Origin: Planctomycetota bacterium
GTDB taxonomy: Bacteria > Planctomycetota > Phycisphaerae > Phycisphaerales > Phycisphaeraceae
Direction of reading: 5' to 3'
Assembly: GCA_039024495.1 (NCBI GenBank)
Contig: JBCCQE010000006.1
Span: 52,244-116,243, forward strand
DNA length: 64,000 nucleotides
The notes beneath the pieces are model-generated. The model worked only from the letters and a program-made list of their open reading frames with translations. It did no database searches and was not told the origin of the DNA. The translations under genes and the position numbers were made by a program. Of this stretch, positions 1 through 64,000 are shown in pieces (the stretch's first letter is position 1; each line of letters begins with the position of its first letter).

Positions 1-133
1 TGGGTTTGCTGAGGGTGGGCGGGCGGTGCGGCATCGATTTCGCGGCGTGTTCGGGCGGCGGGAGTTTGCTCGGCTCGCGCATGACGCGGGTTTCGCGCGC
101 GATGCGCGCTGCGTCGAGCTGAGTGTGGAGCAT
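1..133 (-). CDS. possible 5' end of a CDS running off the left edge (partial)
   Basis: ATG at 133-131 (minus) opens a stop-free frame to the window edge (MLHTQLDAARIARETRVMREPSKLPPPEH...). Third positions are G/C-rich like the real genes here. No domain recognised. Confidence 0.25.
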   Translation of the reverse strand, partial: MLHTQLDAARIARETRVMREPSKLPPPEHAAKSMPHRPPTLSKP

Positions 134-201
134 TGGCTTTGGCTGTTTCGCCGGTTTGAGGGGATCGGCGAGGCATCGCGGCGGCGGGCGGTGCTGGGGC
201 G

Positions 202-1071
202 CTAAGCGGGAGCGGCGGGTGATGAGGCCGCGCTCGGGGTGACCGCCGCGGCGAGGCGGCCGGCGAGGGTGCGGGCGTCGACGACGGGGCCGGTGCGCGA
301 GGGCAGGTGGGCGGGGCCGACGATCGGGCGGTGCATGGCGTCGAGCCAGGGTCGCCAGGGGTGCGGCGGGCTGTCGGGGGTGGGGCCGAGGTCGATGGCG
401 GCGTCGCAGGCGGGCAGGGCCTGCCAGGGCATCGCGGCGGCGGGGTCGGCGATGAGCAGCTCGGCGCGGCCGAAGTCTTGCCAGAGGCGGTGGGCGTGAA
501 GCCGGCCGGGCTGAGCGGGCGCGACGACGAGGCGGAGGTGCCGAGGGGCGACGCCGGAGTCGGATGGTGACGCGGAGCGGATGGCTTCGTCGGCGAGGCC
601 GAGCGCGAGGGCGGCGTCGTAGGCGTCGGTCAGCGGGTGGGCGGTGGGAAGCAGCAAGATGGCGGCGGTGGCGTCGTCGACGCCCCACCGTTGACGCACG
701 GCGGCGCGGGTGGCGGGGTCATCGGTGAGCGGCGGAGCCTGGGCGGCGTCGCGGACGGCGGCGTGCAGGCCGCGCGCGGGGCGCGCGAGGGCGCGGGCTA
801 ATGCGATCGTGGCGGGCGACCAGCCGACGAGTTCGGGGAGGCCGCGGATCCGGCGGATCGCGGCGGCGGCGGCGAATCGGGCCAGCGCCGTGCGGCCGAG
901 CGGGGCGCTGATCCATCGGGCGTGGGGAACGCCGGCGGCTTGGACGAGGGCGGCGAGGCGGCGTGAGCCGATCACGAGCGCGGGTTCGCCCGCGGCGGCG
1001 GCGGCGTGTGCCGCGACGGCGGCGAGGGGTGCGGGGCCGTCGATGAGGTGCCAGCGGGTCAAGGGCGGCAT
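202..1071 (-). CDS. hypothetical protein (Ala/Pro-rich, 289 aa)
   Basis: Longest ORF in this interval in the ORF track, with GC3-rich codons. No motif recognised. The overlapping plus-strand ORFs look like GC shadows. Confidence 0.5.
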   Translation of the reverse strand: MPPLTRWHLIDGPAPLAAVAAHAAAAAGEPALVIGSRRLAALVQAAGVPHARWISAPLGRTALARFAAAAAIRRIRGLPELVGWSPATIALARALARPARGLHAAVRDAAQAPPLTDDPATRAAVRQRWGVDDATAAILLLPTAHPLTDAYDAALALGLADEAIRSASPSDSGVAPRHLRLVVAPAQPGRLHAHRLWQDFGRAELLIADPAAAMPWQALPACDAAIDLGPTPDSPPHPWRPWLDAMHRPIVGPAHLPSRTGPVVDARTLAGRLAAAVTPSAASSPAAPA

Positions 1072-1211
1072 GGGTGGCGAGGTTGGGAGGTCAGCCGGCG
1101 GGGTGGCCTGACCCTTTAGGGTCAGGAGCGGGGGATTGATTGATTATCGCCCGGGTCTTAAGCCCCGGGCCACCCGCAGACCCGTGCCATCCGCGGGGTG
1201 CTTGGTGGGGG

Positions 1212-1925
1212 TCAGCCGGGCAGGTCGTCGCCGGGCTCGTCGCCGCGGTGCTTGTAGAAGAGCTGGGCGATCTCTTTGCCGACCTCTTCGGCCAGGCGTC
1301 GCATGAGCTCGAACTCGACGCTGCGGTCGCGGATCTTGGAGGACTCGAACTCGAGCTCGATGGCCTTGAGGTGGCCGGGCCCGGGGCGGGTGAGGTCGCC
1401 GCCGGGGTTGGGCCAGATGCGGCGGCCGTCTTTGGAGTTGACGATCTTGACCTCGATGGTGGCGTTGGGCCGGTAGAGGTCGCCGGCGACGCGGGCCCCG
1501 GCGGAGAGGACCTCGGCGTAGATGACCTGGTCGGCGCCGAGCTCGCGGCCGATGGCGTCGATGGGCATCTGCGCGAAGGCGTCGACGCCGGTCTGGCGTT
1601 GGAGCTCGCGGAGGTCGGAGACGCCGAAGATCTCGGTGTCGGCGCTGAGGCCGGCCTTGCTGCGGTTGAGGTGGAGGTAGTAGGTGGCGTTGGAGACGAC
1701 GCGGCCGGTGGCGTTGGGGTCGCGGAGCTGATTCTTGGGATCGTCCACGACAACGGCAAGCGAGCGGTCCGGCAGCTTGTAGACGGCCCGGATGTCGGTG
1801 TCGCGCATCACGACCGCGGCGGCGGCGAGCCCTTCGCACCCGGCGAGGTTGACGGCGATCACCAGCAGCGCGACGCCCAGGCCGGCCGCCTTGGCCACGC
1901 GGGGTGTGGCGCGTCGGGCGGTCAT
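1212..1925 (-). CDS. lipoprotein, TolB-N/LpoB-like (237 aa)
   Basis: I use the internal start MTARRATPRVAKAAGLGVALLVIAVNLAGC, which has a signal peptide and LAGC lipobox. The upstream part of the 353-aa track ORF is Arg-rich junk. The ATG overlaps the stop of the upstream gene (ATGA at 1922-1925). Confidence 0.75.
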   Translation of the reverse strand: MTARRATPRVAKAAGLGVALLVIAVNLAGCEGLAAAAVVMRDTDIRAVYKLPDRSLAVVVDDPKNQLRDPNATGRVVSNATYYLHLNRSKAGLSADTEIFGVSDLRELQRQTGVDAFAQMPIDAIGRELGADQVIYAEVLSAGARVAGDLYRPNATIEVKIVNSKDGRRIWPNPGGDLTRPGPGHLKAIELEFESSKIRDRSVEFELMRRLAEEVGKEIAQLFYKHRGDEPGDDLPG

Positions 1926-2551
1926 CGCTTGCGCTCGACGAGGTGGTCGTAGAACAGCCCGGCGGCGTCGCGGCTGAACAGCGTGAGCAGGCCGAGCTGG
2001 ATCGCCTCGTCTTCTTCGTAGATCAGGCCCTCTTCCATGTTCTCGGGGAAGACGTTGCTGACGGTGTTGAAGTAGGTGAAGTCGTCGGCGTCCGGGGCGT
2101 GGGCTTCGATGACGCCGATGTTGGCGGTGATGGCGCCGCGCTTCTCGTAGCGGTTGCCCGGCTCGTGGAGCTGGTAGCTGGCGACGTCGACGAGGACGAT
2201 CGCCTCGGTGCCGACCTTCTCGATGAGCTCGCTGTAGAGCAGCGTCTGCCAGTAAGGGTTCTGCTCCTGCCATTCGACGACGAGGTCGGGGTGGACGACG
2301 CGGGCGCCCTCGAGGTTTTCCTGGATGCGGCCGGAGATGACGCGGCCGATCTGCTCCTGCACGTCGGGGTGGCGGAAGAGCAGGAACTCGTCGGCAGAGA
2401 CGAGCACGGCGATGGTTTTGTTTTCGAGGCCGCGGTACTCGGCGGAGACGTCGAAGCGCTCGATCTGGTCGAGGTGGGAACAGGCGGCGAGGGCGATGAC
2501 GGCCAAGGCGACCACGGCCGCGAGGGCCGGCCAGGAGAGGCGGTTATTCAT
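1922..2551 (-). CDS. lipoprotein, TolB-N/LpoB-like (209 aa)
   Basis: I use the internal start MNNRLSWPALAAVVALAVIALAAC, which has a signal peptide and LAAC lipobox. The start overlaps the upstream gene's stop by 4 nt (2548-2551). Confidence 0.75.
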   Translation of the reverse strand: MNNRLSWPALAAVVALAVIALAACSHLDQIERFDVSAEYRGLENKTIAVLVSADEFLLFRHPDVQEQIGRVISGRIQENLEGARVVHPDLVVEWQEQNPYWQTLLYSELIEKVGTEAIVLVDVASYQLHEPGNRYEKRGAITANIGVIEAHAPDADDFTYFNTVSNVFPENMEEGLIYEEDEAIQLGLLTLFSRDAAGLFYDHLVERKR

Positions 2552-3039
2552 CCGGCGGATCCTAGCGTGACCACGATTTTGTAAATCCACCCACCGACGA
2601 GGATTGCCCCGCCGAGCAGGACGAGCTTGGCGGAGAACAGGCTTTTGAGGGGGCGCGGGTCGGCGCCGGTGATGGCGATGTAGGTCGCGACGATGGCGGT
2701 GACGGCGGTGAGGACGGCGAGGACGAAGCCGGCTGGCTGGGTGAGGAAGGAGGCGACGAAGTTGCCGTCGGCGGCGTGGGCGAAGGCGGTGGTCATGCCG
2801 CAGGTGGCGCAGGGCAGGCCGGTGGCGAGCTCGAAGCCGCAGGGGGGCAGGCCGAGCTGGGTGTGGGTGCCGTAGCCGGCGGCGTCGGGGGTGACGAAGG
2901 CGGCGATGGTGAGCACGGCCAGGGCGGGCAGCGCGATCAGCGTGGCGACGATGCGGCGGAGCTGCCGGGGCGCGACCATGCTCGCCGCGGCGGCGGACCC
3001 GGAAGCGAGGTGCTGGGGTGGGGCGGGGGCGTGCGACAT
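2548..3039 (-). CDS. DUF2752-family membrane protein
   Basis: Motif PPCGFELATGLPCATCGMTTAF matches the DUF2752 C-x-TG-x-PC-x2-CG-x-T signature and is flanked by TM helices. The start at MSHAPAPP (3039) is a choice; an alternative is MVAPRQL. Confidence 0.75.
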   Translation of the reverse strand: MSHAPAPPQHLASGSAAAASMVAPRQLRRIVATLIALPALAVLTIAAFVTPDAAGYGTHTQLGLPPCGFELATGLPCATCGMTTAFAHAADGNFVASFLTQPAGFVLAVLTAVTAIVATYIAITGADPRPLKSLFSAKLVLLGGAILVGGWIYKIVVTLGSAG

Positions 3040-3101
3040 GCGGACAGGATACCCCGGGCACGGCCGCCGATCCCGCGGCGAGGGGCGTTTAAACTGGCCC
3101 G

Positions 3102-4613
3102 ATGGCGAATGGTGCCTCGGCGACGATTGCAACGGAGCGAACGGCGGGGGGTGCGGGTGCGTCGTCGGCGCGCGGGCCGCGGGTGGCGGTGCTGGGCGCG
3201 GGGGTGGCGGGGATGGCGGCGGCGGTGTCGCTGAGCCGGGCGGGGGTGGCGGTGGACCTGATCGACACGCGGCGCAAGCTCGGCGGGCGGGCGACGTCGT
3301 TCGAGCACCCGGCGACGGGGCACACGCTGGACAACTGCCAGCACGTGCTGATGCGGTGCTGCACGGCGCTGCGGTCGCTGTACGAGACGCTGGGCGTGAG
3401 CGACCGGGTCGAGTGGCATCGGCGGTTGAACTTCGTGCAGCCCGGCGGGCGGCGGGACACGCTGGAAGCGGGGGCGATGCCGGCGCCGGGGCACTTTGGG
3501 TGGAGCTTTCTTGGGCTGAGCTTTCTGAATCTGCGGGACAAGCTGGGGATCGCGCGGGCGATGCTGGCGCTGGTGCGCACGTCGCCCGAGGCGATGGTGC
3601 GGGCCGACGCGATGAGCTTCGGGGCTTGGCTGGACAGGCACGCGCCGCAGACGGAGCGTGCGATGGCGCGGTACTGGGAGCCGGTGGTGGTGTCGGCGGT
3701 GAACCTGCCGTGCGCGGAAGCGTCGGCTCGCTACGCGATTCAGGTGTTCCGCGAGGGGTTTCTGTCGCGCGGGGATGCGTACGTGATGGGCGTGTCGCGG
3801 GTGCCGCTGCGGGCGTTGTATGAGCGGGTGGAGCCGATCGTGGCCGAGGCGGGCGGGCGGCTGCGGCTGGGCGAGGCGGTGGAGGCGATCGCGTACGACG
3901 CGGATGCGCAGCGCGTGACGGGCGTGACCGTGCGGCGGGGGCGCGGGACGGAGACGATCGCCGTGGACGCGGTGGTGTCAGCGTTGCCGGCGGATCGGCT
4001 GAGCAAGGCGATCGACTCGGCGACGGTCGATGCAGACGATCGGCTGGCGCGGCTGGATGAGGTCGGCGTGTCGTCGATCCTCGGGGTGCACCTGGCGGTG
4101 GCGTGCCCGTCGGCGGACGAGCCGGCGATCGACCTGCCGCACGCGGCGTTGCTGGATTCGCCTCTGCACTGGGTGTTTAACGAGGAGCCGAGGGCGGCTG
4201 CAGACGGACGGGTTGTGCAGTGGGTGCACGGGGTGATCTCGGCGTCGGACGACCTGCTGGGCAAGACGAACGACGAGCTGGTCGAGCTGACGTGGGCCGA
4301 GGTGCGGCGGTGCTTCCCGGCGGCGGGGGAGCGTGAGCTGGTCGCCGGCGTGGCGGTGCGGGAGGTGCGGGCGACGTTCGCGGCGGTGCCGGGCGTGGAC
4401 GCGGTGCGGCCGGCGACGGCGGGGGCGATCGGCAACCTGATGCTGGCCGGCGACTGGGTGGACACGGGCTGGCCGGCGACGATGGAGGGGGCGGCGCGGT
4501 CGGGGTATCGCGCGGCGGCGGCGGCGTTGGAGGCGATGGGGCGGGATGCGTCGGCGGTGCCGGGCGTGGCGGACTACCCGGTGGGTGGGGTGTTTGCGGT
4601 GGTGTCGGCGTGA
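3102..4613 (+). CDS. hpnE: hydroxysqualene dehydroxylase-like FAD oxidoreductase (HpnE family)
   Basis: N-terminal dinucleotide fold VAVLGAGVAGMAAAVSL, then KLGGRATSF...TLDNCQHVLMRCCT, a pattern typical of HpnE/amine-oxidase-fold squalene-associated enzymes. The ORF is 503 aa. Confidence 0.7.
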   Translation: MANGASATIATERTAGGAGASSARGPRVAVLGAGVAGMAAAVSLSRAGVAVDLIDTRRKLGGRATSFEHPATGHTLDNCQHVLMRCCTALRSLYETLGVSDRVEWHRRLNFVQPGGRRDTLEAGAMPAPGHFGWSFLGLSFLNLRDKLGIARAMLALVRTSPEAMVRADAMSFGAWLDRHAPQTERAMARYWEPVVVSAVNLPCAEASARYAIQVFREGFLSRGDAYVMGVSRVPLRALYERVEPIVAEAGGRLRLGEAVEAIAYDADAQRVTGVTVRRGRGTETIAVDAVVSALPADRLSKAIDSATVDADDRLARLDEVGVSSILGVHLAVACPSADEPAIDLPHAALLDSPLHWVFNEEPRAAADGRVVQWVHGVISASDDLLGKTNDELVELTWAEVRRCFPAAGERELVAGVAVREVRATFAAVPGVDAVRPATAGAIGNLMLAGDWVDTGWPATMEGAARSGYRAAAAALEAMGRDASAVPGVADYPVGGVFAVVSA

Positions 4614-4665
4614 TGCGGTTGGTGCGGACGGGTCGTCGACGGATGAGAAACGTCGTCGGCACATG

Positions 4666-4692
4666 AAAAAACCCCGGCCGTGACGGCCGGGG
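4666..4692 (-). terminator. Rho-independent terminator (minus sense), hairpin shared by convergent hpnE and redoxin genes
   Basis: A perfect 9-bp stem CCCCGGCCG / CGGCCGGGG with a 3-nt loop. On the minus strand it is followed by TTTTTT (A-run 4666-4671). It lies 37 nt downstream of the minus-strand stop at 4729. Confidence 0.7.
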
Positions 4693-4728
4693 CTTCTCGG
4701 GTCTTCACTCGGCTTGTCGCCGCAGTGG

Positions 4729-5358
4729 TTAGTTCACGCGCTTGATCGAGCAGCCCTTGCTCTTGGTCTCGGTGTAGGGCAGCTCGGTGCCGTTGAGGGC
4801 GGCCAGAACGACGGGGGTGAGGTACTGCTCGTCCATCTCGCCGCACTTCTCGGGCGAGGTCGGGACCTCTTCGAAGCCGCCGGCGTAGATGAGCTCCTGC
4901 TCACCTTGGCTGATGACGTAGAAGTGGGGGGTGGTCTGAGCGCCGTAGATGTCGGCGATCTTGTTGCCCGGGTCCTTGAGGATCGGGTACGGGATCGCGT
5001 GCTCGGAGGCGTAGCTGGCGACCTGCTCGGCGGTCTCGGCCTTGTTCGAGTTGATCGCGATGAACTGCACGTCGTTCGCGGCCCACTCCTCGGCGAGCGG
5101 CGAGAGCACGCGCTGGTAGCCGCCGCCGTCACGCATCTTGTCCCACGGGCAGTGGATCGACTGCCAGACGAGGACAACGAGCTTGTCCGAGTAGTCGCTG
5201 AGGGCGACGGGCTCGCCGGTGCTGACGTCGGTCAGCTCGAACTGCGGGGCGGGCTCGCCGATGTGGGCGTGTTCGCCGTCGTGAGCGGCGGCCGGCAGGG
5301 CCAATCCGACGAGGGCAACGAGGGCAAAGAGCGAACCGAGGGTTTTCTTGAGGGTCAT
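4729..5358 (-). CDS. secreted thioredoxin-fold (redoxin/TlpA-like) protein
   Basis: Start MTLKKTLGSLFALVALVGLALPAAA is a signal peptide with AGGAG upstream. Redoxin-like core KLVVLVWQSIHCPWD...YPILKD...TTPHFYVI. The long N-terminal extension in the track ORF is rejected. Confidence 0.75.
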   Translation of the reverse strand: MTLKKTLGSLFALVALVGLALPAAAHDGEHAHIGEPAPQFELTDVSTGEPVALSDYSDKLVVLVWQSIHCPWDKMRDGGGYQRVLSPLAEEWAANDVQFIAINSNKAETAEQVASYASEHAIPYPILKDPGNKIADIYGAQTTPHFYVISQGEQELIYAGGFEEVPTSPEKCGEMDEQYLTPVVLAALNGTELPYTETKSKGCSIKRVN

Positions 5359-5517
5359 AGTCTCTCTCCTGGGGAGGTGAAGGAGGACCGGCGCGAACAC
5401 CCGTGCCGGCTGGAGGACATTACGCCGCGGCCGCGGCCGGGTTCTCGCGGTTTCCCGAAAATGAGACGTTGAGGTTTGCCGGTGGACCGCCGGGGCGGCG
5501 TGGTTAGTCTGCCCGAC

Positions 5518-6513
5518 ATGCCCGCGGTGATCGCCGAGAATCTGACCAAGCACTACCGCGTGGCGGACAAGAAGCCGGGCCTGCTGGGGACGGCGGCCCA
5601 CTTTTTTAAGCGTCGCTACAAGACCGTCGAGGCGGTCAAGGGCGTGTCGCTGGCCGTCGAGCCGGGCGAGATCGTGGGGTTTCTGGGCCCCAACGGCGCG
5701 GGCAAGACGACCACGCTCAAGATGCTGTCGGGGCTGATGGAGCCCACGGCCGGGCGCTGCGAGGTGCTGGGGATGCGCCCGTTCGACCGCCGGCCGTCGC
5801 TGCTGGCGCAGATCACGCTGGTGATGGGCCAGAAGCAGCAGCTGATGTGGGACCTGCCGGCGGCCGACTCGCTGCGGATCAACGCGGCCGTGTACGACCT
5901 CACCCGCCGCGACGCCGACGCCCGGATCGACGAGCTGGCGGCCATGCTCGGGCTGACCGACGAGCTGACGCGCCCGGTGCGCAAGCTCTCGCTGGGCCAG
6001 CGGATGAAGGTCGAGCTCGTCGCCGCGCTGCTGCACCGCCCCAAGGTGCTGTTCCTCGATGAGCCGACGCTCGGGCTGGACATCAACGCGCAGACGGCCG
6101 TGCGCGACTTCCTGCGGACCTACAACGCCGACCAGGGCGCGGCCATGCTGCTCACGTCGCACTACATGGCCGACATCACCGCGCTGTGCAAGCGCGTGAT
6201 CCTCATCCACGAGGGGCGGATCATCCACGACGGCTCGCTGGACGCCCTGCTCGATCGGTTTGCGCCGTTCCGGGAGGTCGCGCTGGAGTTCGATCCCGCC
6301 GAGCCGGCACCGCCGCGCGAACGGCTCGAGCGCTTCGGCGAGGTCGAGTCGGCCGAGGGGCACGCCGCGAAGGTGTTGATCGGCCGCGACAGCCTCGCCT
6401 CGGCGGTGGGCGCGATCATGGCCGAGCTGGCGGTCGCCGACCTGACGATCCACGACCCGCCGATCGAGACGGTCATCAACCGCGCGTTCGACGAAGGCAA
6501 GGGGCAGGCATGA
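5518..6513 (+). CDS. ABC transporter ATP-binding protein (ABC-2 type)
   Basis: Walker A GPNGAGKTT, signature LSLGQRMK, Walker B LLFLDEPTLGLD. Start chosen at MPAVIAENLTKHY. Confidence 0.9.
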   Translation: MPAVIAENLTKHYRVADKKPGLLGTAAHFFKRRYKTVEAVKGVSLAVEPGEIVGFLGPNGAGKTTTLKMLSGLMEPTAGRCEVLGMRPFDRRPSLLAQITLVMGQKQQLMWDLPAADSLRINAAVYDLTRRDADARIDELAAMLGLTDELTRPVRKLSLGQRMKVELVAALLHRPKVLFLDEPTLGLDINAQTAVRDFLRTYNADQGAAMLLTSHYMADITALCKRVILIHEGRIIHDGSLDALLDRFAPFREVALEFDPAEPAPPRERLERFGEVESAEGHAAKVLIGRDSLASAVGAIMAELAVADLTIHDPPIETVINRAFDEGKGQA

Positions 6514-7460
6514 GCCAAAGCCCATCCAACATCGGCCATCACGCGCCGTCTATTACCGCCCATCCGCTGTTCGTGCCGCGGCGGTTCTTTCGGCTTGCCT
6601 CGGCGCTCACGACGTCGTTCTACGCGCTGATGGTCGAGTACCGCGTCGAGATCATCCTGTGGGGGATCGCGACCTCGCTGCCGCTGATCATGATGGGCGT
6701 GTGGTCCGAGGCCGCGGGCACCGGCGAGTTCACGCTCGACCGCGTGGGCATGATCCGCTACTTCCTCGCGGTGTTCATCGTGCGGCAGTTCACGGTCGTG
6801 TGGGTGATCCACGACTTCGAGTGGCACGTCGTGTCCGGCCGGCTCACGCCGTTCCTTATCGCGCCGCTCGACCCGTGGTGGCGGTTCTTTTTCATCCACG
6901 TCGCCGAGCAGCTCTGCCGGCTGCCGATCGTCATCCTGCTGCTCGCTGGCTCGCTGCTGCTGTTCCCCGAAGCGCTCTGGGGCGACGGCGAAACCCACGG
7001 CCTCTGGACGCCCTCATGGGACCGCGTCGCGCTCGCCGCCGTCGCCACCTACCTCGGGTTCATCCTGCGCTGGTGGATGCAATACGCCATGGCCATGGGT
7101 GCGTTCTGGCTCGAGCGCGTCTCGTCGGCCCACGACCTGCTCTTCCTGCCGTACCTGTTCCTCTCGGGCATGGTGTTCCCGCTCGGCGAGCTCAGCAATC
7201 GCCTGCCCGAGTCGGCGACGCTGCTGGGCATGACCATTCCCATCGGCAGCCTCGTCTACGAGCTCACCATGCTCACGCCGTTCCCGTACATGCTGTGGTT
7301 CCCGGCGATACTCATCTCCACCGAGGGCGACGCGGCGCTCGGCGGCGTGTCCATCCCGCGCGCCTTCGCCACGCTCGTCATCTGGATCGGCCTGATGATC
7401 GCTCTGCAGCGCTTCCTCTGGAGGCTCGGCACCAAGCACTACTCGGCCATGGGGGCCTGA
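6510..7460 (+). CDS. ABC-2 family permease (DUF990-like)
   Basis: Start MSQSPSNIG overlaps the ATPase stop (ATGA at 6510-6513). The protein is polytopic and hydrophobic. It forms the typical pair with the next gene. Confidence 0.8.
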   Translation: MSQSPSNIGHHAPSITAHPLFVPRRFFRLASALTTSFYALMVEYRVEIILWGIATSLPLIMMGVWSEAAGTGEFTLDRVGMIRYFLAVFIVRQFTVVWVIHDFEWHVVSGRLTPFLIAPLDPWWRFFFIHVAEQLCRLPIVILLLAGSLLLFPEALWGDGETHGLWTPSWDRVALAAVATYLGFILRWWMQYAMAMGAFWLERVSSAHDLLFLPYLFLSGMVFPLGELSNRLPESATLLGMTIPIGSLVYELTMLTPFPYMLWFPAILISTEGDAALGGVSIPRAFATLVIWIGLMIALQRFLWRLGTKHYSAMGA

Positions 7461-7463
7461 CGC

Positions 7464-8270
7464 ATGCTGCGCTACACCCGCACCCTCTACGCCTGCTGGT
7501 CCGCCGCCATCGCCGCCGAGGCCGAGTACCGGCTGAACTTCGCCATCGCCGCGCTCATCGCCCTGTTCACCCTCGCCGGCTCGCTGCTCGTCCTTGCGCT
7601 CTTCTACGGACCAAACGCGTCCGCAGAATCGGCCGTGCTCGGCGGGTGGTCCTTCTATGAAGCCCTCTGCGTCACCGCCGTCTACACCATCCTCGATGGC
7701 TTCCAGCAGACCTTCATGCAGCCCAACCGCCAGCAGCTCACCGAGATGGTCCGCGAGGGCCAGCTCGACTTCGTCCTGCTCAAGCCCATCGACCCGCAGT
7801 TCTGGCTCTCGACCAACCGCCTCGCCGTCTTCGGCGTCCCCAACTTCGTGTTCGGCGGCGTCCTGCTCGCCTACGCCATCGGCCAGCTCGACGCCCTGCC
7901 GTCGGCCTTCTCGATCGCCCTGGGCATCGGCGGTATCGCCATCGGCCTGGCGATCCTCTACGCGCTCGGCTTCCTGCTCGCCACCCTCACCATCTGGTTC
8001 GTCAAGATGGACAACATCACCCTGGCCATGAACGCCCTGCTCGAGGCCGGCCGCTACCCCATCCCCGCCTATGCACCGGCCTTCCGCGTCTTCTTCACCT
8101 TCGTCCTGCCTGTCTTCTTCATGACCACCGTCCCCGCCGAGCTGCTCACCGGCCGCGACTCGCCAGGCTGGACCCTGCTCATCGCCCTCACCACCGCCGC
8201 CGCGCTCGTCCTCGGCTCACGCTGGCTGCTCCGCTTCTCGCTGCGCCACTACACCTCCGCCTCCAGCTAA
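7464..8270 (+). CDS. ABC-2 family permease (DUF990-like)
   Basis: A 268-aa polytopic membrane protein starting 4 nt after the previous stop. It looks like a paralogue of the upstream permease. Confidence 0.8.
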   Translation: MLRYTRTLYACWSAAIAAEAEYRLNFAIAALIALFTLAGSLLVLALFYGPNASAESAVLGGWSFYEALCVTAVYTILDGFQQTFMQPNRQQLTEMVREGQLDFVLLKPIDPQFWLSTNRLAVFGVPNFVFGGVLLAYAIGQLDALPSAFSIALGIGGIAIGLAILYALGFLLATLTIWFVKMDNITLAMNALLEAGRYPIPAYAPAFRVFFTFVLPVFFMTTVPAELLTGRDSPGWTLLIALTTAAALVLGSRWLLRFSLRHYTSASS

Positions 8271-8303
8271 CGCGACGCGGGGCGGCCGAGTTCGCACCCT
8301 TGC

Positions 8304-9254
8304 GTGAACGATCTGGATTACGCTCACCGCATCATGATGGTCTCGTCCGCTGCGCTCGTGCTGCTGGTCATCCCGCTCGGCCTGCTCGCCGCCACCGCCT
8401 GGCTCTGGGTCCGCGTCGTCCGAGGCTTCACCCCCGCCAACCGAGACTCGGCCACCTGCGGCGCGTGCGGCGCGGGCGTCCGCGGTATCGCCTCCTTCAC
8501 CTGCCCCGAATGCGGCGCCGACCTTCGCGAAGTCGGCATCATCACCCCCAAAGGCCGCACCCGCGTCTCGCTGCCCGTCTTCGCCCTCGGCTGGACGCTC
8601 CTCCCGCTGCTGCCCGCCCTCGTGCTGATTGCCATACTCGTCGCCCTCGGGCCCAGCGTCGTGCGATCCACCCTCAACCAATCGCTCTCCGACGGCCTCT
8701 GGCGGATCGACTGGCAGGCCCAGATCCACCCCAACTCGCCCTTGCTGCCGAGCACCTCGGTGAGCAGCTCCAGTTCCACGACGAACGGAGTCACCACCCA
8801 GTCCACCACCCTGCAGCTCGGCCTGCAGCCCAGCACCGAATACGACACCCTCACGATCGACCTTGGGGGGCCCACCGGCTTCGCCACGCTTCAATACCTG
8901 CCGGACACGCACGCCTATCGCGTGCTCGCCCCCAACACACCGCCGGTCGACGCGCCCGTCCCGCTCACCGCCGACGACTTGTCGCCCATCGCCACCGAGT
9001 TCGAACCTCGCCTAGTCGGCATCCTTGACCTAGCCAACGGGCTCGCCGAACGCCGCCAATCAATCACCGTCCGAGGCTGGGCAGGCGGATTCAGCGGCGG
9101 TTCAACCACCTCGACCCGCCCCGCCCGGTGGTATCTAGCCCTGCTGCTGACCATTGCGCTGGCGACCTACGCAGCCGGCTACGCCATCTACCTCCGCCTA
9201 CGCGCCCGAGCCGACCACCCCACCGACCCCACCCCCGCAGCACCCCCCGTTTAG
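8304..9254 (+). CDS. membrane protein with cytoplasmic zinc-ribbon (CxxC...CxxC)
   Basis: GTG start with an N-terminal TM helix. It carries CGACGAGVRGIASFTCPECG, two central TM helices, a Ser/Thr-rich segment and a C-terminal TM helix. Codon bias resembles neighbouring genes. Confidence 0.6.
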   Translation: MNDLDYAHRIMMVSSAALVLLVIPLGLLAATAWLWVRVVRGFTPANRDSATCGACGAGVRGIASFTCPECGADLREVGIITPKGRTRVSLPVFALGWTLLPLLPALVLIAILVALGPSVVRSTLNQSLSDGLWRIDWQAQIHPNSPLLPSTSVSSSSSTTNGVTTQSTTLQLGLQPSTEYDTLTIDLGGPTGFATLQYLPDTHAYRVLAPNTPPVDAPVPLTADDLSPIATEFEPRLVGILDLANGLAERRQSITVRGWAGGFSGGSTTSTRPARWYLALLLTIALATYAAGYAIYLRLRARADHPTDPTPAAPPV

Positions 9255-9263
9255 CCGCGCGCC

Positions 9264-9313
9264 CCACCAACCACCAACCCGCCAACCCGCCAACCATCAA
9301 CCCGCCCAACCCC
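9264..9313. repeat. tandem C/A-rich 7-8-nt array (about six GCCAACCC-like units)
   Basis: The sequence ccaccaaccaccaacccgccaacccgccaaccatcaacccgcccaacccc starts 10 nt after the stop at 9254. Its complement is G-run rich. Confidence 0.8.
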
Positions 9314-9619
9314 GGACTCTCCCCACCTCGCCCCGCCATCGCTGCCACCTAACCGGCACCGACCGAACAAAAACTAGACAACCGCCTTGACGCCGGTCGA
9401 TCAGGCTTTAAGCTGGCCACCGCCCAGAACCCAAACACGGTTCGGGCACCCCGGCACAGGCCCGTTGCCCGTGTCCAAGGCCCGCTCGGCCGCCCTTCCG
9501 GGAACGCCGCAAGCGTCGCACCCCGCCCCGCGACGCCACCACGCAGGAGAAGCCCGCCCATGGTTGCTACCCTCGATCGACCCTCCAACAAACACGGCTC
9601 GCCCCGGAAAGGAATCTCC

Positions 9620-10702
9620 ATGCCCAAGGCCGCCGCCGACCCCGGCAAGACCAAACAGGCAGACCGCCAGAAAGCCATCGACTCCACCCTCGCCCAGATC
9701 GAGCGCAACTTCGGCAAGGGCTCCATCATGAGGCTCGACGACGACCCGTCGAACCTCCCCCCCGGCATCTCCACCGGGTCGATCTCCCTCGACCTCGCCC
9801 TCGGCGGCAAAGGCATGCCCGCCGGCCGCGTCATCGAGATCTTCGGCCCCGAGTCCTCCGGCAAGACCACCCTCGCCCTCCACGTCGTCGCCTCGGCCCA
9901 GAAATCGGGCGGCGTCGCCGCGTTCATCGACGCCGAGCACGCCCTCGACCCCTCCTGGGCACGCCGCATCGGCGTCGACCTCGACGACCTGCTCGTCTCC
10001 CAGCCCGACACCGGCGAACAGGCCCTGGAGATCTGCGAGCTGCTCGTCCGCTCCAACGCCGTCGAGATCATCGTCGTTGACTCCGTCGCCGCCCTGATCC
10101 CGCGTGCCGAGATCGAGGGCGAAATGGGCGACAGCCACGTCGGCCTCCAGGCCCGCTTGATGTCCCAAGCCCTCCGCAAGCTCACCGGCGCCATCAACCG
10201 CTCACGCTGCACCGTCATCTTCATCAACCAGATCCGCGAGAAGATCGGCGTGATGTTCGGCAACCCCGAAACCACCCCCGGCGGCCGGGCCCTCAAGTTT
10301 TATTCGTCCGTCCGCGTCGACATCCGCCGCACCGGCTCGCTCAAGGAGGGCGACACCGCCGTCGGCAACCGCGTCCGCGCCAAGGTCGTCAAGAACAAGA
10401 TCGCCCCGCCCTTCCGCATGGCCGAGTTCGACATCATGTTCAACGAGGGCATCTCCGCCGCCGGCGACCTGATCGACCTCGCCGTCGAGACCGAGGTCGT
10501 CCAGAAGTCCGGCGCGTGGTTCAGCTTCGGCGAGGTCCGCCTCGGCCAGGGCCGCGAGAACGCCAAGACCTTCCTCAAAGAAAACCCCGACCTCTTCAAA
10601 GAAATCCAGGGTCTGGTGCTCGAAGCCAAGGGCGTCGTCACCTCCGAAGAAGCCGCCGAGGAAGCCGCCAGGCCGGGCGATCAACCCGAAGAAGACGCCT
10701 GA
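9620..10702 (+). CDS. recA: recombinase RecA
   Basis: [21 protein letters not shown], Walker [13 protein letters not shown] and [28 protein letters not shown]. Start at MPKAAADPG, preceded by GGAAAGGA. Confidence 0.97.
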
Positions 10703-10772
10703 CCCACACACCCGGCACCGCAGAGAAATGACGCGTTGAGGACATCGGCCGGGCTCAGCCGATATTTCAGGT

Positions 10773-11066
10773 GTGAGCGAAGACCCGCCAGCCAGCCCGC
10801 TACGCGACGAGAGCCGAGCCGACGCCATGCGGCGCATCTTCGGCAGCGCCAGCCGTTACGCCACGCCGTCGCCGCAGAGCGACGCACGCAGCCTCCGCGG
10901 CCAGCCGTGGATCGCCATGCAGTGGGACTGCTGCTCGGTCTACTCACGCCTCTACCGCAACCCGGCCGGCACCGCCTACGAGGGCCACTGCCCCAAGTGC
11001 GCCCGACCCGTCAGCGTCAAAATCGGCCCCGCCGGCACCGACACCCGCTTCTTCCGCGCCACCTGA
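10773..11066 (+). CDS. small Cys-rich conserved hypothetical protein (97 aa)
   Basis: WIAMQWDCCSVYSRLYRNPAGTAYEGHCPKCARPVSV looks like a 4-Cys zinc-binding module. Codons are GC3-rich. The start is uncertain: GTG at 10773 or ATG at 10827. Confidence 0.5.
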   Translation: MSEDPPASPLRDESRADAMRRIFGSASRYATPSPQSDARSLRGQPWIAMQWDCCSVYSRLYRNPAGTAYEGHCPKCARPVSVKIGPAGTDTRFFRAT

Positions 11067-11268
11067 GCCCCAGCAACCCACCCTTCCCGCAAGGGCGGCC
11101 CAGGGTGCAAGCCGCTGCAATGTTTTGCGTCAATTCTGACCGGATGAGGCCGGGGTGCCAAACCTCGTACGCAGCACGATGTGTGTGGTTGAGCATGCGG
11201 ACCCGCAATCACACATTGCCCCCGGCAAGGTGTGGCACCCGGCGGAATACGCTTGATGGCAGCGATGC

Positions 11269-11814
11269 CTAACGCTTCGTCGGGAAACCCCACCAGACCA
11301 GCGTCCGGCTGAGCACCAGCGGCAGGATCGACGCCACCACGCCCGTGTAGATCAGCTCCGCGAACCGACGCGCGAGCTGGTCCGTCGTGTCCCACCCCGC
11401 CAACGCCTCGGCCGGCAGCAGCGGCATCCCACGCAGCGACAGCACCAGCACGATCGCCAGGTGCCCGAACAGCCCCCCCAGAAACGTCATCACCCCCAGC
11501 GTCAGCCCCGACTGCCGATACACCATGCCCCGCATCTGCAGCACCGCGAACGCCACCAACGCGTACCCCAACGCGTGCGCCCCGACCAGCCCACCCGAGT
11601 CCGCCCCGGCCACAAGGTCCACCGCCAGCCCCGCAATCAGCCCCGCCCACAGCGACGTCGAAGAAGACGCCTGCAGCGCCACCCACGTCACCAGGATCAG
11701 CACAAAGCTCGGGCTCACCCCGCTCACCGAGTCCGGGATCGCGAGCAAACCCGCCAGGCCACGCTCGATCGCCAGCGCCAGATACAACGCCAAACCAAAG
11801 ACCGCCCAGTTCAT
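11269..11814 (-). CDS. mreD: rod shape-determining protein MreD
   Basis: A 181-aa polytopic membrane protein directly after mreC, with a 4-nt ATGA overlap at 11811-11814. The call rests on position and hydrophobicity. Confidence 0.8.
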   Translation of the reverse strand: MNWAVFGLALYLALAIERGLAGLLAIPDSVSGVSPSFVLILVTWVALQASSSTSLWAGLIAGLAVDLVAGADSGGLVGAHALGYALVAFAVLQMRGMVYRQSGLTLGVMTFLGGLFGHLAIVLVLSLRGMPLLPAEALAGWDTTDQLARRFAELIYTGVVASILPLVLSRTLVWWGFPTKR

Positions 11815-12746
11815 CGATCGCCACCCTCCGAGCCGCCCTCATCGATCGCCTGCCCCACCTCCGCGATCACCGTCACCCGCGCCAGCCGCGTCAAGTCCCT
11901 CAGAGGCGTCACCACGACCCGCTTCAACTGAACCGGCTGATCCGTGCGGTCGTCGATCGTCGTCACCACCCCAATGACCCGCCCGTCCGCGGCGGTCGGC
12001 CACCGGCCCAGGTCGTCCACCAGGTGCGCCAGGTCCCCCTCGCGCACCGGCGCACCGATCGCCACCTCGGTCACAAACCCACTCCCGTCGTCGAGCACGG
12101 CAAACTGCTCCACCACCGACCGCGGCTCGCTCGCGTCTGCCGGCCCCAGCCTCGCCCGAAGCGTCGTCCCCGGCGCCGTGATCAGCCGCACCTCGCTGGT
12201 CCGCCCCGTGACCTCGATCACCTCGCCCACCAGGTTCGCCCCGGCCACCACCGTCTGCCGCTCGGCCACGCCCGACGCCCGCCCGCGGTCCAGCGTAAGC
12301 GTCCGCTCCACCGGCCCGCCCCGCTCGCTGGTCACCCGCGCGCGGATGTATCGCAGCGGCCGATCGCCCAGCCCCTCGCGCACCCGACTCAACTGGGCGA
12401 TCTCTTCCTCGAGCGCCGCCACCCGGTTCGTCAGCCGCTCGTTGCGGGCCTTGAGCGCGAGGAAGTTGTCGTACAAGTCCCGCGCCGCCGCCGGGTCCTG
12501 ATCGTTCAGCTCCGCCAGCCGGGCCACGATGTCCGGCGGCAGCGCGGGGCCGCGCTGCGTGCCCGGCCTCAGCGTCAGCGACACCTGCCTCAGCGTCGAC
12601 TCGCCGGGGATCATCACGAACCGGCACGCCTCGATCGGCACGTACATCAGCCACCCCGACCACCCCGCCGGCATCTGCGACAGCAAAGCCAACGCCACCA
12701 GCGTCAGCCCCAGCGGCCGTCGGCCCGACATCCACGAACGCGCCAT
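11811..12746 (-). CDS. mreC: rod shape-determining protein MreC
   Basis: N-terminal TM helix, a coiled-coil segment (LKARNERLTNRVAALEEEIAQL), then beta-rich domains. It sits between mreB and mreD. Confidence 0.85.
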   Translation of the reverse strand: MARSWMSGRRPLGLTLVALALLSQMPAGWSGWLMYVPIEACRFVMIPGESTLRQVSLTLRPGTQRGPALPPDIVARLAELNDQDPAAARDLYDNFLALKARNERLTNRVAALEEEIAQLSRVREGLGDRPLRYIRARVTSERGGPVERTLTLDRGRASGVAERQTVVAGANLVGEVIEVTGRTSEVRLITAPGTTLRARLGPADASEPRSVVEQFAVLDDGSGFVTEVAIGAPVREGDLAHLVDDLGRWPTAADGRVIGVVTTIDDRTDQPVQLKRVVVTPLRDLTRLARVTVIAEVGQAIDEGGSEGGDR

Positions 12747-12805
12747 CCGTCAGTCTTACCACATCCCCGCCGTCGTCACACCCAAACGCCCCGCCTCGGC
12801 CGACC

Positions 12806-13855
12806 TCAGAGGTCGTCCATGTCCGACTCCATCGTCTGCTTCCACTCCTCGAGGTGCTCGAGGTAGATCGCCGTGCCGCGCGCCACGCAGGTCAGTGGGT
12901 CGTCGGCGATCCTGCAGTCCAGCCCGGTCGCGTTGGTCATCACGACGTCGATCGCCCGCAGCAGCGCCCCGCCGCCGGCCAGCACGATGCCGTTGTCCAC
13001 GAGGTCGGCCGCCAGCTCCGGCTCGCACCGCTCGAGCGTGCGCGTCACCGTCTCGATGATCGCCGACAGCGGCTCCTGCAACGCCTCGCGGATCTCTTCG
13101 GAGGTGATCACCGTCTTGCGCGGCAGCCCGGAGATCATGTCCCGCCCGCGCACCTCCATCGATCGCTCGTCGCCATCCGGTGCGGCCGAGCCGATCTCGA
13201 TCTTGATGCGCTCGGCCGTCTGCTCGCCGATCATCAGGTTGTAGGCCTTTTTCATGTGGCCGATGATCGCTTCGTCCATGTCATCGCCGGCCACGCGCAC
13301 CGACTCGCACTGGGCGATGTCCGCCAGCGACATGATCGCCACCTCGGTCGTGCCGCCGCCGATGTCGACGATCATCGACGCCGTCGCCTCGACGATCGGC
13401 AGGTTCGCGCCAATCCCCGCGGCCATCGGCTCTTCGACGAGGTACACCCGCCGCGCCCCCGCGCGCTCGGCCGAGTCCAGCACCGCACGCTTCTCCACCG
13501 CCGTAATCCCCGACGGCACGGCGATCACCACGCGCGGGCTCACGAACGGCCGCTTGCCGTTCACCTTGCGGATGAAATAGCCCAGCATCGCCTCGGTGAT
13601 CTCGAAGTCGCTGATCACGCCGTCTTTGAGTGGACGGATCGCGGTGATCGACCCCGGCGTCTTGCCGAGCATCTCCTTGGCGACCCAGCCCACGGCGTTG
13701 CCGTTCTGCAGGACCTGGTTCGTGCCCTTCTTCACCGCCACCACCGAGGGCTCGTTCAGCACGATCCCCTCGCCACGCACGCACACCAGCGTGTTGCACG
13801 TGCCCAGGTCGATGCCCATATCGACGCTGAACCAGCTCAGGACCCGATCGATCAT
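12806..13855 (-). CDS. mreB: actin-like rod shape protein MreB
   Basis: MGIDLGTCNTLV, ITAIRPLKDGVISDF, VIAVPSGITAVEKRAV and DIGGGTTEVAI. Start chosen at MIDRVLSWF; the track ORF extends to 13927. Confidence 0.95.
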   Translation of the reverse strand: MIDRVLSWFSVDMGIDLGTCNTLVCVRGEGIVLNEPSVVAVKKGTNQVLQNGNAVGWVAKEMLGKTPGSITAIRPLKDGVISDFEITEAMLGYFIRKVNGKRPFVSPRVVIAVPSGITAVEKRAVLDSAERAGARRVYLVEEPMAAGIGANLPIVEATASMIVDIGGGTTEVAIMSLADIAQCESVRVAGDDMDEAIIGHMKKAYNLMIGEQTAERIKIEIGSAAPDGDERSMEVRGRDMISGLPRKTVITSEEIREALQEPLSAIIETVTRTLERCEPELAADLVDNGIVLAGGGALLRAIDVVMTNATGLDCRIADDPLTCVARGTAIYLEHLEEWKQTMESDMDDL

Positions 13856-14077
13856 GCGAAGGTCGTCACGCTCAGGAGGGAGGAAGGAGCCAGACCGGCC
13901 GACCGCTCGGCCAACCCGCGAAGCCATGCAGTGTAACCCAACCCAAGCCCCCTCGACGGGTTAGCGACTGCCGCCGATCATCTCATCGGCTCCCGCTGGT
14001 CACCAAGCCCAACGAAACACAACCGACAACACCTCGCAGAGCCAATCGGGCTGAACCCGCCGCAGTGCTAGCGAGCC

Positions 14078-14215
14078 TCAACCGCCGAAGGCAAAGAGGT
14101 TGCCCACCCCGCCCAGCACCTCGTTGGCACGGAACAGCAAGTAGCCGATGCCCACCAGCAGCGAGACCGCGGCGATCAGCAGCATGAGCGTGAACACGTT
14201 GAACGAATCGGCCAT
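14078..14215 (-). CDS. 45-aa hydrophobic micropeptide (not in ORF track)
   Basis: My own translation gives MADSFNVFTLMLLIAAVSLLVGIGYLLFRANEVLGGVGNLFAFGG followed by a stop. GGAG lies 6 nt upstream of the ATG and the codons are GC3-rich. It is co-directional with, and 54 nt downstream of, the coiled-coil gene. Confidence 0.5.
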   Translation of the reverse strand: MADSFNVFTLMLLIAAVSLLVGIGYLLFRANEVLGGVGNLFAFGG

Positions 14216-14269
14216 GTCAGTCTCCAGGTCGCCGAGGCGGCCGAGGCCGCCCCGCGGGAAGCTTGCAAA

Positions 14270-15142
14270 TCAGAGCTCGCCGGCGAAGACGAGGTCGCCC
14301 ACGCCGATGTCGCCGACGGTGATGGTGGTCACGCCCGCCGACTCGGCCGGGTCGGCCACGCTGATCTTGACGGTGCCCAGGTAGTTCTCGCCGCGGTGCA
14401 CCATGAATTCCATGTTGGGAAGCACGCCGTCGTTGGTGCCGACGCTGAGCTGCACGAGCACCTCGCCCGACTCGGTGTCGACGGCCGTCACGCGGCCGAA
14501 GATCGGGGTGGTCGGCACGGGGGTGGCCGTGGTCTCGGTGGCGAAGGCCTCCTGCACGGCAGCTTCGGGCAGCGAGGCGAGACGCTGCTCAAGCTCGGCC
14601 ACGCGCTGGCCGCGAGCGGCAAGGCTCTCGCGGAGCTGACGCACGCTGCGGCTCAAGGCCTCGCGCTCGGCCTGCACTTCCTGCAGGGCATCGGTCAGCT
14701 CGATCTGACGCTTGGTGGCGTCGAGCAGGTCGTCGCGGAGCTCGGTGAGCTGCTCGGTGTTGTCTTTCAAGAGCTCGTTGGCGGTCTGAGCCGTGGCGGC
14801 GACGCCCTCGAGGCTGGCGTTCGAGGCGACGAGGTCCTGCCGCACGCTGGCGAGGTCACGCAGGGCCGAGGCGAGCTCGGCGTCCTTCTTGGAAAGTGCG
14901 CTGGTCAACGACTGGACCTGAGCCTGAGCGCCCTGGATCTGGGAAGTGAGGTCGGACTGGATGATGCCGATCTCGCTCTGAGCGGAGCTTGCCTTCTGCT
15001 CGGCGAGGCTCGCCCGGTTCCGCTCGGCGGTCAGTTGAGCGTTGAGGTCCTCGGTCTGAGCCACGAAGGGCACGACCAGAGCCACCAGCAACACCGACAG
15101 GAAGCTCACCAGAACGACAAATGCCTTGGAGAGTGCGCTCAC
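14270..15142 (-). CDS. membrane-anchored coiled-coil protein with C-terminal beta domain
   Basis: N-terminal TM helix (AFVVLVSFLSVLLVALVVPFV), about 170 aa of heptad-like Q/A/L/E-rich sequence, then GRVTAVDTESGEVLVQLSVGTNDGV...GDLV. No family recognised. Confidence 0.7.
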   Translation of the reverse strand: MSALSKAFVVLVSFLSVLLVALVVPFVAQTEDLNAQLTAERNRASLAEQKASSAQSEIGIIQSDLTSQIQGAQAQVQSLTSALSKKDAELASALRDLASVRQDLVASNASLEGVAATAQTANELLKDNTEQLTELRDDLLDATKRQIELTDALQEVQAEREALSRSVRQLRESLAARGQRVAELEQRLASLPEAAVQEAFATETTATPVPTTPIFGRVTAVDTESGEVLVQLSVGTNDGVLPNMEFMVHRGENYLGTVKISVADPAESAGVTTITVGDIGVGDLVFAGEL

Positions 15143-15294
15143 GTTTTGAACCTCGCTTCAGCGTCGACCCAAGCCCGCGAGTCGGCCGCCGAACGGCGAC
15201 CTAAAGACCACACACCGCGGGTGATAGGTCGCACTATCCGCCGCCCCCGCGGCCGTGTCAAACGCGACGCCCGCGGGCCCCGGCTCGGCCCGCC

Positions 15295-16419
15295 TTACCG
15301 CCCGGCGGCCTGCAGCACTGCCCCGGCTGCCGACAGCCGCACCTGCAGGGACGGGTCGTCCAGCAGATCGACCAAAACGCGGGCCGACGCGGCGTCCTCC
15401 GCCAGGCCCAGCCCGTAGGCCGCTTGAGCGCGGACGGCGTCGGCGGCTTCGGCCAATCGACCGGGGTCGTTCAGCACGGCCTGCATCTCGGCGGTCAGGG
15501 CCGAGCGCACCGCCGCCTGCCGCGTGGCCTCGCGCAGCTCGTCGGCCGCACGGTCCGGCGTGTACCCGGCGGCGACGCGCAGCTCGTCCACCCCCGACGG
15601 GTCGTCCATCCGCAGCAGCGTCGTCGCCGCGGCCAGCCGGACCTCGCGGGTGTCGTCGTCGACCAGCCGGCTCAGGGCCGGTCGCATCGCGCGATCGCCG
15701 AGCCGGCCGAGCAGATCGATCGCAAAGACGCGGACTTCGATCGCCTCGACCGCCTGCTCGTAGGCCGCCGCGCGGATGACGTCGATCGCCGTCTCGTCGC
15801 CCAGGCGGACCAGCGCCTCGGCGAGCTTGATCTGCACCACGCGTTCTGCCTCGGGCGCCGCGCGGCGGAGCTGCACGCCGGCCGAGGCCTGGATCATCGG
15901 GCGGGCCGACCGATCGCCAAGCCGGGCGAGGACCTCGGCGGTGTTCATGCGTGCGGTGGTCAGCGGCTCGTGCAGCAGGCCGGCGAGCGGGCTTTTGTCG
16001 ACCGGCTGGCCCGTGCGGGCGGCGGCGTAGATCGCGGCGGCACGCACCGACGGCGAGGGGTCGTTGAGCAGGCCCGTCGCCGAGCGGCCGAGCCCGGTGA
16101 GCTTGAGCTCGCCGATCGCCATCAGGGCGCGGTAGCGCACTCGAGGGTCGGCGTCGGCCAGGCCGAGCTGGGCGAGCGCGACGATGCGGTCGCGATCGGG
16201 GTGGGCGGCTTCGATGGCCTCGGCCCGCCGCGCGGCGTCGGCGCTGCGTGACGCTTCGAGCACCACGGCCGAGGCACGCTCGCGGGCGTCGGCGAGCACC
16301 TGCGACCGGCTCTGCGACGGGGCGTCGGCCGACTGCGCAACGGCCGAGCCGGCGAGAAGGAAAGCAATCGCCGCCCAAGCAATCAGGGTGCGGCCCGTGA
16401 GGTGGAGGGTGTGTGCCAT
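15295..16419 (-). CDS. secreted HEAT-repeat protein
   Basis: Signal peptide, then repeated D-x-R-V-R-x-A-A / PSVRAAA-type helical repeats. It starts 9 nt after the lnt stop. Confidence 0.75.
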   Translation of the reverse strand: MAHTLHLTGRTLIAWAAIAFLLAGSAVAQSADAPSQSRSQVLADARERASAVVLEASRSADAARRAEAIEAAHPDRDRIVALAQLGLADADPRVRYRALMAIGELKLTGLGRSATGLLNDPSPSVRAAAIYAAARTGQPVDKSPLAGLLHEPLTTARMNTAEVLARLGDRSARPMIQASAGVQLRRAAPEAERVVQIKLAEALVRLGDETAIDVIRAAAYEQAVEAIEVRVFAIDLLGRLGDRAMRPALSRLVDDDTREVRLAAATTLLRMDDPSGVDELRVAAGYTPDRAADELREATRQAAVRSALTAEMQAVLNDPGRLAEAADAVRAQAAYGLGLAEDAASARVLVDLLDDPSLQVRLSAAGAVLQAAGR

Positions 16420-16428
16420 GCGATGAGT

Positions 16429-18429
16429 CTACGACGCGGAGGTCGCCGCGGGTTCGTCGGGTTGTCCCGAGGTCGGCGGCGAGCGGCGAGTCGATCGAGC
16501 CGCCAGGCCCAGCGACCACGCCACCATCGCCCACAGCAGCGCCCACCACGGCCACCGCCCCCACCAGCCGTACCACGTCGTCGCGTCGCTGAGCCCGACC
16601 TCGGCGATCAGCACACCCTCCTGCCCGGTCGGCAGCTCGGCGACGATGCGGCCGGTCGGGTCGATCACCGCCGACACGCCGGTGTTGCACGCCATGACGA
16701 CGGGCACGCGGTTCTCGATCGCCCGGAATGTCGCGATCTGCAGCATCTGCCGCCGCATCGAATCACCGAGATACCAACCGTTGTTGGTGTGGTTGGTGAG
16801 CAGGTCGACACGCTTCTCGAATTTTGTGTCTGGAGCCAGCGGATTCAACCCACGGGCTTCGCCGTAGACCATCTCACGCACGACGCCCGGCGAGACGATC
16901 TCGTAGCAGATGGGCGTGGCCACGCGAACCGTTTCGCGTTGCGAGTTTCGCGTTTCGAGTTCCACCTCGAACACCACCGGCCCCTCGCCCGCGTCCAGCG
17001 TGTAGTCCCCGCCCCACGGGCTGATCGTCTCGGCAATGAGCTTGCGCCACCACGGAAAGGTCTCACCCAGCGGGATCGTCTCACCGGCGACCACGAGGTG
17101 CTGCTTGTCGTAGCGATCGACCGACGCACCGTCGCTGCGCGTGCCCATCACCACGCCCTGCCGCGGCGCGTAGAGGCTGACCGAGTTGGTGCGTCCCTCG
17201 GGGAAGCGCACGGTGCGGGTGTGGCCCTGGTCGTCGGTGATCTGCCGCTCGACCGCGCCCTCGATCGCCGTGCCCCCGACAAAGATCGGCACGTCGGCCC
17301 GATCCACGATCGCGGTGAGCTGGGCGTGGTACTCGCGGCTGCCCCAAAAGCCCCATCGCTGCTGCAATTCGGGCACCTCGATCTCACGCGCCGCCCGATT
17401 CACCGGCCCCGGCAACGCCGACTCCGGCCAGACCATCAGGTCAACCGGCTCGTCACCCTCCGCGGCTTCAAGCGTCAACTGCAACAGCCGCCGCCATCGC
17501 TGCGCTTCGTCCTCGGCGGTCACGGCCACCGAGTTGTCGTTCATGTTGTTTGTTTGAATCGCGGCGACACGGACCGGCACGCGTCTCTCCGACGAGAGTT
17601 CACTTTTGACGATGAACAGCGAGAAACCCACCGGCAGCAATAGTGCCGGCACCAGGAAAATGGCGAAGTTATTGAGCGAACCGGCCATGCGCTTAAAGGC
17701 AATCCCGGAACTTTCTGCTGACCTTCTGTCGCGTCGAAATCGGTGGAGGACACAAACAAAGCCAAGCGCCACACCGTTCATCAACGCCACAACAAATGAC
17801 GCAGCCTGCTCACCAGCAAATGTCGATGCTAGAGCCCAATTCACTTCACTGTGATCAATCGACCACGCCCCCTGCGTGTGTCCCAGCGCGAACCAGCCGA
17901 AGCCGCCGAAGGGTTGGGTGACGCGCAGCAACTCGACGCTGACCCACGCGGCGGGCAACAGAAACGCGGCGGGCCAGCGGGTCTTGCGAGTCAGCCAGCC
18001 GAACCACGCGAACGCGGCGGCGAAGAACAGGCCCTCGACGGCAGCGATCACGAACCAGCCGGGGAACGACACGCCGCGCACCCAGGCCGTGCGGGTGAAC
18101 CACCAGAGGGCCCAAATCAGCCATGCGATGGCAAATGCTCTCACAGAGGCACCGAGGCACAGAGCCAGCAGCCGCGCGCGGAGACTCAGAGGCGCGGAGG
18201 CGGGAGTCATTGAGTCCGCATTGCTCCGCGTCTCAGCGTCTCCGCGCGCGACGTCATCCCCAACCTCTGCGGCTCTGTGGCTCTGTGCGAGCCCTTGGAT
18301 CGACGCCCACGCGGCGGGGACCAGGGCGATCCACGCCAGCGGCCACCAGCCGGGGTGCGGGAAGGCCAGACCCAGCAGCGCCGCGCTGAGGGCGTGGCCG
18401 AAGGCGAGTTGCGCGGTGCGAGATCGCAT
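16429..18429 (-). CDS. lnt: apolipoprotein N-acyltransferase (long form)
   Basis: N-terminal LAFPHPGWWPLAWIALVP and multiple TM helices. The C-terminal CN-hydrolase domain shows VRVAAIQTN, MVWPESALP and TPICYE. It carries an internal palindromic insertion, listed separately. Confidence 0.9.
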   Translation of the reverse strand: MRSRTAQLAFGHALSAALLGLAFPHPGWWPLAWIALVPAAWASIQGLAQSHRAAEVGDDVARGDAETRSNADSMTPASAPLSLRARLLALCLGASVRAFAIAWLIWALWWFTRTAWVRGVSFPGWFVIAAVEGLFFAAAFAWFGWLTRKTRWPAAFLLPAAWVSVELLRVTQPFGGFGWFALGHTQGAWSIDHSEVNWALASTFAGEQAASFVVALMNGVALGFVCVLHRFRRDRRSAESSGIAFKRMAGSLNNFAIFLVPALLLPVGFSLFIVKSELSSERRVPVRVAAIQTNNMNDNSVAVTAEDEAQRWRRLLQLTLEAAEGDEPVDLMVWPESALPGPVNRAAREIEVPELQQRWGFWGSREYHAQLTAIVDRADVPIFVGGTAIEGAVERQITDDQGHTRTVRFPEGRTNSVSLYAPRQGVVMGTRSDGASVDRYDKQHLVVAGETIPLGETFPWWRKLIAETISPWGGDYTLDAGEGPVVFEVELETRNSQRETVRVATPICYEIVSPGVVREMVYGEARGLNPLAPDTKFEKRVDLLTNHTNNGWYLGDSMRRQMLQIATFRAIENRVPVVMACNTGVSAVIDPTGRIVAELPTGQEGVLIAEVGLSDATTWYGWWGRWPWWALLWAMVAWSLGLAARSTRRSPPTSGQPDEPAATSAS
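18140..18291. repeat. ~150-bp imperfect palindrome of ~8-nt units, in frame inside lnt (element E)
   Basis: Outer arms are CACAGAGG CACCGAGG CACAGAGC versus CTCTGCGG CTCTGTGG CTCTGTGC. Inner arms are CGCGCGCGGAGAC..GGCGCGGAG versus CTCCGCG..GTCTCCGCGCGCG. The symmetry centre is near 18210. Confidence 0.85.
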
Positions 18430-18554
18430 GGGGGCAATGTATGCGGGGGTGCCATAGCCGGGACGCGTGGCGTCCCGGCTGCTTGAGCTTGCGGACCATC
18501 GCGAAGCACTGCATCGCGTTGCGATGCAGCTTTGGTGTCTGTATCCCCGCGCGT

Positions 18555-18581
18555 AAAAAACCCCGCGCGTCCTGCACGGGG
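18555..18581 (-). terminator. putative Rho-independent terminator of xerC
   Basis: The minus-strand RNA reads GCCCCG-loop-CGGGG followed by UUUUUU (A-run 18555-18560 on plus). It lies 54 nt downstream of the xerC stop. Confidence 0.6.
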
Positions 18582-18634
18582 CTTTGCGTATGCCCTGCGG
18601 TTGCCCGCCTGGCCAAGGAGAGAGCTGGGTTGAA

Positions 18635-19753
18635 CTACATCGCCCGGGGGTGGGCGTCTTCGTAGGCGTTGCGCATCCGCATGGTCGACAGGTGCGTGTA
18701 GACCTGCGTGGTCGACAGCGACTGGTGGCCGAGCAGCTCCTGGACGCTGCGGAGGTCGGCGCCGTTGTCGAGCAGGTGGGTGGCGAACGAGTGCCGCAGG
18801 GTGTGCGGGCTAATCGACGGATCGAGGCCGGCGCCCTTGAGGTACTTGTCGAGCTTGCGGCGGACGGAGCGCGAGCTGAGGCGGCCGCCGTTTTTGTTGA
18901 CGAATAGCGCGACGTCGCCGGTCTCGGCCATCTGCTTGCGGACGCCGGCGAAGCGTGGGTCCGGCTCGAGCAGCATCAGGTAGTGGCGGATGGCGGCCAT
19001 GGCGTGGCTGCCCAGGGGAACGACGCGTTCCTTCTTGCCCTTGCCGCGGACGCGGAGCGTCTGGTTGGCGAAGTCGAGGTCCTTGCGGTCGAGGTCGACC
19101 AGCTCGGAGACGCGGACGCCGGTGGAGTACAGCGTTTCGAGGATCGCGCGGTCCCGGCCGCCAAGGGTCTCGGAGTTGTCGGGCGCGGAGAGCAGGGCTT
19201 CGATCTGCTCGACGGTGATGGCCTTGGGCAAACGCTTGGCCTGCTTGGGCGTGCGGATGAGGACCATCGGGTTGGCATCGCAGAGGCCGTGCTTGAGCAT
19301 CCACTTGTAGAACGAGCGGAGCGTGGCGATCTTGCGGGCGGTGGTGGCGGGCGAGTAGCCGAACTGGTCGAGGTGGGCGAGGAAGCCGCGGACGACCATG
19401 GCGTCGGCCCGCTGCATCTTGGCCTCGACGGCGGCGGCGAGGTTGCCGTCGAAGTCGTCGGCGGGGGTGGTGGCCTCGAGATACTCGACGAACTGCCGCA
19501 GGTCGGCGCCGTAGCACCGCGCGGTGTACGGGCTGAAGTGGCGCTCGTGGCGGAGGTAATCGGCGAAGCGATCGAGGAGCGAGCCGCTGGATGCCTGGGC
19601 GTCGGCCGCGGGCGCCGCGGGGGCTTGGCTTTCGACGGCACCGGCCTGGGGCTCGGCCTCGACATCGGCGTCGATGCCGGTCAGGCGGAGGTTGGGCGTG
19701 GGCGGAGCCGGGGCGGGCTCGTCGTGTTGGAGTCGGGGGGCGGGTTCGGACAT
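18635..19753 (-). CDS. xerC: tyrosine site-specific recombinase XerC/XerD family
   Basis: N-terminal SAM-like FADYLRHERHFSPYTARCYGADL. The catalytic domain shows GVRVSELV..., HTLRHSFATHLL and LLGHQSLSTTQVYTH. GGAG lies upstream. There is a ~55-aa N-terminal extension. Confidence 0.9.
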   Translation of the reverse strand: MSEPAPRLQHDEPAPAPPTPNLRLTGIDADVEAEPQAGAVESQAPAAPAADAQASSGSLLDRFADYLRHERHFSPYTARCYGADLRQFVEYLEATTPADDFDGNLAAAVEAKMQRADAMVVRGFLAHLDQFGYSPATTARKIATLRSFYKWMLKHGLCDANPMVLIRTPKQAKRLPKAITVEQIEALLSAPDNSETLGGRDRAILETLYSTGVRVSELVDLDRKDLDFANQTLRVRGKGKKERVVPLGSHAMAAIRHYLMLLEPDPRFAGVRKQMAETGDVALFVNKNGGRLSSRSVRRKLDKYLKGAGLDPSISPHTLRHSFATHLLDNGADLRSVQELLGHQSLSTTQVYTHLSTMRMRNAYEDAHPRAM

Positions 19754-19763
19754 CTCGGTCTCC

Positions 19764-20057
19764 TCAGATCGACTCGGCCGCGCGGGACGGCGCGGACGAT
19801 CTCGGGGGAAGGGAACGGTCTTGCAGCACCCGACGCAGGGACAGGCCGACGCGATGGCAGAGCACCGCGGCGTCGAACCAGGTCAGGGGGCAATTCGGGT
19901 CGGCGGCCTCGTCGGCCAACTGGCGGATCAGGTCGGGCTCGTGGCCGGCTTCGCAGCGGTAGACCAGCGTGCGGCCGCCCTTGTCCAGCGACAGCTCGAC
20001 GGGCGCGGCGGCGTGCGACACGGCGGCGCGTTTCGGCTTGTGGGCGGGCTGGACCAT
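19764..20057 (-). CDS. hypothetical protein (97 aa)
   Basis: GC3-rich ORF 10 nt upstream of xerC on the same strand. No motif recognised. Confidence 0.45.
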   Translation of the reverse strand: MVQPAHKPKRAAVSHAAAPVELSLDKGGRTLVYRCEAGHEPDLIRQLADEAADPNCPLTWFDAAVLCHRVGLSLRRVLQDRSLPPRSSAPSRAAESI

Positions 20058-20098
20058 GTCGGCTCGGTTCCTTGCGAACCGGCCGAGGCCGATCCGCT

Positions 20099-20863
20099 CT
20101 ACGGCTCCTCTTGCGTCGCTGCCTGCAGCTCGGCCAGTCGGCCGGCTTCGGCGGCGAGCAGGCGCTCTCGCACCCGGGTAGCCGCGAACTCGGTGAAAAG
20201 GTCCATGCTCAGCATGTAGCGTCGCCAGGGGACGACCATGTCGTCGTGGCTGCCGCGTTGCCTGGCGTATCGCTCGATCGCGTCGCGGATCGCCGGCGAG
20301 CCGCCGTCGATGTAACCGCTGACGGTGGTGATCGGCTGGCGATCGTGCGTCTCGTAGCCAATCGGACGGCTCAACTCATCCGTCGCAGCAGCGCTCAAGT
20401 CGCGCACGGCTTGCGGGTCGGCGAACCACGGCCGATCGGTGTCGACATACATCTCCACGGCGATCCCCAGCTTGGGCGGGGGGTACGGCTCGTAGGCCGT
20501 GACGTTGCCGATGATCAGCGCGTCGACGCCGAGCGTCCGCCGCAGGGCGACGGCCGCGTTCTTGTCGGCGACCTCCGCCATGCCGAGGCTTTCCATCGCC
20601 TCGAGCGTGCGGTTGACCGGCAGCACGTCGATGCCCGGCGATAGCTCGATCTGACGGGCGAGGTGATCGGCGATCCGTGCCGTGTCGACCGTCTGCGTGC
20701 CGGACTGATTGCGAAGCGGCGCGACGGCCCAGACCTGCCGGGCGGGGTACAAGCCCGCTGCGGCATCGGGGTCGCCGGTCGTGCGGCAGCCGACGTGGGC
20801 CAGCAAGGGCAGGCCGGTCAGCGTGAGCACGAGCGCCAGGCGCAGGACCTTTTCACATGTCAT
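20099..20863 (-). CDS. lipoprotein, TolB-N/LpoB-like (254 aa)
   Basis: I use the internal start MTCEKVLRLALVLTLTGLPLLAHVGC, which carries a lipobox. Core VWAVAPLRNQSG...IADHLARQI...LGVDALIIGNVTAY resembles the two lipoproteins at 1212-2551. Confidence 0.7.
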   Translation of the reverse strand: MTCEKVLRLALVLTLTGLPLLAHVGCRTTGDPDAAAGLYPARQVWAVAPLRNQSGTQTVDTARIADHLARQIELSPGIDVLPVNRTLEAMESLGMAEVADKNAAVALRRTLGVDALIIGNVTAYEPYPPPKLGIAVEMYVDTDRPWFADPQAVRDLSAAATDELSRPIGYETHDRQPITTVSGYIDGGSPAIRDAIERYARQRGSHDDMVVPWRRYMLSMDLFTEFAATRVRERLLAAEAGRLAELQAATQEEP

Positions 20864-20946
20864 GGCATCCTGCCTCGCTGACGCCACCGGACCTCCGCCG
20901 GGGCAACGTTGGTTCGACAAGGCTCGGCCCTGCCGGGTTCGTCGGG

Positions 20947-22347
20947 TTACGGCGTCGGCACCTCGGCCGTCGCTTCGTTCATCGCCTCGCCGGGGTCGCC
21001 GGGCTGGGCACCGGTGTCGGCGATCGCGGTGTCGCCGAGGCTGCTGAGGTCGGCCGCGAGTTGCAGCGACTTCTGTGGGCTGATCGCCCAGATGTTGTCG
21101 AGCCCGTTGGGCCCGCGGTTGGACACGAAGAAGATCGCGCCCTGGGGCGACCAGATCGGCTGAAGGTTGGCAAACCGACCGCCGGTCATGCGGGTCCGCT
21201 GCGTGCCATCGGCGCGCATCACCCACACATCGGCCTGATTCGGCCTTCTGGCCCCATCGGCGTGCGGGGCGATCACCGTTGAGAAAACGATGTGCCCGCC
21301 GTCGCTGGACCACTGCGGCGTGATGCACGCGGCGTTCGCCGAGATCGCCAGCTCCGTCGGCGGGCCGGGGTCGCCATCGATCAGGTCCATCGACCAGACG
21401 CTGAACCAGCGCGGGTCGATTTCGCGGGCCTTCTGATAAAGGATCGTCTGCTCGGTCGGGTGCCAATCGGGGAACAGCCCTTGGCCGATGATCTGCCGCG
21501 AGCCGGGCTCGCTGAGCTTGGCGAGCACGATCTCCCACTGCTGGCTCTGCTCGTTGAACGAGGAGTACACGAGCTGGGTGCCGTCGGGGCTGAAGTCGGG
21601 GTGAAGGTCGTCCGAGCCGTCGAAGGTGATCTGCACCGGCCGGCCACCTCGGGCATCCATGAGGTAGATGTTCCAGTTGCCGTCGCGATCCGAGGCGAAG
21701 GCGAGCTTGGAGCCATCCGGGCTGAACGCCGGCATCATGTCGTTGGCCGGGTCGTTGGTGAGCTGCGTGACGGCGCTGGAGCCGACCTTCTTGGCGTAGA
21801 TGTCGGAGGTGCGCCGGTGACGGGTCGAGGCATAGGCGATCACGCCGCCATCGGGGTGCATCGCGGGGTCGAAGTCGGCGCCCTCGGCGGTGGTGGTGAT
21901 GCGGTGGATGTCCTCGAAGCCGTCGAGCGGGCTGCGCGGGGCGTAGCTGCTGCGAAAGGCGTTGTCGCCGAAGAGCCCGAGCCGGCCGAGGCCGAGGTCG
22001 GCCATCGTCCCGCGGTGGGGCGTGTTGGCGATCGGCGGGACCGGGGCGTTGGAGACCGGGGCGATCGTCGGGTTGTTGCCCGAGCCGTTGGTATGGTCAA
22101 AGCCGACCGGCGCGGCCTGGGCGTCGCCGAACTGAGCCCCGGCAAAGCGCTGCTGGGCCAGCTCGCCCGCGGCACGCTGCTCGGCGAGGTCTTCCTTGAA
22201 TTGGGCGTACTCGACCGCCTGCTTCTTGTCGTGCGGCCTCAGGCCAAAGGCCCCCGTGTACTGCTGGCAGCCCGTCAGCCCCGCGACACCCATCGCGGCG
22301 GCGAACCCGGCAAGCAATTTCAAGGTCTGGGTTCGTGGACGGGGCAT
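20947..22347 (-). CDS. TolB-like beta-propeller lipoprotein
   Basis: Repeated FSPDGSKLAFASDRDGNWNIY / FSPDGTQLVYSS / WSSDGGHIVFS blades. The N-terminus MPRPRTQTLKLLAGFAAAMGVAGLTGC carries a lipobox, with AGGAGG 5 nt upstream of this ATG. Confidence 0.85.
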   Translation of the reverse strand: MPRPRTQTLKLLAGFAAAMGVAGLTGCQQYTGAFGLRPHDKKQAVEYAQFKEDLAEQRAAGELAQQRFAGAQFGDAQAAPVGFDHTNGSGNNPTIAPVSNAPVPPIANTPHRGTMADLGLGRLGLFGDNAFRSSYAPRSPLDGFEDIHRITTTAEGADFDPAMHPDGGVIAYASTRHRRTSDIYAKKVGSSAVTQLTNDPANDMMPAFSPDGSKLAFASDRDGNWNIYLMDARGGRPVQITFDGSDDLHPDFSPDGTQLVYSSFNEQSQQWEIVLAKLSEPGSRQIIGQGLFPDWHPTEQTILYQKAREIDPRWFSVWSMDLIDGDPGPPTELAISANAACITPQWSSDGGHIVFSTVIAPHADGARRPNQADVWVMRADGTQRTRMTGGRFANLQPIWSPQGAIFFVSNRGPNGLDNIWAISPQKSLQLAADLSSLGDTAIADTGAQPGDPGEAMNEATAEVPTP

Positions 22348-22616
22348 GGGGCCTCCTGAGGCGGGCAAGGTCGGTCGCAAGCCCGATATCGGCTGCGCCC
22401 CCCGACCACGGCATCCGCCGGCCGGCTTGTGGCTTATCGGACACGCCCCGCACCCCCCTTGACACGGCCCCGAACGCAGTCCGTCTCACCCCGCGCCGCC
22501 CGCCACCCCAAGCCCCTCAGACTTGCCGCCCGCCCCGGCTCCCCTTTACGCTGCACCCAGCGGGCCGGCCCTAGGGGCTTCACGGGTCCAGCCGCACCAA
22601 AACCCCCGCCCTACCT

Positions 22617-24212
22617 TTGTTGATCGACTCCCCCGACACCCTCGCGCCCACCGCCGCCGTCGCCGCCGACCCCACCACGGCCGCGCTGATCTTGCGCTCA
22701 CTCGTCACCGCCGCCTACGTCGTTCTGCTCGCGCTCATCTGCACCTACGGCGTCCACCGCTACTGGCTCATGCGCGTCTATCAGCGACACCTGCGCGACT
22801 GCCCGCGCCCGGCGACCCGCTTCATCGACCTGCCGCGCGTCACCGTGCAACTCCCGATGTTCAACGAAGGCACCGTCGGCGTCCGCATCATCGACGCCGC
22901 CGCAGCCCTCGACTACCCCGCCGACAAGCTGCAGATCCAGGTCGTCGACGACTCCACCGACAGCTCCGCCGCCCTCGCCGAACGCCGCGTCGCCTATTGG
23001 GTCCAGCGCGGCGTCGACATCGCCTACCTCCACCGCACCGACCGCGGCGGCTTCAAGGCCGGCGCCCTCGCCGCCGCCACCCCCGACGCCACCGGCGAGT
23101 TCATCGCCATCTTCGACGCCGACTTCCTGCCCCCCGTCAACTTCCTCAAACGCACGATCCACCACTTCACCGACCCCACCATCGGCGTCGTCCAGACCCG
23201 CTGGGACCACCTCAACCGCACCGACTCCCTGCTCACCCGCGCCCAGGCCATCCTCCTCGACGGCCATTTCCTCATCGAGCAGACCGCCCGCAACCGCGGC
23301 GGCGCCTACATGGGCTTCAACGGCACCGCCGGCGTCTGGCGCCGCGCCGCGATCGACGACGGCGGCGGGTGGGAGCACGACACCCTCACCGAAGACCTCG
23401 ACCTGTCCTATCGCGCCCAGCTCGCCGGCTGGAACTTCCGCTTCCTGCCCTGGGTCATCTGCCCGGCCGAGCTGCCCCCCGAGATCAACGCCTTCAAGTC
23501 CCAGCAGCACCGCTGGACCAAGGGCGCGATCCAGTGCGCCGTGAAGATCCTCCCCAAGGTCTTCTCCGCCCCCGTGCCGCTGCGCGTCAAGGTCGAGGCC
23601 ATGTTCCACCTGACCTGCCCGATGGTCTACCTCTACATGACGCTCATGACGCTGCTGTTCTACCCAGCGATCCACCTCAACGTGCACCTCGCCTCGCGCG
23701 GCTCGCTGTGGGGCCTGTTCCTCGGCATCGCCCTCTTCGGCATGGGCACCGTCTCCGCCGCCCTGTATTACCTCGTCGCCCAGAAGCGCCGTCGTCGGCC
23801 GTACTGGAAGACCGCGCTCTACATCCCGCTGCTCATGGCCATCGGCGTCGGCGTCGCGCTCAACAACGCCGTCGCCTGCCTCGAAGCGATCGTCGGCTAC
23901 AAGACGCCCTTCGTCCGCACGCCCAAGTACGGCCGATCCACCGAGGCCAAGACCGCCGAGCCACGCTCCAGCGTCATCCCGATCCCCATCCCCAACCTCC
24001 GCTTCTCCGTCGCCCTGCTCGAGCTGTTCATGTCGGCCTACATGATCGCCTGCATCTTCCTCGCCTTCGAGCGCTCGATCACGCTCATCGGCCTGCCCTT
24101 CCTAGTGCTCTTCGCCGCCGGCTACGGCTACGTCGGCGTCACCTCCGTCTGGATGCACGCCCGCGGCTGGCTCGCCAAACAACGCCCGGCCGCCATCCCC
24201 AACCCGGCGTAA
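22617..24212 (+). CDS. family-2 glycosyltransferase, CslA/MgdA-like membrane-integrated synthase
   Basis: VVDDSTD, FDADF, TEDLDLSYRAQLAGW and QQHRWTKG (a QxxRW motif). There is an N-terminal TM helix and a C-terminal TM bundle. The TTG start at 22617 is uncertain. Confidence 0.85.
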   Translation: MLIDSPDTLAPTAAVAADPTTAALILRSLVTAAYVVLLALICTYGVHRYWLMRVYQRHLRDCPRPATRFIDLPRVTVQLPMFNEGTVGVRIIDAAAALDYPADKLQIQVVDDSTDSSAALAERRVAYWVQRGVDIAYLHRTDRGGFKAGALAAATPDATGEFIAIFDADFLPPVNFLKRTIHHFTDPTIGVVQTRWDHLNRTDSLLTRAQAILLDGHFLIEQTARNRGGAYMGFNGTAGVWRRAAIDDGGGWEHDTLTEDLDLSYRAQLAGWNFRFLPWVICPAELPPEINAFKSQQHRWTKGAIQCAVKILPKVFSAPVPLRVKVEAMFHLTCPMVYLYMTLMTLLFYPAIHLNVHLASRGSLWGLFLGIALFGMGTVSAALYYLVAQKRRRRPYWKTALYIPLLMAIGVGVALNNAVACLEAIVGYKTPFVRTPKYGRSTEAKTAEPRSSVIPIPIPNLRFSVALLELFMSAYMIACIFLAFERSITLIGLPFLVLFAAGYGYVGVTSVWMHARGWLAKQRPAAIPNPA

Positions 24213-24298
24213 ACCCCACCCCACATCCCCAGCTCCGCCACGCCTTGCGCGGTTAATCTCATCGCATTGCCCCATCCGCCCGCCCCGAGGCCGCCGCC

Positions 24299-24886
24299 AT
24301 GGCTACGCCCCACCTCCTCACCCCGCCGCACGGCTCCACCCTGACCCTCGACGTCCGCGCCGACGGCCTCACCATCGAAGCCCCCCGCCAGCCCATCCGC
24401 AAGGCCTCGCGTGGCTTGTTCTCTTTCGGCCTGCTATGGATGGGCTTCTGCCTGCTCTTCACCGCCGTCGCCGCACTCAACCCGCTCTTTGGCATCGGCG
24501 AGTCCGACGTCGACTGGTCCGACCCCAGGGACGTCGCCATGCTCGTCGGCATCATGCTGCTGTTTCACGCCATCGGCGTCGGCATGATCGTCGCCTCGGT
24601 CAACGCCGCACGCCGCCGCGTCATCATCGACGTCGTCGGCGACACCCTCGTCGTCACCCGCTCGTCGCTCTTCGGCACCCGACAGGACGAACACATCGCC
24701 GCCGACATCACCCACATCGAACGCGAGTCCACCGGCACCGAGATCAACAACAAACCCGTCGACGCCCTGCGCATCCACACCCGCGACGGCAAACGCCTCC
24801 AGCTCCTCACCCACCTGACCAACCAGGAGATCGACTTCGTCGCCAACCTGCTCCGCCGCGCCCTGCAGGTCCAGCCGCGCCCATAG
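24299..24886 (+). CDS. hypothetical two-TM membrane protein
   Basis: A 195-aa protein with two TM helices (LFSFGLLWMGFCLLFTAV, VAMLVGIMLLFHAIGVGMIVA) and a soluble C-terminal domain. It lies 86 nt downstream of the GT2 gene. Confidence 0.6.
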   Translation: MATPHLLTPPHGSTLTLDVRADGLTIEAPRQPIRKASRGLFSFGLLWMGFCLLFTAVAALNPLFGIGESDVDWSDPRDVAMLVGIMLLFHAIGVGMIVASVNAARRRVIIDVVGDTLVVTRSSLFGTRQDEHIAADITHIERESTGTEINNKPVDALRIHTRDGKRLQLLTHLTNQEIDFVANLLRRALQVQPRP

Positions 24887-24950
24887 TCAACCCTCAACGC
24901 CCGCCGCGAGTCGCCCCGACCCCGCGCGTCCGCACTCCTACACTCCCCGC

Positions 24951-25610
24951 ATGCCCCGCACCCGCATCAAGATCTGCGGCATCACCTCGCTCGCCGCCGC
25001 ACGCGCCGCCGTTGACGCCGGCGCCGATGCCCTCGGCTTCGTCTTCGCCCAAGGCTCGCCCCGCACCATCGACCCCGCCCAAGCCTGCGTCATCGTCGGC
25101 AAGCTCCCCGCCTTCGTCGAGCCCGTCGGCCTGTTCGTCAACACCCCGCCCGACCAGATCGCCGACGCCGCCGAACGCGCCCGCGTCACCACCGTCCAGC
25201 TTCACGGCGACGAGGGCCCCGACGCCGCCCTCCAGCTCGCCCGACGATTCCGCGTCGTCAAAGCCGTCCCCCACGACGCCGCCATCATTGCCCGCTGGCG
25301 CGGCATCTCCCACACCGCCGCCTTGCTCGTCGACGCCCCCCACGCCCCCGGCGAACCCACCGGCGGCACCGGCCGAACCCACGACTACGCTGGCGTGGGC
25401 AACCTCGACCGCACCGGCATGCCCCCCCTCATCCTCGCCGGCGGCCTCACCCCCGACAACGTCGCCGCCGCCATCCACGCCGCACGACCCTTCGCCGTCG
25501 ACGTCTCCTCCGGCGTCGAACAACCCGACCAGCCCGGCACCAAAGACCCCGACCGCATCGCCGCCTTCTGCCAGGCCGTCCGCGACGCCGACGCCGCCAA
25601 CGCCCACTAG
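24951..25610 (+). CDS. trpF: phosphoribosylanthranilate isomerase
   Basis: [35 protein letters not shown] and a C-terminal DVSSGVE. Confidence 0.9.
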
Positions 25611-25663
25611 CTCGCGCCTCGCCACGCGGCTCGCCGCGCCCAGCGCCCCGTACACTGCGACCC

Positions 25664-26563
25664 ATGCAGCCCTACCTCGATCTGCTCCGCCACGTCCTCA
25701 AGCACGGCCACGACAAGCCCGACCGAACCGGCACCGGCACCCGATCCGTCTTCGGCCACCAGATGCGATTCGACCTCGCCCAAGGCCTGCCCCTGGTCAC
25801 CACCCGCAAGATCCACACGCGCACCCTCATCGTCGAGCTGCTCTGGTTCATCGCCGGCGGACGCAACAACAACGAACTCCGCAACCAGAACGTCACCATC
25901 TGGGACGAATGGGCCGACCCCGACACCGGCGACCTCGGCCCCATCTACGGCCACCAATGGCGCCACTGGCCTGACAACCCCAACGACCCGGACGCAGGCC
26001 ACACCGACCAGCTCGCCAACGTCCTCGACTCCCTCAAACACAACCCCCACTCCCGCCGCCACATCGTCTCCGCCTGGAACGTCGCCCAACTCGACGACAT
26101 GGCCCTGCCACCCTGTCACACCCTCTTCCAGTTCTACGTCACCCCACCCACGACCGACGACTCCTCCCACGCCGCGGCTGAGCGCAGCGAAGCCGCGGGT
26201 CCGCATCGCAACGATCGCAACAACAAAACTTCCGGGGGGCGCCTCTCCTGCCAGCTCTACCAACGCTCCGGCGACCTCTTCCTCGGCGTCCCCTACAACA
26301 TCGCCGGCTACGCCCTGCTCACCATGATGATCGCCCACACCCTCGGCTACGCCCCCGGCGACTTCGTCCATACCCTCGGCGACGCCCACATCTACGACAA
26401 CCACCGCGAACAAGTCGACACCCAGCTCCGCCGCACCCCCCGCCCCCTGCCCACCGTCCACCTCAACCCCCAAGTCACCTCCCTCTTCGACTTCACCCCC
26501 CAAGACATCACCATCCGCGGCTACGACCCCCACCCCCCCATCAAAGCCGCGGTCGCGGTGTGA
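25664..26563 (+). CDS. thyA: thymidylate synthase (ThyA) with ~30-aa internal insertion
   Basis: [52 protein letters not shown] and GDAHIY. The insertion lies between FQFYV and LSCQ. Confidence 0.95.
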
Positions 26564-26603
26564 TCAGCGACTCACGCCGCGTGAGTCGATCACTACAACA
26601 ATT

Positions 26604-26737
26604 AGCGAAGGCCGCGGAGACGCGAAGGCGCGAAGAAGAATGTCAACACGTCTCACGCCGACGCGAGTACGCTTGGATGAACCGTAAAGAAACGATTCCT
26701 CAACTCCGCGTCTTCGCGCCTCCGCGCGCTTCGCGAT
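26604..26737. repeat. octamer-periodic inverted-repeat element A (thyA-folA spacer)
   Basis: The left arm is GCGAAGG CCGCGGAG ACGCGAAG GCGCGAAG. The right arm is CTCCGCGT CTTCGCGC CTCCGCGC GCTTCGCG. About 63 nt of lower-GC sequence separates them. Confidence 0.8.
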
Positions 26738-26754
26738 AAACACCCCGACAAACC

Positions 26755-27282
26755 ATGCCCCCCTCCATCTCCCTCATCTACGCTCGCGCCGAGAACGGCT
26801 GCATCGGCAAAGACGGCCGCATGCCCTGGCACCTCCCGCAAGACTTCAAGCACTTCAAACGCACCACCATGGGCAAGCCCATCCTCATGGGCCGCAAGAC
26901 CTACGAAGACCACTCCTCCGCCCTGCCCGGCCGGCTCAACGTCGTCATCACCCGCAACCGCGCCTATCAGCCCGCCGAGGGCGTCCGCGTCGCCCACTCG
27001 CTCGAAGACGCCATCGACCTCGCCTACCGCCAGACCGGCTCGCAAGAGGTCTTCGTCATCGGCGGCACCCTCTTCTTCAACGCCGCCCTGCCCATGGCAT
27101 CCGACGTCTACGAAACCGTCGTCCACACCACCCTCGAAGGCGACGCCTTCCTCAAGACCTACGACTTCACCGGCTGGAAGACCCGCACCCTCGCCGAATA
27201 CCCCGCCGACGACAAACACGCCTACGCCTTCACCATCTACCACCACTGCCGCCGCGCCAACTCCCCCTTCATCGAAGTCTGA
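26755..27282 (+). CDS. folA: dihydrofolate reductase
   Basis: ISLIYARAENGCIGKDGRMPWHLPQDFKHFKRTTMGKPILMGRKTYE, with position downstream of thyA. Confidence 0.95.
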   Translation: MPPSISLIYARAENGCIGKDGRMPWHLPQDFKHFKRTTMGKPILMGRKTYEDHSSALPGRLNVVITRNRAYQPAEGVRVAHSLEDAIDLAYRQTGSQEVFVIGGTLFFNAALPMASDVYETVVHTTLEGDAFLKTYDFTGWKTRTLAEYPADDKHAYAFTIYHHCRRANSPFIEV

Positions 27283-27343
27283 CCCGCCCCGCGCCTGCCC
27301 GTTTAGCCCACGCCCGAAGGGCGCGGCTCCCCATCAACCCGCC

Positions 27344-27679
27344 TCACCCCCCCGCCGCCGCGTCCACCGTGTCATGGATCTCCCACACCGTGTCCAGCTT
27401 GCACCGCCGGATCATCTCCAGCACCGCCGGCTGCACCGCCGCAAACCGCACCGTGCACCCCCGCGCCTCCACGCCCCGCGTGTACGCCATCATCGTCCCG
27501 ATCCCAAGGCTCGGCATCAGCTCCACGCCCGACATATCGAAGATCGTCAGCACCGGCCGATGCGCCGCCGCTGGCACCAGCTTGCCCTGCAAGTCCAGCG
27601 CATCCACCGCCGACATCGACCCGGTGAGCTTGATCACCCAGGCCTCGCCGTGCTCGTAAGTCTCGACCGTGATCGGCAT
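27344..27679 (-). CDS. STAS-domain protein (anti-sigma-factor antagonist-like)
   Basis: Start MPITVETYE with AAGGAG 5 nt upstream. SpoIIAA-like FDMSGVELMPSLGIG at 111 aa. The longer track ORF is rejected. Confidence 0.8.
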   Translation of the reverse strand: MPITVETYEHGEAWVIKLTGSMSAVDALDLQGKLVPAAAHRPVLTIFDMSGVELMPSLGIGTMMAYTRGVEARGCTVRFAAVQPAVLEMIRRCKLDTVWEIHDTVDAAAGG

Positions 27680-27758
27680 CGCAGCTCCTTCCCGACAGCA
27701 GCCGCATACCATACCCCGCCAAGCCGTCTCCGCCACCGGCCCCGCCGATGGCCCCCTA

Positions 27759-27831
27759 GGGCGATTAACTCAGCGGCAAGAGTGCTTCCCTTACAAGGAA
27801 GAGGTCGCAGGTTCGAATCCTGCATCGCCCA
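27759..27831 (+). tRNA. tRNA-Val (anticodon UAC)
   Basis: A hand-folded 73-nt cloverleaf. Acceptor GGGCGAT/ATCGCCC, D stem ACTC/GAGT, anticodon stem CTTCC/GGAAG with loop CTTACAA, T stem GCAGG/CCTGC with loop TTCGAAT, and discriminator A. CCA is not encoded. Confidence 0.97.
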
Positions 27832-28260
27832 TTCATCACCCACCCGCGCGCCGCTCATGCACGCCCGGGCTCCAAAGCCCACCATCACGCCCGCTCTGCA
27901 CCGCCGACGCAGCGCGCGACATCGCTCCTTGATCCATCAAACCTCACCGCGCCGCCTCGCCCTTGAGTCGCAGCTCAAGGCCACGCCTTGACACAACCGC
28001 GGCCGCTGATACCTTTGGCATTCGCTCAGGCAACATTCATTTTCCGCCGCGAGCGAACGTCCGAACAACCCGACCCAACGCCGCCTCATCCGTAAGTTTT
28101 CCCAAGGCGATTCGCGTTGCCTGCGTAGCGAATCGGGCTCTTAGTCCCGTCGCGAACGCAGACCTTAAAACCCGTCCACCCGCCTCGCGGTCACGAAGAC
28201 CTTTCAGCGTCGGGGGCATCGTTGTACGACGCTAACTGCCGAGGGTAAGGAGACCACGCC

Positions 28261-29637
28261 ATGTGGATTCGCAAGTTGTCTGTGCGCTTGTTCCTGGGTT
28301 GCTGCCTCGCCTCGTTCGGCCTGCACGCCCCGCCGACCCACGCGGTCGATATCTACGTCAGCGATTCGACCGGCAGCGACGCCAACAGCGGCACCTCGAC
28401 CGCCGCCGCCGTCAAGACCCTCGATCGCGCCATGCAGCTCGTCGCCGAGGGCGTCGGCACCGGCGTCTACCTCAAGTCCGGCGACACCTTCCAAGACCAG
28501 AACTTCGGCCGATTCAACCGCTCCAGCAACGGCGGCACCGCCGAAAACCCCTTCGTCATCGGCTCCTACGGCGGCGACGCACGCCCCGTCGTCCGACCCG
28601 CCGGCACCGACAGCGGCTTTCGCATCTGGGGCGACAACGTCAACCACGTCCGCCTCGAGAACATCGAGTTCTCCAAGCCCCTCGACCAGCACGGCGGCGG
28701 CGCAGGCGTCTCCGTCCTCAACCCCATGACCGGCCTCACGCTCGACGGCGTCGTCACCTCCGGCTTCTCCGTCGGCGTCCAGCTCCAAGGCCGCGAGAAC
28801 GAGCACATCCACGACATCGTCATCCGCAACTCGATCATCGAGCACTCCTTCGTCGACAAGAACGTCTCCAGCGGCCACTCGTCCGGGTTCTACTCCTCCA
28901 ACGTCGAAAACCTGCTCATCGAGAATAATGTCTTCGACCACAACGGCTGGAACGAAAACCTCGACGGCGCAGCGCCCACTAAGTTCAACCACAACCTCTA
29001 CATCCAAAGCGACACCGTCGATGTCGTCGCCCGCGACAACATCATCACCCGCGCCTCCGCCGCCGGCCTGCAGATGCGCCCCGGCGGTGTGGTCGAGGGC
29101 AACGTCTTCGTCGAAAACTCAGACGCCTTCTACCTCTCCAACGGCCAGCCCGACGCCAACGGCCAGGCTATCGGCAACGTCGTGCTCCACGGCTCGGACA
29201 AGGACATCGACGGCGCCGTCGCTTGGGGCATCGACCTCAAAGACAACGCCGGCTACGCCGCTATCGGCAACCTCGTCGCCCACGGCCCGGACAACGCAGG
29301 CGCCGCGCTGGTCAACCTCGACGGCGTCACCACCGCCGACAACGTCGTCTACGACTGGGGCAACAGCCCCGATCTCGGCACCCTGCAAGGCGTCGAACAA
29401 CGCACCATCTACACCTATCAAGAGCTCCTCGGCCGCGAGGCCACCATCGAAGCGTTCATCGCCGACGCCAAGGCGTTCCTGCCGACCCACTCGGCAGACG
29501 CCGTCACCGCGTACTTCCTCGAGGGGCTCGTCTACCCCCGCAGCGTGGAGGATGTCGCGCTGCCCGAGCCCGGCGCCGCGTCGCTCATGGCCTTGGGCAT
29601 CGCCGCCGCCTGCGTCCGCCGCAAGCGGGTCGCCTGA
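28261..29637 (+). CDS. PEP-CTERM-anchored right-handed beta-helix protein
   Basis: AAGGAG RBS and a signal peptide. Parallel beta-helix-type repeats (NVxxxNNxF, IIxxS). The C-terminus LPEPGAASLMALGIAAACVRRKRVA is a PEP motif plus TM helix plus basic tail. Confidence 0.85.
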   Translation: MWIRKLSVRLFLGCCLASFGLHAPPTHAVDIYVSDSTGSDANSGTSTAAAVKTLDRAMQLVAEGVGTGVYLKSGDTFQDQNFGRFNRSSNGGTAENPFVIGSYGGDARPVVRPAGTDSGFRIWGDNVNHVRLENIEFSKPLDQHGGGAGVSVLNPMTGLTLDGVVTSGFSVGVQLQGRENEHIHDIVIRNSIIEHSFVDKNVSSGHSSGFYSSNVENLLIENNVFDHNGWNENLDGAAPTKFNHNLYIQSDTVDVVARDNIITRASAAGLQMRPGGVVEGNVFVENSDAFYLSNGQPDANGQAIGNVVLHGSDKDIDGAVAWGIDLKDNAGYAAIGNLVAHGPDNAGAALVNLDGVTTADNVVYDWGNSPDLGTLQGVEQRTIYTYQELLGREATIEAFIADAKAFLPTHSADAVTAYFLEGLVYPRSVEDVALPEPGAASLMALGIAAACVRRKRVA

Positions 29638-29671
29638 CAAGACCGCTCGATCCCAACTCCCTCACGGCCCT

Positions 29672-29706
29672 CGGCAACCCATCGTTGCCGGGGGTTTTTC
29701 TTTCTT
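29672..29706 (+). terminator. Rho-independent terminator of the PEP-CTERM gene
   Basis: Stem CGGCAAC/GTTGCCG with loop CCATC, followed by GGGGTTTTTCTTTCTT. It lies 35 nt after the stop. Confidence 0.7.
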
Positions 29707-29892
29707 GAGTCGCTTGCCCGGCTCCAACCGCTTCTTATCCAAGCCCCCACGCAGCGACGCACGTTCAGCCACGTCAACCAATCGTGTACGATCCCGCCGC
29801 CGCGTTGAGGCCCGTCGCCCACCGCCCGTGGGCCGCCTGCCTCCGGCTCCATCCCCGCCCGATCGCCGCCTCCCCACGCTCCACCCGCGCCC

Positions 29893-31692
29893 ATGCTGCT
29901 CAACTTCTTCCGCGATCAAACCGCCAACGCCAAGTCCGACATCCTCTCCGGGCTTACCGTCGCGCTCGCGCTCGTCCCCGAAGCCGTCGCCTTCGCCTTC
30001 GTCGCCGGCGTCGACCCGCTCATCGGCCTGTACTCCGCCTTCTTCCTCGGGCTCATCACCGCCGTCCTCGGCGGACGACCGGGCATGATCTCCGGCGCGA
30101 CCGGCGCGATGGCCGTCGTCGTCGTCGCCCTCGTCGCCACCCACGGCGTCGTCTACCTCTTCCCCGCCGTCATCTTCTGCGGGCTCATCCAGATCACCGT
30201 CGGCCTCGCGCGGCTCGGCAAGCTCATCCGCATCGTCCCGCTGCCCGTCATGCTCGGCTTCGTCAACGGCCTCGCGATCGTCATCGGCCTGGCCCAGCTC
30301 GGCAGCTTCGAGGTCCTCGGCGAAAACGGCGCGCTCGAATACATGGCCGGCCCGCAGCTCTTCATCATGCTCGCCCTCGTCGCCGCGACCATGGCCATCA
30401 TCTGGGGCCTGCCCAAGCTCACCCGTGCCGTCCCCTCCTCGCTCGCCGCCATCGTCGCCATCTCCCTGGCCGCCGCCGCGATCAACGCCTACGCCCCCGC
30501 CTCCTGGGCCCCGCCCAACGCCGCCCACGTCGCGCCCACCGTCGGCGACATGCTCGCCGCCAACCTCCGCGCCAACGCCGTCGAGCACGCCGCCGAAGAA
30601 GCCAACGCCGACAACGTCGCCGCCGCCCACGCCGCCGCCCAAACCGCCGGCCTCTCCATCGACGACCACGCCCACGGCCACGGCTCGTCCGACCACCACC
30701 TCGACCTGCTCACCGACGAACAGATCGCCGCCGCCATCGCCACCGTCCGCGAAGAAGACGCCGGCCTCTCCGGCGACTGGCCCAAGCTCTTCTTCCTCGA
30801 CAGCCAGTACGACGTCCTCCCGCCCTTCACGCTCGAAACCCTCTGGATCATCCTGCCCTTCTCGCTCGTCCTCGCCGGCGTCGGGCTCATCGAGTCGCTC
30901 ATGACGATGACCCTCATCGACGAGATCACCGACACCCGCGGCCGCGGCAACCGCGAGTGCGTCGGCCAGGGCGTCGCCAACGTCACCTGCGGGTTCTTCG
31001 GCGGCATGGGCGGATGCGCGATGATCGGTCAGTCGCTCATCAACGTGAACTCCGGCGGCCGCGGCAGGCTCTCGGGCGTCACCGCCGCCGTCATGCTCCT
31101 GCTGTTCGTGCTCGTCCTCGCCCCGTGGATCGAGTTGATCCCGATGGCCGCGCTCGTCGGCGTGATGTTCATGGTCGTCATCGGCACGTTCGAGTGGGCC
31201 ACCCTGCACATGTGGCGCAAGGTCCCCCTCGCCGACTACGCCGTGATGCTCCTCGTCACCGCCTACACCGTCGTCATGCACGACCTCGCCACCGCCGTCC
31301 TGCTCGGCGTCGCCGTCTCGGCCGTCGTCTTCACCTGGCGTCACGCCACCCACGTCTTCGCCGACGAAAAGATGAACGAGCACGGCTCGAAGGTATATCA
31401 GCTCCACGGCCCGCTCTTCTTCGCCTCCGTGCCCTCCTTCAAAGAGCTGTTTCACCCCAAATACGACCCGCAAGACGTCGTGATCGACTTCTACTACACC
31501 CGCGTCTACGACCAGTCCGCCCTCGAAGCGATCCACGCCGTCGCCGAGAAATACCGAGCCGAGAGCAAGCAGGTCCACCTCACCCACCTCTCCCCCGAAT
31601 GCCGCGACCTGTTAGGCAAAGCCGGCGACCTCGTCGAAGTCAACATCTCAGAAGACCCCCAATACCACGTCGCGACGGATCGGCTGGGGTAA
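29893..31692 (+). CDS. SulP-family anion transporter with C-terminal STAS domain
   Basis: [25 protein letters not shown], and [28 protein letters not shown]. The C-terminal STAS-like segment reads [12 protein letters not shown]. There is a large hydrophilic insertion in mid-protein. Confidence 0.92.
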
Positions 31693-31798
31693 ATCCTCAC
31701 TCGCTACCGCCGTCCGCATCGGACTTCCAACAGCTCCACTGCAGCTATATACTCGCGAATATTCTACTTTCGCGGGACTAAGAATCTTGAGTTTCCCA

Positions 31799-33694
31799 AT
31801 GCCCAACTTGCTGCGAGCGATGTATCAGCGATCACTCCGCGACCCTTGCACACCCCACGCAACGGCGATCGAACCGCTCGAACCTCGCATGATGTTCAAC
31901 GGCACGCTGCCTTCTTCGCCTGCCGATGCGGTTTCGACCGTCGTCTATTCTTCAATAAGCGAAGCAGAAATTACCGAACCGGCCGACCACGAACGCGCCA
32001 TCCGGCACGAAGCCTTCGATGCCGATGGGCCCCACGGAACGGCATCAACTCAGGGGCTCTCAGCAACCGGCCCAACCACACCAGACCCGGACTCTGTCTC
32101 GTTCATCTACGACGCGGATAGTCACGACGGCACCCTCGACTCACGAGCTGCATTCTCTTTGGTGGCAACTGACCTCGACGGAGATGGGGTCCTCGACCTG
32201 ATGAGTGGCACGACCGCCTGGCTGGGCAAGGGAGACGGCACGTTTCGTGAGGCCTCGCCGACCGTCGTGGCCGACCTAGTTAATTCCCCAACGGTCTTTC
32301 TTGCAGGTGATCTCGATGGAAACGGCTTGGGTGACCTAGTCATCTACGACTACTATTTCGAGGACGACGACCGCTTGCTCGTGCTGCTTGTCCAGCCCGA
32401 TGGGATCATTGAGATATCTCAAGAGATCACGACCGAGCCAGGGACGCAAAACCCTCGCGGAACAACGGCCTCGGTGTCTGGGGGAGTCATCGAATTCGGC
32501 GATCTAGATGGAGACGGCAATCAAGACATGGTGACCGCGAGTTATCTGCTCGAGCCCACTCGCGTATCGTCTTTGAACATCTACTTCGGCAAGGGTGACG
32601 GCACGTTCGAGCAGCCGATCAATCGCCCGGTATCCGATGGGAGTATCTGGAACTTTGCCATTGCAGACTTTGACCGTGACGGGTCAGAAGACATCGCGGT
32701 CGTCGCTGGATTTAGCGACTTACGCCTTATCTATTTTGGAGGACCAAGCCGGTCCTTCGAAGTAGCCACAGCTTTCGGCGACACATCTAGCATAACCCTC
32801 ATCGACGAAGACTTTGATGGCGATGGCATCACAGACCTAGGCATAGGGACATCAATCCTCTTTGGCAATGGCGACGGGACTTTTGAGCTGTTCACAGGAC
32901 CCCCATGGCCAACATTTCCATACGGGATTGCTGCCGCCGATCTCGACGGAAACGGGACCGAAGACATCATCGTCAGCGAGCACTATCCCGGCTCGATTTA
33001 TGTCGGGTTCATGGCTCCGGATCGAACCATGACCGACTTCGTGGAGTTCGATGCGGGCATCAACGACTCTGGATTGCTCGTGCCCGCCGATCTGGATCGC
33101 GACGGCGACGTTGATCTGATCAACATCGGGATTGAGAGTTATCACTTCGAACCCCTGATCAATCAGCGAATTCCTTCTCCGGTCGACGACCCGCCAGTGG
33201 ATGACCCACCGTTAGACGACTCTCCTGCCGACGGGCCACCCACGGATGACCCGCCGGTAGACGATCCACCCATCGAAGACCCCCCGATGGAAGACCCGCC
33301 AGCAGACGACATTCCGACGTCTACGGTGGTTGGATTCGACAAGATGAAGAAGCGTGCCGCCGAGGCGGGGCGTAAGGCGAAGTTCCGTGTCGTCCGCGAG
33401 GGAGATCTTTCCAAAAAAACCCGGGTGAGGCTCGACTTTGACGGCAAGGCCAAGTATCGCAAGGACTACGATCTTAAGGTCAGTGGCGGGGGGAAGATGA
33501 ACGGTAAACGGCTCGTCATCCCCAAGGGCAAGAAAGCCGTAAAAATCACCGTCATCCCTCAAGATGACAGGAAGCGCGAGGGAAACGAATCGATCAAGAT
33601 CTCCGTGCGTCAGACCGCAGCGGTTTCGCTACCCATTAACGACGTGCCGAGCCTGCGAGCCTTGTTCAAAAGCAAAATCAAAGACAACGATTGA
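31799..33694 (+). CDS. secreted FG-GAP/VCBS-repeat protein with (DDPPx)n linker and Calx-beta-like C-terminal domain
   Basis: Seven D-x-D-G-D/N-G-xxD calcium-loop repeats (DLDGDGVLDL, GDLDGNGLGDLV, ADFDRDGSEDIAV ...). N-terminal IEPLEPRMMF motif. A 15-nt-periodic DDPPV array lies near 33178-33318. The C-terminus FRVVREGDLSKKTRVRLDF...ITVIPQDDRKREGNESIKISV is Calx-beta-like. GC is clearly lower than in the flanks. An alternative TTG start is at 31787. Confidence 0.85.
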   Translation: MPNLLRAMYQRSLRDPCTPHATAIEPLEPRMMFNGTLPSSPADAVSTVVYSSISEAEITEPADHERAIRHEAFDADGPHGTASTQGLSATGPTTPDPDSVSFIYDADSHDGTLDSRAAFSLVATDLDGDGVLDLMSGTTAWLGKGDGTFREASPTVVADLVNSPTVFLAGDLDGNGLGDLVIYDYYFEDDDRLLVLLVQPDGIIEISQEITTEPGTQNPRGTTASVSGGVIEFGDLDGDGNQDMVTASYLLEPTRVSSLNIYFGKGDGTFEQPINRPVSDGSIWNFAIADFDRDGSEDIAVVAGFSDLRLIYFGGPSRSFEVATAFGDTSSITLIDEDFDGDGITDLGIGTSILFGNGDGTFELFTGPPWPTFPYGIAAADLDGNGTEDIIVSEHYPGSIYVGFMAPDRTMTDFVEFDAGINDSGLLVPADLDRDGDVDLINIGIESYHFEPLINQRIPSPVDDPPVDDPPLDDSPADGPPTDDPPVDDPPIEDPPMEDPPADDIPTSTVVGFDKMKKRAAEAGRKAKFRVVREGDLSKKTRVRLDFDGKAKYRKDYDLKVSGGGKMNGKRLVIPKGKKAVKITVIPQDDRKREGNESIKISVRQTAAVSLPINDVPSLRALFKSKIKDND

Positions 33695-33700
33695 CCCCTG

Positions 33701-34447
33701 CTACTCCGCGGCCGCCGCTCCCGTGATCGCGCCAAGCCGTTCCAGGCTTTCGCGGGCCTCCGCGGCCGAGCGCGAGTCGGGGGCGAGCTCGGTGGCGGTG
33801 CGGTAGGCGGCGATGGCGTCTTCGGGGCGGTGGGCCCATTCCATGCGAAGGGCGTGGCGGTTCATCGCGAACGCTGAGTGGCCGGCCGGGCGGTTTGGGA
33901 GCAATTGACCTTCGGACAGGCGCTCGGCGAGGAAGGCGTAGTCTTCGCTGGCGACGTGGGCCATCTCGAAACGCTCGGGCAGGTTCTCCGTCGTCGCGGC
34001 GCGGACGAAGCGCACCTCGAGGTTTTCCGGGTCGGCCTCCACCGCCTCGTTCATCAGCGTCACGCCCTCTTTCGATAGCTCGTACTTCCGCCACGGCGCC
34101 CATTCGCGCTTGGCGTGCAGCAGGCGGCAGCTCCCTAAATAGGCCTTGATCACGGCGTCGTCGGGGTGGGCCTTGGCGAGCTCGTCGAACCGCTTCTCGG
34201 CTTCCTTCGCGGCCGAGCGGTGGTCGGTGACGCCCAGGTCGTACCAGGCCCGGGCCAGGTCCAGCTCGGCGGCCAGGTCGCCGGGCTGCTCGGCGATGCG
34301 GGCCTCGGCGGCGGCGATCCGCTCGCGGGCCTCGGCGCGGCGGGCGTCGCGCTCGGCGTCGGCCACCGCGGGGGCCGACACGCAAAGCCCAACCAGGGCG
34401 AGGCAGATGGCGGCCAGTAAACGACAGGGGCGGGCGGTGCTGGGCAT
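33701..34447 (-). CDS. secreted helical-repeat (TPR-like) protein
   Basis: Start MPSTARPCRLLAAICLALVGLCVSAPAVA is a signal peptide. The rest is helical and Ala/Glu/Arg-rich with TPR-like W/Y spacing. The upstream part of the track ORF is rejected. Confidence 0.65.
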   Translation of the reverse strand: MPSTARPCRLLAAICLALVGLCVSAPAVADAERDARRAEARERIAAAEARIAEQPGDLAAELDLARAWYDLGVTDHRSAAKEAEKRFDELAKAHPDDAVIKAYLGSCRLLHAKREWAPWRKYELSKEGVTLMNEAVEADPENLEVRFVRAATTENLPERFEMAHVASEDYAFLAERLSEGQLLPNRPAGHSAFAMNRHALRMEWAHRPEDAIAAYRTATELAPDSRSAAEARESLERLGAITGAAAAE

Positions 34448-34607
34448 CGGCGGATGATAAATCGCCCCGCCCGAGGGTGTCGATTTGACGCCCGCGTGAA
34501 CGTTTGGTGTCGCAGGACTGCGCCCAAGCTGCCGAGGTTGCCTACGCTGGTGAAAAGCCGGCCAACCTCCGTGCCGGCCAGACCTTGGATCGATCTCGGA
34601 GAACAGC

Positions 34608-36278
34608 GTGAGCAAGCGAGTCGTCATCGTCGGTGCGGGGCCCGGGGGCCTGGCCTCCGCCATGCTGCTGGCCTCCGCGGGTCTGGACGTGACCGTGCTC
34701 GAGCGGCGAGATCGCCCCGGCGGGCGGACCTCCGGCTTCGAGCTGGCCGACGCCGCCGACCCTTCGAACCGGTATCAGTTCGACCTCGGCCCGACGTTCT
34801 TCCTCTACCCGGCCGTGCTTAAGCAGGTGTTCAAGATCGCCGGCTTCGACCTCGACCGCGAGGTCGAGATGGTCCGCCTCGACCCGCAGTACCGGCTGAT
34901 GTTCGAGGACCCCGCCGGCGGCACGCCGCAGCGCATCGACGCGACGCCCGACGTCAAGCGGATGCAGTCTGAGATCGCCAAGCTCAGCCCCGGCGACGCC
35001 GAGCGCTTCCCCGGCTGGCTGGCGGACAACCGCGTGAAGTTCGCGAAGTTCAAGCCGATCCTGCAGCGGCCGTTCGACTCGATGCTCGACATGGTGGGGA
35101 TGGACACGATCAAGTCCGGGCCGTGGGTGCGGCCGTGGGCGTCGGTGGACTCGGACCTCAAGCACTGGTTCAAGGACCCGCGCGTGCGGCTGGCGTTCTC
35201 GTTCCAGTCCAAGTACCTGGGCATGTCGCCGTTCAAGTGCCCGTCGCTGTTCACGATCCTCTCGTTCCTCGAATACGAGTACGGCGTGTACCACCCGACC
35301 GGCGGCTGCCACGCGGTGAGCGAGAAGATGGCGGCGCTGGCCGAGTCGATGGGCGTGACGATCCGCTACGGCAGCGAGGTGAGCGGGTTCGACTTCGAGG
35401 GCAAGCGGCCCAAGGCGGCGATCGTCAAGGACGAACGATTCGAGGCCGACGCCGTGATGATCAACGCAGACTTCGCTCACGCGATGCGCAGGCTCGTGCC
35501 CGATGCGCTACGCAAGCGATGGACCGATCGCTCGATCGCCAAGAAGAAGTACTCCTGCTCGACGTACATGATCTACGCCGGCGTCGACCGCCGCTTCGAC
35601 GACCTCGCCCACCACACGATCTTCCTTTCTAAAGACTACGAGCAGAACCTCCGCGAGATCGAGACGGATCACGTCCTCTCCGACAACCCGTCGGTCTACG
35701 TGCACAACCCCGTCGCGACCGACCCCTCGATGGCTCCCGACGGCCACAGCGCGCTCTACATCCTCGCGCCCGTCACGCACGAGACGGCGGGCGTCGATTG
35801 GAAGCGCGACGGCCCGGCCTTCCGCAAGAAGGTGCTCGACCAGGTTCGCAAGCTCGGCCTACCCGACCTCGAGCCGCACATCCGGGCCGAGCGCACCGTC
35901 AGCCCCGAAGGCTGGCGTGACGACCTCGCCATCTTCCGCGGCGCGACCTTCAACCTCGCTCATGGGCTCGATCAGATGCTCTGCTTCCGCCCGCACAACC
36001 GCTTCGAGGACCTCGAAGCGACGTACCTCACCGGCGGCGGCACGCACCCCGGCTCGGGCCTGCCGGTGATCTACGAGTCGGCACTCATCTCGTCGCGGCT
36101 GCTGCTTAGCGACTTGGGCGTGGGCGTGACCGACGCGTGGGACGCCGACCGCTCGGCCCTCGACGACGTGCCCCTGCCGGGCATGCGCCCGCAACCCGCC
36201 GATCAGCCCGGCTCGATCGATCGGGTCGGGCCCACCCCCGCGGCGGCCGCGATCGCCGAGCCGGTGCACGCCGGATGA
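34608..36278 (+). CDS. CrtI-family carotenoid desaturase (CrtN-like)
   Basis: VVIVGAGPGGLASAMLLASAGLDVTVLERRDRPGGR, FSFQSKYLGMSPFKCPSLFTILSFLEYEYGVYHPTGG and a C-terminal GGGTHPGSGLP. GTG start. Confidence 0.85.
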   Translation: MSKRVVIVGAGPGGLASAMLLASAGLDVTVLERRDRPGGRTSGFELADAADPSNRYQFDLGPTFFLYPAVLKQVFKIAGFDLDREVEMVRLDPQYRLMFEDPAGGTPQRIDATPDVKRMQSEIAKLSPGDAERFPGWLADNRVKFAKFKPILQRPFDSMLDMVGMDTIKSGPWVRPWASVDSDLKHWFKDPRVRLAFSFQSKYLGMSPFKCPSLFTILSFLEYEYGVYHPTGGCHAVSEKMAALAESMGVTIRYGSEVSGFDFEGKRPKAAIVKDERFEADAVMINADFAHAMRRLVPDALRKRWTDRSIAKKKYSCSTYMIYAGVDRRFDDLAHHTIFLSKDYEQNLREIETDHVLSDNPSVYVHNPVATDPSMAPDGHSALYILAPVTHETAGVDWKRDGPAFRKKVLDQVRKLGLPDLEPHIRAERTVSPEGWRDDLAIFRGATFNLAHGLDQMLCFRPHNRFEDLEATYLTGGGTHPGSGLPVIYESALISSRLLLSDLGVGVTDAWDADRSALDDVPLPGMRPQPADQPGSIDRVGPTPAAAAIAEPVHAG

Positions 36279-37894
36279 ACGCCGCCGTGTCGATGGAGCC
36301 TCCGATGCGGGAACGCGTGGCCGCCGCCGACGCGGTCACCCCCAGCGAGGTCGCCGCGACCGGCGGGCTGAGCGCACGCGATTCGCCGGTCGTCGCCGAG
36401 GCCACCCGCAGGGCACGCGCCGCGCAGCAGCAGTGGGCACGGGTCGACACGGCCGATCGCTGCGCGGTGATCGATCGCGCGCGGGCCGCGCTGTTAAACG
36501 AAATCGACACGCTGGCGGACCTGCTGGTTGAAGCCGTGCCCGCTAGGTCCGATCGAGCCGAGGCCCTCTCCGGCGAGCTGATGCCGATGCTCGCCGCGGC
36601 CCGCTGGCTCAGCCGTTGCGGCGCGAAGGTCTTACGCACTCGGCGCACGGGGTGGTGGACCCGCCCGTCGTTCCTGCCCGGCCATCGAGCCGAGGTGCGG
36701 CGGCGTGCGCTCGGCGTGGTGCTGATCATCGCGCCAAGCAACTACCCGCTGATGCTCCCCGGCGTGCAGGCGATGCAGGCCCTGGCGGCGGGCAACGCGG
36801 TGGCGATCAAGCCCGCGCCGGGGTCGGGCGTGGCGGTGCAGCGCTTCGCCGCCTGCCTGCGGCAAGCCGGGCTGCCCTCGGAGCTGCTGGCCGTGCTCGG
36901 CGAGTCGGCGGGCGAGGCGCAGGCGGCGATCGCCGCAGGCGTTGATCACGTCGTGCTGACCGGTTCTTTCAGCACCGGCCGCGCCGTGCAAGCCCAGCTC
37001 ACCCCACGGCTCACGCCCTCCACGATGGAGCTCTCCGGCTGCGACGCCTGCTTCGTCCTGCCCGACGCGACCGATGCGCAGATCGACCGCGCGGTCGACG
37101 CGCTTGCCTTCGGCCTCACCTACAACGGCTCGCAGACGTGCATTGCCCCGCGCCGCGTGCACGCCACCCCGGCCATGGCGACGACCCTCGCGCAGCGCGT
37201 CGCCGGCCGCCTCGCCGACACCGTGGCCGTCCCCGTCCCCTCCGCCGTCGCCGGCCGCCTCGCCGAGCTCATCGCCGACGCCACCCGCCGCGGAGCGACC
37301 CGCCTCACCGGCGACGTCTGGGCCGACCCCGACCAACGCGGCACCATGCGCGTCGAGCCCGTGCTGATGACCGAGGTCCCCGCCGACGCGTCGCTGCTCG
37401 CCGCCGACCTCTTCGCTCCGTGGCTGGCCTTCGTGCCCTGCCTCGACGCCAACGCCATGCTCGCCGCCAACGCCCGCTGCCCTTACAAGCTCGGCGCGTC
37501 GATCTTCGGCCCGTCCCACTCGGCGAACGACCTCGCCGACGCGCTCGACGTCGGCAGCGTCACCATCAACGACCTGATCGTCCCCACCGCCGACCCGCGC
37601 CTGCCGTTCCCCGCCGTCGGTCACTCCGGCTTCGGCGTCACGCGCGGCCCCGAGGGCCTGCTCGCCATGACCCGACCCATGGTCATCACCGAGCACCGCG
37701 GCCCCACGCCCCGCCACTACCAGACCGACACGCCCGGCCTCGACTCCCTGCTCACCGCCATGCTCCGCATGCACCACGCCCCATCACTCGGCGGCCGCGC
37801 CGCCGGCCTGCGCGACTTCGCCCGATCGATCTATCGTGTCGCCCGCGCGACCTCTTCCTCACCCAACACCTCTTCCTCGATCAAGGACTCATGA
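36275..37894 (+). CDS. aldehyde dehydrogenase family protein
   Basis: The ATG overlaps the upstream stop (ATGA at 36275-36278). It shows VLIIAPSNYP, MELSGCDACFVL and YNGSQTCIAPRRV, which contains the catalytic Cys context. Confidence 0.85.
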   Translation: MNAAVSMEPPMRERVAAADAVTPSEVAATGGLSARDSPVVAEATRRARAAQQQWARVDTADRCAVIDRARAALLNEIDTLADLLVEAVPARSDRAEALSGELMPMLAAARWLSRCGAKVLRTRRTGWWTRPSFLPGHRAEVRRRALGVVLIIAPSNYPLMLPGVQAMQALAAGNAVAIKPAPGSGVAVQRFAACLRQAGLPSELLAVLGESAGEAQAAIAAGVDHVVLTGSFSTGRAVQAQLTPRLTPSTMELSGCDACFVLPDATDAQIDRAVDALAFGLTYNGSQTCIAPRRVHATPAMATTLAQRVAGRLADTVAVPVPSAVAGRLAELIADATRRGATRLTGDVWADPDQRGTMRVEPVLMTEVPADASLLAADLFAPWLAFVPCLDANAMLAANARCPYKLGASIFGPSHSANDLADALDVGSVTINDLIVPTADPRLPFPAVGHSGFGVTRGPEGLLAMTRPMVITEHRGPTPRHYQTDTPGLDSLLTAMLRMHHAPSLGGRAAGLRDFARSIYRVARATSSSPNTSSSIKDS

Positions 37895-39465
37895 ACGACA
37901 CCCCGCACACCGTCGTCATCGGCTCGGGCCTCGCCGGCCTGTCCGCCGCCTGCACCCTCGCCGCCCGCGGCCGACGCGTCACCCTGCTCGAGAAGAACCC
38001 CTGGCTCGGCGGCAAGGCCGCGGTCCTCCACCAGGACGGCTACCGCTTCGACATGGGCCCCACCATCCTCACCATGCCGCGCGTCCTCAAGCGCGTCTTC
38101 GAGGAAGCCGACAAAAACATCGCCGACTACCTCGACCTCCGCCGCCTCGACCCGCAGTGGCGCTGCTTCTTCGACGAGTCCATCGGCGGCGGCGTGCTCG
38201 ACCTCCGCGAGCAGGTCGCCGACATGCAGGCCCACCTCCGCGAGCAGGGCAACGGCCACGGCCAGCAGCTCGCCAAAGCCTACGGCGACTTCATCAAGTA
38301 CACCGAACGCCTCCACCGCATCTCCGACGACTTCTTCTTCTGGAAGTCCGTCGGCGGCATCGGCGACATCTTCGACGTCTCCAACACCTTCAACCTCAGC
38401 ACCCTCTCCGACGTCCTGGCCATGCGCATGGGCTCGTCGGTCGCCACCACCATCCGCAAGTACGTCGACGACCCACGCCTCGCGCAGCTGCTCGACCACT
38501 TCGTGCAATACGTCGGCTCGTCGCCGATGGGCGCGCCGGCCATCCTCTGCTCGATCGCGTCGATGCAGGTCAACGAGGGCGTCTGGTACCCGATCGGCGG
38601 CACCCGCGCCGTGCCCGAGGCGCTGGCCAAGCTCGGCGGCGAGCTCGGCGTCGACTTCCGCACCGAGGCCGACGTCGAGGGCATCGACGTCGAGGCCGGC
38701 CGCGTCACCGCCGTCCGCACGACCGACGGCGAGCGCATCGCCTGCGACTCGGTCGTGTCCAACATGGACGCCGTCCGCACCCACCGCGAGCTGATCGGCG
38801 GGCCGCTGGCCGAGAAGTTCAACGCCCGCCGCCGCTACGAACCCGCGTGCTCCGGCGTCGTCCTCTACCTCGGCCTCAAAAAGCGCTACGAGCACGTCGC
38901 CCACCACAACTTCGTCTTCTCTCGCGACCCCGAAGAAGAGTTCGACGCCATCTACCACGACGGCGAGCCCGCCCCCGACCCCACCTGCTACCTCGCCTGC
39001 CCCAGCCACACCGAGACCGACGTCGCCCCTGCCGGCGGCGAAGCCCTCTACGTCCTCGTCCACACGCCCTTCATGCGCCCCCATCACGACTGGTCGCCCG
39101 ACGGCGAGCTCTTCACGAGCTACCGCCAGACCATCCTCGACAAGCTCAAGCGCACTGCCGGGATGGAAGACATTGAAGACCGCATCGAAACCGAAGCCCA
39201 CCTCACCCCTCAGGGCATCCACGACCGCTACCGCGTGCTCAACGGCGCGATCTACGGCCTCGCCTCGCACGGCAAGTGGACCGGCGCCTTCAAGCCCGCC
39301 AACCACTCCACCGACGTTGACGGCCTCTACCTCGCCGGCGGCGCCGCCCACCCCGGCCCCGGCATGCCCATGGTGCTGATGTCGGGCTGGATCGCCGCCG
39401 ACACGCTCGACCAGCGCGAAGCGAAGCGCGAGTCCAAGGCCGAGCTCGCCGCCGCCTCGGCATAA
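37891..39465 (+). CDS. CrtI-family carotenoid oxidase/desaturase (CrtP/CrtD-like)
   Basis: The ATG overlaps the upstream stop (ATGA at 37891-37894). It shows VVIGSGLAGLSAACTLAARGRRVTLLEKNPWLGGK, HFVQYVGSSPMGAPAIL, EGVWYPIGG and GGAAHPGPGMP. Confidence 0.85.
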   Translation: MNDTPHTVVIGSGLAGLSAACTLAARGRRVTLLEKNPWLGGKAAVLHQDGYRFDMGPTILTMPRVLKRVFEEADKNIADYLDLRRLDPQWRCFFDESIGGGVLDLREQVADMQAHLREQGNGHGQQLAKAYGDFIKYTERLHRISDDFFFWKSVGGIGDIFDVSNTFNLSTLSDVLAMRMGSSVATTIRKYVDDPRLAQLLDHFVQYVGSSPMGAPAILCSIASMQVNEGVWYPIGGTRAVPEALAKLGGELGVDFRTEADVEGIDVEAGRVTAVRTTDGERIACDSVVSNMDAVRTHRELIGGPLAEKFNARRRYEPACSGVVLYLGLKKRYEHVAHHNFVFSRDPEEEFDAIYHDGEPAPDPTCYLACPSHTETDVAPAGGEALYVLVHTPFMRPHHDWSPDGELFTSYRQTILDKLKRTAGMEDIEDRIETEAHLTPQGIHDRYRVLNGAIYGLASHGKWTGAFKPANHSTDVDGLYLAGGAAHPGPGMPMVLMSGWIAADTLDQREAKRESKAELAAASA

Positions 39466-39496
39466 ACCCGCCGAACCACATCACGCCACGCCCAAG

Positions 39497-40357
39497 ATGA
39501 GCCAAGCCAAGCCACCGAACGCCGACGCCCTGCCCGGCCGCAACGACTGGCTCTTCGGCTGGTTCTCGTGGTACGTGCGTCGCTTCGTCCGCAAGCACTT
39601 CAACGCCGTGCGCATGCTCGGCGACCACCCGCTCGACGACCCCGCCATCGTCGGCCCCGACCGCCCGCTCATCGTCTACCTCAACCACCCCGGCTGGTGG
39701 GACCCGCTGATGGCCGTCTACCTCGCCGACCGCTTCATGCGCGACCGCCGCCACGGCGCACCGATCGACGCCGAGGCGCTCGAGAAGTACGCCGTGTTCC
39801 GCCACCTCGGGTTCTTCGGCGTCGAGCCCAGCTCGGCGACCGGCGGGCGCGTCTTCCTCCGCTCCGCCTCGGCCTGCCTCGACCACGGCTGGGCGCTGTG
39901 GGTCACCGCCCAGGGCGAGTTCTCCGACCCACGCCAACGCCCCATCGAACTGATGCCCGGCCTGGCCCACCTCGTCCGCCGCCGCGCCAGGCAGGCCGCC
40001 AACACCGACAGCCCAGCCGCCGCCGGCCACGTCCTGCCCCTGGCGATCGAATACCCCTTCTGGACCGAGCGGACCCCCGAGGCGCTGCTGCACGTCGGCG
40101 AGCCGATGCCCATCGCCACCTTCGCCGACGCCCCGGTCGAGGCCACGCATGAGCGGCTTTGCGTCGCACTCGGCGATGCCATGGACCGATTGGCAGAATC
40201 AGCGATCGCGCGCGACCTAGAGTCGCTGCGTGTCGTGGCCCAGGGGCAAGCCAATGTCGGCGGGGCCTACGACCTGTGGCGGCGCATCACCGCCGGCCTG
40301 CGGGGCCAACGCTTCGACCCCGCCCACCGCCTCGATCGCCGCCAACGCCCGGCCTGA
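39497..40357 (+). CDS. PlsC/LPLAT-superfamily acyltransferase (CrtO-like by context)
   Basis: YLNHPGWWDP is an HX4D-type motif, and VTAQGEFSD follows it. It sits between the carotenoid oxidase and the GT2 gene. Confidence 0.75.
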   Translation: MSQAKPPNADALPGRNDWLFGWFSWYVRRFVRKHFNAVRMLGDHPLDDPAIVGPDRPLIVYLNHPGWWDPLMAVYLADRFMRDRRHGAPIDAEALEKYAVFRHLGFFGVEPSSATGGRVFLRSASACLDHGWALWVTAQGEFSDPRQRPIELMPGLAHLVRRRARQAANTDSPAAAGHVLPLAIEYPFWTERTPEALLHVGEPMPIATFADAPVEATHERLCVALGDAMDRLAESAIARDLESLRVVAQGQANVGGAYDLWRRITAGLRGQRFDPAHRLDRRQRPA

Positions 40358-40393
40358 TCGCCGCGTTCGCCGAACCTCCGCAGAGACCGCCGC

Positions 40394-41557
40394 ATGATCC
40401 TCCTCGCCGTCTGCCTCTTCGCTATGGTCGCCGCGTGCATCCCGGCCGTCATGCTCTTCATGAACATGGGCGTCTTCCGCCCGCCCCCCGCCGCGTCCAA
40501 GCTCGACGCCGACGCCCAGCGCCCCGGCGTCTCGCTGCTCATCCCCGCCCGCAACGAGGCCGCCTCCATCGAGCGATGCCTCAAGGCCGCCCTCGCGTCC
40601 ACCGGCGTCGACCTCGAGATCGTCGTCCTCGACGACGCCTCCACCGACGGCACCGCCGCCATCGTCCAACGCCTCGCCGCCGAAGACGAACGCGTCCGCC
40701 TCGTCCGCAACCACGAGCTCCCCGAGGGCTGGTGCGGCAAGCAGCACGCCTGCTTCAAGCTCGCCGAGAATGCCACCCGCCAAAACCTCGCGTGGATCGA
40801 CGCCGACGTCACGCTCGCCCCCGACGCGCTCGCCCGCATGATCGCCTTCCGCGCCGCGGCCGACATCGACCTCGTCTCCGCCTTCCCCAAGCAGAAGACC
40901 CAGACCCTCGCCGAGGCGATGGTCGTCCCGCTCATCAACTTCCTGCTCGTCGGCTACCTGCCGATGGCGATGATGCGGGCCTCCCGCTCGGACGCGCGAT
41001 TCGCCGTGGGCTGCGGCCAGTTCATGCTGGCCGACCGCGACGCCTACTTCGACATCGGCGGCCACGGCCACCCCGACGTCCGCCTCTCCCTGCACGACGG
41101 CATGACCCTCCCCCGCGCCTTCCGCGCCGCCGGCCGCACCACCGACATCGCCGACGGCAAGTCCATCGCCACCTGCCGCATGTACGACTCGTGGTCCACA
41201 GTCTGGAACGGCTTCCTCAAGAACGCCACCGAGGGCATGGCCACGCCCGTCGGCATCGTCGTCTGGACCGTCCTGCTCGGCGCCGCGCACGTCCTGCCCT
41301 GGGCGCTCGCCCTCGCCGGGTTCACCGGCCTCATCGAGCTCGGCCCGCTCGCCGCCTCCGCCGTGGCAGCCGCGTGCATTCTCAGCGCCGCCTACTCCGC
41401 AGCGATCGCCACCTGGTTCCGCCAGGGCATCCTGCCCGCGATCGTCCGCCCGGCCGGCGTCGTCATGCTGCTCGCGATCCAGTGGGTCGCCATCGGCCGA
41501 AAGTCCCTCGGCTACGCCCCCGCATGGCGTGGCCGATCCGTCGCCTCGCCCTCGTAA
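40394..41557 (+). CDS. family-2 glycosyltransferase (CrtQ-like by context)
   Basis: VSLLIPARNEAASI and LEIVVLDDASTDGT. There is an N-terminal TM helix and C-terminal TM helices. Confidence 0.8.
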   Translation: MILLAVCLFAMVAACIPAVMLFMNMGVFRPPPAASKLDADAQRPGVSLLIPARNEAASIERCLKAALASTGVDLEIVVLDDASTDGTAAIVQRLAAEDERVRLVRNHELPEGWCGKQHACFKLAENATRQNLAWIDADVTLAPDALARMIAFRAAADIDLVSAFPKQKTQTLAEAMVVPLINFLLVGYLPMAMMRASRSDARFAVGCGQFMLADRDAYFDIGGHGHPDVRLSLHDGMTLPRAFRAAGRTTDIADGKSIATCRMYDSWSTVWNGFLKNATEGMATPVGIVVWTVLLGAAHVLPWALALAGFTGLIELGPLAASAVAAACILSAAYSAAIATWFRQGILPAIVRPAGVVMLLAIQWVAIGRKSLGYAPAWRGRSVASPS

Positions 41558-41575
41558 CGCCCCGAGAACCTCGCC

Positions 41576-41803
41576 GTGCAGTGCAACATCGACAGCAAGG
41601 GCAAGGCCGTCCGCCTCATCGGCGGACTGATCACGCTCATCGTCGCGGCCGTGCTGGCCCTGCTCACGCTGATCGGCACGCTGCCGCCGATCGTCGGCTG
41701 GGTCGCCGCCGGTGCCGCGGCCGCGGGCGGAGCGTTTCAGGTCTACGAGGGCTGGGCTGGATGGTGCGTCGTGCGGGCGCTAGGCTTTAAGACGCCGATC
41801 TAG
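41576..41803 (+). CDS. DUF2892 (YgaP-like) small membrane protein
   Basis: A 75-aa protein with two TM helices and a C-terminal GWAGWCVVRALG motif. GTG start. Confidence 0.7.
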   Translation: MQCNIDSKGKAVRLIGGLITLIVAAVLALLTLIGTLPPIVGWVAAGAAAAGGAFQVYEGWAGWCVVRALGFKTPI

Positions 41804-41827
41804 CCCCCCGCACACCCCAAGGCCTCG

Positions 41828-42514
41828 ATGGAATCACTCGACCTCGATCACCCCGTCGGCCTCTTCCCCCTGGCTTCCTGCCCGCTGCTCCCTGCTGCCA
41901 CCATCCCCCTGCACGTCTTCGAGCCGCGCTACCGCCAGCTCACGCAAGACGCCATCGAGCACGACCGCCCGATCGCCATGGCCATGTTCGAGGGCGACGA
42001 CTATCAGCAGGACTACCTCGGCCAGCCGCCCGTCCGCCCGGCCGTCTGTCTCGGCCGCATCATCCGCCACCACGAGCTGCCCGACGGCCGCTTCCACATC
42101 CTCCTCCAAGGCCTCGCCCGCGCCCGCATCGACCACGAAGTCCTCAGCCCGCCCACGCTCTACCGCCAGGCCCACCTCTCGGGCATCGACGACCGCGACA
42201 CCCTCGAGATCGACCTCACCGCCGCCCGCCAAGCGCTCGACGCCCTCTGCGCCGACCCCGCGCTCGACCAGCTCGCCTCTTTCAAGCCGCTTCGCGAGCA
42301 CCTCACCGACGACCTGCCCACGCCCGCCCTCATCGACCTCGCCACCCTCTGCACCGCCGCCTCCGACGACCAGCGCTACCGCGTCCTCGCCGAGCCCGAC
42401 CCCAACCAGCGCGCCGGCTGGCTCACCGCCCACCTCCGCGAGCTGCTCACCACCCTGCGCGCCGCGCAACGCTACGACCTGCCCACCGACGACGACGGCC
42501 TCTCGCTCAACTAA
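41828..42514 (+). CDS. Lon N-terminal (LON substrate-binding) domain protein
   Basis: FPLASCPLLPAATIPLHVFEPRYRQL...PIAMAMF is the typical stand-alone Lon-N domain signature. Confidence 0.8.
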   Translation: MESLDLDHPVGLFPLASCPLLPAATIPLHVFEPRYRQLTQDAIEHDRPIAMAMFEGDDYQQDYLGQPPVRPAVCLGRIIRHHELPDGRFHILLQGLARARIDHEVLSPPTLYRQAHLSGIDDRDTLEIDLTAARQALDALCADPALDQLASFKPLREHLTDDLPTPALIDLATLCTAASDDQRYRVLAEPDPNQRAGWLTAHLRELLTTLRAAQRYDLPTDDDGLSLN

Positions 42515-42523
42515 CGTCCACCC

Positions 42524-43504
42524 ATGCCCTCCCCCGCGACGCTCATCATCGGCTGCGGCTACCTCGGCCACGCCCTCGCCCGAAAGCTCCTCGAACACGC
42601 CGCCGCTTCCGACACCCCCCGCCCCATCTGGGCCACCACCCGCTCCGAAACCAAAGCCCGCGCCCTCTTCGAGCTCGGCCTCCGCCCCGCGCTGCTCCAC
42701 GTCACCCAGCCGCTGACCTTCGCCTCCCTCCGCCCCGCGCTCGACCACCCCGCCCCGCTCGACGTCGTCTACCTCGTCCCGCCCGGCCGCCCCTCATCCC
42801 GCGACGCCGCCGCACCCACACCCCGACAAACCGTCGTCGGCGGCATCGCCACCACCCTCAAGCAGCTCCGCCACGCCGCCAACCTCCGCCGACTCGTCCT
42901 CGCCTCCTCCACCGCTGTCTACGGCCACCAGCCCTGCCCGCCCAACGCGCCCCTCCAAGCCGAGTCCCCCGCCCTCGCCGACAGCCCCCGAGCCCGCCTC
43001 CTCCTCGACGGTGAAACCCTCTGGCTCAACGCCAACGACCAACCCTCCTTCGCCAACACCGGCGCAGCCTTTCACGTCCTCCGCCTCGCCGGCATCTACG
43101 GCCCCGGCCGCGTCATCGGCAAGCGTGCCGTCGCCGAAGGCCACCCCCTCGCCGGCGACCCCGACGCCCCACTCAACCTCATCCACGTCGACGACGCCGC
43201 CGACGCCCTGCTCGCCATGCTCGACCCCAACCGCACCCCCGCCCCCATCGAGCTCGCCGCCGACGGCCACCCCATCCCCCGCCGCGACTATTACGCCGCC
43301 GTCGCCAAACACCTCGGCGTCGACCCACCCGCCGCCTTGCCCCCCGCTGCCGCGCTCGACCTCGGCATCGACCCCGCCCGACTCAAAGCCGCCAGCCACA
43401 AACACCTCGACCCCGCCTCCACCCGCGACCGCCTCGCTTGGCAACCCCAACACCCAAACGCCCTCAACGAACTACCCGCCCTCATCCAACCCGCCACCCC
43501 CTAA
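42524..43504 (+). CDS. NAD(P)-binding Rossmann-fold (SDR/epimerase-like) protein
   Basis: LIIGCGYLGHALARKLL at the N-terminus, and SSTAVYG later. Confidence 0.7.
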   Translation: MPSPATLIIGCGYLGHALARKLLEHAAASDTPRPIWATTRSETKARALFELGLRPALLHVTQPLTFASLRPALDHPAPLDVVYLVPPGRPSSRDAAAPTPRQTVVGGIATTLKQLRHAANLRRLVLASSTAVYGHQPCPPNAPLQAESPALADSPRARLLLDGETLWLNANDQPSFANTGAAFHVLRLAGIYGPGRVIGKRAVAEGHPLAGDPDAPLNLIHVDDAADALLAMLDPNRTPAPIELAADGHPIPRRDYYAAVAKHLGVDPPAALPPAAALDLGIDPARLKAASHKHLDPASTRDRLAWQPQHPNALNELPALIQPATP

Positions 43505-43558
43505 ACCACCCCCCCAAGCCGCGGCAAAGCAAAGCGCCGCCGCGGGTCGAGCCACCCC

Positions 43559-44317
43559 ATGCCGCACCTCAAACCTCACCCCTCAAACCTCATCCTTCTG
43601 ACAATCGTCCTCCCCCTCCTCGCCGCCTGTGCCTCCAAGCCCACCCTCACCCGCCAGACCCCGATGGTCTTCGAACGCGACTCCGCGTGGAACGTCACCG
43701 ACCTCTCCCTCGACTACTACCTCTACACCCCGCCCGGCTACGAAGACCCCGCACGCGCCGACCAAGCCTGGCCCCTGCTCATCTTCCTCCACGGCACCGG
43801 CGAGTCCGGCGGCTCACCCACCAGGGTCGCCGCCCACGGCCCGCCCAAGCTCATCGAACAGGGCACCGACTTCCCCTTTCTCGTCGCCTCCCCCCACAAC
43901 CCCGGCGAACTCCCCCACAACCTCTGGCTCACCGACTTCCTCGCCGCCTTCGCCGACCACCTCACCCAAACCCAGCGCGTCGATCCCGACCGCGTCTACC
44001 TCGCCGGCTTCTCCCTCGGCGGATACGCCGCATGGAACTGGGCCGCCACCCAGCCCGACCGCTTCGCCGCCCTCGTCCCCCTCGCCGCCTGGGGCTACCC
44101 CGCTGAAGCCGCCAACCTCGCCGACGTCCCCGTCCGCGCCTATCACGGCAACCTCGACTTCGTCGTCTCCATCAACCACGCCCGCACCATGCTCGACGCC
44201 CACACCGCCGCCGGCGGCACCAACGAACTCATCACCCTCCCCGTCGGCCACGGCGCCGCCACCCCCGCCTTCGAAGACCCCGAGCTCATCGAATGGCTCC
44301 TCCAACAATCCCGCTGA
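43559..44317 (+). CDS. alpha/beta-hydrolase esterase lipoprotein
   Basis: Lipobox LLAAC, oxyanion-region LLIFLHGTGESGG and nucleophile elbow GFSLGG. Confidence 0.8.
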   Translation: MPHLKPHPSNLILLTIVLPLLAACASKPTLTRQTPMVFERDSAWNVTDLSLDYYLYTPPGYEDPARADQAWPLLIFLHGTGESGGSPTRVAAHGPPKLIEQGTDFPFLVASPHNPGELPHNLWLTDFLAAFADHLTQTQRVDPDRVYLAGFSLGGYAAWNWAATQPDRFAALVPLAAWGYPAEAANLADVPVRAYHGNLDFVVSINHARTMLDAHTAAGGTNELITLPVGHGAATPAFEDPELIEWLLQQSR

Positions 44318-44329
44318 TGGACTCACTGC

Positions 44330-44480
44330 ATCGCGAAACGCGCGAAGGCGCGGAGGCGCGAAGACCTAGAAGACAAACACTCGTTCCGATCGAATCGCAC
44401 AACTCGGCCTCAAAACCTCGCTTCCGCTCCATGTCGTCAAACCCTCCTCCGCGACTCCGCGCCTCCGCACCCTCCGCGAT
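44330..44480. repeat. octamer-periodic inverted-repeat element B (esterase-uvrD spacer)
   Basis: The left arm is ATCGCGAAACGCGCGAAGGCGCGGAGGCGCGAAG. The right arm is CTCCGCGACTCCGCGCCTCCGCACCCTCCGCGAT. About 83 nt of lower-GC sequence separates them. It uses the same CGCGRAGG unit type as element A. Confidence 0.8.
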
Positions 44481-44534
44481 TCACAAACGACAGGCACAAA
44501 AAGAGACCCGCCAATCGGCTCGTACAATCCACCC

Positions 44535-47096
44535 ATGACCACGGAAGGCCAACCTCAAGCGCCACACACCCCCGACCACGACCCCTCCCCCCTCCTCGAA
44601 GGCCTCACCGACCCCCAGCGCGACGCCGTCACCCACGTCGACGGCCCCCTCCTCGTCCTCGCCGGCCCCGGCTCGGGCAAGACCCGCGTCATCACGCACC
44701 GCGTCGCCTTCCTCGTCCGCGAGTGCGGCGTCGCCCCGTGGAATGTCCTGGCCATCACCTTCACCAACAAGGCCGCCGCCGAGATGCGCGCCCGCCTCCA
44801 CGGCCTGCTCTCCCAACGCCAGGCCGACGCCCTCCAGGTCTCCACCTTCCACGCCCTGTGCGCCAAGCTCATCCGCATCTACGCCGACCGCCTCGGCCTC
44901 CCGCCCGGCTACTCCATCTACGACACCGCCGACCAGAAAGCCGCCGTCAAGCAGGCCCTCTCCGACCTCGAGATCAACACCAAAAACTTCCCCCCCGCCC
45001 AAGTCCTCTCGCGCATCTCCGACGCCAAGAACAAGCTCATCGGCCCGGACGAATACACCCAAGCCGCCGCCGACTTCTACGCCCGCACCATCGCCAAGGC
45101 CTACCGCAAGTACGCGCAGATCCTCCAGCGCAACGGCGCACTCGACTTCGACGACCTGCTCATGCGCATGGTCGAGCTCTGCAAGCAGCACCCGGATGTC
45201 CTCGCCGAACTCCAGCAGCGTTACCACTACGTCCTCGTCGATGAGTATCAGGACACCAACCACGCCCAGTTCATGATCGCCACCGCGATCGCCGCCCAGC
45301 ACAAAAACATCATGGCCACCGGCGACCCCGACCAGTCCATCTACGGCTGGCGCGGGGCTGACCTCAACAACATCCTCGATTTCGAGGCCCACTACCCGGA
45401 TGCCAACCTCGTCCGCCTCGAGCAGAACTACCGCTCCACCAAGGCGATCCTCGCCGCCGCCGACGCGCTCATCCAGCACAACACCAAGCGCAAGCACAAA
45501 GCCCTTTGGACCGACAACCACCCCGGCGAACCGATCGACGTCGCCGCCCTCCCCGACGAGCACGCCGAGGCCCAGCACGTCGTCGACACCTTCCGCAACC
45601 GCCACGAAAACGACGGCGTCCCCTGGGCCGGCATGGCCGTCTTCTACCGCATCAACTCGCTCTCCCGCGTCGTCGAAGACGCCTTCCGCAACGCCGGCAT
45701 CCCATACCAGATCGCCCGCGGCACCGCGTTCTACGACCGCAAAGAGATCAAAGACGCCGTCGCCTACCTCCGCGCCGTCGCCAACCCCGCCGACGAGGTC
45801 ACGCTCTTCCGCATCATCAACAACCCCGCTCGCGGCATCAGCAAAAAAACCACCGACGCCCTCCAAGCCCACGCCCTCGGCCACAACACCCCGCTCGACC
45901 AACTTCTCGCCGACCCCACGCAAGTCACCTCGCTCAACCCCCGCGCCCAAACCGCCGTCGCCAAGTTCAACACCACCCTCACCGCCTGGCGTCACGCCGC
46001 GGGCCTGCTCGACGCGCCCACCCAAGGCCCGCAAGAGGTCTCGCTACGAGCCTTCGTCGAACGCGTCCTCCGCGAGTCCGGCCTCGAAGCCCACTACCGA
46101 AACGACAAGGCCGACCCCGATCAGGAACGCCTCGCCAACCTCATGGAGCTCGTCTCCGCCGCCCAGCAATTCGAAGACGAGCTCACCCTCGACATCGCCA
46201 TCGACGAGATCGAAGCCCAAGCCATCGCCGACATCGACGAAGACCTCCCCCCCCAAGCCGAGGCAGAGCAAAGCGCCGCCTCGGGTACGGACGTTGACGA
46301 TGAAACCCCCGACCTCCCAGCCGCCATCCCCCTTCGCGACAAACTCCTCGCCTTCCTCGAACGCATCGCCCTCGTCTCCGATGTCGACGCTGTCGAGTCC
46401 GACGCCGGCGCCGTCACGTTGATGACCCTCCACGCCGCCAAGGGCCTCGAGTTCGACACCGTCGCGCTCATCGGCTTCGAGGACGGCCTGCTCCCTCACG
46501 ACCGCGCCAACACCGACCCCGCCGAGCTCGAAGAAGAACGACGCCTCGCCTTCGTCGGCATCACCCGCGCCATGCGGCGCCTGCTCATCACCCACGGCCA
46601 GATCCGCACCGTCTTCGGCACCGCCACGGCCACCATCCCCTCACGCTTCCTCAAAGAGCTGCCCGACGACCCCGACACCGTCCGCACCCAATCCGTCGCC
46701 GACGACGATCCGTTTGGCGATCCGCACGACGACCTCGGCGACCGATCCTTCGGCCGCACCATGGGCGCACGCAAGCTCGCCGCCATGCGCGGCGGCCGCT
46801 CCACCTACGGCAAGGCCCAACGCTCCGCCGCCGCCGGCCAAGCCGCCCAATACCCGCCCGGCACCCTCGTCCGCCACCCCCAGTTCGGCCTTGGCCGCGT
46901 CGAATCCATCGCCCCCATGGGCACGCAGACCCGATGCGTCGTCGCCTTCAACACCGCCGGCCGCAAGACCCTCATCCTCCAATACGCCCGCCTCGAAATC
47001 GTCACCGACCCCGCCCAGCCCGCCGCCACCCCCGCAACCGACCCCGCCATCAACGGCGGCCCCGTCTTCGAACCCGACGAAGACCCGCCGTTCTAA
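44535..47096 (+). CDS. uvrD: ATP-dependent DNA helicase UvrD/PcrA
   Basis: LLVLAGPGSGKTRVITHR, VLVDEYQDTN, LEQNYRST, TLHAAKGLEF and AFVGITRA. The C-terminal Tudor-like tail reads VRHPQFGLGRV. Confidence 0.95.
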   Translation: MTTEGQPQAPHTPDHDPSPLLEGLTDPQRDAVTHVDGPLLVLAGPGSGKTRVITHRVAFLVRECGVAPWNVLAITFTNKAAAEMRARLHGLLSQRQADALQVSTFHALCAKLIRIYADRLGLPPGYSIYDTADQKAAVKQALSDLEINTKNFPPAQVLSRISDAKNKLIGPDEYTQAAADFYARTIAKAYRKYAQILQRNGALDFDDLLMRMVELCKQHPDVLAELQQRYHYVLVDEYQDTNHAQFMIATAIAAQHKNIMATGDPDQSIYGWRGADLNNILDFEAHYPDANLVRLEQNYRSTKAILAAADALIQHNTKRKHKALWTDNHPGEPIDVAALPDEHAEAQHVVDTFRNRHENDGVPWAGMAVFYRINSLSRVVEDAFRNAGIPYQIARGTAFYDRKEIKDAVAYLRAVANPADEVTLFRIINNPARGISKKTTDALQAHALGHNTPLDQLLADPTQVTSLNPRAQTAVAKFNTTLTAWRHAAGLLDAPTQGPQEVSLRAFVERVLRESGLEAHYRNDKADPDQERLANLMELVSAAQQFEDELTLDIAIDEIEAQAIADIDEDLPPQAEAEQSAASGTDVDDETPDLPAAIPLRDKLLAFLERIALVSDVDAVESDAGAVTLMTLHAAKGLEFDTVALIGFEDGLLPHDRANTDPAELEEERRLAFVGITRAMRRLLITHGQIRTVFGTATATIPSRFLKELPDDPDTVRTQSVADDDPFGDPHDDLGDRSFGRTMGARKLAAMRGGRSTYGKAQRSAAAGQAAQYPPGTLVRHPQFGLGRVESIAPMGTQTRCVVAFNTAGRKTLILQYARLEIVTDPAQPAATPATDPAINGGPVFEPDEDPPF

Positions 47097-47128
47097 AAAC
47101 TCGTTCGCGATCATTAACGCCGCAGCGC

Positions 47129-48373
47129 TCAGGCGTAGCTCGCGTCGGCCTTGCCCTCGAGCCGGCCGCCGCGTTCGCTCGCCAGCCGCTCGATCGCCCC
47201 GCTGTGCCGCAGCTCGACCAGCGGGTCGGCCGGCAGTCCCTTGGCCTTGCGCCAGTCGCCGAGCATCCCCGCGACGTCCGCCTCGAACGCCGCGCGAAGC
47301 GTCGTCTCGGCGGCGGTGATGTCGCCATTGACCTGCGCGTCGGCCAACGCCGCACGATCGACCAGGTGCGCCCGCAAAAACTGCTTCTGCGCCTCGCACA
47401 CCGTCTGCACCATCGCCTCGAGCTTGGGCTTGAGGTTGTGCGACTGATCGACCATGTACGCGACCCCTGGAAGGTTGCGGCCATCGGACTCGTATGCATC
47501 GCCGGTCGCGCCGGGGCTCAAGCCGCGGTCGTGCTCGAACTGTGCGATCTGATCGAAGATGCGAAACACCGCATACGGGTCGATCGACCCGAGCGTGAGA
47601 TCGTCGTCGGCGTACTTGCGATCGTTGAAGTGAAACCCGCCGAGCAACCCCTCGTCGAGGAGGAACGCGACGACATGCTCGATGTTGCAGCCCGGCAGGT
47701 GGTGGCCGGTGTCGACGAGCACCTTGGCGTTGGGCCCGGCGTGACGGCAGAACGCAGCGGCCATGCCCCAGTCCGCGATGTCCGTGTGATAGAAGGCCGG
47801 CTCGAACGGCTTGTACTCGATCAGCAGCATCCCGTCCGGCCAATCGGCGGCCATCGCGTCGTGCATCTGCCTGAACGCACTCTGCAGCGCGCGCTTACGA
47901 CGCACGATCGAGTCTTGCCCGGGGTAGTTCGTCCCGTCAGCAAGCCACATCGACAACGACGGGCAACCCAAGGCCGCGCCGAGCTTCACGCAGTCCAGCG
48001 TGTGCCGCATCGCCTCGTCCCGCGCAGCGGCATCGGGCGAGCAGAACGAACCAAGCCTGTAGGCCTGCGACTGGAAGACGTTGGGGTTGATCGACCCGAT
48101 GGCAACGCCGTGCGCCTCGGCGGCCGCCTGCGTCTTGCTCAAGGCGGCCGGGTCGGTCGGGTCGTCGAAGTCCCACAAGACGTGCACCGCGACGGTCGGG
48201 CACGCGCCGGTGAGGCGGTGCACCAGCCCGGCGTCGTGCAGCTTCTCATCGATGGTCGATGCCGCGGCCGGCTGGGCGAACTTGCCGAAGCGCGTGCCGG
48301 TGTCGGCAAAGCCCCACGACGGAAGCTCGATCTTGAAGGTGTCCAGGGCAGTCAGGGCGGCGTCAGTGTTCAT
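47129..48373 (-). CDS. rhaI: L-rhamnose isomerase, TIM-barrel RhaI type
   Basis: N-terminal IELPSWGFADTGTRFGKF and an internal VDTGHH. Context is DeoR regulator, rhaEW and rhaB. Confidence 0.8.
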   Translation of the reverse strand: MNTDAALTALDTFKIELPSWGFADTGTRFGKFAQPAAASTIDEKLHDAGLVHRLTGACPTVAVHVLWDFDDPTDPAALSKTQAAAEAHGVAIGSINPNVFQSQAYRLGSFCSPDAAARDEAMRHTLDCVKLGAALGCPSLSMWLADGTNYPGQDSIVRRKRALQSAFRQMHDAMAADWPDGMLLIEYKPFEPAFYHTDIADWGMAAAFCRHAGPNAKVLVDTGHHLPGCNIEHVVAFLLDEGLLGGFHFNDRKYADDDLTLGSIDPYAVFRIFDQIAQFEHDRGLSPGATGDAYESDGRNLPGVAYMVDQSHNLKPKLEAMVQTVCEAQKQFLRAHLVDRAALADAQVNGDITAAETTLRAAFEADVAGMLGDWRKAKGLPADPLVELRHSGAIERLASERGGRLEGKADASYA

Positions 48374-49188
48374 GCGGCGGTCTCAGCGTCGAGCGGAGAT
48401 GAAGAAAGGGAAGCCCCGGGACCGACGGAGACAAGCGTGAGGTCCAGCCCCCTCTCGCGGATCGCATCGCACGTCGCCTCAGCCAAGGCCGCATCGACGA
48501 TCACGGCGTGCACGTCCGCGAGCGTGCCGAAGTAAACCGTCGACGCCGTCGCAAACTTGCTCGCGTCGGCCATCAGCGTGGCACGGTCGGCGGCTTCGAG
48601 CATCGCCGCCTTGAGCGCCGCGTGCCGGTCCGTCGCCTCGGTCATCCCGCGGCGAAGATCGATCCCCCTGCACGAGAAATAGCAACGGTCCACGTGCAAC
48701 CTGCCCAGCGTCGCCTCGGCCAGCGGCCCCGTGAACGCCACCGCGTCGTCGTCCAGCACCCCGCCGATGCACACCACCCTGAGCCGCGGCCGACCCGCAA
48801 GCTCCATGCAGATCAGCGGGCTCGGCGTCACCACCGTCAGCTCGACATCGGGCAGCGCCCGCGCAAGCTCCAGCGCCGTCGAGCTCGCGTCCAGCGCGAT
48901 CGTCTGCCCCGCCTCCACCGTGGCCGCCGCCGCCGCCGCGATCGCCCGCTTCTCCAACACGGCCTGGCCCCGCCGGTGGTGCAGCGGCAGGTCGCGCGCC
49001 GCCTCGCCATCGACCGGCACCGCCCCGCCGTGCGTCCGCACCAGCCGACCGTCCGAGTCCAGCCGACGCAGGTCCCGGCGGATCGTTTCCTCGGTCACGT
49101 CCAGCCGCTCAGCAAGGTCCGCCACCCGCGCCCCGCCCGCAGCAACCACGTGATCCAGAATCCGGCGATGACGCTCAACAGCCAACAT
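48370..49188 (-). CDS. DeoR-family transcriptional regulator (rhamnose locus)
   Basis: The HTH reads ERHRRILDHVVAAGGARVADLAERLDVTEETIRRDLRRL, followed by a DeoR C-terminal sugar-binding domain. The stop overlaps the rhaI start (ATGA). Start chosen at MLAVERH. Confidence 0.9.
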   Translation of the reverse strand: MLAVERHRRILDHVVAAGGARVADLAERLDVTEETIRRDLRRLDSDGRLVRTHGGAVPVDGEAARDLPLHHRRGQAVLEKRAIAAAAAATVEAGQTIALDASSTALELARALPDVELTVVTPSPLICMELAGRPRLRVVCIGGVLDDDAVAFTGPLAEATLGRLHVDRCYFSCRGIDLRRGMTEATDRHAALKAAMLEAADRATLMADASKFATASTVYFGTLADVHAVIVDAALAEATCDAIRERGLDLTLVSVGPGASLSSSPLDAETAA

Positions 49189-49243
49189 ACGCTCAAGATT
49201 AGCAGGCAAAACCAACATTTCCAACTAAATCCATCACACACGG

Positions 49244-49286
49244 GTTGATTACAAACTGTTTCGGTCAATAATGGGCCCAAATCAAC
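49244..49286. promoter_or_regulatory. candidate operator/promoter region of divergent deoR-rhaI and rhaEW-rhaB units
   Basis: A low-GC divergent spacer. Inverted GTTGATT (49244-49250) and AATCAAC (49280-49286) flank a perfect palindrome AAACTGTTT (49253-49261). GGAG lies 5 nt before the rhaEW ATG. Confidence 0.35.
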
Positions 49287-49299
49287 AACCGGAGCCGCC

Positions 49300-51510
49300 A
49301 TGCCCACCACGCTCGACACCCCCTTCGCCCCCGCCGACTACCGCCACGTCACCTACGCCTGGGACGTCGCCACCGCCGCCGCGATGGACCCCCTCGACCG
49401 GCTGGTCTACCGCTCCAACCTGCTCGGCTCCGACCAGCGCATCACCAACACCGGCGGCGGCAACACCTCCTCCAAGGCCACCCAGCCCGACCCCGTCACC
49501 GGCCAGGACGCCGACGTACTCTTCGTCAAAGGCTCCGGCGGCGACCTCCGCACCTCCAAGCGGGCCAACTTCGCCTCGCTCTACCTCGACGGCCTGCACC
49601 GCCTGCGCGACCAATACCTCGCCGAGCCCGACCGGGGCCTTAAGTCCGCCGCCGAAGACAACATGGTCGCCAAGGCCAAGCACGTCACCTTCAATCTCAA
49701 CCCCCGCGCCTCGTCCATCGACACGCCGCTGCACGCCTACCTCCCCGGCCGACACGTCGACCACATGCACCCCAACGCGATCATCGCCATCGCCGCCAGC
49801 CGCAACGCCCAAGCCATCGCCGCCAAGCTCTTCGGCGACCGCATGGGCTACGTCCCTTGGATGCGCCCCGGCGTCGAGCTCGGCTACGCCATGCAGCAGG
49901 CCCAAGAGGCCAACCCCCAGATCGATTCGATCCTCATGGGCGGGCACGGCCTCATCAACTGGGCCGACGACGACAAGGCCTGCTACGAGCTCACGCTCTC
50001 GCTCATCGAAACCGCCGCCCGCTACATCGAAGACCACGACCAAGCCGACCAGACCTTCGGCGGCCAGAAGTACGCTCAGCTCTCGCTCGACGCCTCGCGC
50101 GAGCTGGCCATCGATCTCATGCCCTGGCTGCGCGGCCGTGTCAGCCAGCAGAACCGCTTCATCGGCACGTGGGAAGCCCGCCCCGAGGTGATGCGCTTCG
50201 TGCATTCCGTCGACGCCGCCCGCCTCGCCGAGCTCGGCACGAGCTGCCCCGATCACTTCTTGCGCACCAAGATCAAGCCACTCTACGTCGACTGGGACCC
50301 CGCCACCGGCGACATCGACGCGCTCAAGGCCAAGATCGACGCCGGCCTCGAGCAATACCGCGTCGACTACGCCGACTACTACAACGCCTGCAAGCACCCC
50401 GACTCGCCGGCCATGCGCGACCCCAACCCCACCGTCGTGCTCATCCCCGGCATCGGCATGCTCGCCTGGGGCAAGTCCAAGAGCGAGTCGCGCGTCACCG
50501 CGGAGTTCTACTGCTGCGCCGTCGAGGTCATGCGCGGCGCCGAAGCGATCGACGAATACGTCGCCCTGCCCCGCCAGGAGGCGTTCGACATCGAGTACTG
50601 GGCGCTCGAAGAAGCCAAGCTCCAACGCATGCCGCCCGAGAAAGAGCTGGCCCGCCGCGTCGTCGCCGTGATCGGCGGCGGGTCGGGCATCGGCAAGGCC
50701 ACCTGCGACCGCCTCGCGCCCGACGACGCCTCGATCGTCGCGATCGACCTCAACGAGGCCGCCGCCCAGGCCACCGCCGACGACCTCACCGCCAACCTCG
50801 GCCAGGGCATCGGCGTCGCCGGGACCGAGCTCTCCGGCTGCGGGCCCGCCATCGCCGCCTCGGCCAACGCCACCGACCGCGCCTCTCTCCGCGCCGCCTA
50901 CCGCCAGGCCGTCCTCGCCTACGGCGGCATCGACCACCTCGTCATCACCGCCGGCGTCTTCGTCCCGCCCGACAAGACCGGCCACATCCCCGACGACAAG
51001 TGGGCGCTGACCTTCGGCGTCAACGTCGCCGGCGTGTACTTCGCGGCCGACGAGCTCAAAGCCATCTTCAACGCCCAAGGCCTCGACGGCTCGGTCGTCA
51101 TCACCACCTCGGTCAACGCCGTGGTCTCCAAGAAGGGCTCGGTCGCCTACGACACCTCCAAGGCCGCCGCCAACCACCTCGTGCGCGAGCTGGCGATCGA
51201 GCTCTCGCCCAACGTCCGCGTCAACGGCGTCGCCCCCGCCACCGTCGTCAAGGGCTCGACCATGTTCCCGCGCGACCGCGTGATCGCCTCGCTCACCAAG
51301 TACGACATCGCCTTCGACGAAGCGGCCGACGACGACACCCTCCGCAATCAGCTCGCCGAGTTCTACGCCCAGCGCACGCTCACCAAGCAGCCGATCACGC
51401 CCGAGGACCAGGCCGAGGCCATCGCCTTTTTGCTCGGCTCCAAGGCGTCCAAAACCACCGGCCAAGTCCTCCACGTCGACGGCGGCCTCGCCGATGCTCA
51501 GCTTCGCTGA
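49300..51510 (+). CDS. rhaEW: bifunctional rhamnulose-1-phosphate aldolase / short-chain dehydrogenase
   Basis: The N-terminal class II aldolase-like half shows NTGGGNTSSK and HVDHMHP. The C-terminal SDR half shows VIGGGSGIGKA and YDTSKAA. The protein is 736 aa. Confidence 0.85.
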   Translation: MPTTLDTPFAPADYRHVTYAWDVATAAAMDPLDRLVYRSNLLGSDQRITNTGGGNTSSKATQPDPVTGQDADVLFVKGSGGDLRTSKRANFASLYLDGLHRLRDQYLAEPDRGLKSAAEDNMVAKAKHVTFNLNPRASSIDTPLHAYLPGRHVDHMHPNAIIAIAASRNAQAIAAKLFGDRMGYVPWMRPGVELGYAMQQAQEANPQIDSILMGGHGLINWADDDKACYELTLSLIETAARYIEDHDQADQTFGGQKYAQLSLDASRELAIDLMPWLRGRVSQQNRFIGTWEARPEVMRFVHSVDAARLAELGTSCPDHFLRTKIKPLYVDWDPATGDIDALKAKIDAGLEQYRVDYADYYNACKHPDSPAMRDPNPTVVLIPGIGMLAWGKSKSESRVTAEFYCCAVEVMRGAEAIDEYVALPRQEAFDIEYWALEEAKLQRMPPEKELARRVVAVIGGGSGIGKATCDRLAPDDASIVAIDLNEAAAQATADDLTANLGQGIGVAGTELSGCGPAIAASANATDRASLRAAYRQAVLAYGGIDHLVITAGVFVPPDKTGHIPDDKWALTFGVNVAGVYFAADELKAIFNAQGLDGSVVITTSVNAVVSKKGSVAYDTSKAAANHLVRELAIELSPNVRVNGVAPATVVKGSTMFPRDRVIASLTKYDIAFDEAADDDTLRNQLAEFYAQRTLTKQPITPEDQAEAIAFLLGSKASKTTGQVLHVDGGLADAQLR

Positions 51511-51647
51511 ATAAAACAGGAAGGCAGGAAATTCAGAAAAGCAGAAAAACGGAATCGGCCGGACCGATGTCAGACGCAACGCCTCGCCCGGCGTGATGCC
51601 CACCCATTTCCCGCTTTCTTGATTTCCTGCTTTTCTGATTTCTTAAT
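51511..51647 (+). repeat. octamer-periodic inverted-repeat element C (rhaEW-rhaB spacer)
   Basis: It starts at the base after the rhaEW stop. Left-arm units are CAGGAAGG CAGGAAAT TCAGAAAAG CAGAAAAA CGGAAT. Right-arm units are CATTTCCC GCTTTCTT GATTTCCT GCTTTTCT GATTTCTT. Several arm mismatches are G(left)/T(right). Confidence 0.85.
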
Positions 51648-51668
51648 CTCCACCCGAACCAACCCACC

Positions 51669-53105
51669 ATGCCCACCCCCGCCCACCTCGCGATCGACAT
51701 GGGAGCCGAGTCCGGCCGCGTCATCGTCGGCACCCTGGCCAACGGCCGCGTCGCCATCGACGAGGCCCACCGCTTCAACCACCTCGCCGTCGATCTGCCC
51801 ACCGGCCTGCACTGGGACACCACCGGCATCCTCCGCGAGATCACCGCCGGCCTCGCCGTCGCCGCCCGCCGGTGCGCCGAACGCGGCCTCACCCCCACCA
51901 CCGTCGGCGCCGACACCTGGGGCGTCGACTTCGCCCTGCTCGACACATCGCACGAGCTGCTCGGCCTGCCGCACTGCTACCGCGACCCCCGCACCGCCCC
52001 GCACTACGACGCCGCGCTCGCCAAGCTCGGCAAGCCCCGCATCTACGGCCGCACGGGCATCCAGTTCATGCCCATCAACACGCTCTACCACCTCATGGCC
52101 GCCCACGCCGACACGCCGGGCCTCGTCCAGCAAGCCCACCGCCTGCTGTTCATGCCCGACCTCATCCACTTCTTCCTCTCCGGCAAGCTCGCCAACGAAC
52201 GCACCATCGCTTCGACCTCGCAGATGCTCGACACCGACGGCCGATGGGCGACCGACCTGCTCGCCCAGCTCGACCTGCCGACGCACATGCTCCACGCCCC
52301 CGTCGAGCCCGGCACCAGGCTCGGCGCCCTCCGCCCATCCCTCGCCGAAGCGACCGGCCTGCCCTCCGACTTCGTGGTCGTCCTCCCCGGTTCGCACGAC
52401 ACCGCCTCGGCCGTCGCCGCCGTACCCGCCGACCCCGCCGACCACAACTGGTGCTACCTCTCATCTGGAACGTGGTCGCTGCTCGGCGTCGAGCGTGACA
52501 CCCCCGACACGTCCGACGCCGCGCTCGCCGCCGGGTTCACCAACGAAGCCGGCGTCGGCGGCAAAATCCGCTTCCTCAAAAACATCTCCGGGCTCTACAT
52601 CGTCCAGGAAATCCGCCGCGACCTCGCCCGCCAAGGCAACGAGCACGACTACCCCACGCTCACCAGGCTCGCCGAAGAGGCCGCCGGCTTCGAGACCACG
52701 CTCGACGCCAACGACCCGCGCTTCGCCACGCCCGGCGACATGCCCGCCAAGCTCCGCGCCGCCGCGGAAGAAACCGGCCAGCCCGCCCCACAAACCCCCG
52801 GCGAGCTCGTCCGCTGCGCCCTGCGCTCGCTGGCGAAGTGCTACGCCGACACGATCGACCAGCTCCGCGACCTCGGCAACACCATCGACCGCATCCACCT
52901 CGTCGGCGGCGGCGGCCAGAACCAACTGCTCAACCAACTCACCGCCGACGCCACCGGCCTGCCCGTCATCGTCGGCCCGACCGAAGCCACCGCCATCGGC
53001 AACCTGCTCACCCAAGCCCTCGGCGGCACGGCCGACTCGCTCAAGAAAATACGCGAGGTCGTGCGCGCTTCGACCGAGCTGTCCACCGTCACTCCGGCGC
53101 GCTGA
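51669..53105 (+). CDS. rhaB: rhamnulokinase (FGGY family)
   Basis: LAIDMGAESGRV, HRFNH...LHWD, and the C-terminal motifs IHLVGGGGQN and TAIGN. Confidence 0.85.
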   Translation: MPTPAHLAIDMGAESGRVIVGTLANGRVAIDEAHRFNHLAVDLPTGLHWDTTGILREITAGLAVAARRCAERGLTPTTVGADTWGVDFALLDTSHELLGLPHCYRDPRTAPHYDAALAKLGKPRIYGRTGIQFMPINTLYHLMAAHADTPGLVQQAHRLLFMPDLIHFFLSGKLANERTIASTSQMLDTDGRWATDLLAQLDLPTHMLHAPVEPGTRLGALRPSLAEATGLPSDFVVVLPGSHDTASAVAAVPADPADHNWCYLSSGTWSLLGVERDTPDTSDAALAAGFTNEAGVGGKIRFLKNISGLYIVQEIRRDLARQGNEHDYPTLTRLAEEAAGFETTLDANDPRFATPGDMPAKLRAAAEETGQPAPQTPGELVRCALRSLAKCYADTIDQLRDLGNTIDRIHLVGGGGQNQLLNQLTADATGLPVIVGPTEATAIGNLLTQALGGTADSLKKIREVVRASTELSTVTPAR

Positions 53106-54234
53106 GCATGGCGTTGCTCAGCGTTCGCCACGTCGGATACGTTGCGCCGGGGCGCTCGGCCAGCTCCGCCACGATCGGCAGCAGCTCCGCGTCGAAAGCG
53201 CACGCCGCCTCGAGCACGCCGAGCGCTCGCGACGGCTCGTACAACCGACCCGGCCGATACGCCTCGAGCCCCGCCTCGGCCCGGCGTCGGTCGAGGCCAA
53301 TGGTGGTGTTCACCCACTCCTTGTGCGTCTTCTCGCCCGTCGCGTAAGGCACCATGTATTCCACCGATCGACGCAGCGACCCGCCCTGCGGCGACTCCCA
53401 GTCGTACAGATCGGCGCCGGCCTCGCCCAGAAGGGCCGCGAGTTCCAACGGAGGCTTCAGTGCGCTGCCGTGGTAGGTCAGCGAGTCACGCTCTTCGAGG
53501 TCCAGGCTCGTCCCGTCGGCCCGCAGGCTGTGCGTCACGAAACGCTCGACCCCGGCGACGGCCTCGCGCGTCCACGCCGGCTCGTCGAGGATCCGCCCGC
53601 ACATCGCCACCATGCGTACGCTCTTGTTGTACCGGTTGGTGAAGTGATCGCTGGACTGCACCCGCACGAGGTGAATCTCGCCCATCGCCCGCACCCACGC
53701 GTCGATCCGCGCTCGATCGTCCTCCGCAAAGCCGTCGCGCAGCGCGTCGTAGGCCACGAGAAGCGGGAAGAACTTGTTCTCGTTCACGTCGTTGCCGTTG
53801 ATCTCGTACGTATTGGCCCACGCGACCACCGCGGCCTTGAGCGCGGCGACGCAACGCGGGTCGCCCGACGCCTGCCAGTGACGCATCAGCCACGCCACGT
53901 CGCCCATCTGCTTGAGGCTCTTCACCGTGTCGATCCGGCGGGGGTCGGTGTTAACCAGGCCCTCGTAGTGGATCACGCGAAGCGGTGTCGGCTCCATCGG
54001 CAGGATCGCCTCGGCCTGCGCGGCGGCCTCGGCGGCGAGCGCGCCGGCCGACGCATCCCGCTCGACCTCGCGACGCAGCGCGGCAACCGCGTCCGCATCC
54101 AGCGGCGAAACCTCCGGGATGTCGAACTCGCCAACCATCGATTTACCCAGTGCAGGCCAAGACAGCCCCGCCAACAACAACACGCATAGAAGCGAGAGCT
54201 TCGACCAATGTAAACCGCGTTCGCAAGACTTCAT
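53089..54234 (-). CDS. secreted polysaccharide lyase, alginate-lyase-domain-like
   Basis: Start MKSCERGLHWSKLSLLCVLLLAGLSWPALG is a signal peptide. GDPRCVAALKAAVVAWANTY...NENKFFPLLVAYDAL resembles the alpha/alpha-toroid alginate-lyase family pattern. Its 3' end overlaps the rhaB 3' end by 17 nt. Confidence 0.6.
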   Translation of the reverse strand: MKSCERGLHWSKLSLLCVLLLAGLSWPALGKSMVGEFDIPEVSPLDADAVAALRREVERDASAGALAAEAAAQAEAILPMEPTPLRVIHYEGLVNTDPRRIDTVKSLKQMGDVAWLMRHWQASGDPRCVAALKAAVVAWANTYEINGNDVNENKFFPLLVAYDALRDGFAEDDRARIDAWVRAMGEIHLVRVQSSDHFTNRYNKSVRMVAMCGRILDEPAWTREAVAGVERFVTHSLRADGTSLDLEERDSLTYHGSALKPPLELAALLGEAGADLYDWESPQGGSLRRSVEYMVPYATGEKTHKEWVNTTIGLDRRRAEAGLEAYRPGRLYEPSRALGVLEAACAFDAELLPIVAELAERPGATYPTWRTLSNAMLSAPE

Positions 54235-54385
54235 CACCGCATAACCTCCGCAAGGATTGACTGTGGCGATGATACCGCCCAGCGGGGTCGCCGAGACAAA
54301 CTTCGAGCGCTCACGAGGCGATCCGCTTGATGCGAGCCATGCAATCCGTGGCAACGGCCGATTTCGACGCGAAGTCCGGCGGAAG

Positions 54386-56371
54386 TCAGTCCGCTTCGGT
54401 GCGGAAGCGGGCGACGAGGTCGCGTAGCTCTTCGGCCTTGTAGGACAGGCTTTGCGAGGCCTCGCACGCCTCGCGCGTGCCCTGCATCGAGTAGCTGATC
54501 GCGCCGTTGATCTTCTCGACGCTGGTCGCCACCTCGTTGGCCGCCGAGGCCTGCTCGTTGGCGGCCGCGGCGATCGATTGAACCTTGCCCGAGAGGTGCA
54601 CGGCCGTGTCGACGATGCGGTCGAGGCTTTCGCCAGCCTGGGTCGCGGTGCCGACGCCCTGCTCGACGGACTGCTGCCCGACGTTCATGCGGTCGACGGC
54701 CTGGCCGGTCTCGCCCTGGATGGCGGCGATCGATTCGCCGATCTCGCCGGTGGCGTGGGTGGTGCGGTCGGCGAGCTTGCGGACCTCGTCGGCGACCACG
54801 GCGAACCCGCGGCCGTGCTCGCCGGCGCGGGCGGCCTCGATGGCGGCGTTGAGCGCGAGCAGGTTCGTCTGGTCGGCGATGTCGTTGATGACGCTCACGA
54901 TCTGGCCGATCTGCTCGCCGCGCTGGCCGAGCGTCTCGACGGCGTCGGCGGTCTGGCGGACCGAGTCGGAGATGCCGTGCATGCCCTGGATGGTCTGGCT
55001 GACGACATCGCGGCCGTCGCGTGCGGCGTCGCCGGCCTGGGACGCTTCGGTGGCGACCTCGTTGGCTTGCTGCGACACCTCTTCGACGCTGGCGGACATC
55101 TCCTCGATCGCCGCGGAGATGACGCGCACCTGGCCGGCCTGATCTTCCATGCCTCGGGTCAGGTTGTCGGCGTTGGCGGAGAGCTGGGTCGACGCCGCGG
55201 CGACCTGCTCGCTCGAGTCGCGCACCTCGCCGATGATCTGCCGCAAGGTGACGATGAGCCCGTCGAACGCGCACGCCAGCGTGCCGAGCTCGTCCTTGGC
55301 TTCGCTGCGGACGCTGCGGGTCAGGTCGTTGGTGTCCTGGATGTGGCCGATGCCCTCGATCAACCGGCTGAGCGGGCGGTGGATCGTGCGGAAGGTCCAC
55401 CACGCGCCCAGGCCGACCACCAGCAAGACCACGCCCAGCACGCCCAGCAGCTCGTACATGAGCAGGCTTGCCTTGAACGCCTTGTCGCGGGCGCTTTGGC
55501 TGAGCTGATCGGCGAGGTGGTCGTCGACGGCTTTGAGCTCGTTGATCTTGGCGGTGATGGTGGCGAACCACTCGCCGGCGTCGGTATTGAAGCCGCCTTG
55601 GCTGGCGTGCTCGATCGCTGTGGCGCGAAAGGCCTCGACCTGTGCGTAAGCCGGGTGCTGGGCGGCCTGTTCGTATCGGGCGTTGGCTTCGGGGGTGGCG
55701 GCGTTTCGGAAGACGTGCAGATAGGTCTCCTGCGCGGTGGTGAGGGCGATGAACTTGCGGTACATCCCCGGGCCGAAGCGATCGGCGGCGAAGGTGTTGG
55801 ACAGGACGGCGCGTTCGATGCCGGCGCGTTCTTTGCTTTTCAAGAAGGCGGCGTAGGCGGTGATCTGCTGGGCGACCTGGGCGTCGGAGCAGGCGGCGAC
55901 GGTCGCGCCGATCGCGTCGAGGAAGGACGCGTTCATCTGGGTGTAATAGCCGATCGCCTCGGAGGCGGGGACCTGCTGAGCCGAGACGCGGGCGCGGTGG
56001 CTTTGGATCGCGTCCAGCTTGGCCATGGCCGCGTCGAGGTGCCCGGCGAAGGTGGGCGACAGGCTCGAACGATCGAAGCCCGTGAGGAAGCCATGCAGAT
56101 CGGCGGACCGGGCGTCGGTGAGCTTGCGTTGGGCGTCCAGCTCGGGGCCGAACTTGGCGCCGCCGCTGCCGAGGTAGCCCGCGGTGCGGCCGCGCTCTTT
56201 CTGGGTTTCGTGGATCAGGGCCGAGACGTGGGCGGCCAGGTCGGTGAGGCCTTGAAGGCTGGTCATCTCCGAGGACTGCCGCTGCAACGTGCGGACGTTC
56301 AGCAGGCCGCCGATCGCGATCACCAGCAGAGGCACCGCGGCGAGGAGGGTGAGCTTGAGCTTGATGGACAT
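54386..56371 (-). CDS. methyl-accepting chemotaxis protein with NIT-like periplasmic sensor and HAMP
   Basis: N-terminal TM helix. [20 protein letters not shown] is NIT-domain-like. A second TM helix and HAMP follow, then the signalling hairpin [37 protein letters not shown]. Confidence 0.9.
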
Positions 56372-56655
56372 CGGTGGGGTGCCTGAATCGATGGGAGCGA
56401 GGGCCTACATCGCCATATCGAAGCAACTCGAGCGTGGAATTAGCCCGTTCGGGTTCCGAATAGGCGTTCGGTACGGCTCGCCTCGGGCTTGGGCCCTGCC
56501 GCGAGCGATCAGGCTGATGCCGGGCTGGATCGACGCTGCGAGATGCCGAGTCAAAGGTTTCGCGGCCCCGACCGACCGAGAATCTCGAAGCTGAACTCCG
56601 ATCAAATACCTGACAAATTATGGCTTGTTTGGTCTTTGAACGATATGCTGCTCGC

Positions 56656-58527
56656 ATGCTGCGTGAGCTGCACATCTCGAATCTGGCGGTCATCGAGGAC
56701 GCGACGGTCGAGCTCGGGCCCGGGCTGAACGTGTTCACCGGGCAGACGGGGGCAGGCAAGTCGCTGGTGATGGGGGCGATCGAGTTGCTGCTGGGGCTGC
56801 GGTCGGGGTCGGGGATGCTGCGGGACGGAGCGGACCAGGGGCGAGTCACCGGGCTGTTTGAGCTGGGCGGAGGGCCGCTGGCCGAGGCGGTCGCGGGGGT
56901 GGTCGATCAGCCCGTGGAGTCGTGCGGCGAGCTGCTGGTGACGCGCAAGCTGTTCGCGTCCGGGCGGACGGGGGTGTCGATCAACGGCCGACCGGCGACG
57001 GCGGCGATGGTTCGGGCGGTCGGCCAGCGGATGGTCGACATCCACGGCCAGCACGACCACCAGCTCCTGCTGCGGGGCTCAGAACAACGCGCAGCGGTGG
57101 ACGCCTACGCGGGGGTTGGCGGCGAGGGCGGGTTGCTCGAGACCTATCGGCAGGCTTGGGAGCGGTGGCGTGGGTTGTCGCGCCGGGCGGAGGAGTTGGC
57201 CGAGTCGGCAGAGCTGCGACGGCAGAAGCTGGACCTGGCGGAGTTCCAAGCCGGCGAGATCGACGCCGCCCGACCGACCGCCGGCGAGCTGCCCGAGCTG
57301 GAGGCGCGGCACGCGGTGCTGGCAAACCTAGCGACGATCAAAGGGCGGGCGGGGCAGGTGATCGACGCGATGAGCCAGGGCGACGGCGCGATCGTCGGGC
57401 GGCTGGAGGCCATGACGCTGGTGCTCCGCGAGCTGGCCGAGCTGGACGAGGGGCTGACCGAGGTGGCCGAGGCGGTGCGCGGGGCGACGCTGGCGCTGGG
57501 CGAGGCGGGGTTCGACCTGGGGCGGCGGGTGGACCGGCTCGAAGCCGACCCGGGGGAGCTGGCGGAGGTGGAAGACCGGCTGAACACGCTGAATCGGCTG
57601 GTCAGCAAGTACGGCGATCGATGGAGCAGGCCCGGGCGGCGCACGCGGGTGGAGGCCCACGACGCGGACGAATGCCAGGCTGAAGACGCGATCGCGCCGG
57701 TGCTGCGACTGCGAGCCGAGCTGGGCGAAGAGATCGATCGTCTGCGCGGCGAGGACGACGCGCTCGACGGCATCGAAGAAGACGTTGCAATGGCACGCGT
57801 GGCCGTCGACCAGCACGCGGCGGCGCTCACGGCTAAGCGGGTGGCCGCGGCGCGTGAGATGAACCCACGCATCGAGGCGGAGCTGGGCGAGCTCGGCATG
57901 GCAGGGGCGCGGTTCGAGGTGGCGGTGATGCCCCGCGACGAGGGGCCGGGCCCTAGCGGGGCCGACCGCGTGGAGATGCGTGTGGCGACGAACGTCGGGC
58001 AGACGTACAAGCCGTTGGCGGACGTCGCCAGCGGCGGCGAGCTGAGTCGGGTGATGCTGGCGATCAAGTCGATCGCGCCCGCCCCTGGGAAAAACGTCAA
58101 GCGAGGCCGAGGGGGGCCGTGCGGCCGCGGCGGTGGGGGTCAGGGTGGGGGTGGCGGCGTGGACGTGCTGGTGTTCGACGAGGTGGATGCGAACATCGGC
58201 GGGCGGCTGGGCTCGGTGATCGGCCGCAAGATGCGCGACCTGGCGACGGGGTCGGGCCGACAGGTGCTGTGCATCACGCACCTGCCGCAGATCGCCGCCT
58301 TCGCCGATCGGCACCTGCACATCGCCAAGCGGGTCGAGGGCCGGGGCAAGGCGCGGCAGACGCGCACGACCGTCAGCGAACTCACCGGCAAGGCCCGCAT
58401 CGACGAGCTGGCCGAGATGATGGCCGGCCGCGAAGCCACGGCGACCACGCGGCGGCAGGCCCGCGAGATGGTCGGCGCGGCCATGGGTGGAACCACCGGC
58501 GAGACAAGCGAGCGGAGCGATGCGTGA
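56656..58527 (+). CDS. recN: DNA repair protein RecN
   Basis: MLRELHISNLAVIEDATVELGPGLNVFTGQTGAGKS, SGGELSRVMLAIK, VLVFDEVDANIGG and VLCITHLPQIAAFAD. Two hydrophilic insertions lengthen it to 623 aa. Confidence 0.92.
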   Translation: MLRELHISNLAVIEDATVELGPGLNVFTGQTGAGKSLVMGAIELLLGLRSGSGMLRDGADQGRVTGLFELGGGPLAEAVAGVVDQPVESCGELLVTRKLFASGRTGVSINGRPATAAMVRAVGQRMVDIHGQHDHQLLLRGSEQRAAVDAYAGVGGEGGLLETYRQAWERWRGLSRRAEELAESAELRRQKLDLAEFQAGEIDAARPTAGELPELEARHAVLANLATIKGRAGQVIDAMSQGDGAIVGRLEAMTLVLRELAELDEGLTEVAEAVRGATLALGEAGFDLGRRVDRLEADPGELAEVEDRLNTLNRLVSKYGDRWSRPGRRTRVEAHDADECQAEDAIAPVLRLRAELGEEIDRLRGEDDALDGIEEDVAMARVAVDQHAAALTAKRVAAAREMNPRIEAELGELGMAGARFEVAVMPRDEGPGPSGADRVEMRVATNVGQTYKPLADVASGGELSRVMLAIKSIAPAPGKNVKRGRGGPCGRGGGGQGGGGGVDVLVFDEVDANIGGRLGSVIGRKMRDLATGSGRQVLCITHLPQIAAFADRHLHIAKRVEGRGKARQTRTTVSELTGKARIDELAEMMAGREATATTRRQAREMVGAAMGGTTGETSERSDA

Positions 58528-58572
58528 GTCGCCCGCCCTGTCCGACCCGGCGGGACCGACTACACTGCCGCC

Positions 58573-59037
58573 ATGCAAGCAGCGGCGATGCTGACGATGG
58601 CCCAAGGGGCAATGGGGACCGCAACGGGGATGCGCGATTACGACGAGTTCAGCCTCTACGGCGCCGTCGGCATCCTCATTCTCATGGCGATTGTCTTCGG
58701 CGGGGCCAACGTCGTCCTCTCGCAATTCATCATTGGGCCCAAACGGTTCGGCCGCACGAAGGGCACGCCTTACGAGTCGGGCATGAACCCGATCGGCGAT
58801 GCGCGGCGGAGGTTCAACGTCCGCTTCTTCATCGTCGCGATGACGTTCCTGCTGTTCGACGTCGAGATCGTCTTCCTCTATCCGTGGGCGATGACGTTCC
58901 CGGCCCTGAACGACATGGCGGGGTCGGTCGGGGCCGAGCTGACGCCGTGGTTCATCGCTCGGGCGCTGTTCTTCGTGCTCACGACGGTCATCGCGTTCGC
59001 GTACGCCTTCCGCAAGGGCGTGTTCCGGTATGACTAG
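58573..59037 (+). CDS. nuoA: NADH-quinone oxidoreductase subunit A
   Basis: YESGMNPIGDARRRFNVRFFIVAMTFLLFDVEIVFLYPWA. The start is uncertain, and MRDYDEF at 58630 is possible. No nuoB follows. Confidence 0.85.
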   Translation: MQAAAMLTMAQGAMGTATGMRDYDEFSLYGAVGILILMAIVFGGANVVLSQFIIGPKRFGRTKGTPYESGMNPIGDARRRFNVRFFIVAMTFLLFDVEIVFLYPWAMTFPALNDMAGSVGAELTPWFIARALFFVLTTVIAFAYAFRKGVFRYD

Positions 59038-59048
59038 GCGATCGACAA

Positions 59049-59143
59049 AGAGCTGGAAAGCTGAAAAGCTGGAAACCTCGAAGCGCGTGCCGTGGCTCAT
59101 GCGTGATGCACATAGCTTTTTAGATTTTCAGTTTTCTAGCTCT
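59049..59143 (+). repeat. octamer-periodic inverted-repeat element D (nuoA-ruvA spacer)
   Basis: Left arm AGAGCTGGAAAGCTGAAAAGCTGGAAA pairs with right arm AGCTTTTTAGATTTTCAGTTTTCTAGCTCT. Hand pairing gives 22 Watson-Crick pairs, 4 G:T pairs and 1 mismatch over 27 positions. The G:T pairs work only in plus-sense RNA. Confidence 0.85.
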
Positions 59144-59160
59144 TGCCGCGGAGCGGCGGG

Positions 59161-59859
59161 TTGATCACGCGCATCTCAGGAACCCTCGAGGGGTTGGGCA
59201 AGGACTCGGCGGTGGTGGCGCTCTCCGGCGCGGGCGGGATGGCGGTCGAGGTGTATCTGCCGGGGTTTGCGGTCGCGCGGCTGGGGGCGTCGATCGGCTC
59301 GCCGGTGGTGCTGCACACGCTGCTGTTCGTCGAGTCGACGGCGCAGGGCGCGACCCTGTTCCCGCGGCTGGCGGGGTTTCCGACGGCGATGGATCGGTCG
59401 TTCTTCGAGCTGCTGGTGACGGTCAAGGGGATCGGGCATCGCAAGGCCCTTCGGGTGATGGCGTTGCCGACCGGGCAGATCGCCGGGGGGATCGCCGACC
59501 GCGATGCGTCGCTGCTGCAGAGCCTGCCGGAGATCGGCAAGCGGATGGCCGAGACGATCGTCGTCACGCTCAAGGACAAAGTGGACGGATACGTGGCGGG
59601 AAGCGCGGCGGCCGAGCAGGGGGCGACACCTAAAGCGGCGGGCTCGGCGGCGGGCGTGGACGCGGATGCAGACGCGCTGGGCGGGGTGGAGATCAGCGGC
59701 GGGGCGCTGGCGCGGGAAGCGATCGCGGCGTTGGTCGCGCTGGGCGAGCCGCGGGTCGCGGCGGCCCAGTGGGTCGATCGGGTGATGAGCGACGACGACC
59801 CGCCGACCGATGTCGCGGATGTGCTGCAAGGGGTGTACCGCGTTCGCTCGGGGGGATAA
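59161..59859 (+). CDS. ruvA: Holliday junction branch-migration protein RuvA
   Basis: (M)ITRISGTLEG..., LVTVKGIGHRKALRVM and LQSLPEIGKRMAETIV, which are HhH motifs. I prefer the TTG at 59161 over the TTG at 59143 because it gives the canonical MIxxLxG N-terminus. Confidence 0.9.
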   Translation: MITRISGTLEGLGKDSAVVALSGAGGMAVEVYLPGFAVARLGASIGSPVVLHTLLFVESTAQGATLFPRLAGFPTAMDRSFFELLVTVKGIGHRKALRVMALPTGQIAGGIADRDASLLQSLPEIGKRMAETIVVTLKDKVDGYVAGSAAAEQGATPKAAGSAAGVDADADALGGVEISGGALAREAIAALVALGEPRVAAAQWVDRVMSDDDPPTDVADVLQGVYRVRSGG

Positions 59860-59952
59860 GCTGGCGTGACCGATAGAAGGGGGGCGTCGGCGCGGCCGAC
59901 GAACGACGGCACGCTCCCACCGCCCCGCGGCGGACTCAGGAAGGATTCTTCG

Positions 59953-60963
59953 ATGACGCTGACGGATTGGCGATCGCTGCACGGCCAGGCCTTCGAGGGC
60001 ACGCGCGCCCTGGTGACCGGCGGGGCCGGGTTTATCGGGTCTCACCTCACCGACGCCCTGCTGGACCTCGGGGCCGAGGTCGTGGTGCTCGACGACCTCT
60101 CCGGCGGCGACACCACCAACCTCGCGGCAGCCCGGGCGGCGGCCGACGCGCGGCTGACGTTCGTCGAGGCCAGCATCGTCGAGGGCCCGGAGCTGAACGA
60201 CGCCGTGCGCGGCTGCAAGTGGGTGTTCCACCAGGCGGCGCTGGGGTCGGTGCCGCGATCGATCGAGATGCCCGAGGCGTTCTTCGAGGCGAACGTGATC
60301 GGCACGTTCCGCGTGCTCGAGGCGGCGCGGCGGGCTGGGGTGAAGCGCGTGGTCTTCGCCGCGTCGAGCTCGGCGTACGGCGACTCGCCCACGCTGCCGA
60401 AGATCGAGACGATGCCGGTCCGTGCCAAGAGCCCCTACGCCGCGACCAAGGCGGCCGGCGAGGCGATGCTGATGGCCTGGGCCCAGTCGCTTGGCGTCGA
60501 TACCGCGAGCCTGCGCTACTTCAACATCTTCGGCCCACGCCAGAACGCCAACTCGGCGTACGCGGCCGTGATCGCGGCGTTTGCCAAGTCGCTGCTCGGC
60601 GGGGAACGCCCCAAGATCTTCGGCGATGGCACGCAGTCGCGCGACTTCACCTTCGTCGACAACGCCGTGCACGCCAACCTGCTCGCCGCCGCGGCCGAGG
60701 GGCCGATCGGCGGGTCGGTGATGAACGTCGCCTGCGGGCGGCGCGTGACCGTGACCGAGCTCGCCGAGCGGATGGCCGCCGCGCTGGGCCGGCCCGACCT
60801 TCAGCCCGAGTACTTGCCCCCGCGCCCGGGCGACGTGATGCACTCGCTGGCCGATCTCGAGGCGACCAAGAGCACGCTGGGCTACGACCCGGTCGTCGAT
60901 TTCGAGACCGGGCTCGACGCGACCGTCCGCTGGTACGCCGACGCCACCGCCGCGGCCGCCTGA
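59953..60963 (+). CDS. NAD-dependent nucleotide-sugar epimerase/dehydratase
   Basis: AGGAAGGA RBS. It shows ALVTGGAGFIGSHL, SSSAYG and the YAATK catalytic motif. Confidence 0.9.
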   Translation: MTLTDWRSLHGQAFEGTRALVTGGAGFIGSHLTDALLDLGAEVVVLDDLSGGDTTNLAAARAAADARLTFVEASIVEGPELNDAVRGCKWVFHQAALGSVPRSIEMPEAFFEANVIGTFRVLEAARRAGVKRVVFAASSSAYGDSPTLPKIETMPVRAKSPYAATKAAGEAMLMAWAQSLGVDTASLRYFNIFGPRQNANSAYAAVIAAFAKSLLGGERPKIFGDGTQSRDFTFVDNAVHANLLAAAAEGPIGGSVMNVACGRRVTVTELAERMAAALGRPDLQPEYLPPRPGDVMHSLADLEATKSTLGYDPVVDFETGLDATVRWYADATAAAA

Positions 60964-60981
60964 ACGAACCCGCCTTTCCCG

Positions 60982-61713
60982 ATGACCCAAGCCCCGACCA
61001 CCGAGCTCCCGCCCGCCGGCTTCGAGCCGCCGTCGAACACGCAGTTCAACGTGTTCTTGGAGAACCGCGTCGGCAAGATGCTCGACCTGATCGACGCCTT
61101 CGCCGACCAGCCGGTGGTGATGGCCGGCTACTCCGTGGTCGACTCGAACGACCACGCCGTGGTGCGCGTGGTCACGAGCAACGCGGTGCTGGCCGCGCGG
61201 CTGCTGCGGCGACACGGGCTGGCCTTCTCGGATGTGCGCGTGCTGGTGGTCGAGCTCGACGCCGAGCACACGCTGCGCGACCTGTGCTACACGCTGCTGC
61301 GAGCCGAACTGTCGATCCACTACGTCTACCCGCTGCTCGTGCGGCCGCGCGGGTTGCCGGCGCTCGTCCTGCACACCGACGACCGCACGTTCGCCGAGCA
61401 GTTGCTGCGTCGCAAGCTGTTCACCCTGCTCGGAGAGAACGACCTCGGCGAAAACGCCGCCCGCACCGACCCGGAGCAACGCGACAAGCCCGCGAGCATC
61501 GCCGACATCGAACCAACCCCCGCCTCTGCCGGCCAACCCGAACGCCCCGAAGACCAAGACGAAGACGACGACCCCGGCCTGGAACTCGGCGACGATCCGC
61601 TGGGCGTCGGCCCGCTGGACTCGGGCGACACGAACCTCGGCGGGCTCGAGCTGCCCCCTTTCGACCCCGAAGACGAAGACGACCCCGAGCCGGGCAGCCC
61701 GCGGAACAACTAA
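60982..61713 (+). CDS. ACT-like domain protein with acidic disordered tail
   Basis: Two beta-alpha-beta-like segments (FNVFLENRVGKMLDLIDAF..., VLVVELDAEHTLRDLCYTL) are followed by a D/E/P-rich tail. The family assignment is tentative. Confidence 0.5.
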   Translation: MTQAPTTELPPAGFEPPSNTQFNVFLENRVGKMLDLIDAFADQPVVMAGYSVVDSNDHAVVRVVTSNAVLAARLLRRHGLAFSDVRVLVVELDAEHTLRDLCYTLLRAELSIHYVYPLLVRPRGLPALVLHTDDRTFAEQLLRRKLFTLLGENDLGENAARTDPEQRDKPASIADIEPTPASAGQPERPEDQDEDDDPGLELGDDPLGVGPLDSGDTNLGGLELPPFDPEDEDDPEPGSPRNN

Positions 61714-61737
61714 CTGACTGTCCTGTCAGCTCGCCGC

Positions 61738-63972
61738 CTACGGCTGCGGCACCACCTGCGGGCTGTGGCGGCGCGGCTTCTCGTCGTGCACCGACGTCGC
61801 GCCCTCACCCTTAAGGTCGGCCAACTTGTCCATGTATCGCGTGAGCGTCGACACCACCGTCGCGTGCGACCAAGTCAGCGGCGAGACCGACATCGGGTCG
61901 TTGTTCAAAGGATTCACCTGCTCGGCCAGGACGCCCGAGCCGAGCGCGTGGTCGGCGACCCAGTCGAGGATCTCCGCTGCGGGCTCCAGCTCATCCACCG
62001 ACGTCGCCCGGGCGATGTGCCACTCGGCCATCCACAGCGTGCAGATAAACCACGGGTTGCCGGGCACGTCCTCGTTGTCGTTGACGACCTGGTGGTAATA
62101 GTCGTCGGTATAGCGCGCGACGCCGCCGACCTTGGTCTTGACGCGCAGCTCGGCGTCGATCGCCTTCATCGTCGCGTCGACGCGCGGGTTGTCGACGGGC
62201 AGCATCCCCAGCGAGAAGATGGCGTACATCGACGCGTCGAGCACGTCGTCGACCACGAGGTTGTTGATCGCCTCGGAGGCGTCGATGCCGTCGTCGTAAG
62301 GCTTGCCGCTGCCGGGCGTGGCGGCCCGCATCGCCTCGACGACCGACTCGTGCTCGGCGATCGGCTCGCGACCCTGGCGGACGTCCTCGACCAGCCGTGC
62401 GATCCGCTCGGCGTCGCCGAACTCGACGCGCCGCACGAATCGGCCGAGCTCGTCCGACCACAGGCAGCGGTTGAACGCGTCGCGCGTCTGGCGGGCGGCC
62501 TGGCTGTAGCGCTGAGCGAGGCGGTCGTCACCGAAAGCACGGGCGAAGTTTTCGCCTGCGGTGAGCCCGGCGTAGACCGACGCCACCGTGAACGCGTGCA
62601 CGCCGAAGCGCTCCTCCCACAGGTCGTACGACGGCAGCGGCAGCCGCGTGACCGGGTCGCGGAAGCGGAACAAAAAGTCCGCGGCCGGCTGGATCAGCTT
62701 CGTGTAAAGCGGGCGGACGTACTCGATATCTCGGTAGCGCGCGAAGTGCCGCCACAGTGCCCAGAGGATCAGGGCCGTCTCGTCTTCCTGGATCGGCAGC
62801 GAGGGGTGGCCGTTGGCGATCCACGGGTGCCACGACGACGCGAGCGTGCCGTCGGGGTTGTACTTGTGCAGGAAGTAGCCGCCGTCGGAGATGATGCCCG
62901 AGCAGAACGTGAAGAACTGACGAGCCACATCGGGGAAGCCAGCCCCGTCCATCGCATCGGCGACGAACGCGCCGTCGCGCGGCCAGAGGTACGAATACGT
63001 GTCGCGGCTGAATTGCAGGTAGTCCGAGTCGTTCGCGGCGGTGATCGCGCCCTGGTTGTCGATCTGCGTGCGCACCACCAGCAGCGAGCGCGTGAACAGG
63101 TCCATCGCCTTGGTCGACAGCCCACCGGTCGGTCGGCCGGACAGGTCGGTCCGCGTTCCGGTCAGCCACAGCCGCCAATACGAGACGGTGCGATCGATGA
63201 CGCCCTGCGGCCCCTCGCGATGCAGGAAGGCCTGCAGCTCTTCGCAGTCGCGGTACTGCTTGCCGAAGCCCATGATGAGAAACACCGTGCGCGTGCCCTT
63301 GGCGGGCAGCTCGACGCGGCACATCATCGTGGAGTCGACCGCGCCCTGGGCGATCGGGTTGCCGCCGAGCGCACCGTCTTCGGCGTCGCGCCACGTGCCC
63401 TCGGCCCCGTGGAAGCCGGCGTTGCCCGTGGCGTATTCGTCGATCTGCTGGTCGCCATCGATGTAGAAGCACGACAGGACGTAGCGGGCCTGGCGGTAGT
63501 GGATCAGCGAGCGCAGCAGCGGGTCGTAGTACACGGTGTCGCCGACCTTGGTGCCGTACATCGCCAGGTCGTGGTGCGAGAAGAGGCGGACCTCGCGGAC
63601 CTTGTCTTGCAGGTTGGTGACGTCGATCCGTCGGACGAGTACGGGCTGCTGGAAGTCGACGACGTCCATGCAGTCCAGGCGGACCTGCAGGTCGTCATGC
63701 GTGAGGGTGACGTCGGTCGCGAGGGTCTGCGGCTGGTAGCGACGCTCGATGTGCCAGCCCTCGTCGGTCCAGTGCAGGCGCTTCTTGCGGCGGTCGGGCT
63801 TGTCGCGCTTGGCATCGGTCTCGGGCAGGTCGGCCCAGACGCCGAACCGGCAGACCGCGCCGGCGACGTGGTTTTCTTGGCCGACGTGCGGGTAATACAG
63901 ATCGCGGAGGCGGTATTGATCGTCGAAGCAGACGAGCAGCGAGCCATTGCCGACGGGGATGTCTCTGGGCAT
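61738..63972 (-). CDS. glycoside hydrolase family 15 (glucoamylase/trehalase-like)
   Basis: N-terminal IPVGNGSLLVCFDDQYRLRDLYYP. Catalytic-domain motifs YLWPRDGAF and DLWEER. The protein is 744 aa. Confidence 0.9.
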   Translation of the reverse strand: MPRDIPVGNGSLLVCFDDQYRLRDLYYPHVGQENHVAGAVCRFGVWADLPETDAKRDKPDRRKKRLHWTDEGWHIERRYQPQTLATDVTLTHDDLQVRLDCMDVVDFQQPVLVRRIDVTNLQDKVREVRLFSHHDLAMYGTKVGDTVYYDPLLRSLIHYRQARYVLSCFYIDGDQQIDEYATGNAGFHGAEGTWRDAEDGALGGNPIAQGAVDSTMMCRVELPAKGTRTVFLIMGFGKQYRDCEELQAFLHREGPQGVIDRTVSYWRLWLTGTRTDLSGRPTGGLSTKAMDLFTRSLLVVRTQIDNQGAITAANDSDYLQFSRDTYSYLWPRDGAFVADAMDGAGFPDVARQFFTFCSGIISDGGYFLHKYNPDGTLASSWHPWIANGHPSLPIQEDETALILWALWRHFARYRDIEYVRPLYTKLIQPAADFLFRFRDPVTRLPLPSYDLWEERFGVHAFTVASVYAGLTAGENFARAFGDDRLAQRYSQAARQTRDAFNRCLWSDELGRFVRRVEFGDAERIARLVEDVRQGREPIAEHESVVEAMRAATPGSGKPYDDGIDASEAINNLVVDDVLDASMYAIFSLGMLPVDNPRVDATMKAIDAELRVKTKVGGVARYTDDYYHQVVNDNEDVPGNPWFICTLWMAEWHIARATSVDELEPAAEILDWVADHALGSGVLAEQVNPLNNDPMSVSPLTWSHATVVSTLTRYMDKLADLKGEGATSVHDEKPRRHSPQVVPQP

Positions 63973-64000
63973 ATCGATTTACCGGGCGCGGGATGCTCGT

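Follow-up and report, generated by a model that had tools for sequence, protein, structure and literature searches.

The window, as we call the whole 64-kb stretch of DNA analysed, contains five long imperfect inverted repeats, A to E, whose arms are built as period-8 tandem arrays. These hairpins are real and far beyond chance. At one of the five sites close relatives carry, in place of the hairpin, an element with a gene. We consider it probable that A–E belong to a class of selfish palindromic insertions of the IVS/STRR type and lack the gene that such insertions can carry. The class is widespread but little studied; its members have a small gene, or nothing, between mirror-image runs of 7-8-base repeats.

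Five palindromes with tandem-repeat arms

The three longest hits of an inverted-repeat search across the window were B (44327-44363 / 44447-44483, 37 nt, 78%), the inner part of E (18173-18199 / 18224-18250, 27 nt, 89% complementary) and C (51510-51539 / 51615-51644). Six of the 7 hits of a gapped, einverted-like scan fell within A–E. Independently of these searches, TRF called period-8 arrays in most arms, with no period-8 row for the left arm of C or the right arm of D. The coordinates and architecture given for five long-palindrome copies in the original prediction hold in the repeat searches, TRF and folding, and the five loci do share a single type of architecture, in which tandem-repeat arms form a palindrome around a centre that is not complementary.

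Element A lies in the thyA-folA spacer. Its left array (26605-26635; gapped scan, and TRF with GCGAAGGC x3.8) consists of GCGAAGGC, CGCGGAGA and CGCGAAGG units, its 68-nt centre (26636-26703) is without an ORF, and its right array of CTCCGCGC-type units (26704-26735 with the gapped scan; TRF row 26704-26727) stops 20 nt 5′ of the folA ATG (26755). In element B, flanked by an alpha/beta-hydrolase gene and uvrD, the left arm (44327-44363) reads CGCGAAAC, GCGCGAAG, GCGCGGAG, GCGCGAAG, and the right arm (44447-44483) has CTCCGCGA-type units x2.8; both arms come from the inverted-repeat search and TRF (rows 44340-44363, x3.0, and 44447-44468). The left arm of C (51510-51548; inverted-repeat search and gapped scan) begins at the aldolase-SDR stop codon with CAGGAAGG, CAGGAAAT, TCAGAAAAG and CAGAAAA, and the right arm (51607-51644, gapped scan; TRF row 51606-51642), of ATTTCCTG-type units x4.6, stops 25 nt 5′ of the FGGY kinase ATG (51669). 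Element D starts 11 nt 3′ of the nuoA stop with AGCTGGAA, AGCTGAAA, AGCTGGAA (59048-59078, gapped scan; TRF row 59051-59075, AGCTGGAA x3.1), and its right arm (59114-59144, AGCTTTTTAGATTTTCAGTTTTCTAGCTCTT, gapped scan) adjoins the TTG start of a ruvA-like gene.

The unit type CGCGRAG and the termini ATCGCG...CGCGAT are common to A, B and the inner part of E, and the type C[A/T]GRAAAG is common to C and D. The earlier statement that every copy differs was therefore overstated. There are at least three unit types within the 64 kb, none with G-tracts, and each arm has 3-5 AGs. As predicted, no single MITE consensus was copied to give the five: outside the simple arms they have no consensus in common, and their loops fail to align. 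The GC content of the elements is 0.50-0.68 and that of the window about 0.69, which corrects the earlier account. All four intergenic copies do lie between co-directional genes, but this placement is not significant, because most long spacers of the window are co-directional (about 10 of about 14; p ~0.26).

When the whole window was dinucleotide-shuffled 60 times, periodic-arm palindromes occurred at a mean of 0.03 (4 observed) and hits scoring at least 14.4 at a mean of 0.6 (5 observed). The elements also fold more stably than dinucleotide shuffles (z = -2.3 to -6.4). Element A is identical in an independent Logan assembly (L001), which rules out an assembly artefact. The stem mismatches show no G.U-compatible excess on the sense strand (G.T 50, A.C 58, other 143). 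On the + strand, five A.C mismatches fall in B and four G.T mismatches in D, both sets tracking local strand-composition skew, and B folds at -49 kcal/mol on the sense strand versus -83 kcal/mol on the antisense strand. The lack of a G.U-compatible excess and the weak sense fold of B argue against strong selection on a sense RNA stem.

Element E lies in frame within lnt

Element E (18135-18295 by folding and alignment) sits in frame at about codons 47-97 of lnt, a minus-strand gene (16429-18429) whose ORF continues through it. It had been described as a single copy; it is a long palindrome, but a nested one, with an outer CACAGAGG palindrome around an inner CGCGGAG palindrome. The outer left array (18142-18164; TRF, gapped scan and fold) is CACAGAGG/CACCGAGG x2.9, with CACAGAGG x2.9 as the TRF row, and pairs with the outer right array (18265-18287, TRF), CTCTGTGG x2.9, in an outer stem that is present in the fold. 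The inner left array (18173-18206) has GCGCGGAG-type units x4, of the type seen in A and B (TRF row 18176-18206, GCGCGGAG x4), and the inner right array (18224-18250) has CTCCGCGT x2.9 (TRF row 18224-18246); both were also found by the inverted-repeat search. The fold of E has z = -6.4 on the + strand and -5.9 on the - strand.

The LNT_N match lies on either side of the insert, and the insertion point falls between the first two hydrophobic segments of the lnt product. In an alignment, an insert at this site is present in P0001-P0005 and absent from distant Lnt proteins. The same lnt site holds GGACGAA heptamers in three loci (L002, L004 and L086), a decayed copy in a fourth (L005) and the nested octamer palindrome in the window.

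Different occupants of the same spacers in relatives

The window comes from a Planctomycetota MAG, and its nearest relatives in our searches are Phycisphaerae-type MAGs. Among relatives the thyA-folA spacer is occupied differently from genome to genome. The window and L088 show near-perfect alignment over both the thyA 3′ end and the folA 5′ end; their FolA proteins are 94% identical. In L088 and L090, both close relatives, the spacer holds a gene of 132-133 aa for a four-helix-bundle protein matching PF05635 (E = 4e-35 and 1e-35, respectively), the family of the '23S rRNA intervening-sequence protein', also TIGR02436. In L090 perfect inverted arrays of CTTAGGG x4 bracket this gene (period 7, score 26.8). 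The two arms in L088 are degenerate, and the scan reported no inverted repeat in that spacer. In L091 the spacer has a gene-less CACGAAG hairpin. Element A is thus replaced by a PF05635 element at one site in close relatives.

Between the centre of A and the PF05635 element of the relatives no similarity is detectable, nor is any between the loops of A–D and gene-bearing elements, and the 64-kb window holds no PF05635 or GxxExxY gene. Architecture and the shared site are what tie A–E to the gene-bearing elements; that they might descend from these by deletion is conjecture. In more distant relatives the aldolase-SDR/FGGY spacer, home of C, is short (down to 4 nt) or hairpin-free. Unit lengths in relatives of the window are 7 and 9 nt, and 7 nt is usual in the wider class, so the 8-nt period once taken as the defining feature is not one.

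Gene-bearing elements elsewhere

The association of PF05635 genes with such arrays is general. We fetched 80 metagenome loci with PF05635 genes, 76 of which were evaluable; an inverted repeat brackets 56 of the 76, with tandem-repeat arms in 55 of those 56 (50 and 49 under stricter scoring), against 3 of 76 in a mismatched-flank control. The period is 7 in 53 of the tandem-armed loci and 8 in 2. Across 42 loci there are 33 different units, at a median of 4.4 copies, and AG is invariant in 37 of the 42 unit consensuses while the remaining five positions vary freely. The arrays have a polarity: of 54 cases, 52 have the AG-type units in the 5′ arm and 2 have the opposite. They adjoin the start codon of the cargo gene. 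By crude ORF calls, the PF05635 gene shares its orientation with the upstream neighbour at 32 of the 38 loci, with 21 cases of the ++ arrangement and 2 of the -- arrangement. The PF05635 family is distantly related to DGR Avd.

A second, unrelated cargo is found in the same type of carrier: in a Phycisphaeraceae MAG (L008, 20612-21034) a PF13366/TIGR04256 GxxExxY protein is encoded between 8-nt periodic arms. Loci of Verrucomicrobiota, Acidobacteriota and Chloroflexota likewise have gene-less periodic-arm hairpins in operon spacers, and unit lengths of 7, 8, 9 and 10 nt are all found.

Proposed mode of existence

A full-length element would consist of a small cargo gene, for the PF05635/TIGR02436 four-helix-bundle protein or a GxxExxY PD-(D/E)XK nuclease, between two mutually inverted arrays of about four short tandem units, usually of 7 nt and AG(T/G)NNNN type (7-9 nt in this lineage, 8 nt in the window). 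The elements occupy the stop-to-start gap of co-oriented host genes or, occasionally, a tolerant protein loop in frame, as E does in lnt, and would therefore be transcribed from host promoters. In the transcript the paired arrays would form a register-tolerant stem of 25-35 bp, a putative RNase III substrate as shown for 23S rRNA intervening sequences, and RNase III would clip the insertion out, or the insertion would at least be tolerated; cleavage of the stem in an operon would sever or insulate two cistrons. Most likely, A–E are carried along within host transcripts, where they would form stems that RNase III can cleave. The unit sequence of each locus would be kept as arrays are homogenised locally, by slippage and inter-arm copying, or replaced outright, which would explain the different palindromes at one site in sister genomes. 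We infer the RNase III cleavage of these mRNAs, the selfishness and mobility of the elements, and the homogenisation mechanism. Against this account stand the period of 8 in the window, seen in only 2 of the 55 gene-bearing elements, and the persistence of E, since an lnt mRNA cut by RNase III within E would be lost.

The original prediction knew of no described family with such arms, but there are some. The helix-45 IVS of Coxiella burnetii (428 nt) has an S23p ORF of the PF05635 family, a 28-bp terminal stem cut by RNase III and, in its 5′ arm, three tandem heptamers of variable copy number (PMC4990558). Such 23S rRNA insertions also occur in Leptospira and Salmonella, according to passages of PMC4990558 and its references. 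Like A–E, they have terminal inverted repeats, a stem of about 28 bp and a loop that is empty or holds a PF05635 gene, are transcribed within host RNA and, in Coxiella, share the tandem heptamers; they are regarded as selfish. A–E differ in lying in mRNA spacers and a protein-coding gene rather than in rRNA, in having 8-nt units and no ORF, and in that RNase III cleavage, shown for the IVS, is putative for them.

Xanthomonas has 70-75 convergent (inverted) pairs of GGGAATC heptamer arrays per genome, which can form stem-loops, and Nostoc and Calothrix have GGGGAYT heptanucleotide repeats ('STRR'; PMC4692102). These, too, comprise about four short tandem copies, are over-represented between genes, and keep their position between species while length and sequence vary. 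In contrast to the window, with its period of 8 and several unit types free of G-tracts, one unit dominates the genome and is read as G-quadruplex-forming. PMC4692102 draws no link to PF05635 genes, and 'S23' is absent from its text. TAACTGA heptamer direct repeats in intergenic regions of Beggiatoaceae, Cyanobacteria and Bacteroidetes lie immediately 5′ of the start codons of many unrelated genes in several phyla, their mobilising mechanism not known, but nearly all stand alone in direct orientation (169 direct sets, 1 inverted), whereas A–E are paired and inverted (PMC4679880). A–E can be described as an octamer-unit, gene-less variant of the IVS/STRR-type architecture.

Alternative explanations

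It is unlikely that the hairpins are host-selected intercistronic RNA structures evolved in place, with tandem units as the easiest mutational route, by slippage, to a long stem that shields the upstream cistron from 3′ exonucleases or sets differential operon expression, as REP does in malEFG. The significantly stable folds would fit, as would the way the intergenic copies (4 of 4) take up the gap from stop to start codon between co-oriented genes and the similar hairpins that unrelated phyla have in the same spacers of the rhamnose operon (L077 4948-5054, L057 6093-6169, L079 8613-8673). However, the sense strand has no bias of G.U over A.C, the mismatches of B and D follow composition skew as neutral decay would, and E sits within coding sequence. 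Sister genomes have a selfish-type gene cassette at the same site, and other relatives have empty spacers.

Quite doubtful is a reading of the arrays as periodic protein-binding sites, the hairpin being secondary, with each AG unit touching one subunit of a ring-shaped protein much as TRAP binds spaced GAG/UAG triplets; it is compatible with the selfish-insertion account. The candidate would be the pentameric four-helix-bundle protein of the full-length elements, and the Avd kinship of its family, the invariant AG amid free positions, the median of about 4.4 units per arm and the arrays adjoining the cargo start codon point that way. A Xanthomonas S23p homologue is a homopentameric toroid, according to a passage of PMC4990558 citing that work. 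Yet the same arms surround the unrelated GxxExxY gene and gene-less copies, unit length ranges over 7, 8, 9 and 10 nt, and the window lacks the PF05635 gene.

Classical non-autonomous transposons (MITE, REP/REPIN, Correia- or RPE-like), moved in trans by an IS transposase or RAYT, are very improbable here, even though the copies are several and palindromic, one is nested, and A, B and E-inner share unit type and termini. REP/BIME, Correia elements and Rickettsia RPEs had been proposed as nearest analogues; the nearest are IVS-type elements with PF05635 or GxxExxY genes, and the RPE analogy applies to copy E only, which lies in frame in a protein-coding gene as RPEs do. Both RPE and Correia elements are small palindromic insertions, and RNase III acts on Correia hairpins in transcripts, but both families keep a conserved consensus sequence, lack arms of tandem units and show no unit identity particular to a locus, and Correia elements have a TIR and TA duplications. 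A–E share no consensus beyond simple arms, units differ at nearly every locus of the wider class, no target-site duplications are seen, and Pfam annotation of 39 window ORFs found no transposase. Eukaryotic Foldback (FB) transposons have long inverted arms of short tandem subrepeats, variable in length, around a central loop with or without genes; they are kilobase-scale and without sequence or protein kinship, an analogy of architecture only. REP elements would have a GTAG or CGTC tag and arms that are themselves palindromic, neither of which is seen here (PMC3733652).

Rho-independent terminators or attenuators of unusual length are scarcely credible despite hairpins directly 3′ of stop codons and T-rich 3′ arms in C and D, and the original prediction was right to set the hairpins apart from ordinary terminators: the terminator scan does not call them, no U-tract follows the stems, the loops measure 24-100 nt, the downstream gene would have no room for a promoter, and E is intragenic.

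Results

Direct inspection of the sequence confirmed the five long imperfect inverted repeats of the original prediction: A (26605-26735), B (44327-44483), C (51510-51644) and D (59048-59144), which are intergenic, and E (18135-18295), which lies within lnt. By length, B, the inner palindrome of E and C are the top three inverted repeats of the window, and a gapped inverted-repeat scan of the 64 kb gave seven hits, six of which belong to the five elements. The predicted ~8-nt periodicity of the arms was recovered by Tandem Repeats Finder, which calls period-8 arrays of 2.8-4.6 copies in most arms but has no period-8 row for the left arm of C or the right arm of D. When folded, both strands were more stable than dinucleotide-shuffled controls (z from -2.3 to -6.4). 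With a minimum score of 14.4, the whole window yielded five inverted repeats, against a mean of 0.6 in 60 dinucleotide shuffles of it; for those with 7-9 nt periodic arms, the figures were four and 0.03. Element A is unchanged in L001, an independent assembly from a different read set, and the hairpin is therefore no assembly artefact.

The claim that the unit differs between copies stood only in part. A, B and the inner palindrome of E have a common unit type and ATCGCG...CGCGAT termini, though their loops do not align, and C and D have a second common unit type, differing from each other through paired A:T to T:A changes; therefore, the copies are not all different. E is nested: an outer CACAGAGG-type palindrome encloses, at its centre, an inner one of the CGCGGAG type.

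Elements A-D each span the stop-to-start gap between two genes on the plus strand and nearly fill it: thyA-folA (A), an alpha/beta-hydrolase gene and uvrD (B), a class II aldolase-SDR fusion and an FGGY sugar kinase (C), and nuoA and a ruvA-like gene (D). That all four intergenic copies lie in co-directional spacers had been noted; however, about 10 of the ~14 long spacers of the window are co-directional, and the placement of the four is by itself no significant preference. Element E lies inside lnt (16429-18429, minus strand), the frame of which runs through the insert, and the Pfam Lnt N-terminal domain is matched on either side of it. No transposase, reverse transcriptase or RAYT was found among the 39 Pfam-annotated ORFs of the window. 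Rfam at gathering thresholds returned only tRNA-Val for the whole window, and no rRNA; A and B, the two regions scanned at permissive E-values, gave only chance-level hits to eukaryotic miRNA precursors. In homologue searches the nearest relatives of the window were Planctomycetota and Phycisphaeraceae MAGs. Of the window proteins used in the contig search, the sole record for FolA was a Logan contig of 1.1 kb, and there was none for Lnt.

Through homologues of FolA we reached the thyA-folA spacer of four relatives. Two of them, L088 (FolA 94% identical) and L090 (78%), carry in this spacer a gene of 132-133 aa belonging to PF05635/TIGR02436, the '23S rRNA intervening-sequence protein', a four-helix bundle and a distant relative of the DGR protein Avd. 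In L090 the gene lies between perfect inverted arrays (left, CCTAGGG CTTAGGG CTTAGGG CTTAGGA; right, TCCCTAAG CCCTAAG CCCTAAG CCCTAAG), and in L088 the arrays around it are degenerate. The same spacer in L091 (FolA 66%) holds a hairpin of CACGAAG units and no gene. The flanking ends of thyA (3') and folA (5') match at nearly every base in the window and L088, and inside the elements the two have no alignable sequence. Global alignment of the window spacer with L088 and L090 found no convincing similarity inside the element and thus does not support A being a deletion derivative of a PF05635 element at this site. Taken together, these occupants indicate one site that holds a gene-bearing array element in some genomes and gene-less hairpins of other units in others. 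Directly upstream of A, a separate hairpin of ~12 bp (GATCAGCGACTCACG CCG CGTGAGTCGATCAC; 26563-26594) starts from the thyA stop codon.

Lnt is essential in many Gram-negative bacteria. An insert occurs at exactly the place of E in four relatives (Lnt 59-72% identical) and is absent from more distant proteins in the Lnt alignment. In L004 and L002 it is a near-perfect palindrome of GGACGAA heptamers (100% and 92%, period 7); L086 has a right arm as in these two and a diverged left arm, the insert of L005 is mostly decayed, and that of the window is a different, larger, nested octamer palindrome. The comparison of these sister lineages therefore reveals one fixed site occupied by palindromes of unrelated sequence.

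A second tandem array is present in the lnt coding sequence, on the minus strand, at 16930-16961 (CGTTTCG in 4.6 copies or a 14-mer in 2.2 copies; CTCGAAACGCGAAACTCGCAACGCGAAAC on the coding strand), and a short palindrome (ACGCGAAACGGTTCGCGT) comes after it. Lnt homologues vary in length in the region where this array lies (alignment columns ~640-690), and its unit CGCGAAAC is identical to one in the decayed N-terminal insert of L005; the array may be what is left of a second in-frame element. The spacer between lnt and an integrase (xerC-like) gene contains another, non-periodic, hairpin family, again with changing palindromes at a fixed site: small stems with CAC/GTG or AAC/GTT loops in the window (18456-18480 and 18506-18531), REPIN-like inverted doublets (TAGCTGCGACGCCACGCGTCGCTGAAAG ...) in L086 (263-348) and L005 (4430-4508), and a near-perfect 29-bp palindrome (CCATTAGCCCCCGGCTCTGCCGGGGGTGA) in L002 (9863-9960) and L004 (7469-7566). 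The run of 32 C with which the L086 contig opens (1-32) is probably an artefact of sequencing or assembly.

PF05635 is a very large family: of 8,000 scored candidates, 7,982 had E <= 1e-5. We aligned 33 members and fetched 80 metagenome loci, of which the 76 with enough flanking sequence were evaluated. At 56 of these 76 loci the gene is bracketed by an inverted repeat no more than 160 nt away, as compared with 3 of 76 when each left flank was paired with the right flank of another locus. The arms were tandem repeats in 55 of the 56, with a period of 7 in 53 and of 8 in two; stricter scoring left 50 bracketed loci, 49 with tandem arms. The unit is private to each locus, with 33 consensus units among 42 loci and a median of 4.4 copies, and follows the pattern A-G-(T/G)-N-G-N-(C/T), with AG in 37 of the 42. 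AG-type units occupied the 5' arm and CT-type units the 3' arm in 52 cases, against two of the reverse. Since an inverted repeat is identical on both strands, the polarity belongs to the hairpin rather than to the gene. The same polarity was counted in all five elements of the window (AG three to five times, CT zero to once), with the exception that CT occurs four times in D. Gene-bearing forms show a strong tendency to follow a gene of the same orientation (32 of 38 loci; 21 ++ versus two -- arrangements, by crude ORF calls). In the table of homologues, contigs with PF05635 genes are mostly ~1 kb long; it seems that many assemblies end at these elements, which would fit flanks that are multi-copy or rich in repeats.

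The carrier is not restricted to PF05635. In L008, a locus of a Phycisphaeraceae MAG, a GxxExxY gene of the PD-(D/E)XK type (PF13366/TIGR04256; 20612-21034), unrelated to PF05635, is bracketed by inverted arms of 8-nt periodicity (CGCCAAGA / CGTTGAGT ...), and GxxExxY is a second cargo family of the same kind of carrier. A search of viral contigs gave no GxxExxY relatives. By tblastn, phmmer and hmmsearch, neither cargo gene was found in the window, and among the other genome loci only L088, L090 and L008 had one.

Loci of Verrucomicrobiota, Acidobacteriota and Chloroflexota also have gene-less hairpins with periodic arms (periods 6-10) in their operon spacers, several of them in the rhamnose-utilisation operon, the operon type in which element C lies. 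The contig search with the aldolase-SDR protein, which returned mostly distant phyla (best identity 71%), served as a background set and not as a source of orthologous spacers. The aldolase-SDR/FGGY spacer of more distant relatives has just a few bases or contains no hairpin, which identifies element C as an insertion. One Ardenticatenaceae MAG locus (L079) has an unusual density of four period-8 palindromes in 22 kb (8613-8673, 12740-12829, 13835-13898 and 20529-21501). Three of them have loops of 3-4 nt, and one arm pair brackets, on the opposite strand, a gene for a 230-aa membrane protein of the SfLAP family (PF11139), a different kind of cargo.

Discussion

Intervening sequences (IVSs) of 23S rRNA and the heptanucleotide repeats called STRR have been known since about 1990, and we know of no explanation so far for their origin, mobility or function. 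The literature cited here handles them as separate curiosities (PMC4990558, PMC4692102). The IVS of Coxiella burnetii is described as a selfish element of 428 nt in helix 45 of 23S rRNA, with a 28-bp terminal stem and an S23p ORF (PMC4990558) of the same protein family as the PF05635 genes described here. Its 5' arm holds three tandem heptamers (GACAGAT), the number of which varies among strains, and its stem is cut by RNase III, which also removes the IVSs of Salmonella, Leptospira and alphaproteobacteria (PMC4990558). Xanthomonas genomes contain ~185 arrays of GGGAATC heptamers each, 70-75 pairs of which are convergent, at positions that are conserved among species while length and sequence vary; related heptanucleotide repeats occur in Nostoc and Calothrix (PMC4692102). 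Arrays of TAACTGA lie just upstream of start codons in Beggiatoaceae, cyanobacteria and Bacteroidetes (PMC4679880). In the open-access literature we found no study linking heptamer arrays in general to PF05635 or GxxExxY genes, which is an absence of evidence, and 'S23' does not occur in the text of the Xanthomonas paper (PMC4692102).

The five elements have the terminal inverted repeats of an IVS, forming a long stem around a loop. IVSs lie in helix 25 or 45 of 23S rRNA; A-D lie between protein genes and E in lnt. The loop of an IVS may encode a PF05635 (S23p) protein, and this is found at the orthologous thyA-folA site of L088 and L090 and not in the window. As to inverted tandem arrays, both array and inverted-repeat scans found mutually inverted arrays of short units in the window, with AG units in the 5' arm and CT units in the 3' arm, and A-D occupy a tight stop-to-start position after a co-oriented gene. 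The unit of this class is usually 7 nt and that of the window 8 nt; in the relatives it is 7 nt (L002, L004, L086 and L090), ~7-9 nt and CACGAAG-based (L091) or 9 nt (L006), and we treat the 8-nt period as a variant within the class and not as grounds for exclusion. With fair confidence, then, A-E are a gene-less, octamer-unit variant of the known, poorly understood inverted tandem arrays of the IVS and STRR type, to whose gene-bearing forms they are linked by a common site and a common build. They are insertions relative to compact ancestral spacers and turn over at fixed sites. The original interpretation was right in seeing one class that is not a single MITE, and wrong in that the architecture is a known one and not every copy differs.

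Among other readings, an attractive one is that the arms are periodic protein-binding arrays, TRAP-like, which a pentameric four-helix-bundle protein might occupy; the invariant AG every 7 nt and the ~4-5 units per arm would suit it, but the GxxExxY-bearing and gene-less copies are unexplained unless the protein acts in trans. Individual copies may possibly be stabiliser or insulator hairpins evolved by the host. A classical MITE, Correia elements and RPE included, fails on defining features, given that the loops are unalignable, no conserved consensus or target-site duplication was seen, and the annotated ORFs of the window include no transposase. So does REP/BIME/REPIN, suggested earlier as a near analogue and defined by an imperfectly palindromic unit of 20-40 nt with a GTAG or CGTC tag and an association with RAYT (PMC3733652): the arms here are purine-rich, not self-complementary and without either tag. 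Mimicry of SD/anti-SD sequences (GGAGG/CCTCC) fits the units of the window and fails as a general explanation in the wider class, which has AGTGGNC-type units, and the G-quadruplex reading considered for Xanthomonas (PMC4692102) was rejected as the window units lack G-tracts. The elements also lack the defining features of intrinsic terminators (a short GC-rich stem, a small loop and a 3' U-tract), with loops of 24-100 nt in the gapped scan and nothing called at them by a promoter and terminator scan of 44-60 kb.

If A-E are inverted arrays of the IVS and STRR type, they would be transcribed from host promoters, and their arrays would pair into a stem tolerant of register shifts and of gain or loss of units. 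This stem could be a substrate for RNase III, so that the insertion would be excised from, or tolerated in, the host RNA; within an operon, the cut would separate the cistrons. The arms would remain complementary because the arrays are homogenised locally, by slippage or inter-arm template switching, or are replaced. Excision by RNase III has been demonstrated for rRNA IVSs only (PMC4990558). The stem mismatches (50 G.T, 58 A.C and 143 other) reveal no preference for G.U on the sense strand, and the sense RNA of B folds at -49 versus -83 kcal/mol for the antisense. Transition mismatches follow the local GC and AT skew, being A.C on the plus strand in B and G.T in D, the pattern expected if palindromes that were better matched at first decay neutrally. 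For these reasons, and because E persists within the coding sequence of the Lnt mRNA, our confidence in the RNase III mechanism, which is drawn by analogy, is only moderate.

These results suggest that IVSs and STRR repeats are one architecture, inverted arrays of private units around an optional small gene, which also occurs in operon spacers and can sit in frame within an essential gene. What this Planctomycetota MAG adds is a gene-less form with octamer units, one copy of which lies in frame within lnt. The most interesting outcome is the broader association: private, AG-polar heptamer arrays around PF05635 genes at most metagenomic loci, one carrier for two unrelated small genes, and turnover with persistence of the site. 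Genes annotated as 'four helix bundle protein' or 'GxxExxY protein' and flanked by such arrays are probably selfish cargo and not host functions, and annotation may confuse the hairpins with terminators, small RNAs or MITEs. A bolder, and in our judgement rather unlikely, extension would unite 23S IVSs, the cyanobacterial and Xanthomonas heptamers and the planctomycete hairpins in one phylum-spanning mobile superfamily. Its module would be paired inverted (AGNNNNN)n arrays, serving as a periodic binding site for the ring-shaped four-helix-bundle (Avd-like) protein of the element itself or arising as its slippage-type synthesis product. Such elements would renew their private units, and the gene-less A-E would be their MITEs, colonising operon spacers and, in frame, essential genes.

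Other features of the window were also noted. The spacer upstream of recA (9560-10702) contains a solo C/A-rich array (9263-9312; CCACCAA / CCCGCCAA, 5-6 copies at a period of 7-8) that has no inverted counterpart close by and recalls the 'singular' heptamer arrays of Xanthomonas. At 31787-33694 the GC content is 0.59 versus ~0.69; the protein encoded there has FG-GAP repeats and a proline-rich, extensin-like segment, and the stretch may have been acquired horizontally. On the plus strand, GC and AT skew are strong and reverse sign, with the cumulative GC skew highest at ~6 kb and lowest at ~54 kb, and are in places independent of gene orientation (6-54 kb versus 54-60 kb).
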